A DNA stretch of 64,000 bases from Octopus vulgaris (lineage: Eukaryota), in the NCBI GenBank assembly GCA_951406725.2, contig OX597827.1:83514001-83578000 (forward strand), given 5' to 3'. Below are positions 1-64,000 of the stretch, in pieces; position 1 is the first letter of the stretch; each line of letters begins with the position of its first letter. The notes under the pieces are model-generated. The model was not told the origin of the DNA. It saw only the letters and a program-made list of their open reading frames with translations, and made no database searches. The position numbers and the translations under genes were made by a program.

Positions 1-961
1 AAATAGACTCCATCAAACACCAAGGGATAAAACTGGAAGTAGTTGAAAGATTCCATTACCTAGGTGACCAAGTCAGGAGCTGAGGTGGATGCTCTGAGAG
101 TGTAGCTGCTTGAATAAGAATAGGCTGCGCAAAGTTCAGAAAGCTCCTACCTCTGTTGGTAACTAAGGGCTTCTCCTTCAGAGTGAAGAGCAGATTGTAT
201 GATACCTGTGTGTGAACAGCTGTGCTACATGACAGTGAAACATGGGCTAAGAAATGAAGTTAGTATGCTCTACTGGATGTACAATGCCAGTGTGCATGTA
301 CGATAGAGTGTTAGTGTCTTGAGAGAAAAATCGGGTATAAAAGACATCAGTTGTAGTGTACAAGAGAGAAGACTAAGCTGGTATGGTCATGTCATGCATA
401 TGGACAAGAACAGCTGTGTAAGAAAGTGCCAATCTCTAATTGTGGAGGGAGCCTACAGAAGAGATAGACCCAAAAAGATATGGGACGAGGTGATGAAGCA
501 TGATCTTCAAACATAGGACCTCGCAGAAGCAATGACAAGTGCCCAAGACCTTTGGCAATATGCCATGCTTAAGAAAACTCATAAAGCCAATTGGAATCAT
601 AGTTGTGGTCAATACCGGTGTCACATAACAGGCACCCATGTTGGTGATACATAAAAAGCTCCCTTCAAGCATTGGACTCAAGGAGATGATTAGTGACCAA
701 GACCTTTGGCAACATGCCATACTTGAGAAGACCTGTCAAGCCAAGTGAAACCATTGGTGTGACCAATGCTGATGTCACATAACTGGTACCCATGCCAGTG
801 GCATGTAAAAAGCACCCACTACACTCTTGGAATGGTTGACATTAGGAAGGGCATCCAGCTATAGAAACCATGTCAAATCAGATTGGAACCTAGTGTAGGC
901 CTCCAACTTACCAGTTTCAGTCAAACTGTCTAACACACACCAGCATGAAAAGCAGATGCTA

Positions 962-1020
<59 letters not shown>

Positions 1021-1030
1021 AGATGATGAG
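1..1030 (+). mobile_element. RTE-clade LINE, 3' part (degenerate ORF2 C-terminus, 3' UTR, (GAT)n tail)
   Basis: ORF 319-516 VQERRLSWYGHVMHMD...RDRPKKIWDEVMKHDL is a typical RTE C-terminus. The family 3' UTR motif TTAGGAAGGGCATCCAGCT is present, with (GAT)n at 962-1029. Confidence 0.9.
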
Positions 1031-1194
1031 CTCCAATCAATCATAGCTTTGCAAGTAGATTTGGTAGACAGAAACTGAAAGAGGCCCTTTGTATATGCAT
1101 ACATACATGTATGTATGTGTGTCTAACACATGCCTGTAGGGAAAGCAGATACTGAATGATAATGATGATGATGATGATGATGATGATGATATAT

Positions 1195-1420
1195 ATCTTT
1201 TTCTTGTTTCATTCATTAGACTGCAGCCACGCTGAGGCACTGCCTTGAAGGATTTTAGTCAAACAAATTGATCTCTGTACTTATTATCTTTTTGTAAAAC
1301 CTGGAACTTATTCAATCAGTCTCTTTTGTCAAACAGATAAGTTATGGGGATGTAAACACACCAACACTGGTTATCAAGCAGTGAGGAGAGACAAACACAT
1401 ACACAAAGACACACACACAC

Positions 1421-1467
<47 letters not shown>

Positions 1468-1620
1468 ACAGGCTTCTTTCAGTTTCCATCTACGAAATGC
1501 ACTGACAAGGCTTTGGTCAACCCAAGGCTATAGCAAAAGACACTTTGCCCAAGGTGGCACGCAGTGGGACTAAACCCACTTGTGTTTGGGAAGTAAACTT
1601 CTTACCATACAGCCATGCCT
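1195..1620 (-). mobile_element. tRNA-derived CORE-type SINE with internal (CA)n/(TA)n
   Basis: Minus-strand head GGCATGGCTGTATGGTAAGAAG...GTCCCACTGCGTGCCACCTTGGGCAA. Same family as 10775-11180. Confidence 0.8.
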
Positions 1621-1647
1621 GACACACATATATACACATATATATGA

Positions 1648-1692
<45 letters not shown>

Positions 1693-1773
1693 TACATACA
1701 CATAGACATTCAGACATGGGTATATGCATATAAATATATTAGCTATTAGCTGGAGATGCAGCATTTGTAATGA

Positions 1774-2246
1774 ATATTAATTAACACATCCAACTTAACT
1801 AGGATGTATTGTTTTGAAAGCTGTAAACTGCAGTAAACATCTTAAGAAATCATTTCATATAGACACTCGGTGCTATAAAAAGCACAGATTATATCAGTTG
1901 ACAAAATGTTGTCTGTACTAATGGATGACATTATTGTATTACATGGCTTAATCATGGATTTTAAATCATCAAGAAGAGGCAGCCAAATCCTGAATGCAAG
2001 ATTGAAAATCTATCAAACTGGTATTGTTAACACTGGCTACACAGGGGTGTCACAAAAAACTGATAGACTGTATATAAATTAGATATTAGTGACAGAAGCA
2101 GCCTTTGTAACAAATATTAGTTACCACATATTCTGTACTTTTTATAGCACTTGGAGTTTATATGAAATGGTTACTCAGGACAGTTACTACAGTCTATGAT
2201 GTTCAAAACAACACAGTCAAGTTAAGTTGAATGTGTTAATCAATAT
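1774..2246. mobile_element. Fold-back element with ~115-bp diverged inverted arms
   Basis: 1774-1890 (ATATTAATTAACACATCCAACTTAAC...GTGCTATAAAAAG) is the approximate reverse complement of 2130-2246. It abuts (TA)n. Confidence 0.75.
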
Positions 2247-2272
2247 ATATATATATTATATATATATATATA

Positions 2273-3846
2273 TTGGAGAAACCATTATGAAAGACTGCTG
2301 AATGTGGAGAATGAATGGGAGGAGGAGAGCCTGCCAAATGTTGACCCAGTAGAAGGACCAGCTACCCGTATAGATAGCTCCCTAGTAGATAAAGCAATTA
2401 AGGGTATGAAGCCAGGAAAAGCCCCCGGCCCATCAGGAATCACTGCCGAGATGCTCAAAACATCTGGTGGTGTGGGCTATGGCCTAGTCACCTGCATTGT
2501 AAACCAGGTAGTTCATGATGAAGTCATACCCAATGACTGGTGTAGCAGCACCATAGTCAACTGCTACAAGGGTAAAGGTGATGCTCTAGATAGAAATAAC
2601 TACAGGGGTATCAAACTATTGGATCAGGTAATGAAGGTCACGGAGAGGGTCATAGCCCATCTCATCAGGGAGAGAGTCTGCTTAGATGAGATGCAGTTCA
2701 GTTTTGTGCCGGGTAGAAGCACCACTGGTGCCATATTCCTGGTTCGACAACTCCAGGAGAAATACCTAGCCAAAGATAAACCCCTATACTTAGCTTTTGT
2801 GGACTTGGAGAAAGCCTTTGACAGGGTCCCCCGATCCCTTATCTGGTGGGCGATGCAGAAACTGGAGATTGACGAATGATTAATAAGGGCTATACAGGCC
2901 CTTTACAGAGTGGCTGTTGTAAGGTTAGGATTGGCAATGAGCACAGTGAAGAATTCCGGGTAGAAGTTGGTTACCACCAAGGCTCAGCCCTCAGTCCCCT
3001 TCTATTCATCATAGTCCTCCAGGCAATAACAGAGGAATTCAAGACGGGTTGCCCCTGGGAGCTCCTCTATGCTGATGACCTAGCTCTTGTAGCAGAATCA
3101 CTACCAGAACAAAAGAAAAAATTTTGTGTGTGAAAGCTAGGTTTAGAATCAAAAAGCTTTAGAGTCAATGTAGCAAAGACCCAAGTTCTAGTAAGTAGGA
3201 AGGCAAACTCACCACACACCCCTTCAGGTAGGTGGCCCTGCCCGATCTGTAGAAAAGGTGTAGGTAGAAACTCCATAAGATGTACCCAGTGTAAGCTATG
3301 GACACATAAGAGGTGCAGCAACATCAAAGGAAAATTAACCAAGAAGATAGCTTTCGTGTGCGGCAGATGCACAGGGGCAATAGACACCATTGATACTCAG
3401 AAAACAGATTCCATTACAGTCCTGGGGGAGAAACTAGAAGTAGTCGATAGTTTCCGCTACCTAGGTGACCAAGTTAGTAGCAGGGGTGGATGCTCAGAGA
3501 GTGTTACCACTAGAATAAGAATAACCTGGGCAAAGTTTAGAAAGCTTCTTCCCCTACTGGTTACAAAGGGTCTCTCACTCAGAGTGAAAGGTAGATTGTA
3601 CGACACATGTGTGCGAACTGCCATGCTTCATGGCAGCAAAACATGGGCTGTGACTACGGAGGACATGCGTAGGCTCGAAAGAAATGAAGCTAGCATGATC
3701 CGCTGGATGTGTAATGTCAGTGTCCATGCACGACAGAGTGTAAGCACCCTGAGAGAAATGTTGGGCATAAGAAGCATCGGATGCAGCGTGCAGGAGAGAC
3801 GTTTGCGTTGGTATGGTCATGTACTACGGATGGATGAGGAGAGATC
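2273..3846 (+). mobile_element. RTE-clade LINE, 5'-truncated, frameshifted reverse transcriptase
   Basis: ORFs 2304-2879, 2876-3133 and 3356-3886 carry KAPGPSG, NYRGIKLL, FVDLEKAFDRVP, HQGSALSPLLF, LYADDL and FRYLG. Confidence 0.95.
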
Positions 3847-3849
3847 ATT

Positions 3850-4172
3850 TCAAATCCCCAGACTGGGCATTGTGAGTGTTTATTGAGCGAAAATACTTTA
3901 AGCTCCACGAAACTCTGGCAGGGAGTGGTGGCGAACCCTGTTGTACTCTTTCACCACAACTTTATCTCATTCTTTCTTCCTGTTTCTGTTGTACCTGTAT
4001 TTCAAAGGGGCCAGCCTTGTCACACTCTGTGTCACGCTAAATTTCCCTGAGAACTACATTAGGGGTACACGTGTCAGGAGTGCTCAGCCACTTGCATGTT
4101 AATTTCACAAGCAGGCTGTTCCATTGATTGGATCAACTGGAACTCTCATCGTCATAACTGACGGAGTGCCCC
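3850..4172 (+). mobile_element. tRNA-derived SINE lacking its A-box, joined to the broken LINE end
   Basis: TTCAAATCCCAGACTGGGCATTGTGAGTGTTTATTGAG matches the reverse complement of the SINE at 33155-33460 from the B-box onward. Confidence 0.75.
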
Positions 4173-4239
4173 CCCCACACACACACACACATATATATAT
4201 ATAAAATATACTTTAACTGAAATAAAGTTTCCTCAAAAT

Positions 4240-5010
4240 TAAACATACCTAATATAATAAATGTGAATGTGAGTGTGTCACACTTTTTCAACTTTAATAA
4301 ATCCTTTCTACTGGAAGCACAAGGCCTCAAATTTTAGGGGAAGGGATTAAGTCAATTACATCGACCCCAGTTTGTAACTGGTACTAATTTTATTGACCCC
4401 GAAAGGATGAAAGGCAAAGTCGACCTCGGTGGAATTTGAACTCAGAACGTAAAGACAGATGAAATACCGTTAAGCATTTCGCCCGGCGTGCTAACAATCC
4501 TGCCAGTTTACTGCTTTAGTATAATATGATAATATAATATAATAAATGTGGATGTCAGTGTGTCACACTTTTTCAACTTTACTCCTAGAGGCTATAGCCG
4601 AACATAACATGCCATTTTGGAATTAGGCTGACGCCTTGAGTAAATAAAAAACATTCCAGGCCAAATCCGGACCCACAATCCTGAAATTTTGGATTCCCAA
4701 GTCTTCATTACTGTGATTGTTTTCAGTGAATTTTTTACTTGACTTTTTGCAATAAATTTTTTTGTATGATAACAAATTTTAATCTAAAGGCTTCCAGACC
4801 GAATCTGGACCTGCAATCATGAAATTTTGGATTCCTATGCTTACATTACTGCGATTGTTTTTGGCGAGTTTTTTTTACATGATTTTTTGCGATGAATATT
4901 ATCATCATTGAGATATGACTCTGGAAGAAGCAATTGCAACAAAATCTCCAAAACAAGTCAGAGAACTGTTTGCAGATTTTCCCATTCAGGGTCAGTTGCT
5001 TAAAAGCTAG
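4240..5010 (+). mobile_element. Non-autonomous Helitron with a short RepHel coding remnant
   Basis: 4906-4974 translates H*DMTLEEAIATKSPKQVRELFA, matching the Helitron HWD.TL.EA...P.Q.R.LFA motif. It ends CTAG|T at 5007-5010 and has an internal ~137-bp duplication at 4655-4890. Confidence 0.7.
4303..4516 (-). mobile_element. tRNA-derived SINE (MetaSINE-like central domain) nested in the Helitron
   Basis: Minus strand has B-box GAGTTCAAATTCC followed by GCCTTTCATCCTTTCGGGGTCAATAAAATTAGTACCAG. Confidence 0.75.
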
Positions 5011-5019
5011 TATGCAATA

Positions 5020-5468
5020 ATCTATAATTGGAAAATTCTAGAAAAGCTAGTACCTAACTTTAGTATCAAGAGTTATGCAAATGTTCATACTGGATGCCAT
5101 TGCGTGGTACCAAAATACTGCCTACTCCATAGAAAGTATGGACCAGGTAATGTAATAGCTTGGGATTCAAAGGCCCACAGCTCTTCACTGCTCTGCCAAA
5201 AGAATCAAGAAACCTACACAATGTGGTTGTGGATGTTATCAAACAAGAACTACACATTCTCCTATCCACAATACCAAATGAAGCAATGTCTGGCATGAAG
5301 TACTGATTAGGGTATCAGTGTCAAACTACCTCATACATCAAATGGGCCACAAGAAATCATTCAAATAAGAGGGCTGTAGAAAGGTTACAAAGACAGGGTG
5401 GTGTTCCAGCACGACTACAGCTACATGGCTGAAGCACATAAAAGAAATAAGAATATAAATAAATAAAT
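5020..5468 (+). mobile_element. CR1/L2-group LINE 3' end, degenerate
   Basis: Translates WKILEKLVPN...NSLGFKGPQLFTALPK..RNLHNVVVDVIKQELHILLSTIPNE across frameshifts, followed by an A-rich tail. Confidence 0.7.
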
Positions 5469-5498
5469 GGACATATATATATCATCATCGTCATCGTC

Positions 5499-5532
<34 letters not shown>

Positions 5533-5871
5533 AAAGAAGAGGTGTATTCCCACGCAGTAAAAAATATAGGAGAATTTGTTTTCGAAAATGCACATAAATT
5601 TGAAAAACTTGTGGTTTTTAAATAGATTTATTTATATACATACCTAACTAGTTTCGACAATTTTTTGTTTATCAGTGATACAAATGTATACAGAACAATT
5701 GGATTAAACAGAGTTTAAAATTATAAAGTAGAAATCAAACAAACATATATAAATGTTCGAATGTTCTCATAAAATTCAATGACAGGGATAGATAATATCA
5801 AAGTAAATGTTCAGCAAATAATATAATAAATGTTCATTACTAAAAGTTCAGAGATATTGAGTTTTTATAGG

Positions 5872-6826
5872 TAACTAAGGGCCTGTTACTCAGGATGAAA
5901 GTTAGACTGTATGATGCATGTGTGAACTGCCATGCTTCACGGCAGTGAAACATGGACCATGACTGCTGAGGACATGCGTAGGCTTGAAAGAAATGAAGCT
6001 AGTATGATCTGCTGGATGTGTAATGTCAGTGTGCATATGTGACAGAGTGTGAGCACCCTGAGAGAAAAGTTGGACCTAAGAAGCATCAAATGTGGTGTGC
6101 AAGAGAGATGACTGTGCTGGTGTGGTCATGTGGTCATGTGTTACATATGAATGAGGACCCTAACTATGGAAGGAACCTGTAGACCCAGGAAGACATGGGA
6201 TGAGGTGGTGAAGCATGACCTTCAAACGTTTGGCCTCACATAGGCAATGACAGGAGACTGAGACCTTTGGATATATGCTGTGATTGAGAAGGCCCAGCAA
6301 CTAAATTGAGATCACAGCCATGGCCGATGCCAGTGTTGCATACCCTTGATGCATTGGGTGATGTGATATGCTTGAGAACACCTGTTGAGTCAAGTAAAAC
6401 CAAAACCGTAGCTGTGGCCATTGCTCCCTGACTGGCTCTCATGCCAGTGGCATGTAAAATGCACCGTCTGAACATGGTCAATGCCAGTGCTCCATGACTG
6501 GCTCCTGTGCCAGTGGCACGTAAAAAGCACCATCCGAACATGGCCGATGCCAGTTACCCCTGTCTGGCTCCCATGCTGGTGGCATGTAAAAAGCACCATC
6601 CAAATGTGATCAATGCCAGGCCCACCTGGCTGGCTCCTATGCCGGTGGCACGTAAGAAGCACCCACTACACTCTCAGAGTGGTTGGCATTAGGAAGGGCA
6701 TCCAGCTGTAGAAATATTGCCAGATCAGATTGAAGCCTAGTGCAGCCTCTGGCTTTCCAGACCTCAATCAAACCATCTAATCCATGCCAGCATGGAAAAC
6801 GGACATTAAACGATGATGATGATGAC
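5872..6826 (+). mobile_element. RTE-clade LINE 3' fragment with ~4 tandem 3' UTR units
   Basis: AMLHGSETW and ERNEASM motifs, GTGGCA(C/T)GTAAAAAGCACC repeated at 6410-6665, and a (GAT)n tail. Confidence 0.9.
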
Positions 6827-7216
6827 TGGGCTTTGGGAATCAGAGAGTATCTTTTATATATGTTTTTTTTTCATGTGAAAGGATCTAGAATTTTGATTTG
6901 TTAGAATTCTAATGATGCCTTATTCTTTCTGGTAGATGTTTTTGGTCAAAAAATAGATTTTGTTTTGGCATTAGCGTTTTGGTTCGTTGGTTGGTTCCCT
7001 ATTCATAGGAACAAGTTTTGATTGGTAGTATGCTTCATGACGTCACTTTATTATGATAAAGAACCTGTTTTTGTTTTGATCAAGTCTGGCGTTCTGTTTG
7101 GTTGACTTCCTTCTAGGGACTTGGTCATTAGTTTTGCCTAACGATCATCAATCGTTCCAGTTGGTTGACTTTCCTAAGGACTCTGTTTTTTTTTCCTGAA
7201 GGTCACACTCTGATTG

Positions 7217-7284
7217 GAGGTAAAATTTCATTGGTCTGGTGAGAAGTGACATCATTTCTCACTAGACCAATGAAATTTTACCTC
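7217..7284. repeat. Near-perfect 68-bp palindrome
   Basis: GAGGTAAAATTTCATTGGTCTGGTGAGAAGTGA-CA-TCATTTCTCACTAGACCAATGAAATTTTACCTC: 33-bp arms with 2 mismatches. Confidence 0.9.
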
Positions 7285-7402
7285 TGATTGGAACTGGACG
7301 CTTAGGGAAAAAAAAAAACTGACTCCTTGAGTCCCTAGAGAGACTACAGGTTTTTAAAATTCAGGTGCATTTTCAAAAACATGGATATATATATCCATGT
7401 AT

Positions 7403-7557
7403 AACTTCATTAGCCTACAGCTGTTTCTGCTATAAGAAACAGTAAACTCATAGTTGAGTGCCTGAATAACACCTTAGCTTCAATGGAGCCTCAACTAGGC
7501 ACACAACTATGAGTCCACTGCATCTTAGAGCAGAAACACCTGTAAGCTAATGAAGTT
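7403..7557. mobile_element. Short fold-back element (~60-bp arms)
   Basis: AACTTCATTAGCCTACAGCTGTTTCTGCT... pairs with ...AGCAGAAACACCTGTAAGCTAATGAAGTT. Confidence 0.8.
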
Positions 7558-7724
7558 CATAAAATAATCATTTATTCCTTTGTCATCTCTTTTTCTTATT
7601 ACTACTATATACTCAACTAACACTTCGTTCTGAAACATATGAATATTGAGTTCTACACAGGGTTATTAGTCTCACAATACCTAAGCGAAATATTAAAACA
7701 ATATGGATATATGCATATATAAAT

Positions 7725-9046
7725 ATCATCATTTAACATTCACTCTCCATGCTGTCATAGGTTAGACAGTTGAACTGGAGAGCTACACCAGATTGCAGTT
7801 TGATTTGATATTGTTTATACAGCCAGATGCCTTTCCTAATGCCAACCACTCCAGGAGTGTTATGGCACCAGCAGCGGCCACAACTATGATTCATGGGTGC
7901 CATTTACATGGCACCAGCAATAACCATGATTATGATGCACAGGTGTCATTTAAATGGCACTGGCAATGATCATGACAATTCACAGCATCAACCACAACTA
8001 TGATTTCACTTGGCCTGGTGAGTCTTCTCACACATAGCACATCACCAGAGATCATGGTCACTTGTCATCACCTCCATGAGGCCCCACATTCAAAGAGCGT
8101 GCTTCATCACCTCATCCCATGTCTTCCTCGGTTTACCTTTTCCATAGGTTCCTTCCACAGTTAGAGATTGGCACTTCTTTACACAGCCGCCCTCGTCCAT
8201 ACGCATCACATGACCATACCAATGCAGCCATCCCTCTTGCACACCACATCTGATGCCTCTTACGCCTAACTTTTCTCTGAAGATGCTAACACTATGTCAT
8301 ACATGTCATACTGTCAGTGCACATCTAGCAAAGCATATTATCATCATTTCTTTCAAGCTTATGCATGTCCTCAGTGGTCACCGCCATGTAGCATAGCTGT
8401 TCACACACAGGCATCAAACAGTATGCCTTTCATTCTGAGGGAGAAGCTCTTTGTTGATAGCAGAGGTAAGAGCTCTCTGAACTTTGCCCAGCCTATTCCT
8501 GTTATAGCAGCTACACTCTCGGAGTATCCACCTCCACAACTGACTTGCTCACCTAGATAATGGAAGCTATCAACTACTTCTAGCTTCCCCACTGGCATTT
8601 GATGCAGTCTATTCTCCACACATTTGTAGTGTTTATTGTACCTGTGCACCTTCCATACAAAAACTTTTCTCCCTGTTAACCTTCTTCTGGTATTGCTGCA
8701 CTTCTTATGTGTCCATAGCCTTACACTGGGTATATCTTATGGAGTTTCTATTGATGTCGTTTCTACAGATGGAGCAGGGTCATCTACCTGAAGGGATTTG
8801 TGATTTGTCTGCCTTCCGACATACTAAGACTTTGAGTTTTGCTAGATTTATTCTAAAGCCCTTTGATTCTAAACTTTGCTTCCATACCTGAAATTTCTTC
8901 TCTCGTTCTGGTAATGATTCAATTATGAGAATACAAGATCATCAGCATAGAGGAGCGCCCAGGGGCTGCCCATTTTAAATTCCTGTTATTGCCTGGAGGA
9001 TTATGATGGACAAGAGGGGGCTGAAGACTGATCTTTGATGAACCCC
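7725..9046 (-). mobile_element. RTE-clade LINE fragment
   Basis: ORF 8401-8649 KLEVVDSFHYLGEQVSCGGG...WAKFRELLPLL, LYADD near 8945, and a 3' tail at 7725-7860. Confidence 0.9.
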
Positions 9047-9137
9047 TGGCATGATAGTGTGGTAAGAAGCTTGTTTGCTAACCACATGGCTCTGGGTTCA
9101 GTCCCACTGCACAGCAACTTGAGCAAGTGTCTTCTAT

Positions 9138-10205
9138 CCAGTCATTAAGAATGAAATGTCTGATTATGCACCAAGTTTGACAGTCATTAACTCTAATATT
9201 TTATCCTGACAAATTCTTTGTTTTAGAACATTGAAGAGTTACATCATCATTTTCCGAAATGCAAATTCATTGTGTCTGATTATATTGTGAGTTTTCTCTT
9301 GTAAATCATTTTTTGTGAACTAATGGACAGATAAAATATTCATTTTGTTTATGAATATGAATTCTGTTGTGGAAGCAATGCATCCCAGACAACTCGAAAC
9401 ATCAATGAGGCGTTTGGTGAAGATGTGGCAAATGAGCAGACTGTACGTCGATGGTTTGAGAAAGTCCAGTCTGGTGACTTTACTCTTGGGAACCAGCTCC
9501 ATGGTAGACCTGAAACCAAGGTGGATAATGACGAGCTGGAAACTGTAGTGGAACCAGATACATCTCAAACCAGGCATGAGTTAGCAACAAGGTTTGAGGT
9601 TTTGATTCCAACTGTATTGAACCATCTGAAACAAATCAGCAAGGTAAAGAAGCTGGACAAGTGGGTACCACATGAATTAAATGAGCATCTTGAAACTTGC
9701 TGTTTTTTGCTGACATGGCATAAAAGCAAACCATTTTTGCATTGTATTGTTACATGTGATGAAAAATGGATTCTTTTCAACAATAGCAAGCATCCTGCAC
9801 AGTGGTTGGATAGAGACAAAGTGACAAAACACAACCTAAAAAAGAATATTCACCAAAAGAACTAATGGTGTCTGTTTGGTGGTCCAGCACTGGTGTCATC
9901 CACTACAGCTTCATGAGAACTGGTAAATCAATTACAGCAGATGTATACATCAACCAATTGGTTGAAATGATGAGTAAACTTGCAATCAAACAACCAAGAC
10001 TGGTCAACAGAGACAGGCTAATTCTCTTGCACAACATGTTACATTGACCACATGTTACACAAAGAATCCTACTCAAGTTACAGGAACTGAAGTTGAAAGT
10101 ACTCCATCATCCATCATATTCACCAGACCTTGCACCAACTGACTATCACGTTTTCCAGGCATTAGACAACTTTTTGCAAGTAAAAATCTTCAAATCTGAA
10201 GAAGG
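9138..10205 (+). mobile_element. Mariner transposon (Hsmar1-like), degenerate, 3' end lost
   Basis: ORF 9425-9865 has TVRRWF, GRP, WVPHEL and VTCDEKW, with HPSYSPDLAPTDYH near 10105-10150. Confidence 0.92.
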
Positions 10206-10229
10206 TTCTGGTGGCTCATAAAAATTACC

Positions 10230-10488
10230 ATTTGAGCGTGACTGATGCCAGTACTGCCTGATTGGCAACTGTGCTGGTGGTATGTAAAAAGTACCATTTT
10301 TTAGTGTGGGCAATGCCAGTGCCACCCGACTGGTTCTTGTGCCAGAAGCATGTAAAAGTATCCACTACATGCTCAGTGTGGTTGGCATTAGGAAAGGCAT
10401 CCAGCTGCAGAAACCTTGCCAAATCCAACCCATGCCAGCACGGAAAGCAGACATTAAACGACAATGATGATGATGATGATGATGATGA
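10230..10488 (+). mobile_element. RTE 3' tail fragment
   Basis: GGTTGGCATTAGGAAAGGCATCCAGCTG...CCATGCCAGCACGGAAAGCAGACATTAAAC(GAT)n. Confidence 0.8.
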
Positions 10489-10504
10489 AATATATATATA
10501 TATG

Positions 10505-11822
10505 ATTAATGAAAGAGATGGCAGATGGAAGGTACAAGAATGTGTATTGATCACTACAATCGTTTCGACCCATCTAGTATCGATCCCTCATGGGTAGGAT
10601 ACTGAACAACTGGTTTAGGAGTATCTGCTGGTGTATCCAGTTGTTTGGTATTCCACCTGCGAGGCATCGAAACAATTGTAGTGACCAATAAACATTCTCG
10701 TATCTTCCATCTTCCATCTTTCTCATTAATGTGAAAGTGAGCTACCAGGTGTATACCATACATTTTATTATCTCTTTTAGTACTCTTTTTTACTCTTTTA
10801 CTTGTTTCAGTCATTTGACTGCAGCCATGCTGGAGCACCGCCTTTAGTCGAGCAAATCGACCCCGGGACTTATTCTTTGTAAGCCTAGTACTTATTCTAT
10901 CGGTCTCTTTTTGCCGAACCGCTAAGTGACGGGGACATAAACACACCAGCATTGGTTGTCAAGCAATGCTAGGGGGACAAACACAGACACACAAACATAC
11001 ACACATATATACACATATATACAATGGGCTTCTTTCAGTTTCCGTCTACCAAATCCACTCACAAGGCTTTGGTTGGCCCGAGGCTATAGTGGGAGACACT
11101 TGCCCAAGATGCCATGCAGTGGGGCTGAACCCGGAACCATGTGGTTGATAAGCAAGCTACTTACCACACGGCCACTCCTCTATTTATTATATATTTATAT
11201 ATTTGACTAAAAAGTCTTTAAGGCAGCCACAGTATAATGACTTAAACAAGTGAATGTTATATGGATGTGTGTGTGTGTGTGTGCGCGCGCGTATGGACAT
11301 ATATAGTCTTTAACTCTTCAACCAGTTTCAGATCAATGGCTGCAGTTATGCTGGGGCACCATTATTGACTTTGTTACACCTTCATTATTTGAAACCTCTT
11401 CTAACAGGTGGCACTTGGGGAATGAGGGAGTCTGATGCTGCTGCCCTCATCTGTGTTTCCTGTTTTAAGGTAGGCTCATCCAGAACCATTACTAATGGTT
11501 ATATCTCATACTTTTTGTGCTGTATTGCGCATTTCTTTCTTTTAGCATCTGATATTTGTTATTGACCTTCCATAATAATGAAGCTGTATCCCTCAATTTG
11601 CTGCTTTTCTATACACATACTGAGAAGAAATCTTGCGGATCAGAAGTTATTTTAACAAGGTACATCTTGTAATCACCCAAGAAGATACATCTACACCAAT
11701 GGATCCACCTAAACCAGATGTTCAGTATCCCACCCATGAGGGATTAATGCTAGATGGGTCAAAACAATTGTAGTGATCAATAAACTTTCTCTTATCTTCC
11801 ATCTTCTGTTTCTCTCATTAAT
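10505..11822. mobile_element. Penelope-like-derived element with inverted and direct pLTR-like repeats carrying hammerhead-like motifs
   Basis: 10505-10568 is inverted at 10667-10730, and 10505-10640 is inverted again at 11695-11822. The arms carry (G/A)AAAC-(A/G)ATT-GTA-GTG. Confidence 0.6.
10775..11180 (-). mobile_element. Young full-length tRNA-derived CORE-type SINE
   Basis: Minus-strand A-box GTGGCCGTGTGG and B-box GGTTCAGCCCC, then CORE-like CATCTTGGGCAAGTGTCT, a CA-rich spacer and tail GCTCCAGCATGGCTGCAGTCAAATGACTGAAACAAGTAAAAG. CpGs are retained. Confidence 0.85.
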
Positions 11823-11923
11823 CAAATACCAAACAAACACTGTGACAGTGAACATGCTTTACTGCTACACTACCACGTGTATGCCATACAATTTATTAAC
11901 TAATAATATATATACACACATAC

Positions 11924-11971
<48 letters not shown>

Positions 11972-11974
11972 ATA

Positions 11975-13178
11975 TCATCATCATCATCATTTAACGTCCA
12001 CTTTCCATGCTGGCATGGGTTGGACGATTTGACTGAGGTTTGGCGAACCAGAAGGCTGCACCAGGCTCCAATCTGATCTGGCAGAATTTCTACAGCTGGA
12101 TGCCCTTCCTAACGCCAACCACTCCAAGAGTGTAGTGGGTGCTTTTACGTGCCACCAGCATGAGGGCCAGTCAGGTAGTACTGGCAACGGCCACGCTCAA
12201 ATAGTGTTTTTTACGTACCACCTGCACAGGAGCCAGTCCAGCCTCAAAAGATCTTCACAAGCAGAGTTTAGTTTCCAATGGAGGAAAGTTATGCATAAGT
12301 GGGCTGGTTACACCCCTGTCATAGGCCACAGATTATGGTCTCCCTTAGCTTGCCAGGTTTTCTCAAGCACAGCATATTTCCAAAGGTCTGGTCACTAGTC
12401 ATTGCCTCAGTGAGGCCTAATGTTCGAAGGTCGTGCTTCACCACCTCATCCTAGGTCTTCCTGGGTCTACCTCTTCCACAGGTTCCCTCAACTGCTAGGG
12501 TGTGGCACTTTTTCACACAGCTATCCTCATCCATTTTCACCACATGACCATACCAGCGCAGTCATCTCTCTTGCACACCACATCTGATGCTTCTTAGGTC
12601 CAACTTTTCTCCCAAGGTACTTACACTCTGTCAAGTATGCACACTGACATTACACACCCAGCGGATCATACTGGCTTCACTCTTGCAAGCTTACGCATGA
12701 ACACAGCAGTCACAGCCCATGTTTCACTGCCATGTAGCATGGCTGTTCATACACATGCGTCATACAGTCTACCTTTTACTCTGAGCGAGAGGCCTTTTGT
12801 CACCAGCAGAGGTAAGAGCTCTCTGAACTTTGCCCAGGCTATTCTTATTCAAGCAGCTACACTTTCAGTGCACACTCTCCCATTACTGATTTGGTCACCT
12901 AGATAACGGAAGCTATCAACTACTTCTAGTTTTTCTCCCTGGAATGTGGCAGAAGTTGTTCTCTGCACATTTTCAGTGTTTATTGCTCCTGAGCATCTGC
13001 CACATACGAAAACTATCTTCCCAGTTAGCCTTCCTTTGATATTACTGCACCTCTTATGTGTCCATAGCTTACACTGGGTACATCTTATAGAGTTTCTACC
13101 TATGCCTTTTCTACAGATCGGGATTTGTGGTTTGTCTGCCTTCTTACTTATTAGGACTTTGGTTTTAGCTAGGTTGAC
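11975..13178 (-). mobile_element. RTE-clade LINE 3' fragment
   Basis: Reverse complement of the family ORF2 end and 3' UTR, with a (CAT)n tail at 11975-11990. Confidence 0.9.
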
Positions 13179-13224
13179 ATATATATATAGAAAAGAAAGT
13201 TATTTCATTTCACACAGGTAGAAA

Positions 13225-13888
13225 TATAGGAAAAATAGAAGTTGAAAATGCACTGAGAAAAATTAAAATATTTATTATTATTATAATATTTAATGCTTTA
13301 ACCGGTTTCACAATTTACACTGATTGTCAAACAGTTCAAATAGAAAGACATGGCTTATGTTGCAGTCGTCTTGCTTCTGACTTGTGTTTGAAGCTTGCCA
13401 TATTTCTATAGGGAATTCATGGCTCAAATTAGTAAATGTTTTGAATAGGATTTGATTGGTCACATGACTGGTCTTAGAAAGTTTTGCAGGTTCCCGCTAC
13501 ATCCATGTGTTAGTATCAAGTGACAATGTTTTGTGTGGTAAGTTAAGGTTGACTTGGTTGACTGAAAATATCCTAACAATCAATGCTCTGAATGTTTTCT
13601 GTCAACTGTTTGTAGAGAATGAACACATGATTCAGTTTATAACCTTTTGTATGTTTCATGTGACTATCCTCCACCAATCAAATCCTATTCAAAACATTTA
13701 CTAATTTGAGCCATGAACTCCCTATAGAAATATGGCAAGCTTCAAACACAAGTCAGAAGCAAGACAACTGCGACATAAGCCATGTTTGAAAATCAGTGTA
13801 AACTGTGAAACCAATTAAAGCATTAAATGTATTAATAAAAAATATTTTAATTATTCTCAGTGCATTTTCAACTTCTATTTTTCCTATA
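13225..13888. mobile_element. Fold-back element with ~230-bp high-identity inverted arms
   Basis: 13225-13461 is the reverse complement of 13673-13888 apart from one gap. It is flanked by (TA)n and has GAAACCGGTTA near the outer end. Confidence 0.88.
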
Positions 13889-13900
13889 TATATATATATA

Positions 13901-15283
13901 TATCATCATCATCATCGTTTAACGTCTGTTTTCCATGCTAGCAAGGGTTGGATGGTTCGACTGGGGTTTGGGAAGCCAGGAGGCTGCACCAGACTCCAGT
14001 CTGATCTGGCAGTGTTTCTTCAGCTGGATACCCTTCCTAACACCAACCACACCATGAATGTAGTGGGTGCTTTTTATGTGCCACCAGCACATGGGCCAGA
14101 GGAGGCTGACAACAGCCATGATCAGTTGGTCCTTTTTACATGCCACCGGCACGGAAGCCAGTGACATTGGCCACGTTCAGATGGTGCTTTTTATGTGCCA
14201 CCAGCACAGGTGTCAAAACTAAAATTTCCATTTGATTTTCATTTTGATGTTGATGTACTCAACTCAATAGGTCTCCTCAAGCACAGCAGGTCGCACTACA
14301 ATCCAAGGTACTTTTGAATGAGGTGGGGCTGGTTATGTGAAACCAGTGTAGGATACAACCATGAACTCACTTTATTTGCCAGGTCTTCGAAGTCACAGCA
14401 TATCTCCAGAGATCTGTCTTTCATCATTTCCTCTGTGAGGCCCAACATTCAAAGGTCATGCTTCACCACCTCATCCCATGTCTTCCTGGGTCTACCTCAA
14501 CCCTGGATTCCTTCAACTATTTGGGAGTGGCACTTCACTCAGCTCTCCTCACCCATCTATAGTACATGACCATACCAGCACAAACGTCTCTCTTGCACAT
14601 TACATCCGATGCTTCTTATGTCCAACATTTCTCTCAGGGCGCTTATACTCTGTTGTGTGTGCACACTGACATTACATAACCAGCGGATCATGTTAGCTTC
14701 ATTTCTTTCAAGCCTACGGATGTCCTCCACAATCATGGCTCATGTTGCACTGCCGTGAAGCACACATGCATCGTACAATCTACTTTTCACTCTGAGCGAG
14801 AGGCCCTTTGTAACCAGTAGGGTAGAAGCTTTCTAAACTTCGCCCAGGCTATTCTTATTCTAGTGGTAACACTCTCTGAGCATCCACCCCCGCTACTAAC
14901 TTGGTTACCTAGGTAGCGGAAGCTATCAACTATTTCAAGTTTCTTCCCCTGGAGTGTGATGGAATCTGTTTTCTGAGCATCTGTGGTGTCTATTGCCCCT
15001 GTGCATCTGCTGCACACAAAAGCTATCTTCTTGGTTAATCTTCCTTTGATGTTTCTGCACCTCTTATGTGACAATAGTTTAAACTGGGTACATCTTATGG
15101 AGTTTCTACCTATACCTTTTCTACAGATCGAGCAGGGCCACCTACCTGAGGGGGTGTGTGATGTGTTTGCCTTCCTACTTACTAGAACTTTGGTCTTTGC
15201 TAGATTTACTCTAAGGCCTTTCGACTCTAAACCTTGCTTCCACACCTGAAATTTCTTCTCTAGTTCTGGTAGTGATTCTGCCA
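13901..15283 (-). mobile_element. RTE-clade LINE 3' fragment (young subfamily)
   Basis: ORF 14787-15284 GLRVNLAKTKVL...WPCSICRKG...SFRYLG, nearly the same as the copies at 25885-28345 and 2273-3846. Confidence 0.92.
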
Positions 15284-15429
15284 ATCTAATTGCCTGGCCC
15301 CCTCCCCCAAAATTTCAGTCTTTGTGCCTAGAGTAGAAAAGAATATACTTCACAATCACACAGTTCCAGATTCAGTCACAACTATACAACATTCTAGGCA
15401 TTCATGTAGATGAATACCTTGTGAGTGAA

Positions 15430-15804
15430 TTTCTAAGGCACCCTCCAACCTCTATCATTTTTGCTGCACTCACTCACTTCCTCCTACAAACTTATTTTTT
15501 CTCACTGTCCTCTCCTCACAGCTTCTCCATCTCCTCAACACCCTCTCATCCCTCCCTTTCTACTCTACCTCCATAACCCCCACATCTCTCCTTCAATAAC
15601 TCTTTCCAGATCCTTGCCACTCTCATCTATTTCTCTTTTACATTCACTTTCAACCCATACTCATCCTTGTCTGGGATAGCCCTGACACTGCTATGCAGAA
15701 CCCACCTACACACTCTTACCACTGTCTCTCTCCTTTTTTCTCTAACCCTTCACAGTAATTCCTTCTCTTTCCCATTTTCCTTCAATACTCCCTTCCCCAA
15801 TACT

Positions 15805-15850
<46 letters not shown>

Positions 15851-16165
15851 CACCACTACCTTCTCACAACCACAATTTTCTACTCTCCTTATCATCCCAA
15901 CTAGAATCATTGAACCCTCTTCTATTTTTTCTGTTATAGGGGCTCTTTTTAGGCCTTCTTTCTTTTGTGTTTTTTTTTTTTTTTACATGTTTCAAAGCAG
16001 CCTTGCTAGTGCTGGTGCCATGTAGAGGGGTTGGCATTAGGAAGAACATCCAGCTATAGAAAACATGACAAAACTGAAATACATGGTCCTTTGGCTCATC
16101 AAATTTTGTCAAATCTTCCAACTCATGCCAGCATGGAAAATGAGCATTAAATAATGATGATGATA
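15430..16165 (+). repeat. CT-rich tract followed by an RTE-type 3' tail
   Basis: Pyrimidine-rich 15430-15920 includes (CT)n. The tail GTTGGCATTAGGAAGAACATCCAGC...GATGATGAT follows. Confidence 0.6.
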
Positions 16166-16794
16166 AAGGAAAGACAGAAGGGAAGAAGGAAGGAAGAACA
16201 AGATAGATAGATATAGATATATTAATTATAACAACTGAAAAAAATGAGTACTCAATGCTGGGAGGAAATGACCTAATAATTGTTATTAACATCAGCATAA
16301 GATAAATTAATAATTGCTCCTAAAAGGATAGAATGCTAGAAGTTTGGAGGAAGGGAAACAGTTGATTACATTGACCACAGTACTTACTGCTGCTTTATTT
16401 GAAACAACAGCTAAATCTCCCTTAAATTACACACCTTTTCATTTGAAAATACTTTCAAAACTTTTTTCTTTTTTCACCAAAAAAGCTTCTCCCATAGTTT
16501 TTAAGTGTGTAGTGCCAAAAATTGGCCAAAATAGGTCTAGAGGAAGTCGGATTGGAAGGTGGGTAGGTGGGAGAAAAATAATAAATTTAAAAAAAATTTT
16601 TTTCAAGACAAGCTTATCTCCATCATTTCCAAGAATGATGCAAAAAAAATGGAAAAATTTCCATCAAAATAGAGAAAATCTAACTTATGTGGGCATCCTG
16701 ATCCAAAACTCTGCCATTTATAGCCATTATTGATAGTTTATTAAAATTTTAATGAAATGGTGTCCCAAAATATGAAGATTTATTTAGTTGTATA

Positions 16795-17640
16795 CAAGGG
16801 ATACCCAAAAGTAACCGGAAACATTCTCTGTGGGACAAGCCCTTTGTAGTTCAGGCTTCTGCCACTAGAAGCCACTTGATGCAATCCTCAGGCATCAGTA
16901 TGCCAACAAGCAGTATCGAATGAAGTTGTACTGCTATGTGGTACATCTTTGTTTTGCGGTACTTCCCTGTTTGTCAATTTTCACGATGGCTGAAATAAAA
17001 GAATGATGTGCTTCTATAAAATTCTGTTTTCTGCTGGGAAAAACAGCAATCAAAACAACTGTCATGCTTCAAACAGCTTATGTGGATGCTGCTATGAGCA
17101 AGACACAAGTTTAAGAGTGGTTCACATGCTTTAGGAATGGTCACTTGTTGCTTGAAGATCAACCGTCGACCTCCTGAACAAATGAAAACATCATTAAATT
17201 CATGAACTGATCTTGGAAAACTGTCACTGAACATCTGATGAACTTGTTGATATGATTAGTTTGTCCTGGAGCTCCTACCAACAAATTTTGAGTGAGGAAT
17301 TGCAAAACTGAAAAGAGTTGCAGCAAAATCTGAGCCTCACTTTCTCAAGGAAGATCATAAGCAGTCACAACTGAATGCATGTCACGAACTGAAAGAACAG
17401 TGATGAAAGCTGGCACTTTGAAATTTGCAGATATGGAAGAGGTGAAGAATAAAATGACAGAAGCGTTAAAATGTATCACTTCACAAGAGTTCCAGCACTG
17501 CTTTGAACAGTGGAAAACATGTCTGAACCAATGCATTGCTTCAAATAGAGAATACTTTGAAGACGATAAAAGTGTAAACATGTAAAACTAAGTGAATAAA
17601 ATAACATTGCAAAATTCCGGTTTCTTTTGGGCATCCGTCA
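16795..17640 (+). mobile_element. Internally deleted mariner with TIRs and TA target duplication
   Basis: TA|CAAGGGATACCCAAAAGTAACCGGAA ... TTCCGGTTTCTTTTGGGCATCCGTCA|TA. It keeps the N-terminal IKFCFLLGKTA and C-terminal FEQWKTCLNQCIASNREYFE. Confidence 0.88.
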
Positions 17641-18057
17641 TAGCTACTACAAATGCCAAAACTCAAGTCCTTGTGGTTTGGGATTTAACTAGGTCTGAAA
17701 ACACTGCAAAATTGACTGTTTGTAATGTAACAAAATAAGCTTTACATAAATATTTTAAAAATTGCCAAAAACTGTTTTCTTTCGAAAACCTGATAAAAAT
17801 AGGTAAATGCTATACCATGGTTACTATTAGTTTGTGTAGTTTGAAGATGATTATCACCTCAGTTTCAAAAATATGACATCACAAATGTGGCTAATTATTC
17901 ATTTAGGCTAATTAAGCAAGATTTTGACTGATTCACTAACCATTCAAATTGTCATATCTCCTAAAATATTCATCCAAATTTCACAAATGAGGTATCAAAA
18001 TGTTTCTTTTTGGATGCTCTCCAAGAAAAAGTACAGTACAAATTACATTTAAATCAT

Positions 18058-19710
18058 TATCATCATCATCATCATCATTTAAGGTCTGTTGTCCATGCTG
18101 GAATGGGTTGGAAGGTTTGATTGGGCTGGCACGCTGGAAGGCTGCACCAGACTCCAATCTGATTTGACATGGTTTTCTATGGCTGGATGCTCCTCCTAAT
18201 GCACACCACTCCGAGAGTGTAATGGGCGCTTTTACGTGCCACTGGAACAGGTGACATTTGTATGATGCCGGGGTGCGTTTACATGCCACCAGCATGGGTG
18301 CCAATTTGTGTGATACTAGTATTTGCTATGACTGCAATTTTGCTAGGTTTGATAGGTCTTCTTCTCAGCCACCTTGCCTCCATGAGGCCCTACACAAGAA
18401 GGGAACTCAACCACTTTGCCTCCATGAAGCCTAATACTCAAAAGGAACTCAGCCATTTTGCCTTCATGAGGCCCAATTTCAGAAGTTGATACTTTATGTG
18501 CCACCAACATGGATGCATTTGGCCTGATGGGTCCTCTCAAGCACATCCCCAAAGTTCTCAGTCACTAGTCATTGCTTCTGTGAAGTTCAAAGTTCGAAGA
18601 TCATGCTTCACCACTTCATCCCATGTCTTCCTGGGTTTACCTCTACCACAGATTCTTCCACAGTTAGAAATCAGCAATTCTTTACACAGCTGTCCTTGTC
18701 CATACACATCATATGTCCATACCAGCGCAGTCGTCTCTCTTGCACACCACATATGATGCCTCTTATGCCTAACTTTTCTCTCAAGATGCTTACACTTTGT
18801 CAAACATGCACACTGACATTGCACATCCAGCGAAGCATACTGGCTTCATTTCTCTCAAGCCTGTGCATGTCCTTGGCTGTTATAGCCCATGTTTTACTGC
18901 CATGCAGCATAGCTATTTGCACACAGGCATCAAACAATCTATGTTTCACTCTGAGAGAGAGGCCCTTTGTTGCCAGCAGGGGTAGGAGCTTTCTGAACTT
19001 TGCCCAGCTTAATCTTATTCTCACGGCTACGCTCTCAGAGCATCCACCTCCACTATTAAACTGGTCACCTAGATACTGAAAGCTATCTACTACCTCTGGC
19101 TTGCACCTCTGCCAGTTGATGGGTTTTATTTTCTGTGCATTTTCAGCTTTTATTGTACCCATGCACCTTCCACATACAAAAGTTAGTTTTCCTGTTAACC
19201 ATCTTTTGATGTTGCTGCACCTTTTGTGTGTCCAAAGCTTACACTGGGTACATCTTATAGAGTTTCTACAGATCGAGCAGGGCCATCTACCGATTTTTCT
19301 GCCTTCCTACTTACTAAGACTTTGGTTTTTGCAAGGTTAACTCTAAGGCCCTTTGATTCTAGACCTTGCTTCCATACATGGAACTTCTCCTCTAGTTCAG
19401 GTAGTGATTAAGCTATAAGAACAAGGTCATTGGCATAGAGGAGCTCCCAATGGCAGCCTGTCTTGAATTCCTCTGTTATTGCCTGGAGGACTAGGATGAA
19501 CAGGAGGGGGATAAGTACCAATCCTTGGTGAACCCCTACTTGTACCCTGAATTCTTTGCTGTACTCGTTGCCAACCCTCACCTTGTAGCAGTCGCTGTAC
19601 ATGGCTTGTACAGCTCCCACTAACCACTCATCTATCCCTAGTTTCCACACTGACCACCAGATAAGGGATCAGTGGACACTGTCAAAGGCTTTCTCCAAGT
19701 TAACAAAAGA
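18058..19710 (-). mobile_element. RTE-clade LINE fragment
   Basis: ORFs 19408-19650 (GVHQG...LLYANDL) and 18800-19162. A ~42-bp x3 repeat sits in the 3' UTR at 18370-18485. Confidence 0.9.
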
Positions 19711-20484
19711 AATATGTATATGTTGCTCAACTTGCTAGAAATACAAGCAAAATCTCCCTAAAATCACAGCCTACCATTTTAATAAAGGATACATTGAATA
19801 ATAATGTATTCATAAATATAGAAAATTACAGTGCATCTTTCTATGACATCCAGTACAGTAATGGGCATTATTATTTCTTACAGTGAGCACTAAGTTTAAT
19901 ATTAGTTTGAAAAACAGAAACAACTGTATATAAGAGAACTTACTCCTGCTTTGAAGCACCAAATATAAAATAATTTTAAGTTCTATCCAAAGTTCCTTAC
20001 TTTCAACCTAATCAGTGAGTGATTTGGAATCAAATAATCAAAAACATCAGTATAAGCGTTTCTCTTTTTCCCTCATCCTCTATCCTACTAGATGTGAATA
20101 GCCATGCAGGCCCTTCTACAAGAACCTTCTCTGCCCAACACCCACTTTTCACAGTAACCCCTTCGTTCCCTAGCATGAGCCCCACATCCCCCAGGGTCCA
20201 CAGTCCCATGAACTGCATGGCAACCTCAGTAGTGCAAGTGACACATAATAAGCACCCAGTCCACGTTGTGAAGTGGTTGGTGATCAGAAGAGCATCCAGC
20301 CATAGAAACAATGCCAAAGCAGACATAGGTACATGACGCAGCCCTGAAACAGGCAAATCCTGTCAAACCATCCAGCCTATTCCAGCATGAAACATGGATG
20401 TTAAATGATGATAATGAATTTTATCATACATCACTGAGATACAAGTAAAAACCCAAAGATATTCTGGGCTTCAACCTCTGTCAT

Positions 20485-21010
20485 TAATGACCATGGATGA
20501 AGGTCTTAGTTGTCCACCCCCACTGGAACATCATTGTCTGTGGCTGAACAGTCCAACGCACAAATGGCAGTCTCTGCCACACAAGCTGCACTTGTGGGCT
20601 GTTCCAGTACTGTTTGAGTTGTAGCATTCTTTTCTGTGCATTCACCTTTCTTCCACTGCATTCATCAATTTCCCTAGCATAGGGTTTCCATAGCACTCAA
20701 GCCTGGGCAGCATAGTGTGAATGACAGATTGTTGTGTCACCACTCTCCACAACACTGATGGAGCCAAAGGAACGGCATGATTGTTGAAATTTGGCACCAG
20801 CATTGTTGCACAACAGGAGTTACCAGAAAAAGGTTGTAGATGACATCAAACTGCCTCAGGGCTCTGACTCCAAATTTTTCCTCAAGGTTTACTCCCAAAA
20901 CCTTTCCTACAGCTAGGTATGGTCACAAAGCAGCAGAGGTTTCAAATCAGAGTTTTCTTTTCCCTAGACAGCTTCCCCGCCCTGGCTAACAAGCTCCATC
21001 TGTCTAACTG
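20485..21010 (-). mobile_element. BovB-like RTE remnant (C-terminal zinc finger next to a possible 5' UTR segment)
   Basis: Minus strand translates CSLCGRDCHLCVGLFSHRQ*C, resembling the RTE CxxCGRxCxSxIGLxSH terminus. Confidence 0.55.
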
Positions 21011-21849
21011 ACTTGTTGATTAACTTGTAGCTGGGACTCTGACAAACACTACGATTCTGAGCAAGCTTGAGAACAACAGTGTCTAAGAGGTGTTCTACAC
21101 TCTTCAAAACCCAAAATTAGTAAAAGGTTAAAAAATGAAGATACAATACCCCAAATTCCTCATCCTCAATAGTTCTTCCTGTGGTCATTCTAATAATGTA
21201 TATACCTAATATTTTGTCTTATATTAATTAGTATCAGTATTGTATCTTAACTGAAAATAAAACTTAACATGATGTCTTTGAGATTCTAGAATGAAACAAT
21301 TAAAAACAAAGAAATCTAAATGAATTTTAACTATATTTTCCAAGAGAATCTACTTCAGGGAATCCTACTTGGTTACTCAAACATGAATTCAAACATTCAA
21401 GATTTTGTATCCAGCAGATGTTTAAGACATGATTTTATGTTTTCCTTTAGCAGCTGTATACACTAAGGTACTGGAAAAATAAAGACAATGTCTCAATAAA
21501 AAGATTCTGAGATAGGCAACAACTTTGTGCATTTGTAAAGTTAAGTAATGTGAAGCAGGTTCCTGAGTAGTGAATATTATCGACATTGATTTTTGCTTTC
21601 ATGGAACAGAGACCACCACTGTCTTGTACGTATGGTAAGAAATCATTGTATGAATGTATTTGATTTAAATTCAGGAAGGGACTAATGAAAACTACAGTAT
21701 GCCATAAAAGGTGAATTGTTGTTAAGGTCGTACTCTAAAAATATCCATTGCTGTAAAAAGCTGTCAAAGGTTCCGTCACTGTTGCCTCTAATTTACAATT
21801 AAAATATTTTAGTAATGAAAAGAAAATAAATTAATGATAGAGTTTACAC

Positions 21850-22009
21850 CAGTAGTTCTCAAGCATCCCACCAGCAGCCCCCAACAGTTTTCCCTCTATA
21901 AATATAATTTTTTCTTTAATTGATTTGTATTTTACTTTTTTAGTGTGGTCCCCTAAAAAAATCCAAGTTTTGGATCTGGTCCAGATATTAAAAAGATTGA
22001 GAATCGCTA
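21850..22009. mobile_element. hAT-type MITE
   Basis: Termini CAGTAGTTCTCAA ... TTGAGAATCGCTA resemble CAGTGGTTCTCAA-type TIRs. Confidence 0.6.
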
Positions 22010-22509
22010 GTTTAGGATGTTGATCAAGAAGAAATGTGGATATGTAATGATTATTACAATACATGTAGAAAGAAAAGAATAGACTCTGACGTAGATAATT
22101 AAATAAGATAATCAGACACCTACTTAAAGAATTCTGCAGAAGTGAATTACATTAACTATTGAAACGAGATATAACTAGAGCTGACTTGTCTTTCTCTAGA
22201 ACTTCTGAAATATTAGAATACATCCAAATAGAAAATGGTAGTATTGGGGATATGGGTGATATTTTCTTATAAAGAATGAAGCAGTGAAATATTGAGATTT
22301 ACAACTCTATTTCTTATCTTCCAGAATATTTAGTAACAATCTTTTTTCTATTCTTTTGACAGATAATTTCACAGTACAGAAGAACATGAAAAGTTTCCTG
22401 GACCAGTCATGTAAAAGAGGTTTGAAAAAAATTAATAACAGGTTCTTATTTTAATTCTATTCATTTTTTTTCCATACAAATGCTATATACCAGGATTTTT
22501 TTTTTTTAC

Positions 22510-22985
22510 TTATTTACTTGCTGAGTCTGGAGGAAGGTGGTGCCCACAGCCTTTGAAAACCCTTGAAGACCAATGAGATTGATGCTATTAATGATCTTCT
22601 TGAACAAGAAAGGTATGAGAAGGGAGGGAATTCGAGAGGCTAAATATTCTGGGAAGAAAGTCTACAAGGTGTACTGATTAGTGGTGGACCTGAGAAGGTT
22701 GGACACAACAAGAATGGTAAGAGGAGAAAAGACAAGTGGGTCGGGAATCCCTAAGCATCTTTAGATAAAAGATTGCACACCTGAAGGCCAGAAGTCAGAG
22801 CATGTCTGTGAATGACTTTATGCCACTCGCTCTGATGGCCCTTTTCTTGATGTGGTACAGGATGTGTCTGTGTCTGTAGCAACAACACCATTCTAGATAT
22901 GAGAGCAACACTCCAGTGTGGGCCTCATTTCAGCTTAGTGAAGTGTCACTACTTACTATGGAAGAAGTATCTTCCACTGCTTCTC
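22510..22985 (-). mobile_element. Old CR1-group LINE 3' fragment
   Basis: Minus strand KAEMRPTLECCSHI*NG...HIKKRAIR and FKKIINSIN resemble the CR1-group YKAxxRPxLEYCSHxW motif and terminus. Confidence 0.6.
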
Positions 22986-23745
22986 AGTTTCCTTACAGGT
23001 ATAATTAACAATGGAGCTACTAAATCGACCATTAAAGATAACACCTGTTTTGTTTGATTCAACTATCTGTGATACATTTGCAGTTTCCTCTACCTCCATG
23101 CTTTTAATAATTCTCATTTGATATTTGTCACTGTTTCAATCATATTTCCATATCTCTTTCCACTCCCACTGAAGACAATAACACTTGTGTCATTTCAAAC
23201 AAACTTCTACTTAATGTCATTCTTAGTCCATTATAAACACACTGCTCTGCCTGGTGGAAAACTTCATGCCTGCCATTCTGAGAATTTCACCAGCTCTTAG
23301 TTTCTTTCAGATCTCAGTAAACTTGTCATCTGACTTTCATTCTATCTGCCTTGCAATGCCCATTGCCACTCACTTTTTTCCCATTCTTTCTACTTTGCTC
23401 TTATATCTGCTACCAAAGCACAGTCCTACACCAGTTACAAAACTTTCACCAGTATTTCTTTCCATAACACCCAAATGTCCTCCTCTCTATCCAAATAGAC
23501 ACTATCTTTTACTAGAGAGACACCACCTATCCGAATCGACACTGTCAGTATTAATTGAAATTTTCACAAGCATCTTTTAATATCCAGAAAATTGTTTATC
23601 AATTTACTGAAATATATTTTCTATGACCAAGCAGAACAAAAGAAGATTCCTCTAGGAAACCATTTTACAACATTTACAATTCACAACAATTCACAAGTCT
23701 CTATTAGTCAAGATGCCTCACGGAGAGCTGGACTAAGGTATTTAA

Positions 23746-23961
23746 CTCTTTAGTATTCAGATTACCCTGTTAAATGTAATGCTTATTAATTCACATTGTT
23801 TTGAATTAATCATGCATGATCTTGTAGTTTCGAGATTTTGATGAAGAAATTGCTTATTTTTAGAATGACATTGTAGATGTGAGAGGCTGTATCTAGCCAG
23901 CTTCAATGTAAAACAAGGTAGATTATTTGGGCCTGATACGGCCTGTTTCAATGCTCAAAAG
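23746..23961. mobile_element. TTAA-flanked MITE (piggyBac-like)
   Basis: TTAA|CTCTTTAGTATT ... AATGCTCAAAAG|TTAA. Confidence 0.6.
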
Positions 23962-24554
23962 TTAAAGCAGACTTAAATCACAATTAGACCCAAGTCATAA
24001 AAAAATGAGATAATAAAAGACATTGTTATTATTACTGTTGTCTGTCAATAACATTGTCATTTTGGAATAAAGTTGGAAGGAAGACTTTTAGAGCAGAAAA
24101 ACAATAAAAAAAAGTAAAACCCCAAGATAATGGAAGCATATATATAATGTGGATGTCATTCTGATATAAAAATCGCAATAATATTACCTCTATGATATTT
24201 AGTAGAAGGGATCATTGTTAGAGTGTAGTGAAAGGAGTCACTAATGAATCTTCCATATCAAATTGAATCTATAAGGTTCAGATGAGATATCAAAATTGTT
24301 CAAAATAAATCTCACACAATTTTCTCATATGTAAATTCTACTTTAGAAATTTCAATGAAATTGTTTCTTGGTTAAAATCCTGCTACAATTTTGTTAGAGT
24401 CATAGAAAGTGAATTTGTTAAATGATATTACCAATGATGATTAGCCTTGCAATCATTTCAAAACCTCCTTTCTGCCACAAAACATTATCATAATTTTATA
24501 TAATGTTTTACACATATCTAATATATGTAGACATAACATCCAACATTCTTCAGT

Positions 24555-24832
24555 TAACTGGCACTCCATCAATTACAACAACAAGGATTCCACTTGATCT
24601 GATCAACAGAACAGCCAGCTCATGAAATTAATGTGGAAGCGGTTGAGCACCCCACAGACATGCATCTGAAGGGAGATTCAGCGTGACATAAAGCATGGCA
24701 AGCTTGACCCTTTGAATTACAAACACAATTCAATTTTGCCAGCTGAGCGGACTGGAGCAACATGAAATCTCCTCCAGGAATTGAACTCACAACTGTGAGC
24801 CAAATACACTGGACACTAAACCACACACCTTC
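24555..24832 (-). mobile_element. tRNA-derived SINE, diverged
   Basis: Its 3' half is the reverse complement of 4020-4170, with a B-box-like GAGTTCAATTCC on the minus strand. Confidence 0.65.
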
Positions 24833-25884
24833 ACTCACGTTCTTCAATAGGTTGAGCTAATCAACTAAGACAGTCAACATTAGCTGAGAAGGTTTGGTAT
24901 TGGCTTAAACTACAGATATTTGCACTAGATTCCAGTTTGTTGTTTCATATCTCAAATTCATTCTCTTTATGATTAAATTTCATTCTCAATCTTCCAAAAT
25001 TGGTAAATAAGAATTAATGAATAGCAACAATATACTCATGTTCAAAATAGTTTCCTATATAAGAAAGACATTGTGAAGTAACCAATCAAGTAGCTAAACT
25101 GATTGCAAGATTAGATAAATATTATAGTTATTCATTCATCTTAGCTCGCCTGATCTATATTTTACACTAAAGTAAAACCTTAATCATTTTTTTTTTAAAT
25201 GAAACTGTTAAAATGAAAACCCAGCAAGGAAAGATAGTTGAACATATTCAATAGATAGAATACTTTTAGATTAATTATTCAATCAAACCTAATGAATTCA
25301 GAAATTATTTCCATGTATCAACTCAAGTAATAAAATATAATAAATTATTTGAAAAATTAACAGTAATTATTCTGGTCTCCAATTAAATACCATATAATTT
25401 GAGTGCAACTTTGTTTTGTCTTTATACTATATTTCGTTGGTGTATTTATTTGGCTATTTAAAAAACATTTATAAAACAGTATTCATTTTGACATATATAG
25501 TTATGCTCACCTAATACATTACATAACTGGTTTATTATCCATTTTTCTTACCTGATGAGACGACAGGCTCTACTACGACTATTACTACTACTACTGTTTT
25601 TCTAATTAAGACCTAGGACAATAAGTAACACTATTTCTACCAACCACATCATAATCAAAACCGAACATGTATGTCTTTGTTTACTTCACACATCATAATA
25701 TTCAACTAGAATTCTGCTCCAGTTTCTATAGATTATCTACCCCCATTGTCTATATTTTATCACTTTACTGTTTTATACAGCTTACTCATCATATGAAGAG
25801 AGTAACTGTTATCAACACAAGTGGGAGCTTATTACCCAACATCTTGAAGAGTATTAATTGGGCCAGCTAAATAACAGCTATATA

Positions 25885-28345
25885 TACAGAGAGGCTGTTA
25901 GTAAGGTTAGGATTGGCAATGAGTATAGTGAAGAATTCCAGGTAGAAGTACAGGTCCACCAAGGTTCAACTTTCAGTCTCCTTTTATTCATCATAGTTCT
26001 CCAAGCAATAACAGAGGAATTCAAGATAGGTTGCCCCTGGGAGCTCCTCTATGCTGATGACCTGGCCCTCATAGCAGAATCACTACCAGAACAAGAAAAG
26101 AAATTTGGGGTGTGGAAACAAGGTTTAGAATCAAAAGGCCTTAGAGTCAATGTAGCAAAGACCAAAGTTCTAGTAAGTAGGAAGGCAAACTCATCACACA
26201 CCCCCCCAGGTAGGTGGCCCTGCTCGATCTGTAGAAAAGGTATAGGTAGAAACTTCATAAGATGTACCCAGTATAAGCTATGGATACAAGAGGTGCAGCA
26301 ACATCAAAGAAGATTAACCGAGAAGATAGCTTTCGTGTGCAGCAGATGCACAGGGGCAATAGACACCACAGATACTCAGAAAACAGATTCCATCACACTC
26401 CAGGGGAAGAAACTTGAAATAGTTGATAGCTTCCACTACCTAGGTGACCAAGTTAGTAGTGGGGATGAATGCTCAGAGAGTGTTACTACTAGAATAAGAA
26501 TAGCCTGGGCACAGTTTAGAAAGCTTCTACCCTACTGGTTACAAAGGGTCTCTCACTCAGAGTGAAAGGTAGATTGTACGATGCATGTGTGTGAACTGCC
26601 ATGCTTCACGGTAGTGATACATGGGCCATGACTGCGGAGGACATCCGTAGGCTCAAAAGAAATGAAGCTAGCATGATCCGCTGGACGTGTAATGTCAGTG
26701 TGTACGCACGACAGAGTGTAAGTGCCCTGAGAGAAATGTTGGGCATAAGAAGCATCGGATGTGGCGTGCAAGAGAAATGTTTGCACTGGTATGGTCATGT
26801 ACTACAGATGGATGAGGAGCAATACGTGAAGAATTGCCACTCCCAAACAGTTGAAGGAATCCAGGGTAGAGGTAAACCCAGGAAGACATGGGATGAGGTG
26901 GTCAAGCATGACCTCTGAACGTTGAGCCTCACAGAGACAATGACAAAAGACCGAGACCTCTGGAGATATGCTGTGACTGCAAAGACCCGGCAAATAAAGT
27001 GAGTCCACGGCGTATCCTATACCAGTTTCACATAACCAGCCCCACCTCATTCAAAAGTACCTTGGATCGTAGGACGATCTGCTGTGCTTACCTTGGATCG
27101 TAGGGTGACCTGCTGTGCTTGAGGAGACCTATTGAGTCAAATACATCAACATCAACATGAAAATAAAAGTCAAATGGAAATTGTAGTTGCGATACCTGTG
27201 GCGATGGCACGTAAAAAGCACCATCCGAACGTGGCCAATGCCAGTGCCACCTAGCCTGGCTTCTATGCAGGTGGCACGTAAAAAGCACCATCCGAACGTG
27301 GCCAATGCCAGTGCCGCCTAGCCTGGCTTCTATGCAGGTGGCACGTAAAAAGCACCATCCGAACGTGGCCAATGCCAGTACCGCCTAGCCTGGCTTCTAT
27401 GCAGGTGGCACGTAAAAAGCACCATCCGAACGTGGCCAATGCCAGTACCGCCTAGCCTGGCTTCTATGCAGGTGGCATGTTAAAAGCACCAACCAATCGT
27501 GGCCAATGTAAAAAGCAGCTTCCGAACGTGGCCAATGCCAGTGCCGCCTAGCCTGGCTTCTATGCAGGTGGCACGTAAAAGCACCATCCGAACGTGGCCA
27601 ATGCCAGTGCCGCCTAGCCTGGCTTCTATGCAGGTGGCACGTAAAAGCACCATCCGAACGTGGCCAATGCCAGTGCCGCTAGCCTGGCTTCTATGCAGGT
27701 GGCACGTAAAAAGCACCATCCGAACGTGGCCAATGCCAGTGCCGCCTAGCCTGGCTTCTATGCAGGTGGCACGTAAAGCACCATCCGAACGTGGCCAATG
27801 CCAGTACCGCCTAGCCTGGCTTCTATGCAGGTGGCACGTAAAAAGCACCATCCGAACGTGGCCAATGCCAGTGCCGCCTAGCCTGGCTTCTATGCAGGTG
27901 GCACGTAAAAAGCACCATCCGAACGTGGCCAATGCCAGTACCGCCTAGCCTGGCTTCTATGCAGGTGGCACGTAAAAAGCACCATCCGAACGTGGCCAAT
28001 GCCAGTGCCGCCTAGCCTGGCTTCTATGCAGGTGGCACGTAAAAAGCACCATCCGAACGTGGCCAATGCCAGTACCGCCTAGCCTGGCTTCTATGCAGGT
28101 GGCATGTTAAAAGCACCAACCAATCGTGGCCGTTGTCAGCCTCCTCTGGTCCGTGCTGATGGCACATAAAAAGTAGCCACTACACTCACGGAGTGGTTGG
28201 CGTTAGGAAAGGCATCCAGCTGTAGAAACACTGCCAGATCAGATTGGAGCCTCGTGCAATCTCCTGGCTTCCCAGATCCCGGTCGAACCATCCAACCCAT
28301 GCTAGCATGGAAAACAGATGTTAAACGATGATGATGATGACAATG
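25885..28345 (+). mobile_element. RTE-clade LINE, 5'-truncated, with an expanded 3' UTR satellite
   Basis: ORFs 25858-26565 (HQGS, LYADDL, FHYLG) and 26601-26918, ending in the tail ...GTTAAAC(GAT)n. Confidence 0.95.
27204..28131 (+). repeat. Tandem array, 67-bp unit, about 14 copies
   Basis: Unit GTGGCACGTAAAAAGCACCATCCGAACGTGGCCAATGCCAGT(G/A)CCGCCTAGCCTGGCTTCTATGCAG starts at 27271, 27338, 27405 and onward. Confidence 0.97.
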
Positions 28346-30191
28346 ATGTTCTCCAGATTAGGTAGTGGATAGTTGAATCTTTTAAGACATTCATTTAAAC
28401 CAGGGGAAAAATCAGCACACACTCTGATTTTATTATTCTTTTTCTTAACGTACACAGTTGGTGACACCCATTCAGAGTATTCCACTTTTCAGGTAACTCC
28501 AATTTTTTCTAGTCTCTCTTAAATTAATCTGCTCTAATGCTGCACATGGCACATTTCTTTTTGGTTTAAAAATTGGTACTGCATTCTCTTTTATCTCAAA
28601 TCTTGCTTTTGCTTTCAAACATGCACCTAGTTCATCTGAAAACAAGTCTGGGAATACTTTCTTTAATTCTTTTTGCACTTTGTCCAAGTTGGTGTTAGAA
28701 CTTGTGCTATTACCTATTACATTTTTGCAACAGTGGTTAATTCAATCCAATTCATTCCAAATAGATTATTGGTATTATTTAGCACATAAGCCTTTGCTTT
28801 TATTGTCCTACCTCGGAAAGTCACATTGCAATTGAATTCCCTTTTTTTCCCAAAAAACTTCTCACAGCTTTTGTAGTTTTACTTAATACTGGCTCACCTA
28901 ATGCACTCCTTGTTTCGTCATTTAATAGAGTTATATTGCCCCCACTATTAAGCTATTTCATTATCCTTATCATGTTCAGATACACTGTATACATTTTTAT
29001 TGTTTCCTGTATGCATCATTTTTGAATTCTTTTCCTATTTTTGTGCAACAATGATAACTTTGGTGACTTTGAAAATCACACCTGAAACATTTAAGTTTTT
29101 TGAATGGACAGTTATACCAGTCTTGTATTTAATCACGTCTCATGCACAGATCCACTTTGCACTTTCTAATGGTTTTTTTTTTGGCCTTATAGCCTGTATG
29201 TTTGATACATCACATTCCTGTATTCTCCCATTGTCATGTTTAAGATTTATTATCTGTTGGCAGTCTTATGATATCTGCTGAAGCATAATATCCTGGTTTT
29301 GTTCTAGCTTAGTCAATATCCTTGTGCAAATTTCCGAATCCTGTTGTGCTGCTTCCTTTAATTTGAACTTTTCACTCTCACGGTTTGCTATTCCATCATA
29401 CGTTATGAAGTCATCCTCTATGTTTTTCGTCAAATTTAACCATAACCACCTCATATTGAACAAAGATCATTTTCCACTAAAATGTTTTGTATTCAAATTG
29501 TAATTCTCCAAATGGTTATTTTGGGAGTAGTATATAATTAATAGACTTTCCATGTTCCACTGGTGCTAATTTTCTTAGCAAAAGTCTAGTATGCTGGTCT
29601 GCTTCCCAGTCTCAACATTCATTCTTGAATATTTCTTCAAATCGACTATAAAAAGTGGCAAATGTGACACCTTCTTCCAGATTATATCTAAATTCGTTGA
29701 TGGAGCTTTGCCAATGAATCTAGTGTAAATGCATTTGTAGCATTTTTCATTTCCTTGAGGAGAACTTGTAAAACCTCATGTTGCTGTTTTTGCAACTCTA
29801 TCTCGGCTGATAGTAATTCTTCCATGATAAACAACAAGATGAATTTTTTTGTTCTCATAAACAAAAAACTATACAATTCACAATAATTCAAGTGAGTCTC
29901 GAACACTGCTCGTCACCAACTGTTATATCAGCAGTGACAATATATGATATGCGTGTCTGTAAAAATATCTCATAGTACCAAATATAACCATATAACAATA
30001 TGCAATGTAACAAGAGTTTGCTATCTTATTATAACCGTTCACGCAATAACAATGCAATTCTCCAACGCAGAATTAATAACGAGACTAACACTCTCACAGT
30101 TTGACCTCAACTGTGTACTGGCTCATTCTGTTTGTAAGACTCATCCAGTCCACTGATAGCCATATGTGGGGTGTCAGTTCACTCCACAACA
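28346..30191 (-). mobile_element. Gypsy/Ty3 LTR retrotransposon remnant (5' LTR, PBS, degraded gag-pro, start of RT)
   Basis: LTR 29921-30191 (TGTTAT...ACAACA) and PBS TGGTGACGAG at 29909-29918 (tRNA-Ser-like). The pol remnant reads FPDLFSDELG...PIFKPKRNVP and EWVSPTVYVKKKNNKIRVCADF...YPLP. Confidence 0.88.
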
Positions 30192-30204
30192 ATATATATA
30201 GACA

Positions 30205-31485
30205 TGCATACAGGATCGCGGATCCTGGGTGGATGTTGTTTACCTGGACTTTGCTAAGGCTTTTAACTCTGTGCCACACAAAAGACTTATGGTGAAGCTT
30301 TCTGCGTTGGGTGTAAGAGACGAACTCTATAACTGGTTAAAGTCCTTTATTTTCAGCCGAAAAGAGGTTGTCACAGTTCTAGGACAGCACTCTTCGCCCT
30401 ATGAGATGACATCTGGTGTACCACAGGGATCTGTTCTTGGCCCCCTTTTATTTGTTGCATATGTTAATGACATAGATGCCAACTTAAAGAATGCCACAGT
30501 GCTGAAATATGCAGATGACATCAAGCTGTACCTCGAAATAAAGAGGTCAAATCCTGTACACTATAGATCTCTATTGCAAGCAGACCTGGACACAATGCAG
30601 CAGTGGATCATGGACTGGCAACTCAAGCTGGCTGTGGACAAATGTACCACCATGCATTTTGGGAGGAGAAACCCAGCGTCCACCTACTCCCTCCACAACA
30701 CTAGTCTCAAAAAGTCTTCATGTGAACGTGACCTGGGTGTTATTGTCGACAGTGATTTGCGTTGGACAAAACACATCGCTAAAATTGTCAAGAAGGCTGA
30801 GGGTGTCTTGGCATCACTCACCAAATCCTTTGTGAACCGCTCTCCGGCTATCTATCTGCGGCTTTATATAGCTATGGTAAGACCTCACCTGGAATTTGCA
30901 TCACCGGTCTGGAACCCCTATTTTGCCCAGGATATTAATCGTCTGGAAGCTGTTCAGCAACGTGCAACCAAAAGAATACCCTCCATCAGGCATTTGCCAT
31001 ATCCTGAACGCCTTACTTCCCTGGGCATGGACACATTGAAACTCCGACGTCTGGCAGCTGACTTGGCAGACACCCATAAAATTATCAACCATCGTACAAA
31101 CAATAACTCTGAGCACCTTTTCAAACTCCACCCATCTAACACCCATGGACATATTTACAAAGTAAGAAAACAGCACAGCTCCCATGACTTCAGGAAACAT
31201 TTTTTCACGCTGAGAGTTGCTGAAGCATGGAACAAACTGCCGGCATCAGTTGTTAGTTGTCGGAGCACTGCATCCTTCAAAACTTCCATGCTTCCTGAGA
31301 TTCGCCAACACTACACTTGATTTTCTCCCCTCCATACACACACAAGCATGTATCTGACTCATACATTGTTCGCTTTCCAGACATTTCTACATTACTGCAT
31401 GTACTTTATATGCACTTTCTGACAAGTTGTGGTGCACCTGAGCACTGTATACAATAATTTCATTATTATTATTATTATTATTATA
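30205..31485 (+). mobile_element. Young 5'-truncated CR1-clade LINE with (ATT)n tail
   Basis: Open RT ORF, a short 3' UTR, and (ATT)n at 31462-31482. Confidence 0.93.
30229..31320 (+). CDS. CR1-type ORF2 C-terminal half (reverse transcriptase), uninterrupted, N-terminally truncated
   Basis: YLDFAKAFNSVPH, GVPQGSVLGPLLF, YADDIK, ERDLGV, VRPHLEFA..W, RV..AWNKLP. Confidence 0.9.
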   Translation: MDVVYLDFAKAFNSVPHKRLMVKLSALGVRDELYNWLKSFIFSRKEVVTVLGQHSSPYEMTSGVPQGSVLGPLLFVAYVNDIDANLKNATVLKYADDIKLYLEIKRSNPVHYRSLLQADLDTMQQWIMDWQLKLAVDKCTTMHFGRRNPASTYSLHNTSLKKSSCERDLGVIVDSDLRWTKHIAKIVKKAEGVLASLTKSFVNRSPAIYLRLYIAMVRPHLEFASPVWNPYFAQDINRLEAVQQRATKRIPSIRHLPYPERLTSLGMDTLKLRRLAADLADTHKIINHRTNNNSEHLFKLHPSNTHGHIYKVRKQHSSHDFRKHFFTLRVAEAWNKLPASVVSCRSTASFKTSMLPEIRQHYT

Positions 31486-31754
31486 CATTCATTTATCACC
31501 ATTCTCCCCATTTTAATACCCACTTCCCCATGCATGGGTCAGAAGGAATTCACCTGCTAGATATAGCAATCACACCCTGCCATCTTATTTTTAAGATAGA
31601 CACATTGAATAATCTAATTGTAGATACATGAAATGACAGGATGGTCATAGTTGGAATACAGGGATCATGAATTTGCTTGCTCATGACTGACCTGCGGTTT
31701 AGCAACAACCAGATTTAATAGGAAAAAAACCTCAATAGATCTATAATCATTTCT

Positions 31755-32200
31755 CAAGAAGTGCCAAGCTCTAACTCTAGAGGATACCCATGGAAGGGGT
31801 AGACCCAAGAAGATATGGGATGAAGTGGTGAGAAAAAATCTTTGGATGCTGGGCCTCACTGAGGAATTGACAAGGGACCAGGAGATGTGGCAATTTGCTG
31901 TACTTGATAAGATGTGTCAAGCTAAGTAAAATCCCTGTCTTCAATACATCCAGGCTTGTCCTTTCAGGTGCCAGTACCACATAAAAATACTTATGCCAGT
32001 GCTGCATTAACACACCTGTGCCGGTGGCACATAAAATGCACCCAGCACACTCTGTTAAGTGGTTGGTGCTAGGAAAGGCATCCAGCTGCAGAAACCATGC
32101 CACAACAGACAGAGTTTGGACAACTCCCAACTGGCCAACTCCAAATCAAACTGTCAAACCCATTCCAGCATGGAAAGCAGATGTTAAATGATGATAATAA
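31755..32200 (+). mobile_element. RTE 3' end
   Basis: GRPKKIWDEVV motif and the family 3' UTR. Confidence 0.8.
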
Positions 32201-33154
32201 TGATTTTCCAAGAATCCACCAGTTAATCCAGACCCTATTTCCATAGGACATACAGCTAACCATCAAATATTACCAATACTAAAGACAGAGTTTTTATCCT
32301 TTCTTACCCATTTGTGTCAGTTACAAACTCCAAAGTACAATATATTATCAAAATTAAAACTTTAGCCACATTATCAACCAATCAGTAAAGTTTAATGACT
32401 GGGAGAAATTACCTAAGGAGTCTGTCTGCATAAAAAAAAAAAATTTGGCAAATGCTAAATATACGTACTAAACCAAACAAATTTAATTAACCAAAGTTAC
32501 ACCTCTGCTAAAGAGGAACATAAAACTAACTAAATGACTCATTTCTTAGTATTTTACAGCCATTTCCATGGTAGTTGAATGGGTCTTCTCTCACACAGCA
32601 TCCTTTGGTGATGGCCTACATTAGATACTATATTGTAGAGGTTTTTTTCTTCTTCCCAAACTTCCTCTTTTGTAGCTTCCTTCCACTTGGATTGCCTGTC
32701 ACTTCTTCCTCCAACTGACGTCCTCTGTACATACGTCTCGTTTCCCTTACACACAGGATTTCTCTCAGCTCACGTCTACTCTGTTCAACATATTCAACAT
32801 TACAGGTCCAGCAGAGCATTCTTGCCTCTTTCTGCACAAGAAAGGCAAGGGAGATAACTCTGAAGTTTTAAATAACTTAAAATTGAATGGGAGCAGGGGC
32901 TGTAGTGGGGAATGAGTATGAGCTATGTTCTGCTGGTGAGGTCTAATAAGAGCAGAAGATGTGCTGTTACCATTATATCTAGCAAACATTAGATTCCTCA
33001 CTGCATGTCCCCAAGTTTTAACTAAGTTTAATTTTGGAATTCTTCTCCCGTCCCTATCTTAATCAGAAATAATCATTAAAGCTAATAATTTTATTTCTTC
33101 ACTATATGTGTAACTGTAATAAAAATCTGTGTTGGCTCACTACATTAAATATCA

Positions 33155-33460
33155 CCGTGATCACCATGACTGACCATGCTATCAGATGTTGCTACACATC
33201 GCTGGTCACAATGCGCTTCGCATTGTTTTAGTCTTCAAATGACGCCACCCCACTGGCTAAGCAAGCAGGTCAACAGAAGAAAGACTGAGAGAAAGTTGTG
33301 GCGAAAGATTACAGCAGGGATCGCCACCACCCCCTGCAGGAGCCTTGTGGAGCTTTAGATGTTTTCACTCAATAAACACTCACAATGCCTGGTCTGGGAA
33401 TCGAAACTGTGATCCTATGACTGCAATTCCGCTGCCCTAACTACTGGACCATTGCGCCTC
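33155..33460 (-). mobile_element. tRNA-derived SINE, near full length
   Basis: Minus strand GAGGCGCAATGGTCCAGTAGTTAGG (A-box) and GTTTCGATTCCC (B-box). Confidence 0.82.
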
Positions 33461-34103
33461 TACACATTAAATATGTTAGTCCTTATTTAACTATATTCGT
33501 TTCATGCAGAAGGTATCAGAGTAATTTCTCAACTCCAGTCATTTTTATAACCTTCTGACGAGAAGCCAAAGCACAATAGTAAACACCTCTTTTCTACTTG
33601 TTCATGTAATTGTATTCAGTGACAAGCAACATAACTGCACACTCTCTTATGATAAGTTTGGATGTCATGTTTTACATAGAATTTCCATGTTTGTCAAGTG
33701 CTGGCGACAGATGAGAAACTGCACCATTTTATACAGTGAACAAAGATATTCTGTAAGACATAAGTTTCTTTTCCAATACGAAAAATATTATGAGACAGAC
33801 TTTTTTTTTTTACAATTAAGTGATGTAAACAGTCACTAACAAGTGTAACAAATGCCTTTCCTGCCTTCATATGCACTATTGTATTTGAGACCATATTGTT
33901 GTCAACTTCAGTGGTTAGTTCCTCTGTCAGACTCTACATGGAACAGAGTCTCACTCTCATGCATTCTCTACATTCAATAGCCTCTCATAATGACACTTTC
34001 ATATCTCTTTCTCTTCAGTGTCCGTAAAAACAAGTGTCATTATCATTCTTCACACACTTCCACAAACATCTTCATTTTCTCTGATACACTACTTCATACA
34101 TAC

Positions 34104-34168
<65 letters not shown>

Positions 34169-34189
34169 TATAGATATAAATCACAGTAA

Positions 34190-34465
34190 CATGGTATTAA
34201 CCAGACTATCAGCTGTTGTTTTACATTACTGATTACAATGCGCTTCACTATGTTTCAGCTTTTGAATGCTGTCACTCCTCTGGCTAGGCGAGTAGGCCAA
34301 TATTTGGCCCGATCAGAAGACCACTCTGTTACAGGGTTACCCATTTACAGGAGCAAAGTGAAATGAAATGTTCTACAGAAGAACACAATGTGCTGCCCAA
34401 ACCAGGAATCAAACCCATGATCTAGCAATTGTGTGTTCAACACCCTAACCATTAGGCTACACACC

Positions 34466-34470
<5 letters not shown>
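34190..34470 (-). mobile_element. tRNA-derived SINE, diverged
   Basis: Shares its 3' part with 33170-33270 and has the minus-strand head GTAGCCTAATGGTTAGGGTG...GTTTGATTCC. Confidence 0.65.
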
Positions 34471-34502
<32 letters not shown>

Positions 34503-34512
34503 GTATATATGA

Positions 34513-34745
34513 ACTTTAAGTTAGTTAAAATATGTTTCTGACATATTTCAACTGCTAAAGGCTAATTCACTGCAGTTACCATGGAGAAAAATTCTCTCTT
34601 ATCATAAAAAAAAGGTATAAAAACACCATATCTGTCCTTTTACACTATTTTTACCACAAGAGAGAATTTTTCTCCATGGTAACTGCAGTGAAGTTACCTT
34701 TAGCAGTTGAAATATGTCACAAACATATTTTAACTAACCTAAAGT
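34513..34745. mobile_element. Fold-back element with ~88-bp arms
   Basis: 34513-34600 is the reverse complement of 34658-34745, with GAAATATGTC in each arm. Confidence 0.85.
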
Positions 34746-35397
34746 ATGCTTATGCCTAAACACTGCTTGGTGCCAATATTACTGTAATGTATATACAGCA
34801 ATATCGTCAGTTCTGAGAGAAGAGTCATGTTAAAGTAGTGATAAACACTACTTTTTGGTTCATTTACTGCTTCTATCTCAAACAGGGATTTTCTAATGGA
34901 CTAGTTTGCTAATTACGAGATCGGTGATTGCATGACACTGTATTTTTTACATATTGCAAGCAAGGTCAGACTAATGCTATATCTGGCAAAGGAGTGCCCA
35001 CCACTCAAGTGATCCAATAAGATCAAAATCACATGATCTGGTGGTCTCTGAGCTAGGGTGGCAGGAGTTCTTCCCCACTTGCAATGAATATCGAGTGTGA
35101 AACTGCACTGAATAACCAGCTGCAGGAGATGTCTTCCTGGACTTAAAATAGCAGTATCATCAGTTCTTAGAGAACATTCATGTTAAAGTCACAATAAACA
35201 CAACTTTTATATATTATATATCTATATATATAAAATAATAATAATGAAGTCAAACCAAGATAATTTGAAAGTATTTAATACTGTTTCAGATTATTGCATA
35301 TTTGATAGGAAATACAGCTCAGATGCAAAACCTTCCTCATTAATACATTTCAAAATGTAAACTAATTAACAGAAATTGTGAATTTGTTTTATATACA

Positions 35398-38300
35398 CCA
35401 GCCACTTTGCGGCTACTTAGCCCTTGCGTTCTAGCTGTGCTGCACACAGGATTGCAGTTGGCTGTGGAAAACAGACAAACCAAATCACATAGCCTGTAGT
35501 TGATCGAAGCAAAAAGAGCAAGAGTGAACATTTTTAATTTGTTTCATTTTGTTTGTTTGATTTAATGTTGGTTCTGATGTTTCTTTCCAAGGCTTCTGTG
35601 TACACAACATTTTGAGTGAATGTCAAACTTGGCATGTTGAACCTTTTGAATGATTCTTCATCAGCTCACATTCTAATGTTGAGATTGTTCCCACACCTTG
35701 ACAAAGCAACATAAAGTTGACTGTGAGAAAAGACACTGCTGGGAAGAATGATGCCACACCTGTCAAGAGATTTTCCCTGTGATTCGTTGATGGTCATTGC
35801 AAAGGCCAACCTCACAGGAAACTGCCGTCTCATGAATCTCCAAGAGAAACTTGATTGTGTCCATCACTTCAATTCTGGGAATGAAACAAATCGAGTTGGT
35901 ATCCTCCAATTTCCTTGCAGCAATGAGATGATCCTTGACATCTGTCACCATGTATCTGACTCTATTGCAATGACCACCACTCAAGTCAAGGTTTCTGATG
36001 AGCATGACGATACAATTTTTCAACTGTTTTGTTTTTGTGCTCAAAACTGCTCTTGATGAAAAATATTTGTGGTCTCCAATATGGTTTTCAAAGTCATTGT
36101 AAACAAAATTGACAATGTCATCATCAGTGGAGCAACACATTTCTTGTGGAAGTTGAATTATATTGCCTGAAACACATGGAGCTTTGCCTTCTCCAGTTTG
36201 CAACAACCAATTGCTGTAATTGATGAGCCTGGCTCTGTTTTCTTCATCTCCTTCTGGAATGTTCTGCTCAACTCTCATGTTTCTGCACAATGTCATCACT
36301 TGGCATTGATCCCACAAGTCAGATCTCTTGATGATTGAATATGCAATTTGTGACCGGATGGCTTTTCTGATGACTGGAAGGATTTGCCAAAAATTTACTG
36401 CTGCCACAAAGAGTTTTCCACCAAATGGTTTGTAATTTTGAGTCAAATCTCTCAACAACTGGTCAGTCAAATCAAGGAGTTCCATCATCAACATTGGTCT
36501 CTCATCCCAGACAATCAATTTGGCAGCAATCAAATTTTTGCCTGTTTTGCTTTTTGAACCAATTTTGCACACTGAACATTCATCAATTTCAAGTGGGTAA
36601 GCAAATGTTGAATGAGCTGTTGACCCCATACAGCAACAGTGATGAAGCCAAACCACTTCCAGCTGATGCAATATTCTTTCAACAAGTTCAACAAAAGTGT
36701 TTTTCCAGTTCCGCCTGGAGCATCCACAAAGAAAAACCCTCCTTCATTGTTGTTGTATTTTTGTTGAATTGTTTCCAAGATCAATTTCTGCTCCACATTG
36801 CATTGTTAGAAATGACATTCAAAATGATCCGTTTGTCCTTCACAATCATCAGTGTCAAGAAAATTTTCATCATCTTCTGTTTCTTGATCATGATCTGCAT
36901 GCAGCAGGAAGAGAAAAATCTTCAGTTGTTTTGGGAAAATCTTCCACTTGCATATCAAAGGAACACATCATTGGTTGCTTTGGCAATGCAGACCTCTTCA
37001 GAAAGTCGGTTTGTTTGAGAGTGTTTGTGCAAAAAGTCTTCCATCATGTCATCCATGAATTGATCATACAGTTTTCTTGGCTCTGCAGGCTCACAAAGAA
37101 TCAATGTCATTCGGCATCAGAATTGCAACCTTAGATGCTGTTGGCATGTTGAAGCTTCATTCATGTTCTCCCACTGGATGCTTGTCAGCATGGAATCCAA
37201 TTTGAAAATCTGTCAATTGGTGGTCTGCAACCATTTCGTTGACTGTTCTCAGCCTCCATCAATGCAGTGTGGCACTTGAAAAAAATTCTGGTTCTTGCAG
37301 TTTCTTCTGATGACAATCCAGAAAGCAATGATGTCCTGTGTTGCGCTTGCACTTGAGGATCCAACCAATAAGTTTGAATGCCGTGGCTGTTGTTTCGGTT
37401 GGAGTTTCTGATTGGGCCAAATCTTCTCACCACTTTGCTTTAAACACAAATCATTGATGCACCTGGGAGAGACTTGTTGGCCACTTTCAGGGTTGCCATA
37501 GCCATGCCAGAGCTGAATGTTCAAGTGTTTTTCTTGAAGTAGAATGAAGCATCATCTTGACCAAAAATAAGATTTCTCAATGTTTGTGGTGGCACAGGAA
37601 AGTGGGGAAAATTGATCTTGCCTCCATTGCAGCACATTTGACCAAAACAAAGTTCACCTCCACATGACTTGCTTTCTTCACTTCTGAATCCCAATGTTGA
37701 ACAAAATGCACAGACTTGCGTCATTTGCCCAAGAGAGTGCTGAAGTGGAAGATCAGAGAGTTGCAAACTTTCAATGTCAGCAACTCTAGCCATTTCTTAT
37801 TGCAGTCTTGCAGCTCTTCATGCTCTACCTCTCTCTAACTCAGCTGCACCTTGCTCTTCTGTTGCAGTCTCTCTTCTTGTCCTGCTGCCTCTTTGTCTCT
37901 CACCATCAATTTGTTGTACTGATCTTTGTGCCTCCTCTGTCTTGCCCTTTGCCTTTCTGCTTTCCACCTTCTTATCATCTCAGCTGTGACTGGCAGCATT
38001 GCTGCTTGCAGCAAGTGAACAGCTGTTTCCATGATTGCCATTGCCTTTTTTGATGGGCTGTTTTTCCCTCCTTCTCTGCTTTTGCCAACAAGAGGTTGAA
38101 ATGCATTTCTGACCAAATGACGGGCTACCTGGTTTCTTCCTCAACCATGCAGAGAGCTCTGTCTTGGGGGTCTTCAGTCTGTTGTGAGGAAAATGAAAAA
38201 AACTGAAACTTCGATCAAGCCAAAGAAGTGAACACTAGCTGTTGCACGGTGGGTATTTACTGTCACACGAGCCACACACCTTACCTGGTACCAGGTACAT

Positions 38301-38809
38301 GCTGTTAATCATGTGTGTTCGCACAAGTAAGTCATACTTTATTTAATTTTATTTAATGGATGACTGTTATTATTAACAGGTGATAGTGTGCACTCTTAAA
38401 AAGCGAACACAGGCTATTGTACGATGGTTATTCTTTAATGAATGGCAGTTAAACACCGCAAGACGAATCGAGTCATGAAAATACACAAAAAAGGTACACA
38501 AATTCCAATGAACAAAACTGATAACACTTAAAAAGCGAACACTGGCTGGTTTACGATAATGGCCATTCTTATATGAATGGCTGCTTAACACCGCTAAGCA
38601 AATCAAAATACTTAGGAAATGTTGAGTCATGAAAATACACTAAACAGGCACATGAATTCCAACATGGATAACAACTCATGAATTTTATTCTGTTATTCCA
38701 ATTCGAATTGTTGAACCTCCACCACCCAAATCATGCATTTCAGTCCTTTATACAGCTTCAGACGGTTGATCGAATGGTTGGATGGCTGAATTTTCTATTA
38801 TAATATAGA
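35398..38809 (-). mobile_element. Helitron with both termini, degenerate PIF1 helicase, Rep domain deleted
   Basis: 5' end A|TCTATATTATAATAG at 38809 and 3' end AGCCGCAAAGTGGCTGG|T. Motifs are [44 protein letters not shown] and QLYVALSR. Confidence 0.92.
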
Positions 38810-38850
38810 TGGTTAGGGCTGTAAAAGCCAGCTACTAAGCTTATTATATA

Positions 38851-39410
38851 CAGGATGTTTGGACTAAATCTGACATTTTTTTTTGTTTCCTCTTTTCAGA
38901 AACAGCATAATGTATTAGTGAACAATCAACAGCATTGGAAAGCATAAATATTAAAATTGTAGTTCAGAAAATGTTAGCTGACATGGAAAACTAGAAGCCA
39001 TCTGAATATTGGCATATCACAATGATTTGCTCTAGGTGTCAAAATGCTGACATCGTGAGTACTGCTTAGTGCTCTGTAAACACTGTAAAGGCTGTAAGAC
39101 ATGACATGGACAACATGAAGATCAAGTCCCTCCAAACTGTGATGGTCTTTGGGCATGTTTCCAGTGAGAACAACGTCATGCCAATCGACGTCCTTAGGCT
39201 CAATGGCCATGTGAAGCTGCTGAAGACTGGTCAATCCCTGGCTGGAAAGGGTTGCTATTGGAAGTTCATATGTGTGGCTGCAGGATTCAGCACCTTGCCA
39301 TCTCCAGATAGTCGGACAATGTGAGGGAGGCTCATGTTCACATATCATCAAGTCTATCTCTTTTCTGATGCTCTGTGAGGATCTTTCAATTTTGTAGCCC
39401 CAATGAAATT
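38851..39410 (+). mobile_element. Tc1/mariner (maT/DD37D-like) deleted remnant
   Basis: Starts TA|CAGGATG and translates VMVFGHVSSENNVMP and VWLQDSAPCH. Confidence 0.65.
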
Positions 39411-39464
39411 CCTTACACATATACATACACACACACAGACATACACTCAGCAGCATTATAGATA

Positions 39465-41082
39465 TAGTGGGCCATTTAATTTAAGAACGCTAGTATACTA
39501 ATGTTAAAATGGCATTTTTTTATATATTCAAGTTGTAAATGGTGAATTAAGGTGTATATCAAAATAGAGAAAATTTCACAAGCTTTAATATGATATACAA
39601 CTTTACAGCATAGCAGCAACATATCAATTTTAAATTAAAAACAAACTTTATTTTGCATAATCTATGTCGCCACTTAATTTAAGAACAATTCGCAAAGTTT
39701 CATTTTTTTTTGCCAAATTGACTAACATAAAGGTAGGGTAAATTCCACACCGTTACAATTTTTAAGTTACTTAATAGTTGTGATGGGTAAGAGACAAAAC
39801 TTAACATCAGAAACCAGAGTGAGGATCGTTCAGCTTAGTAGGCTGAAATGGTCATATAACGCTATTTCAAAATAAGTTGGATGTTCTAAAACAGCCGTCT
39901 ACAATGCTGTCCATCTTTATAAAGAAACTAATCATTATAAAGCCCGCTCTCGACCTGGGTAACCAAGAAAAACAATGGCAAGAATGGATAGATACATTCA
40001 TAGACCGTCCCTAAAAAAAAACCAAAAATGACTGCTGATGACATTTTAAAAGAAATTTGGCAAAAATATGGACTTACCACTGGAATGTCCACCATAAAAA
40101 ACCATCTCAAAGAATTTGGACTTCTATGAAGAGTCTCTCGCAAAAAGTCATACATTTCTTTAAAAAATCGACGTCCTCAAATACAGTTTGCAAAAGAGCA
40201 TTTGAATTGGAGTCCAACAGATTGCTCAAATGTGCTGTAATCAGATGAGTCAAAGTTCAACTTGTTCAGCAATGATGGCAAGAAGTATGCAAGAAGGTGT
40301 ATAGGCAAAGAATATCATCCAGAATGCATCCAACCTACAATTAAACATGGTGGAAGTGTAATGGTGTTGGGGTGCATGTCTAAAAAAGGCATTAGTCCTA
40401 TAGTCTGAATCAAGGGCATTATGGGTAGTAAGATCTATCTAGAAATATTGGATAAGACTATGCTTCCATACATCCGAAAGCATTTGGGCTGATCTTGGAC
40501 TTTCCAGCATGACAACGACCCAAAACACACCTTGCACCTAGTCAGAGAGTACATTAATTCTAAGAGAGTTCAGTCGATGCAGTGGCTGGTGCAGTCACCC
40601 AACCTAAATCCCATCAAAAATCTTTGGGAAAAGTTGAGTAGAGCTGTGCAAAGTAGTAAACCAAAGAATAAGGATAATTTTTTTAACATTAGCCAAAATT
40701 GGGAAAAAATCTCAGGAACAGTGATAAATGAGCTGATTCTGTTTCACAGATGCAAAACTGTATAAAGTAATTTTGGATACCCAACCAAATACTGATTGTG
40801 TGAGCTTATCATTGTTTTATTTTTTTATTTATCTCAGAATAAATTTTTTAAAGCAAAAAAGTAAAATTTTACAAATCATTCTTAAATTAAATGGTGCTAT
40901 AAATTACGGTAATTAAGATTTATTTTTAATTTAAAATACGTTGATGTCATGCTGTAAAATTGTATATGTGAAATTTTCTTCATTTTGATAAACATCTTAA
41001 TTCACAATTTACAACTTGAATATATAAAAAATGCCATTTTAACATTAGTATATGAGCATTCTTAAATTAAATGGCACCATTG
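39465..41082 (+). mobile_element. Tc1 (DD34E) transposon, full length, long IR/DR-type TIRs, inactivated transposase
   Basis: ~230-bp TIRs each carry a repeated TTAATTTAAGAA site, flanked by TA. The disrupted ORF at 39783-40795 has SDESKFNLF, FQHDNDPKHT and QSPNLNPIKNLW. Confidence 0.93.
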
Positions 41083-41264
41083 TATACAGAGAAAGAGTGA
41101 AAGAGAGTGTGGTAAAGATATCTTAATCATATGAAGATTACATTGTCATTAAAGAGTCCCAAGTTAACTCCCTGAAAACATAGTTTGAAAATCCTACCAC
41201 AAACTGCTTGAAGCTTACAAACCTCCTACACTTAGATTCTTATATAGATACATACATACACATC

Positions 41265-43315
41265 TTCATCTTCATCATCATTTAATGTCCGTTTTCAATG
41301 CTGGCATGGGTTGGATGTTTTGACAGAAACTGACCAGCTGAAGGACTGTTCAGGCTCCATGTCTGTTTTGGCATGGTTTCTATGGCGGGATGCCCTTCCT
41401 AACACCAACCACTTTACAGAGTGTACAAGGTGCTTTTTACATGGCATTAGCACTTACAAGCCAGCAAGTTTAGAGATGCTCAGCTAGAGAGGATTGAAGG
41501 GTACAAGCCTGTATGCAAGAACAACCACGCTTTTAGCATGACCTGTCTTTTCAAGCACAGCAAACCACCAAGAGTCTCAGCCCCATGTCCTCCTCTCTGT
41601 GAGTTCCAACATTTGTAGATCCTTTCTCACCACTTTGTCCACGTCTTCCTCAGTTTACCCCTTCTACATGTTTCTTCTACAATTAGAGATCAGCACCTCT
41701 TTATGCAACTGTCTCTGTTCATATGCATTACATGGCCATACCAGCACAGTCTTCTCTCTTGTGCACTACATTTGATGTTATGTATACCCAGTTTTTCTCT
41801 CAAATCATCTACACTCTGTTGTATATGCACACTGACATTACCCATCCAGCAAAGCATACTGGCTTTGTTTCTTTCAAGTTTTCACATCTCCTCAGTAGTC
41901 ACAGCCCATGTCTCACTGCAATGTAGCATAGCAGTCCAATCTACCTTTCACTCTGAGAGAGAGGCCCTTCATTACTAACAGAGGTAGTAGCTCTCTGAAC
42001 TTCGCTCAGCCTATTCTTATTCTAGCAGCTATGTTTTCAGAACAACCACTCCCACAACTAACAGAAACTATCTACTACTTCTTGGGATCCTCCCAGGCAT
42101 ACAAGGGAGGCCATTTTTTGTACATTCCTGGTGTCTAATGTAGGTGTACATCTGCCACATATAAAGACTACTTTCTCCATTAGTCATCCAATAATTCCGC
42201 TGCACCTCTTTATGTGTCCATAGCTTGCACTGAGTACACCTGATGGAGTTTCTCCTGACACCTTTTCTACATATCGAGCAGGACCATCTCCCAGAAGGTA
42301 CCTGCAATTTGTCTACTTTGGTCCTGATTCAGACCTTGCTTCCACACCTGAAATTTTTTCCTTAGTTCTAGTAGTGATTCAGCAATAAGAACAAGATCAT
42401 CAGCTTAGAGGAGCTCTCAGGGGCAGCCAGTCTTGAATTCCTCTGTTATAGTCGGGGGGGGCATAATAAATAAGAGGGAGCTAAGAACCAAACCCTAATG
42501 GACTCTTACTTCTACACTAAACTCCTTGCTATACTCATTAGCGATTCTCACCTTACTAACGACATTCCTGTACATGGCTGGCACACCTCTCACTAACCAC
42601 TCATCTATCTGTAGCTTCTACATTGCCCACCATATGAGGGAGCAGGGGACCCTATCAAAGGCTTTCTCCATGTCAACAAAAGCCAGAAACAGAGGTTTAT
42701 TTGTGGCTAAGTATTTCTCCTGCAGTTGCCTCATCAGGAAGATAGCATTGGTGGTGCTTTTCCCTGACACAAATCCAAACTGCATCTCATCTATGCAAAC
42801 TTTCTTCCTAACTGACTGAGCTGTGACTCTTTCTGCAACTTTCATCACCTGGTCCAGCAATATGATACCTCTGTAATTATTTTCATCTCGGGCATCACCA
42901 TTGCCTTTATAGCAATTGACTATAATGCTGCTACTCCAATCATTGGATATGATTCCCTTGTGGGCAACCTGATTAACTATACAAGCAACCAGGTTATATC
43001 CCACCTCGCCAGAGATTTTAAGCATCCCAGCAGTGAGTGCCGATGGGCCAGAGGTTTTCCCAGTCTTCATATCCTTAACTACTTTATCTACTAAGCAACT
43101 GTCAATTTAAATAGCCGGCCCCACTGTTGGGTCCACAATGGGCAGGCACTCTTTCTCCCATGCATTCTCTACATTTAGCAGCCTTTCATAGTGACACTTT
43201 CAGGTCCCCTTTGCAGAATCACTAACTGCAAGTGAGCCATCATCCATGATTTTCCCTGACAATCTGAAACACTTTGAGACTTTGATCCTCAGGACGCAAA
43301 ACATTGGCAAACTTC
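41265..43315 (-). mobile_element. RTE-clade LINE, 5'-truncated
   Basis: ORF 42618-43070 NYRGIILLD...FVDMEKAFDRVP, with a 3' tail at 41265-41450. Confidence 0.92.
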
Positions 43316-43344
43316 CTCATACACACATAAATAAATACATTTTA

Positions 43345-43524
43345 CCATTTACTTGTTTCATTCATTAGACAGCAATCACGCTGGAGCACTGTTGAAGAAT
43401 TTCAATCCTATTTTCTTTTTAAGCCTGCTACTAATTCCACGGGTCTTTTTTTGCTGAAGCGCTAAGTTATAGGGACATAAAGACACCAAACTTGTCAAGG
43501 GTGGGGAAACAAACACAGACATAG

Positions 43525-43545
<21 letters not shown>
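43345..43545 (-). mobile_element. 3' module of the CORE-type SINE
   Basis: Matches 10795-11000. Confidence 0.7.
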
Positions 43546-43585
<40 letters not shown>

Positions 43586-43603
43586 CCTAACCCCCTTTAC
43601 CTT

Positions 43604-43649
<46 letters not shown>

Positions 43650-45600
43650 GCGCGCATGCACACACGATTGTCAGTAAGGTATATATGTCTAGCAATCAAT
43701 CACTACCTCAAACGTCCCTATTTCGCCACATTGAATCCAGGTAAAAAAAAAAACCAGAAAGTCACGGTAATAAAGTCAAAGGGGTTTTGTCCGGGAGCGG
43801 GGGGTTGTCGGAGGGTGTTTTGTCCAGATCCCATAAATTGTGACTTTATGACAGGCCATCATAAACACTTTTATTAAACTACTGAAAGCAAGTGAGAAGG
43901 AAATAAAGACCGACATTTACCTGTCGTCTGGTCACTCTGTGAAACTTCTCTTCTTAGACATTCAACGAAAATTTCAAGAAAATATAAATTTCTTTCATCA
44001 TAAACCGTTTTTCTTGAATAACTGTTTATAATTATTAAGAAATGGCAACAAGCTTCTGGTAATTAAAATCGTAGAAAATGTCTTGATTGGTTTTGTGTTG
44101 GTCGCTGGCTCAAAGACGTCAATGGCCTGGAATTGTCAGAAAAGAACGCTCGGCACTGTTTCATTTTAATCGACATGAATAGATGTTATTTTTTTTCATT
44201 CTGTAGCTTCTTCTTCTGTCGGAAATACTGAACTTGCAAATGTTTTCTCGGAAATATTTCATCGTCAGTTGACGCAAGTCGACATCAGACACCAACATTT
44301 TGTCTCAGCCAGACACTTTTGATGCTTCGGTTAACTCCGTATGACCGTGATATCTATTTTCTTTTTTCTTCAATGATATTCTCATAAATTCATTTTATAC
44401 TTTTAACAAAGGAATTTTTTTAGAAACTAATAATATTACATATTCATCATTTTTTTAAAATTACTAACAAAAAATAATCTCAATCCAGTGACCGTTTCAT
44501 CGTAAATTGCTTTCCCAATTAAAAGTTAATTATGAAATCATTTATTTTCGAAATTTATATCATTATATCTATATCATCATAAATATTAATATCTTTAATA
44601 ATTCTCTGATAAAAATGGCACTTAATAAGAATTGCATCTATAATAGAAAAACTTATATAAAGTTATAACTTTATATAGGCAGCCCTGTTTGGGGAAAAGG
44701 TCATTGTATTTGTTTTTTGTTTCGTTTTTTTTTTTTCTGTAATTTCTTTGTCAGAAGAGGAAAATTAGTGTCCATGACCCTTTTCTAGAATCTCTGTGAC
44801 CAGTCGGAAGAAGGGTCATGGCTATCTTCCGACCAAACAACAGATAGTACCAAATTAAAAACATAAGGATCAGTTGATGATGACAAGTCTGTCATTAAGA
44901 CCAGGAATCTTCCTTCTAATGGGTTTCCACACAGATTTCCTTCATAATACTTTGATAGATGACAGAAGACCGCAGCTGTACCACATAGTGGGATCGAACC
45001 AATGAATTTAGTCATTGACGTTTATATAGCATCACTACAGAATAATCGTTCTTTTCTTGCGGTCGACGAGCGGCCCTTGGTGGCATCCATGTTATATTTA
45101 CCTGCGAACTCAAAACGTAAAGAACCGACTTAAATACCGCAAAATTATTTCGTCGACGTTCTAAAAATTCAGCCAATTCTTCTGGATTGTTTTATCAAAG
45201 GATGAAACATTAAGATGACTTCAACGAGTTTGAACTCAGGACGTATAGGGCTGGAGTAAATCCCACAAAGCAATTTGTTCGATTCCCTTACTGTGTAGAG
45301 TCTTTTTCGTATATATATATATTCTATATTATAGAACTATTACTATATAGCACTCGTCATCTTTCTTTTTCTCTCTTTTTCTTTTCTTTTTACGTACTGG
45401 ACATCGAACAACGATTAATGTTTCGTTTTATGATGCCGATAGTGAAACCACAGAAGTGTGAAAAATCGTCATTTGCTGGGAAACGAAAGAATCGTTTTCC
45501 TTGAAATGAAATATAAAGTATACAAATAAAACGATAATAGTAAAATACGATTTTTAATGAAGGGCTTTTGATTTATTACATCATCATTTAACGTCCGTTG
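43650..45600. promoter_or_regulatory. CpG-retaining zone, candidate promoter with a minus-strand first exon ending at 43921
   Basis: About 14 CpG in 44041-44350 against strong CpG depletion in most of the window. The minus-strand donor is ACGACAG|GTAAAT at 43921/43920. Confidence 0.45.
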
Positions 45601-45930
45601 TCCATGCTGGCATGAGTTGAACGGTTTGACCAGGGCTGGCAAGCTAGAAGGCTGCACCAGACTCCAGTCTGATTTGACATGGTTTCTACAGCTGGATGCC
45701 CTTCCTAACACCAACCACTCCAAAAGTGTAATGGGTGTGATTTTGCTTGGCTTGATGTGTTTTTGTTTTTTTTCTCAAGCACAACATAATGCCAAAGGTC
45801 TTGGTCATTGCCTTCGAGAGGCCCAACACTCAAAAGGTATTTTTTATGTTCCACTGGCACAGGGGCCAGTTACAGGATGCCAGCATCAACCACGACTACA
45901 ATTTCACTTGGTTTGACGGGTCTTCTCATA
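45578..45930 (-). mobile_element. RTE 3' tail fragment
   Basis: CATCATTTAACGTCCG...GCTGGATGCCCTTCCTAACACCAACC. Confidence 0.8.
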
Positions 45931-46028
45931 CATTTTATAAAATATTGAACTAAAATATGAGAATAAGACAGGATAATACTGTGGAAAGTATTTAACAAAT
46001 CATGAAAAACATTTCCTTTGTGTGACTG

Positions 46029-46760
46029 TCAATAAGTCAATTCTTGCAAATATGTGTAAAAAAAAAGCTGGTCTAATATGTCATTTATGGCCCAATATTT
46101 GCTTCTTACATGACTCCATGTTCTTTCAGTTGTGTTTCTCTGGCTTAAAACATCTCTTGCATCTTCCAAATAAAGGCTGAGATTTACAGTTATCGTGAAT
46201 TTGGCAACCATTGATAAATCCAGCAGCAATCAGTTTTAACATATATACCAGGCTATATGTGATCAATGATCATTGGCAATGCTATCTCAGCATTTCAATC
46301 AAGAAGAAGCACAAGGACACTTTTAAGGCTGCTCTTGTGTCTCATTATGCCAAGAAAGCAGGGCTCTTCTTAATAATAATAACTACAATATAGTATATGA
46401 ATTCTCCCTCATCTTTCTCTGTAGTTGAACCATTTCTACCAATTTCTACAGAAAGGTCAATACACATCACTTAGTATAAAATCGTTACACTAATTAACTA
46501 ATACTTCTCTTCTGACACCACTCTGTTCCAAAACAATATATTGTTTACACTCACCTGCTGCCAACCAATATATGAGTTTCTACAACACGAGCCAGGGGGA
46601 TATGAGATAATACTTACAAACACAACCCCTCAAAACTTTTCTGTTTGAACATGTATGGTGATTTGCCAAATGGAATGGCTCATTACAACCATGTCACTGG
46701 ATTATTAATTAATCCCAATAATGCAAGAAAGTTAATTATTCTTTAGCTGGAAGATTGTGC
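46029..46760 (-). mobile_element. Probable Merlin (IS1016/ISXO2-like) DNA transposon remnant
   Basis: Minus strand across frameshifts reads SVEIG, LGIM, D*NAEIALPMIIDHI*PGIYVKTDC, TVNLSLYLED, NTTERTWSHVR and YLQELTY. Confidence 0.55.
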
Positions 46761-47808
46761 CTCTGGCCCTATTAATACAAATCTTGTTTCTTGTGAGTTT
46801 CATGTAAAATTATGGAAATAATACCAAAAATGATCTTTCAATTAACAGTGACACTTTATTCTTCAGCTAAATAAAATTATACAAATAAAAATACATTACA
46901 AAGAAATGTGGATTGTAGAAAATCATTCATAGATGGCTTTTCAAACTCAGTTGAACTTGGTTACCCATACTTCAACAGGAATGAAAATAATAATGTGACA
47001 TAACTTCCTGAAAACAAATTCTCCTCTCTGATAAAATGAAAAACTTCATGCTATTTATGAACAAAAAATGGCTCAAACAAACATTTAGAATTTGCTGTGT
47101 TTGCTGGCTTGTTGCGCAATGTGATTGCATATGCACTCTGTATCCCATATAAAACTAGACCAATCCAAATGCCTGACTCAACAAAGTATTTCAGTGTCAC
47201 AGGAATGGTTGCATAACCAATCATTAGAGACTTTTGTGTTAAGCCATTTTCAGAGAAAGTCTAAACATGCAATTATAAAATTAGTCTCCCTACAATTCTT
47301 CCACTATTTCTCATATTATAAATATCCAGTTGGACATAATTCCTTTCAGTCAACACTCCTCAATGATGATCAGGCCAAACACAATTCTTGCAAGTGTTTC
47401 TTATATGAAAACGATCAACTTTTTCTTTTGACTTAAATTCCAAATAAAAGCATTCGGTTTCATTTGTTCCTTAGTTTTTCTGAAGTAATACAGAATGTTA
47501 TTTTATTAAAACCATTTCAGCTGACTTCAGTGGTTTCACTTTCTGGATCAGACAATGTAACAAATAATTGTATTTCACATGGAAAGTTTAAAAAACTGTT
47601 TTAAATTACAAAATTTAGTAAAAATGTTATGAAAATTATTGTTTATTTTATTTTATTATTGTTTCATTACTATTTACTTTATTATTATTGGTTTTATGAT
47701 TAATAATATATTTTCAAGATGTTCACATCCAAAATTTTTATTTTACAGAATCTACAGTATTCTAGATACCGTTTGTCATGCATCTGGAATGGCATACTAG
47801 TTAAGAAC

Positions 47809-49110
47809 CAAATCTGGCCACCAAACTGTTAATCCATTAATGGTTAATTAATAAAGTTAACATTTTCATTAACAATTTAACTTACAAGTTAATTTTGGAA
47901 ATCATAATCACACTAATTAATTTCTGTTACATTTAACTTCCGTTAACTCAAGTTCACTTGGTTAAATTTCTGTTAACTTAAGTTGCTGTGATGATCTTTA
48001 GGCTCAAGGACTTGAAGTCCAAGGGCCTCGTCTACTGCAGCCCCTTGGTTGATGCATTTTTGGCAGGCATCGACAAAAGGTTTTGGACCCTCCTGGAGGA
48101 TGAAGAATGCCAGCTGGCTGCTACCTTCCACCCCAGGTTTCACCTCATCTGGTTGGATAAGTATGGATATGGCCGCCAAGGTGAGAAAAAGCATGGAAGG
48201 TAAGATCAAGGAGGCCATAAGACAGCAGTCTGACAAAGTGAACAGCAACAAAGAGGAGGAGGATGACTTCAATGGTGTCACCCAACCAAAAGAGAGCAGC
48301 AGGAGCCACAGGTCACTCAAAGACAAGGCCCAGAATTTGGTCAAGACCTGGTTAGAAACTAACTCCAAGGACTTGGTGGCATATGCTGTCTTCTTGGGTG
48401 AGCAAGTGTTGGTGGACTTGTTCATCAAGTTCGACACAGCCATCCCCTCTAGTGCTGCAGTGGAGTGTTTGTTCTCTATGGCAAGGACATCTTGAGGACC
48501 AAGAGATCATCCCTTTCTCATGAAAACTTTGACATACTAATTTTCATGAAGGGCAACATGCATCACATGAACTAAATGGAGAACGAGAAAAGGAAAAATT
48601 AAATTATGTCTATATTGTACTTTTCATTTTGTTTTTACAACCAGTTTGTCAATAAACTTTTTTACTTTAATACGAATATTGTGTTTCATTTGAGTTTTTT
48701 TTTTTTACTCTTTTCTGGCTCTAAAAGCCTTTAAAACCCTAAAAAAGAGCCAAAACTAGGAAATCAGCCATTTTAGGTCTTTTAAAAGTTAAAAATATAA
48801 AATCAGCATTTTTTAACTATAAAGCAAAAAAAAAAACTACAGTTTTTGGGTTCTAAAGCCCTTAAAAGGGCCAAAAAAAGGGCTGATTTTATAGTTTTGG
48901 CACATTTTAAATGTTTTTAGGTGGTTTTAGAGCAAAAACTGATTTTTTTTTTTGCTTTTTCTATAATAAAAATTAACATTAACAGTTTTTCGATAACTTC
49001 CATTACATTTTTAAAGAATTAACTGATTAACTGTTATTGAAGTTAACTTTTTGGTTAACAGATTAAACGGTTAACAAAGTTAACTTTTCAATTAACGGTG
49101 CCCATTTTTG
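47809..49110 (+). mobile_element. hAT transposon, internally deleted, with 8-bp TSD
   Basis: TTAAGAAC occurs at 47801-47808 and 49111-49118, with GTTAA-rich subtermini. It codes AATFHPRF and LFIKFDTAIPSSAAVECLFS (hAT dimerisation domain). Confidence 0.92.
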
Positions 49111-49650
49111 TTAAGAACCAATGCTATATCATTGCTCCACCTGCTAAAAATATCACCCAAATCTTTCTCAGATCACATCCTAACTTCTTAACAAAGCAAA
49201 AGCACATTGAATAATATATTCCCAGATGTACAAAGACAGAGCAATCTTCATGTTTATTGTCCCACACAAATATATTTTCATTTTCTTGTATTTGGTTTTA
49301 ATTCTCATATGGACAACAAATAAAGGGATTGTTGATGAAAAGTAATTTAATTGTCCAAATGCTAATTTATTACATAATACTGGGTGATTCGCCATATAAT
49401 GACACATTTTCATTTTTGAAAACTTTTATACTTAAATAATCCTTTGTTGGAACAGTGGATCCCTAATACAAACACTAATACAACAAAAGACTGCAACCAG
49501 ACTCCATAAAAAAAAAAAAATGACGCAATAGCGGGAAGAGTTTGCACTCTCCCAGCAACAAAAGAACGCACAATACTGCCTACACTCCAGCATCACAGAG
49601 ATTTAGCAGGTGCTAAAGGGGAAATTTTCTTGAAACTACCCAGTGTTTAA

Positions 49651-49694
<44 letters not shown>

Positions 49695-49695
<1 letters not shown>

Positions 49696-51153
49696 CATTT
49701 ACTGCCTACTCTCCATGCTGGTATGGGGTGGATGGTTTGACATGGAGCTGGCAAACTGGGAGATGTCCAGACTGTTGTGGCATGGTTTCTATGGCTGGAT
49801 GCTTTTTATGTGCCACCAGCACAGGTGCAATTATGTAGCACCAGCACATGTGTTAATGCAGCACCAGTCCATGTGCATCGACACAGCACCAGCATGGGTG
49901 GGTTAACTCAGCACCAGCCCCAGTGCCTTTGAAGTGGCACCAGCAGCTGGAAAGACCAACCTGTAAGTGTGGAAGACAGCAATTTTACTTAGCTTGATGC
50001 ATCTTATCAAGTACAGCAAATCACCACATCTCCTGGTCCCTTGTCACTTCCTCAGTGAGGCCCAGCAAGCGAAGATCCTTTCTCACCACTTTATCCCATG
50101 TCTTCCTGGGTCTACCCCTTCCACAAGTTCCCTCCACAATTAGAGCTCAGCACATCTTTACACAGCTCTCCTCATCCATATGCATGACATGACCAAACCA
50201 ACAGAGTCTTCTCTCTTGCTTCGTATACCGGTTTCCTTCTTTAATCATTTCCACTCTGTCATATGTGCACCCTGACATTACCCATCCAGCAGAGCATGCT
50301 ACTTTCAGTTCTTTCAAGCCTTCACAAGTCCTCTGTTGTCAAAGCCTATGTTTCACTGCCATGTAACATAACTGTATGTACACCGGCCTCATACAATCTG
50401 TCATTCACTCTGAGGACAAGGCCCTAGTTATCAACAAAGGTAGGAGCTCTCTGAACTTCATGCAGCCCGTTCCTATCCTAGCAACTACACTTTCAGAACT
50501 CTCTCCTCCACTGCTAACTTGGTCTCCTAGGCAAAGAAACTATTTACTACTTCTAATGATCCACCTGAGCATTTGAGTCTATTGTCTGCGTAATTTTAGT
50601 GCTTATTGTACCTGCGCATTTGTTACACACAAAGACTATATTCTCTATTAACCTTCCTTTGATACCCCTGCACCTCTTATGTGTCCAGGCCTTGTTTCCA
50701 CACCTGAAATTTCTTCTCTAGGTCATGTAGTAATTCAGTAATAAGAACAAGGTCATCAGTGTAGAGGAGCTCCCAGGGACAGCTGGTCTTGAATTCCTCC
50801 GTTAAAGCCTGGAAAACTGGAAGACTAAGATAAACAGGAAGGGGTTTGAGAACTGAGCCTTGGTGGACTCCTACCTGTACACTGAATTCATGGCTATACT
50901 CGTTGCCAACCTTCACCTTACTGGTAGCATCCCTGTACATGGCTTGTACTGCTCTCACTAACCAATCATCTATCCCTAGTTTCTGCATTGATCATCAGAT
51001 AAGGGAGCAGGGGACTCTGTCAAAGGCTTTCTCCATGTCAACAAAAGCCAGGTATAGAGGCTTATTTTTGGTTACATATTTCTCCTGCAGTTGCCTAACT
51101 AGGAATATAGCATCAGATATGCTCCTGCCTGACACAAATCCGAACTGCATCAA
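49695..51153 (-). mobile_element. RTE-clade LINE fragment
   Basis: ORFs 50995-51216 (MQFGFVSGRS...FVDMEKAFDRVP) and 50677-50988 (GVHQGS, LYTDDL). Confidence 0.9.
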
Positions 51154-51969
51154 CCTGTTGCTGCAATATCTAGCAGCCATGTGGGGTAGACATGTATCTC
51201 CTCTATAGCAAGACACCTGTACATTGTCCCTCTATCAAACTTAAGCCTTTCAACACCTTCCCCTCTCAAACACTTCCCACTTAGTAGTGGGAACTTTTTA
51301 CTTTCCCTTCTTCCCTGTTCTTTTTTTTATTTTGCAAGTTACACAGCCACTTGACCCCTTGACCCCTTGCCATGAAAAAACCTTTCAGTGCACTCTGTAA
51401 AGTGGTTGGTGTTAGGAAGGGCATGCAACCATGTCAAAGTTGATATTGGGGCTCAATGTGGCCTTATGGCTCACTAAATCCTGTCAAACCATTTAACCCA
51501 TGCCAGCATGGAAAGCAGATGTTAAATTTTGATGATGACACTAAATATGTGTGTGTGTGTGTGTTTGTGTGATTACATCATCATCATTATCATCATTTAA
51601 AGTCTGTTTTCCATCACTTGAATTTTTATAACTTTTTAGTAGTGATGGTATAGTCTAATGATTTACAAATTTTATCAGAAATTTAATTATTTTCAGGAAA
51701 TTTGTAAGATTAATCTAAATTTCGAAAGCACGCATTTCATGTTTAGTATTATTCTTTTCAATCAATAATTTCACCATTCTTTGCATTCATCTTCGGCTGA
51801 AATAATTTTTGAAGGCCCTCGATTGTCTTGACCTGTATTCTTCACAACTGGAATGTAACTGGAAAGGAAATTCTGAAAGGTCCAGAATTAAAGCATCAGC
51901 TGAGTTGATATCGGAACAGATAATGGTGCACTTTTGCTTTTACATCTATTACATCAAGATTAGAAAAGC

Positions 51970-52735
51970 CATCATCATCATCATCATCATTTAACATCCC
52001 TTTTCCCTTATTGGCATGGATTTGAGGGTTCAACAAGAACAGACGAGTCAGAGGGCTACCCCAGGTTCTGTGCCTACTTTGGCATGGTTTCTACAGCTGG
52101 ATGCCCTTCCTAATGCCTACCACTTAACAGGGTGTACTGGATGTTTTTTATGTGGCAGTAGCATCGGTACCTGCAAAATAAGACCCCTGAACTAAGCAGG
52201 GTACAGACTGGAGAAAAAAAACTATGATAGAGAGAGAGGAGCGGGTGTCTTGCTGAAGAGGTGAATAACAGCTTTGCCACTTGGAAAGTGAGAAAGAAAG
52301 AGAGAGAGAGGATAAAGATATTGAGGTCTGGGTATGAGACAGAAGAGGAAGTGCACTGAGTGAAAATAGTGTGAAAGATGATTAAAGATAGGAAATGAGT
52401 TGGGTACAGAAGATATCAGTTCAGTGTAGTGGGAAGTGAAGAAAATAGAAGATGAGCTGTGGAGGAAGGCTTGACAGAGCCTCAATTCTGCTGAAATGAA
52501 TGAATCTCCTCAAGCACAGTGTAATGCCATTCATTTTGTGCTCCCGTCATCTCTTCTGAGAGGTTCGACATCTTGAGGTCAGTCTTCATCACATCATCCC
52601 ATGTCTGCCTGTTCCACATGTTTCTTCCACATTCAGCAATTGGCTCTTCTACACACAGCTGTCCTTGTCTATCTGCATCACATGACCATACTATCACAGT
52701 CTTCTGCCCTGCACACATTTGATGTTGCTTTTGGC
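51970..52735 (-). mobile_element. Old RTE 3' end with a low-complexity insert in the UTR
   Basis: Tail at 51970-52170, GA-rich tract at 52200-52480, and ORF end TWDDVMKTDL at 52500-52735. Confidence 0.7.
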
Positions 52736-53149
52736 CAATTTCCATGCAAGAGATATTTTTAATGATAAATGTGAATGTAGAGATATGCCTTCATTGAACT
52801 ATAAAAGGCCTTTTTTTTAATTTTTGATGTAATTTTTTTTAGATATTTTTTAGCAATTTATTACAGACAAAAAAGTTTTGTCATAATTATAAAAAATAGT
52901 TAAAAAGCTAGCTAATTGCTTATTGAAAGTAAAAATATTAACTGGTGATAATGAACAAGTAACGAGCTTTTTGTTGAAAATCATATTTATTATTAGCCTC
53001 CGTAAATGATAGATTTTTAAAAGCATCAAAACTTCTTGAATTATCTTTTACCAAAAGAAATCACAAATAAATGCTCTTTTTTTTTAGTACTTTCACTGCT
53101 GGCTAAACATAATGACCCACAAACATCAGAAGTAAATAAAAATAATGGT

Positions 53150-54610
53150 GGTTTTTATATGACACCAGCATTAGTGAGGTGACCAAGTAATTTGCAAGGA
53201 AAAGTAAAGAAAGGAAAAAGAAAAAGTCCACTCAACTGAGTGAGAATGTAGAGGGTGAGTGAGAGGCTTTATATTCAGTGTTGAAAACTGAAGTATGACA
53301 GAAGGACAAGCAAAGGTGTGTTGTGGTAGAGGAGATACATGGCTACACGACATTATGTGAGGATGAGGGAGAGTACTTGGAAGGTTAGATAGAGATGGTG
53401 TTGAGGAAGTCCCAGAGCATAGTCTGAAGGTACAAGACGCAGAGTATAAGGGAGGATATGGACAATGGGCCAGGAGGGAAGGAAAGGGTGGATAATTTCA
53501 TAAGAGTGTTAGAGGAGAGTGACAGATGGTAAGATGTGGATGTAGTGAGTGAGGAATATGGATGGAAGTGTTGTTGAAGGTTAATATCAGTATGAGAAGG
53601 AGAGGTAGAAGTGGCTCAGGAAGGAGAAGAGGACAGGTAGCAGCAGAGGAGGAGTGAAGGGCAGCAGTGTGATATATGTATGGCTAGAGAGGAGGGAGAG
53701 GGAAGGGAGATGAACAGTGGCAGAGATGGAGGTTCAGAGGTAGATGAGAGTGGCTGTAATGAGTGGAAGGACAAAAGTGGTAGGGAATTGATGGCAGATA
53801 TGAAACGGTGTTAAAATGAGGTATGGCAGATGTAAGATGTTGCCCAGTGAGGAAAAAGAAATCACTGAAAGGCACAGAATGAAGGGATCCATGAAAAATG
53901 TGTGAAGGAATGATAAAGAGACTGAGAAATGGAGTTTAAAAGACAGCAGTTTCAAGGAAAGCAGCAGATGACTGGGAGTGCAAAAGGAGTATGAAATATG
54001 TGCTGATTCTGCTCTCGAATGATTGCAGCAGCTAAGTAGTGCCATAGTTAGAAGAGTGATGGAGGGATGGAGGTCAGTAAGATGTGGGAAATGCTTGGTG
54101 TAGACAGATTGGGTGCAAGACTCCACATGTATAGGCATAAGCAAAAGGATTTTAGGGGTTCATTTTCGCTGTGATGGATGGGTCTTCTCGAACACTGTGA
54201 ACCATTAATCATCTCAGTCCTCTGTGAGGCCCAACTCCACTTTAAGCAATCAGCACATCTTTATGCAGCTCTTCTCATTCATACACAGCACATGATCCAA
54301 CCATCAGAGTCTTCTCTCTTCTACACTACATCTGATTCCTCTCATGCCTAATCTTTCTCTCAACACAACACTTTGTCGTACATGTATACTGACATTGTTC
54401 ATCCAAAAGAGCATTACTAGAGTCATTCCTCTCTAGTCTTCACATGTTCATTCTCTGCATTCAGGACCTGTGTCTCATTACCATGTAGCATTGTTGTTCA
54501 CACACAAACATCATACAATCTACTTTCACTCAGAGAGAGAGAGAGAGAGTTCATTACCAACAGACGTAACAGCTCTGAACTTTCTCTCTCCTGTTCTGGC
54601 TGTAGCTATT
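53150..54610 (-). mobile_element. Old RTE 3' end with ~1-kb GA-rich tract
   Basis: Purine-rich 53170-54150 runs into an RTE ORF-end remnant at 54170-54610. Confidence 0.6.
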
Positions 54611-54964
54611 AAACGTTTAGAACATCTTCCTCTAACACACACACACACACATGAAATATAGATCTTGAAAGACTATAGCTCAAATGGGTATTCAATGCAT
54701 AATAATATAGTGTATATTTTATTTTGTTAAAGAGAAGTCCTACAGAGACCTCATCCATTTCACAGGTTTAGTTGATATATTAACAGACTCAGATCATCAA
54801 GGACAGGCTATGAACACATACACCATATATTACATCGAGTATGTGCATGTATGGGTATGCAAACATGCACGTGCACACACACACACACACACACACACAG
54901 AGTGCTTGCTTACATTTATTATTCAAAAATATGAAAGTGCTGCAATCATCCTTAACAGATGCAT

Positions 54965-55025
54965 ATAGAATGTAATGTATGTAGAATGTAATGTGTGTAG
55001 AATGTAATGTGTGTAGAATGTAACA
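54965..55025. repeat. 16-bp minisatellite, about 4 copies
   Basis: TAGAATGTAATGT(A/G)TG repeated. Confidence 0.85.
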
Positions 55026-55275
55026 GATGTTTAGAATGTACATGTGAATCTGTGGTAATGAAATCACTTAGCCAATGTGGATAATTCTTTTGAAGCCATT
55101 GAGGAAGCAAGTGAGCCAGACCAGATGGAGTAGACGAAGCCATTAGCTGTGGGTTTGTGATGTTGGTTACCCCATTGACATTCAGCTGTTGTTGGGGGAG
55201 AATGGTGTAAGTAAAGATGAGAAGGGAAAGGGCGTTGAAGAAGAAGATATTAACTCTGAGGGTAACAAAGAGATG

Positions 55276-55314
<39 letters not shown>

Positions 55315-58159
55315 AGGGAAGGGCAGATTATGTGGTGCCTGTGTATGAAGTGTGATGCTTATAGCATAAAGAAAGATGGACATTGAAAGTAGATGATGTG
55401 TGAAAGGTGGCAAGACATGAGACGAGCACGCTTCAGTGGATGCGTAATATTAATGTGCATGAATGGAGGCATATAAAGGGTTTGAGAACAAAAACTGGAT
55501 CTGAGAGAAATCAGTTGTAGAGAGTCGACTATGTTAGTAGACATATATAATTGTTATGGAAGGTAAAAGTTGGGTAAAGAAATGATTTATGTTGAAGGAG
55601 CTTGTGGAAGAAAAAGATCAGAAAGATGTAAAGACGTGAAGAGACTGCATCAAATGATGTGGAGGATGCTGTACTGCAAGACACCTGTTCAAATCATGTA
55701 GTCATGGTAAAATGGATGTAAAGCGTTGTTGTTGTTGTTGTTGATGATGACTATTTCCTAGTCAAGTAAAATAGAAATTTTTTGCTCCCCAACATTTTTC
55801 TCTGCCATAATTTACGTGGTGGACCCAGTGAAACACTTCATGAGATGTCATGAAATAATCATGTTACAGGACCATATGTCCAGATTCTCAAGTTCGATTC
55901 TTTGGTTCTGTTTCTGGAATCCAATGACAGACTAATCTCTACAGACATATAAACTTACAGACCACATTTAATCATTTAAATCTAAAATAGTCAATTGGAT
56001 ATGACAGACAGTAGAAGCTAATTGAATGCTTTGGCAAACAATTGCTGCAACAGTCAAAGCCAAATTGGAAAAAGATGAGATGCCAATGATTTCGAAGGAA
56101 TAGTTCTGACCATTTGTTAGAGTAACATGTCTCTTATTTTCATAACAGCTTTCATCACTGAATTAGTAGACAAACACTCATCATGGATGTCAATGTAAGA
56201 TGCATGGATGTTGTAATCCTGCGATGGTTCTAAATTGTTCTGAGATTTCCACTTTTAGTTCTTTCACTGATGTTAGTCACTGGACTTTAGGGGTACCAAA
56301 TTGGTCAATAATACTGAATATATAAAGTGGACATTCAGGTAAGGGGAGATTATTTAGTGAGGCATTTCATACTGTTGGATGTATTCCAATTTAGATGTAC
56401 CTGTGTTTCACCTCACACTGATATATATATATAATGTATGTATGTATGTATGTATGTATGGCAGTATAGATAGATAGACAGATAATAAAGACAGACATAC
56501 AGAGATAGAATGATTGATATAAATGATGAGTATCTATACGGTTTTGTCCACTAAATACAACTCACAAGGCATCGGTCAGCTCAAGTCTAACGTAAAAGAC
56601 ACTTGTCCAAGGTGCCATGCAGTGATATTGAAATCAGAACCTTGGGACTATGAAGTAAACTTCGTTGCCCCACACCAATGCCTACACCAGAACTGACATC
56701 CTGGAATATCTCTAGTCTCCGTTGTTTCAATGACCTCCTTCCATTGCTGTTGACTTTATTGATAGTAATGTTATTGTATGGCTAAGAAGATAGTTTTACA
56801 ATTACGTGCTCCTTGGTTCAATCCCTTTGTAGAAAAAAAAAGACCCAGAAAAAATGTTTTTACCCTAGCTTCATGCTGAGAAGCTTTGGGAGTGAACTGG
56901 GTAAATAGAAACTGTGAGGAATCTCTGAAGATGTTAGTTTTTCTCAGCTGGTAGACTTAACACCTGGACCATTTAGCAGAGTTTACATCTCTATTGAAAG
57001 CATTCAGTCCTGGTCCCTAGTTAAAGAATAACTCAGGAATTGGAGTTTCTTTCTCTCAAGAGTCTTCAAAATGGCCAGAGCTGTCATCTTTCTTCCTTTG
57101 ACAAAACTTAGAAAGAAACAGAAGACTTGTAACCACACAACTTGTTGTTTAGCCCCAGGTAACCGTTTATAGACATTCCTCCCACGCCTATCCAATCTTT
57201 TTACTTCTATCTAGGACTACATTATATTTAATATGCCCCTTCCCTTTTATAAGACAGTAAGGTGTAATTTGAAGGGAACTAGGCTGCTATTTCTAGCAAG
57301 TCAAGTAACTATAGATAAACCCCCCTTGTTAGTTCACATCTCCAACCTTGTTGTAATGGTGAAAGCCACAACTGACGCCCCTGTAATATCTGGCAATACG
57401 CCAGTACCAGACACCACACACCACACACCACACACCTTTTCTATAATAAATAAATAAATATGATGAAAAAAAGACGAATCTAATAAAAAAAAATAATTGA
57501 GGAGGAGGCGAGAGAGGTGTGTAAAGTTAACTACAAAACGTGTGGTTAACATTATGTTAATAATACTTAAAGCAGGAGGGTTGTTGACAACAATGGAGAA
57601 AATAGTTTGGGTGGAGTGACTGAATTATTAGGGTTCAAGCTAGATTGAATGTTTAAGAAAGATTTTCTATGACTTGTTCTACAGCTTCGCTTGATGGAGA
57701 ATGGCTTTGCAAGACATAAACAACAGCAGCACCTCTTCGTTGACCACAGCTGAGGCAACGACACAACTTTTATTGGGCCTTCTAAAGCAATATATTATCA
57801 CAACTGCTTGTTGTCATCATCATCATCATCAGCAGCAGCAGCAGGAGTAGTAGCAGCAGCAGCAGTACTACTACAGTAGTGAAATAAGTTTGTGGTTAGT
57901 TTAACGAGAACATTTCCTTCACCGATTTGATTGAGAAGTAAAATAAAATGTTATTGCAAGGTGGTCACGGTGGAATGGCACTGATTGCCCATCAGCTCAA
58001 TTATGGTTCAACTGGACAAAAACAACTACAACTGTGGAGTACTTGCTGAGATGTGCCTCAAATGCAAGAAATTTATACTTCTGCTGCTGTTGCAATGTGC
58101 ATGAAGATGGAGAGAAATGTTAAGATTTGGTTCAATAAAATTTAGCTGACCGTGTAGTA

Positions 58160-58950
58160 GACTGTGGCCATCACTCGAAATGTTTCTTTACCCAACTGTG
58201 ATCTTCCATACACATCGTATCTCCGTACCAGCATAAGTCTTCTCTTTTCCATGCCGTATGTGATTCTTCTTCTACCCGGCTTCACTCTCAACTCATTTGT
58301 ACCATGTTGTTTATGTATTCAAGCATTACATATCCAGCAGAGCTTGATACCCCATTTCTGTTCAACATTCACACATTCTCTACATTCAATGCCTATTTTA
58401 AGCTACCATGCAACTTTACACTTCATACACAAGTGTCATGCAATTTGTCCTTCACTTTGAGAGAGTTTACCTTGTTGCCAGTAAAGGTAATAGCTCTCTG
58501 AACTTAGTCCACTTCCTTCTTACTCTGGTTATTATGCTTTCAGAACAACTGCCCTGCATACTACTGATTAGGTCATCTGCTAACAGAAGCTGTCAACTAC
58601 TTCGAGGCAGCCTTCCATGCATTTAAAATGATTTATTTCATGAGTACTCTTTCTGCTAAATACTCAAGGGCATCTATTACACACAAAGCCTTTCTTCTCT
58701 GTCAACCTGATTGTGATCTCACTGCACCCCTTCTACAACCATAGTTTATAATTGATTCACAGTACAAAATTCCCACTTACTTCTCCTTTTCTGCATATTG
58801 AGCATGGTCGCCTTCCTGAGGACAAAAGTCCTGTCTTTTTTGCTATTAACTAAAACTTTTGTCTTTGCTAGGTTTATTTCAAAGGACACTTGATGCTAGG
58901 ATTGGCTTCCATATTTGGAATATCTTCTTTAATTCCTTATGAATTTGATC
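58160..58950 (-). mobile_element. Old RTE-clade LINE fragment
   Basis: Diverged match to the family ORF2 C-terminal region (GRRPCSICRKG on the minus strand near 58785-58820). Confidence 0.7.
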
Positions 58951-59249
58951 ACTGAATATAGAAATTCCTTTCACCTATCCTTCTCTTTATAGTGAGGGCT
59001 AGCCCTGGACCCCTACCCTTAGTCAAACCCCACCACCACCTCATCAGCCTTGCCATGCTGAGAGAATAGAAAGCTAATGGTGCACATAACGATTGCTATT
59101 TACAGAGCTTGCAACTTCAGCTCAGGGTTTTCCAGTAGTGAGGCCTGGAACGTTTACAGCAGACAAATGTAACATCTGAAAACCTTCTGCCTCTGCAATA
59201 TGGAAAGGATTCCAACAATGAGGTTCTGACTTATGCCTCGACACCCAGC

Positions 59250-59620
59250 CTCTTCATCTTACAGCAATTTGTACATAACATGTTAAACAGGTGGAATCCT
59301 GAAAGTTCTGTTGTATGGGAAACTGGCCGGCAGAACCAAAAACAAGGGCAAAGACCTCATCTTCCTTTCAAAGGTGTCTGCAAGAGACATGATGTCTCTG
59401 CACATGAGCATTAAAAAGTCAGGGTACATTGCTGGAGATTGCTCTTACTGGAGACTGGAACTATACAAGAGACGGGGCTGAGGTTTGGTGATGGAAAAAA
59501 AGCAAAATTGATGGCAAACAGTGCCTCTAAGTGTAATCACTGCAGCAGCCAGTACTGTGCATCACATGTGGGGTTTCTAGACACAGCAGATGCTGTTCTG
59601 CCAACAAGATTGGAACAAGA
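59250..59620 (+). mobile_element. BovB-like RTE 3' remnant
   Basis: RPHLPFKGVCKRDM and a terminal CNHCS...SHVG. Confidence 0.55.
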
Positions 59621-59666
59621 CTTTCCATGTCTATATATGTTGCTATGTCTATATGTCTGTAGTATT

Positions 59667-59742
<76 letters not shown>

Positions 59743-59749
59743 TCTTTTA

Positions 59750-60175
59750 TGAGGGAAAAACATGAAGTATGAATTTAGTATTTCTTTATTTCACATCTGT
59801 TACACATGTTTCAGCGATTGATAATCAATAATTGATGACAGCAATACTATTGATAAAGAATCTTCAGTCATACCAACCACATCATCAGGCACACATTCTG
59901 GGTGGAGACTATAATTTTCCTATCAATGTTTTCGCTCATATTTAATTTTTTACGTCATTTATGTCATTTGCCTTTCTAACCAACCCCACCCACTTTCCCC
60001 ACTCCCGCTTGTTATCTTGTGTCCCTAAGGTCTTTTTATGATGCTTGCATCTTTTTGATTTGCATTTTGACTCCGTCTAATGATGCATACACTATAAGAG
60101 AAGGTTCCTGGTAAATTGTATTTATAATTTACCAATCACAGAAACACGTATAACAAATAATATAAAACCAACTGA
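59750..60175. mobile_element. Penelope-like pLTR remnants in inverted orientation
   Basis: CTGAAGA...GAAACATGTGTA on the minus strand (59797-59870) and CTAATGA...GAAACACGTATA on the plus strand (60075-60154), next to (TA)n. Confidence 0.5.
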
Positions 60176-60179
60176 CCAT

Positions 60180-60781
60180 ATTCATAACAATGAGGTACTA
60201 ACAAAATGCAATATATCAGGTGTGGAAGCCGTTTTCATCAAAATACAGCTTAGACGGTTGGGTCAGCTCTCACATATGAGAATTCCAAAGCAACTTCTCT
60301 TTGGCCAATTACCAACAGGAAGGTCAGTTGGAAAGCCACTCTTGTGCTTCAAAGACAAACTAAAAGACAATCTGAGGCGATGCAACATTCCCTTTTCTTC
60401 CTGGGAAAACAAAGCATCAGAACGCAGGACCTGGCGCCAGCCGTGCTTCTCCTCACTTCAAAGATCTGAGCAAAGTAGACTCCAGCATCAAGACCAACTT
60501 CATGCAAGCATGAAGGCATGCTGGCAGAATGCTGCTCCCCTAAATGGAAACCTTACCTGTCATTGTGGCTTTGTGGCATGAAGCAAAGCAGGCCTTGCTG
60601 TCCACTCAAGAAAACACAGGAAATGATCCATAAGCACTTGAGCAAGCTGAGCCCTCAACTTGGTCCATTTGCCAAAAGGTTTGCAAAGAAACAGCAGACC
60701 TCAAGAGACACATTCATCTCCATAGAATATGATTACACTTTATTTTACTGAATCATCATTGGTTGTTCACAACAAAAGAAT

Positions 60782-60790
<9 letters not shown>
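60180..60790 (+). mobile_element. BovB-like RTE 3' end
   Basis: ORF 60222-60581 QLRRLGQLSHMRIPKQLLFGQL...GKPLLCFKDKLKDNL...WENKASERRTWR, with zinc-finger remnants. Confidence 0.8.
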
Positions 60791-60843
<53 letters not shown>

Positions 60844-61429
60844 CATACTTTATCCTTAAAGCTGCAAAAACATCTCAAAAAAACGAAAAAAACTGCTACT
60901 CAAAGCTTCCCGTTCATCAGACAGGTGTGATCTATTTTTTCCCACCTTGTTTCACATTTATGTGCTTACTCAGGTGTGTGTGTATTTATAATTATATTTA
61001 TGATTATAATGAAGGGTACAAAGAAAGTACCAGCACTGCTAGAAATAAGAGTTGAAATTACTCAAAACCATCTTTATCACTTATACATACTGGTGAATGC
61101 AAGGAAAACAAGTAGAGAGTGAGAAAGAGAGAGAGATGTAAGCATATCCTGATGACAGTTTCCATTGAAGATCATGATGAGTGACTGTTGAAACCAGTGG
61201 TAACTAGCATTTTCAAAAAGCTTCATGATGACTCTAGCTACAGAGTTAGAACAAATATGAGCCATACTGGAAACTTAAGTCTCCTTATTGCCATCCTTCG
61301 AGGCTGCAACATCTTTTGTCTTCTCTTCCTGTGCTCAGTAGTGTTTGTAATGAAGAAAATAACCAGCGGAAACCCTACCGGGTGGGGGGGGGACAGAGGC
61401 AAGTGGAAATGACACAAACAACAAACTTG

Positions 61430-61900
61430 GCAAGAGCAATATTGTATGTGGAGAGTAAGAAGCATCAACACTGCATCAAAGGATTTGGTTTTACACTGCT
61501 ATAATCATGTCTGGCAGTAACATGGAAAATAACATTAAAAGTGGCCAACAGGCTGGACACATTCCATCAACAGTGCTTACAGAAGATCTTCAAAGTCACT
61601 TGGCAAGAGAGAAATCATAAATGAAAACATTTTTCTTCAAAAGAAGTTGCAGTCACTGTGAAATAATGGGGTGCTACAACAGTAAAAGCTGTCATCCATT
61701 TGGGATAGAAAGACTGTAATAATCTGAAAACTAGAAGAAGAAAACTGAAGAATGGTCTGGATCCAGAACAACTTGTTCCAAATACTCCAGGAAGATCACA
61801 AATGCATGAGGACCAAACAGGCAAGAGAAGGAAAAAAACTACAGCAAATTGACGACTGAAGAAAAAAACTTGCTACCTTGTGCACCTTGCAATGTAGGAA
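61430..61900 (+). mobile_element. Old RTE-like fragment
   Basis: RLDTFHQQCLQKIFKVTWQE motif near 61550-61610. Confidence 0.55.
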
Positions 61901-62895
61901 GATCTCAGCCTGAATAAGATGAGATGGTCACAGCTGGAATGCTTTGGAGGTTAAAGGAAAAAACCCACTTTTCTCAAGCACAACAAACTGCCAAGAGCCT
62001 CAGTCCCCTCTGCGAGTCCTAACGTCTGTTGATCCTTTCTCACCACCTTCTCCCATGTCTTCCTGGGCCTACCCCTTCCACATGTTCCCTCCACAATTAC
62101 AGATTGGCATCACTTGATGCAAATAAATAAATAGGATGAGATGGCCACTGCTGGAATGTTATCACTAATTAATTGGTCATTAATTAATGACATTGCTCCA
62201 AGGACTTAATTTTAACTTTTCTGAGTAGCAATGGAATCCGAAGCCCTGAGATTTCTAATTCATGCATCCAGACCCCTTTATCTAGATCTTTCATTCTGAT
62301 TCTTTGTCACCCTTAACATTGATCATCATGCCAGATGGGTCCTTCCAATAGCTTAACCTTCATTGGATAAGGACCAGAACAAATTTTTATATGACTTACA
62401 GGAGGAAGTATGATGTTTCGGAGACCCTTTTCTGAGTTGTCAAGACATATAGGAGGAAGGGACGAAATTATCCTCAGATCTGGCCTGAAAACAAATGACA
62501 GGGTAGACACGACAAAAGGTACCCAAAGTCCAGCTGAATTGAGTAGAAGATGAAGTTCACCACTCAATAACACATTCAGTCACTTTGACAAGCTTCCACA
62601 CGGTTTCCATCTACTAAATTCCATTCCAAAGAGTTTGATCAACTCGAGAAAGAAAACAATTGGCCTACGTGGCATTTACTGGCACTGAACCTGAAAAGTT
62701 CCTGGTTGCCAAAGAAAATGCTTAACCCCACATTACTGCAATCGGCACTTGGGACCCTTACCCCCATCATCATCCTCAAAACCAGCTTCACCAAGAATCG
62801 GGATGGGGAAAGGGCTAAGTCATATATTAACATACATATTTTGAAACAATTTTCAGTCCAAATTCCATCTACACACACACGAATATATGTATTCA

Positions 62896-62896
<1 letters not shown>

Positions 62897-62981
<85 letters not shown>
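62897..62981. repeat. (GT)n microsatellite
   Basis: About 40 GT units. Confidence 0.95.
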
Positions 62982-62982
<1 letters not shown>

Positions 62983-63539
62983 AAATGTTTGTATGTGTGT
63001 GTGTCTGTACCGGCCGTTATGTGTGTATGAACTTATAACAATTTCTCAATAACTTGATATATAAATTAAGAATGATTGATTGCATAATAGGAAATTTAAT
63101 CATCAATACTTATATTTTAATTATCCTTGTAGAAAGTGTGTTAATTGTGAAGAATGTGCGGCTGGCAGCAGTCTTTAAAATGCTAGTATTGACACGGAAT
63201 ATTAGGTCAGCACTGGTTGGTAAATAGTGTGAGAGAGAAGAAAACAAGTTGCGCAAAGTAAGAGCGACGAGACTCCAGTCAGTGCTTATCTGTGTCACGT
63301 TGTTCTGGGTTATTACGTAAGCCCTGGCAGACAGCTTGGATTACATAACAGTTAAGGGGAGATAACTAAAGCACAAGGGTCAAGCTTCAAATTGCAGGCG
63401 CCGAGATGCTTGAAGCATTAAAGCTTTCTTCTAAACTGGGGTTTCCACCTTTCAGCAACAGAGAAACTGGTCGGAAAATTGTCGAATCTTTGCTACTCCA
63501 AACTTGTTATTGATGTTCCAGACTGGGCCGTCTGTGCCT

Positions 63540-63670
63540 ACACACAGGCATACGCGCGTGCGCGCACACACATACACATGTATGAGTGTGTGTGTGTATA
63601 TATATATATATACGTGTATATGTATATACATGTGTATATGTATATACATGTGTATATGTATATACATGTG

Positions 63671-63711
<41 letters not shown>

Positions 63712-63733
63712 ATATACATATATATATATATAC

Positions 63734-63773
<40 letters not shown>

Positions 63774-63820
63774 ATACATACATACGGGCATGATGTGTGT
63801 GTGTGTGTGTGTGTGTGTGA
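63540..63820. repeat. Compound (TA)n/(CA)n/(GT)n microsatellite with an 18-bp higher-order unit
   Basis: TATATGTATATACATGTG repeated about 3 times within TA/CA runs. Confidence 0.9.
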
Positions 63821-64000
63821 GCCTGTGTTCTGACACAAAGAATTGCATAAAGAAGGAGAAGGGAGAGAGCCCTCCATATCGATTCTTAAGTGTTATCCTC
63901 TTGTATTATAAGTCATAAGTTCTGATGACTTCTCTGAATTTCACGTTTCTGATCGTTGAATGGTGACCGGTGGGGACGTTGTCAACTGGGGTCGTTCCAT

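What the first reader, a model, noticed from the sequence alone, without database searches (positions are those of the whole stretch)
1774..60924. A class of non-coding fold-back elements tipped with degenerate minimal hammerhead ribozymes
Seen: at least seven largely unrelated elements (1774-2246, 5531-7385, 7403-7557, 10505-11822, 13225-13888, 34513-34745, 59750-60175) share one design. They have inverted arms, no ORF, and insertion beside (TA)n. Most have, near the outer end of an arm, GAAAC plus a short, often palindromic spacer plus GTA/GTC/TTA (ACAATTGT, ACCGGT, ACAGCTGT, ACATGT). This is sometimes preceded by a CTGA(N)GA-like core. Known: Penelope-like elements carry minimal type I hammerheads with palindromic helix III in their pLTRs and often insert with an inverted pLTR. 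Inference: these are non-autonomous PLE/retrozyme-like elements reduced to two ribozyme-tipped arms, where the architecture is conserved but the sequence is not. Every copy here has core mutations, so none can be called active.
Basis: partly seen in the sequence, partly recalled or inferred. Interest (0 to 1): 0.72.

Follow-up and report, generated by a model that had tools for sequence, protein, structure and literature searches.

The report
Penelope retroelement end-stubs with hammerhead motifs
The seven hairpin-shaped inserts are real but mostly ordinary: three are cut-short, back-to-back ends of protein-coding Penelope-type jumping genes, two more likely are, and two come from small protein-free repeats with a hammerhead self-cutting RNA motif that were likely copied by the same enzyme, a layout already described.

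Summary
All seven inserts exist and belong to seven dispersed repeat families. Each family's majority sequence carries a complete type I hammerhead motif on the outward-reading strand (7 of 7; 0-1 of 500 shuffles; descriptor set after viewing the alignments). No window copy passes that descriptor. They are not one new non-coding class. In longer copies, the E2 and E5 arms run into Neptune-type RT + GIY-YIG ORFs, and E4 runs into a Hydra-type endonuclease ORF. These are 5'-truncated autonomous Penelope-like elements (PLEs) with the known inverted copy. E1 and E6 are ~349- and ~342-nt ORF-free head-to-tail units (non-LTR retrozyme-like) with PLE insertion marks. E3 and E7 have no ORF link yet. 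Solo arms are common, and in 32 of 38 measured pairs one arm is short and the other carries the PLE 'tail', which argues against MITEs. 'Ribozyme-tipped arms' is wrong for E1 and E6, and the two motifs lie on opposite strands, so they cannot pair in one transcript. The layout is published (Cervera 2014, Arkhipova 2013, Craig 2021), and this scan has noted it before in this and other genomes.

The parts
1734..2129 (-). E1 sense copy: about 1.17 units of a ~349-nt ORF-free head-to-tail unit (terminally redundant), including the ~40-nt tail
1937..1972 (-). E1 hammerhead remnant (C3 and GAAA mutated); family: 6-bp stem I, CUGAUGA core, AUA site
2128..2246 (+). E1 inverted short arm, no hammerhead, ends in (TA)n
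5531..5870 (-). E2 3' end (pLTR with tail) of a Neptune-type PLE
5646..5675 (-). E2 hammerhead (family U3-A8 core, GUU site; here U3 changed to C and stem I damaged)
5870..6826 (+). Unrelated LINE 3' fragment (RTE-like, label recalled) with 66-bp repeats and (GAT)n end, inserted into E2
6826..7250 (-). E2 3' untranslated region continuing after the insert
   Evidence: matches L247, L248, L250, L251
7176..7381 (+). E2 inversion junction hairpin (7176-7328) and internally deleted inverted arm (7343-7381, no hammerhead)
7403..7497 (-). E3 left arm with hammerhead remnant 7416-7486 (core decayed)
7497..7698 (+). E3 right arm (starts 3' of the core) plus long tail
10503..10635 (-). E4 left arm, truncated before the core, short end in (TA)n
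10636..10760 (+). E4 third, internally deleted fragment with partial tail; contains the fortuitous mini-hammerhead 10654-10683
11493..11905 (+). E4 sense copy: 3' UTR, pLTR and ~80-nt tail of a Hydra-type PLE; hammerhead remnant 11677-11772 (core and G12 mutated)
13190..13657 (-). E5 sense copy (3' UTR, pLTR, ~35-nt tail) of a Neptune-type PLE
13300..13330 (-). E5 hammerhead with all family core nucleotides (U3-A8, GUU), one stem I mismatch
13656..13884 (+). E5 inverted arm, short end in (TA)n; stem III palindrome mutated
34511..34637 (-). E6 short arm of a ~342-nt ORF-free unit; hammerhead absent from this copy
34638..34788 (+). E6 long arm with ~40-nt tail; hammerhead absent from this copy
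59741..59892 (-). E7 left arm; hammerhead 59801-59888 with intact core, first stem I pair broken
60064..60185 (+). E7 right arm, decayed (66% to family), hammerhead remnant

Best explanation
The inserts are old, 5'-truncated insertion products likely made by the machinery of Penelope-like retrotransposons: three come from elements shown to encode that machinery, two likely do, and two come from ~345-nt protein-free ribozyme repeats likely copied in trans. Shown: each family end carries a type I hammerhead motif; E2, E4 and E5 continue upstream into PLE ORFs on the same strand; E1 and E6 close on themselves head-to-tail with no ORF; copies have one fixed outer end plus an optional tail and ragged inner ends. 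Inferred: the GIY-YIG nuclease cuts (TA)n. Reverse transcription starts at either of two fixed sites in the element RNA (short end, tailed end) and usually stops early. A second inverted copy is joined head-to-head, which gives the fold-back. The hammerhead is part of the parent RNA and is not a device of the fold-back; a read-through RNA is predicted to bury it in a long hairpin.
For: Hammerhead in 7 of 7 family majorities, sense strand only, 0-1 of 500 shuffles each. PLE ORF upstream on the hammerhead strand within 1.5 kb: E5 10 of 30 loci, E2 6 of 30, E4 5 of 30, plus 26 of 27 arm-bearing loci from the inward walk. Whole layout 'inverted arm + truncated ORF + arm' in L243, L245 and L304. 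The E2 and E5 ORF pieces are 30-69% identical, by segment, to an intact 781-aa RVT_1 + GIY-YIG ORF in the same genome and carry the C-x4-C-x2-C linker. E4's ORF has CxCx5C, and its 700-760-aa homologues carry RWK, DKT and YRDD, the first two being Hydra marks in Craig 2021. Unit-spaced tandems in 6 of 25 E1 and 5 of 20 E6 loci (E6 read by hand, leaving out internal-hairpin hits), and 10-kb regions show 2-3 units, with inverted arrays in L383 and L384. One short plus one tailed arm in 32 of 38 measured pairs of E1, E2, E4, E5 and E6 (read by hand). Predicted fold of E5: 34 of 39 hammerhead nucleotides pair with sequence outside the motif.
Against: No ORF link was found for E3 (0 of 59 loci) or E7 (0 of 35), so their status is inferred from tails, truncation and a motif shape like E4's. 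The RT core of E4's own family was not reached; only the region after it and the EN. E1 and E6 were sampled only in 30 loci each plus four 10-kb regions, so an ORF-bearing parent is not excluded. The descriptor was tuned after viewing alignments. No cleavage or expression was tested. E5 is less tidy on tails (4 of 7 pairs), and 5 E5 loci also show antisense ORF pieces (inverted segments).
Confidence: 0.88

Rival explanations
1. The fold-back itself is the mobile unit: a class of non-autonomous elements made of two ribozyme-tipped arms.
For: E3 and E6 hits are mostly fold-backs (22 of 26 and 17 of 20 loci), and E3 has no ORF link.
Against: Those queries were themselves fold-backs, which biases the hits. 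Elsewhere outward-facing pairs are a minority (E2 5 of 30, E5 9 of 29, E4 11 of 30, E7 5 of 25, E1 6 of 25). Junctions and arm lengths vary between copies. Both arms span the core in only 5 of 15 E4, 1 of 10 E7, 3 of 11 E1 and 0 of 17 E6 pairs. Three families lead into ORFs.
Confidence: 0.05
2. Ordinary TA-inserting MITEs whose TIRs resemble hammerheads by chance.
For: Inverted ends, TA-rich flanks, no ORF in the window copies.
Against: Asymmetric ends (tail on one side), solo arms, variable lengths, RT/GIY-YIG linkage, and a full hammerhead in 7 of 7 families.
Confidence: 0.02
3. E1 and E6 are not trans-mobilised RNAs but pLTR stubs of unseen autonomous PLEs, locally duplicated after insertion.
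For: Tandems are short (1.2-3.3 units) and old (median 79% and 88% to the family majority). bioRxiv 2026.07.22.740005 proposes local amplification from PLE ends.
Against: The same head-to-tail junction recurs on different chromosomes, no locus runs into an ORF (0 of 30 each), and tandem and inverted arrays occur in one insertion (L384).
Confidence: 0.2

Closest known systems
Insertion units of endonuclease-bearing PLEs with inverted pLTR and one-sided tail (Arkhipova 2013, PMC3846280, passages; Craig 2021, PMC8557442, passages and section 11)
   Same: 5' truncation, adjacent inverted truncated copy, tail at one end, (TA)n targets, palindromic junction.
   Different: Tails of E3, E4 and E7 measure about 85, 80 and 150 nt against the 30-40 nt described.
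Neptune-clade PLEs (E2, E5)
   Same: C-terminal GIY-YIG with C-x4-C-x2-C linker, RT upstream, hammerhead in the pLTR.
   Different: Core is U3-A8 with a GUU site in both families and apparently in a young intact family (L253, read). U3-A8 is published for Schistosoma PLEs (PMC4209133); I did not see the GUU combination in the parts read.
Hydra-clade PLEs (E4; possibly E3, E7)
   Same: CxCx5C linker, CxxC and CxH around the conserved E and N, homologues with RWK and DKT, (TA)n insertion, hammerhead present.
   Different: 54-77 nt between core and GAAA; a CCG/CTG/CCA mix at positions 3-5 suggests an ancestral C at position 4.
Minimal type I hammerheads of metazoan PLEs (Cervera and de la Pena 2014, PMC4209133, parts 1-2 of 4 read)
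   Same: Short stem I, palindromic stem III; the paper already reports motif pairs 100-700 bp apart on opposite strands as probable truncated PLEs.
   Different: Stem III palindromes here are longer (6-10 nt), and three families have a long loop II.
Metazoan non-LTR retrozymes (Cervera and de la Pena 2020, PMC7229834, part 2 of 6 and passages; Li 2026 bioRxiv 10.64898/2026.07.22.740005, part 1 of 5 and passages) for E1 and E6
   Same: 150-450-bp head-to-tail monomers, one type I hammerhead each, GC about 40%, no ORF.
   Different: Here old, short arrays dispersed with PLE-type inverted copies and tails; circular RNA not shown. 'Inverted' occurs 0 times in PMC7229834 and once in the preprint (passage not shown).

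Membership tests
EN+ Penelope-like element | RT plus C-terminal GIY-YIG ORF upstream of the pLTR | tested here: met
   E2, E5: RT and EN pieces. E4: EN and the region before it, with RT in homologues.
EN+ Penelope-like element | Same feature for E3 and E7 | tested here: inconclusive
   0 of 59 and 0 of 35 loci; the longest E3 copies reach only ~270 nt upstream.
EN+ Penelope-like element | Type I hammerhead in the pLTR on the sense strand | tested here: met
   7 of 7 family majorities.
EN+ Penelope-like element | 5' truncation, inverted copy, one-sided tail, microsatellite target | tested here: met
Neptune clade | CX2-5CxxC linker before the EN (E2, E5) | tested here: met
   no tree built
Hydra clade | CxCX5C linker, RWK, DKT (E4) | tested here: met
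   Linker in E4 copies; RWK and DKT in 5 of 5 long homologues examined; no tree built
Non-LTR retrozyme | Head-to-tail 150-450-bp monomers with type I hammerhead, no ORF, low GC (E1, E6) | tested here: met
Non-LTR retrozyme | Same feature for E2, E4, E5 | tested here: not met
   ORF-linked; no unit-spaced tandems
Non-LTR retrozyme | Self-cleavage and circular monomer RNA | not testable with these tools
   No assay available
MITE | Symmetric TIRs and uniform length | tested here: not met
MITE | Fixed-length TSD | not tested
   Ends lie in simple repeats, where a TSD cannot be read

The most novel reading that the evidence does not exclude
ORF-free ~345-nt hammerhead retrozymes (E1, E6) are retrotransposed in trans by PLE RT/EN from multimeric or circular RNA. 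Every two-armed insertion is primed from two fixed start sites, one per arm, which explains the short-plus-tailed pairing in autonomous and non-autonomous families alike. In addition, the U3-A8/U17 and C4 cores are working natural hammerhead variants specific to Neptune- and Hydra-type families.
Probability: 0.5. Interest if true: 0.5.

Novelty: new member of a known kind. Interest (0 to 1): 0.27.

Why it matters
It shows that ORF-less fold-backs in (TA)n in such genomes should be annotated as PLE stubs, not MITEs. The side result has modest value: retrozyme-like units carry the same insertion marks as autonomous PLEs, and arms pair short with tailed. This supports PLE-driven retrozyme mobilisation, so far argued mainly from phylogeny, and a two-start-site insertion model. 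Younger and cleaner examples were already noted by this scan in the same genome.

Tried and rejected
Rfam scan at E up to 10: no hammerhead family among 106 matches. Relaxed descriptors on the window alone gave weak enrichment (3 against 0-2 in 12 shuffles for perfect cores, none in the named elements). A pile-up of inner arm ends at the cleavage site, which would hint at cutting in vivo, was not seen: 1 of 101 pairs started exactly at the cut, about 13 E3 values are simple-repeat artefacts, and the search needed 28-nt matches. The GIY-YIG family search returned mainly one young Neptune-like family; it matched only E2's end (75% over 58 nt). PLE ORFs near E3 (L146, L337) and E7 (L063) loci are separate insertions by orientation or position. 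Word-indexed homologue search with the E4 ORF found nothing; Pfam had no useful hit on it and only a sub-threshold GIY-YIG hit in 1 of 8 homologues. One search used the wrong side of a locus and was discarded. Lunse et al. 2017 is not held and is recalled only. Supplements of the cited papers were not read; they may already list these core variants or cephalopod families. Four literature searches.
Full report
Setting. The window is G000:C14:83514001-83578000 of a 2.8-Gb animal genome, dense in LINE, SINE and simple repeats. A cephalopod host is my guess from recalled repeat content and from titles of earlier scan notes; nothing below depends on it. I call the seven elements E1 to E7 in window order.

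Observation. Local inverted repeats exist at six elements, and E7's two arms both align to its family, though weakly to each other. The short motif GAAAC + palindrome + GTH is enriched (9 against a mean of 1.7, max 6, in 100 shuffles), with 4 of 9 in named elements. Rfam finds no hammerhead. Every element is a dispersed family: first-look candidates were 153 (E1), 715 (E2), 1481 (E3), 1584 (E4), 1213 (E5), 2542 (E6) and 35 (E7), with at most 40 scored each. The families are nearly unrelated in DNA; only E2 and E5 share about 48 nt. Copies are 79-92% identical (medians) to their family majority, so they are old.

Hammerheads. Aligning about 30 loci per family gave a complete type I motif in all seven, on the strand that reads outwards and never on the other. 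E4: CUGAAGA core, 7-bp stem I, 77 nt to GAAA, GUA site. E3: CUGAUGA, 4 bp, 54 nt, GUA. E7: CCGAUGA, 4 bp, 70 nt, GUA. E1: CUGAUGA, 6 bp, 15 nt, AUA. E2: UUGAUAA, 7 bp, 13 nt, GUU. E5: UUGAAAA, 4 bp, 14 nt, GUU. E6: UUGAUAA, 6 bp, 14 nt, GUC. All have a palindromic stem III (one G-U allowed for E1 and E7, as expected from CpG decay). Shuffles of each majority passed 0 or 1 times in 500. I set the descriptor after seeing the alignments, so this control is generous. The U3-A8 swap is a published compensatory variant (PMC4209133). Copies with all family core nucleotides: E5 30 of 35, E2 18 of 34, E3 30 of 73, E4 19 of 63, E6 3 of 10, E1 7 of 32, E7 2 of 27. At positions 3-5, E3 shows CTG 39, CCG 10, CCA 8 of 73; E4 32, 8, 4 of 63; E7 8, 2, 4 of 27; E1 21, 0, 0 of 32. 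This suggests an ancestral C at position 4 in E3, E4 and E7 (inference). The window itself has no hit to the strict descriptor. E5's and E7's left copies keep the core but have a stem I mismatch. E6's copy lacks the motif, and E1's lies between the arms.

Parents. Homology between loci runs inward beyond 1.6 kb for E2 and E5. A Pfam GIY-YIG search of the genome gave an intact 781-aa RVT_1 + GIY-YIG ORF. With it as query, 10 of 30 E5 loci and 6 of 30 E2 loci have ORF pieces upstream of the arm on the hammerhead strand. Longer stretches show the arm, a truncated ORF and an inverted arm in one insertion (L243, L245). The linker C-x4-C-x2-C places them with Neptune (motif definition in PMC8557442). 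Walking inward from E4 reached an ORF end about 480 nt upstream of the hammerhead in 26 of 27 arm-bearing loci. L304 holds 274 open codons between two inverted arms. It has the CxCx5C linker, and its long homologues carry RWK, DKT and YRDD, matching the Hydra clade as defined in section 11 of PMC8557442. E3 and E7 gave no ORF (0 of 59, 0 of 35). They resemble E4 in the long loop II, the position-4 pattern and long tails, so I think a Hydra-type parent is likely but unshown.

E1 and E6 differ. Past the end and tail the sequence returns to its own start: units of about 349 and 342 nt, about 40% GC, with the longest stop-free frames 58 and 60 codons in the doubled majority and no match to PLE proteins. 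Unit-spaced tandems occur in 6 of 25 E1 and 5 of 20 E6 loci. L381 has about 3.3 E1 units, and L384 has E6 arrays in both orientations meeting head-to-head. This fits the definition of non-LTR retrozymes (PMC7229834), while the inverted copies and tails are PLE marks.

Insertion marks. Distances from arm end to the first simple repeat are bimodal in every family: tails of about 40 (E1, E6), 35 (E2, E5), 80 (E4), 85 (E3) and 150 nt (E7). In fold-back pairs with both ends measurable, one arm was short and one tailed in E4 10 of 10, E2 5 of 5, E1 3 of 3, E6 10 of 13 and E5 4 of 7. Pairs with an unmeasured end were left out (3 E4, 4 E6, 3 E1), and E3 and E7 were not tallied. The one-sided tail is described (PMC3846280, PMC8557442), and in vitro work ties it to two internal start sites of reverse transcription after cutting AT-rich DNA (PMC11167929, parts 1-2 of 4 read). 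That paper also found hammerhead cleavage dispensable for insertion in vitro. Consistent with this, inner arm ends here do not cluster at the cut site.

Mechanism. Shown: motif, ORF links for three families, unit closure for two, end geometry. Inferred: nuclease cut in (TA)n, reverse transcription from two fixed starts, early termination and head-to-head joining. The two hammerheads of a fold-back are on opposite strands, so one transcript carries one motif and its complement. The predicted folds pair most motif nucleotides elsewhere (E5 34 of 39, E3 53 of 76, E7 53 of 97). The fold-back is therefore likely a dead by-product, while dimer cleavage would need tandem units such as those of E1 and E6.

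Prior knowledge. Opposite-strand hammerhead pairs 100-700 bp apart were reported as probable truncated PLEs in 2014 (PMC4209133). A recent repeat annotation of an octopus lists recently active Penelope-like families and does not contain the word ribozyme in its main text (PMC13282606, passages). Earlier notes of this scan describe the same stubs, the short-plus-long pairing and younger retrozymes with PLE marks in this and other genomes. They are unchecked and are not counted as support; my tail measurement was run before I saw them.

Verdict. Real, PLE-derived and mostly known: new families of known kinds. Interest 0.27.

Noticed in passing
L253 (G000:C16:20834000-20842000), 930-6172: A young Neptune-type PLE family with many copies holding an intact 781-aa RT + GIY-YIG frame, a 359-codon open frame upstream and 456-bp pLTRs 99% identical; its pLTR appears to carry a U3-A8/GUU hammerhead.
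   Followed up: partly
G000:C14:81561728-81561974 and 82808737-82808996: Copies of the E5 arm 96-100% identical to the window's lie 0.7 and 2 Mb away on the same contig, pointing to a recent segmental duplication of this region.
   Followed up: no
window 60845-61000: A further repeat end beside (TA)n with a CTGATGA-type core on the minus strand; it matches several other loci and may be an eighth PLE-type stub.
   Followed up: partly
window 39462-39709 / 40855-41085: Symmetric ~240-bp inverted arms 1.1 kb apart, not in (TA)n and with no match to the PLE families; may be a true DNA-transposon derivative.
   Followed up: partly
window 48718-48958 and 49017-49115: AT-rich complex palindrome and a 37-bp TTAAC-rich repeat.
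   Followed up: no
window 9330-10200: Decayed mariner-like transposase fragment (label from reading the sequence, recalled).
   Followed up: no
window 27205-28131: Near-perfect 67-bp tandem array in a LINE 3' region.
   Followed up: no
window 60180-60790: A separate 610-bp dispersed repeat with ~83% identical copies elsewhere, directly abutting E7's right arm.
   Followed up: partly
L006 1-580, L337 2518-2949, L250 3945-4508: Other PLE endonuclease remnants (one as a perfect fold-back) in flanks of unrelated loci, showing further families.
   Followed up: no
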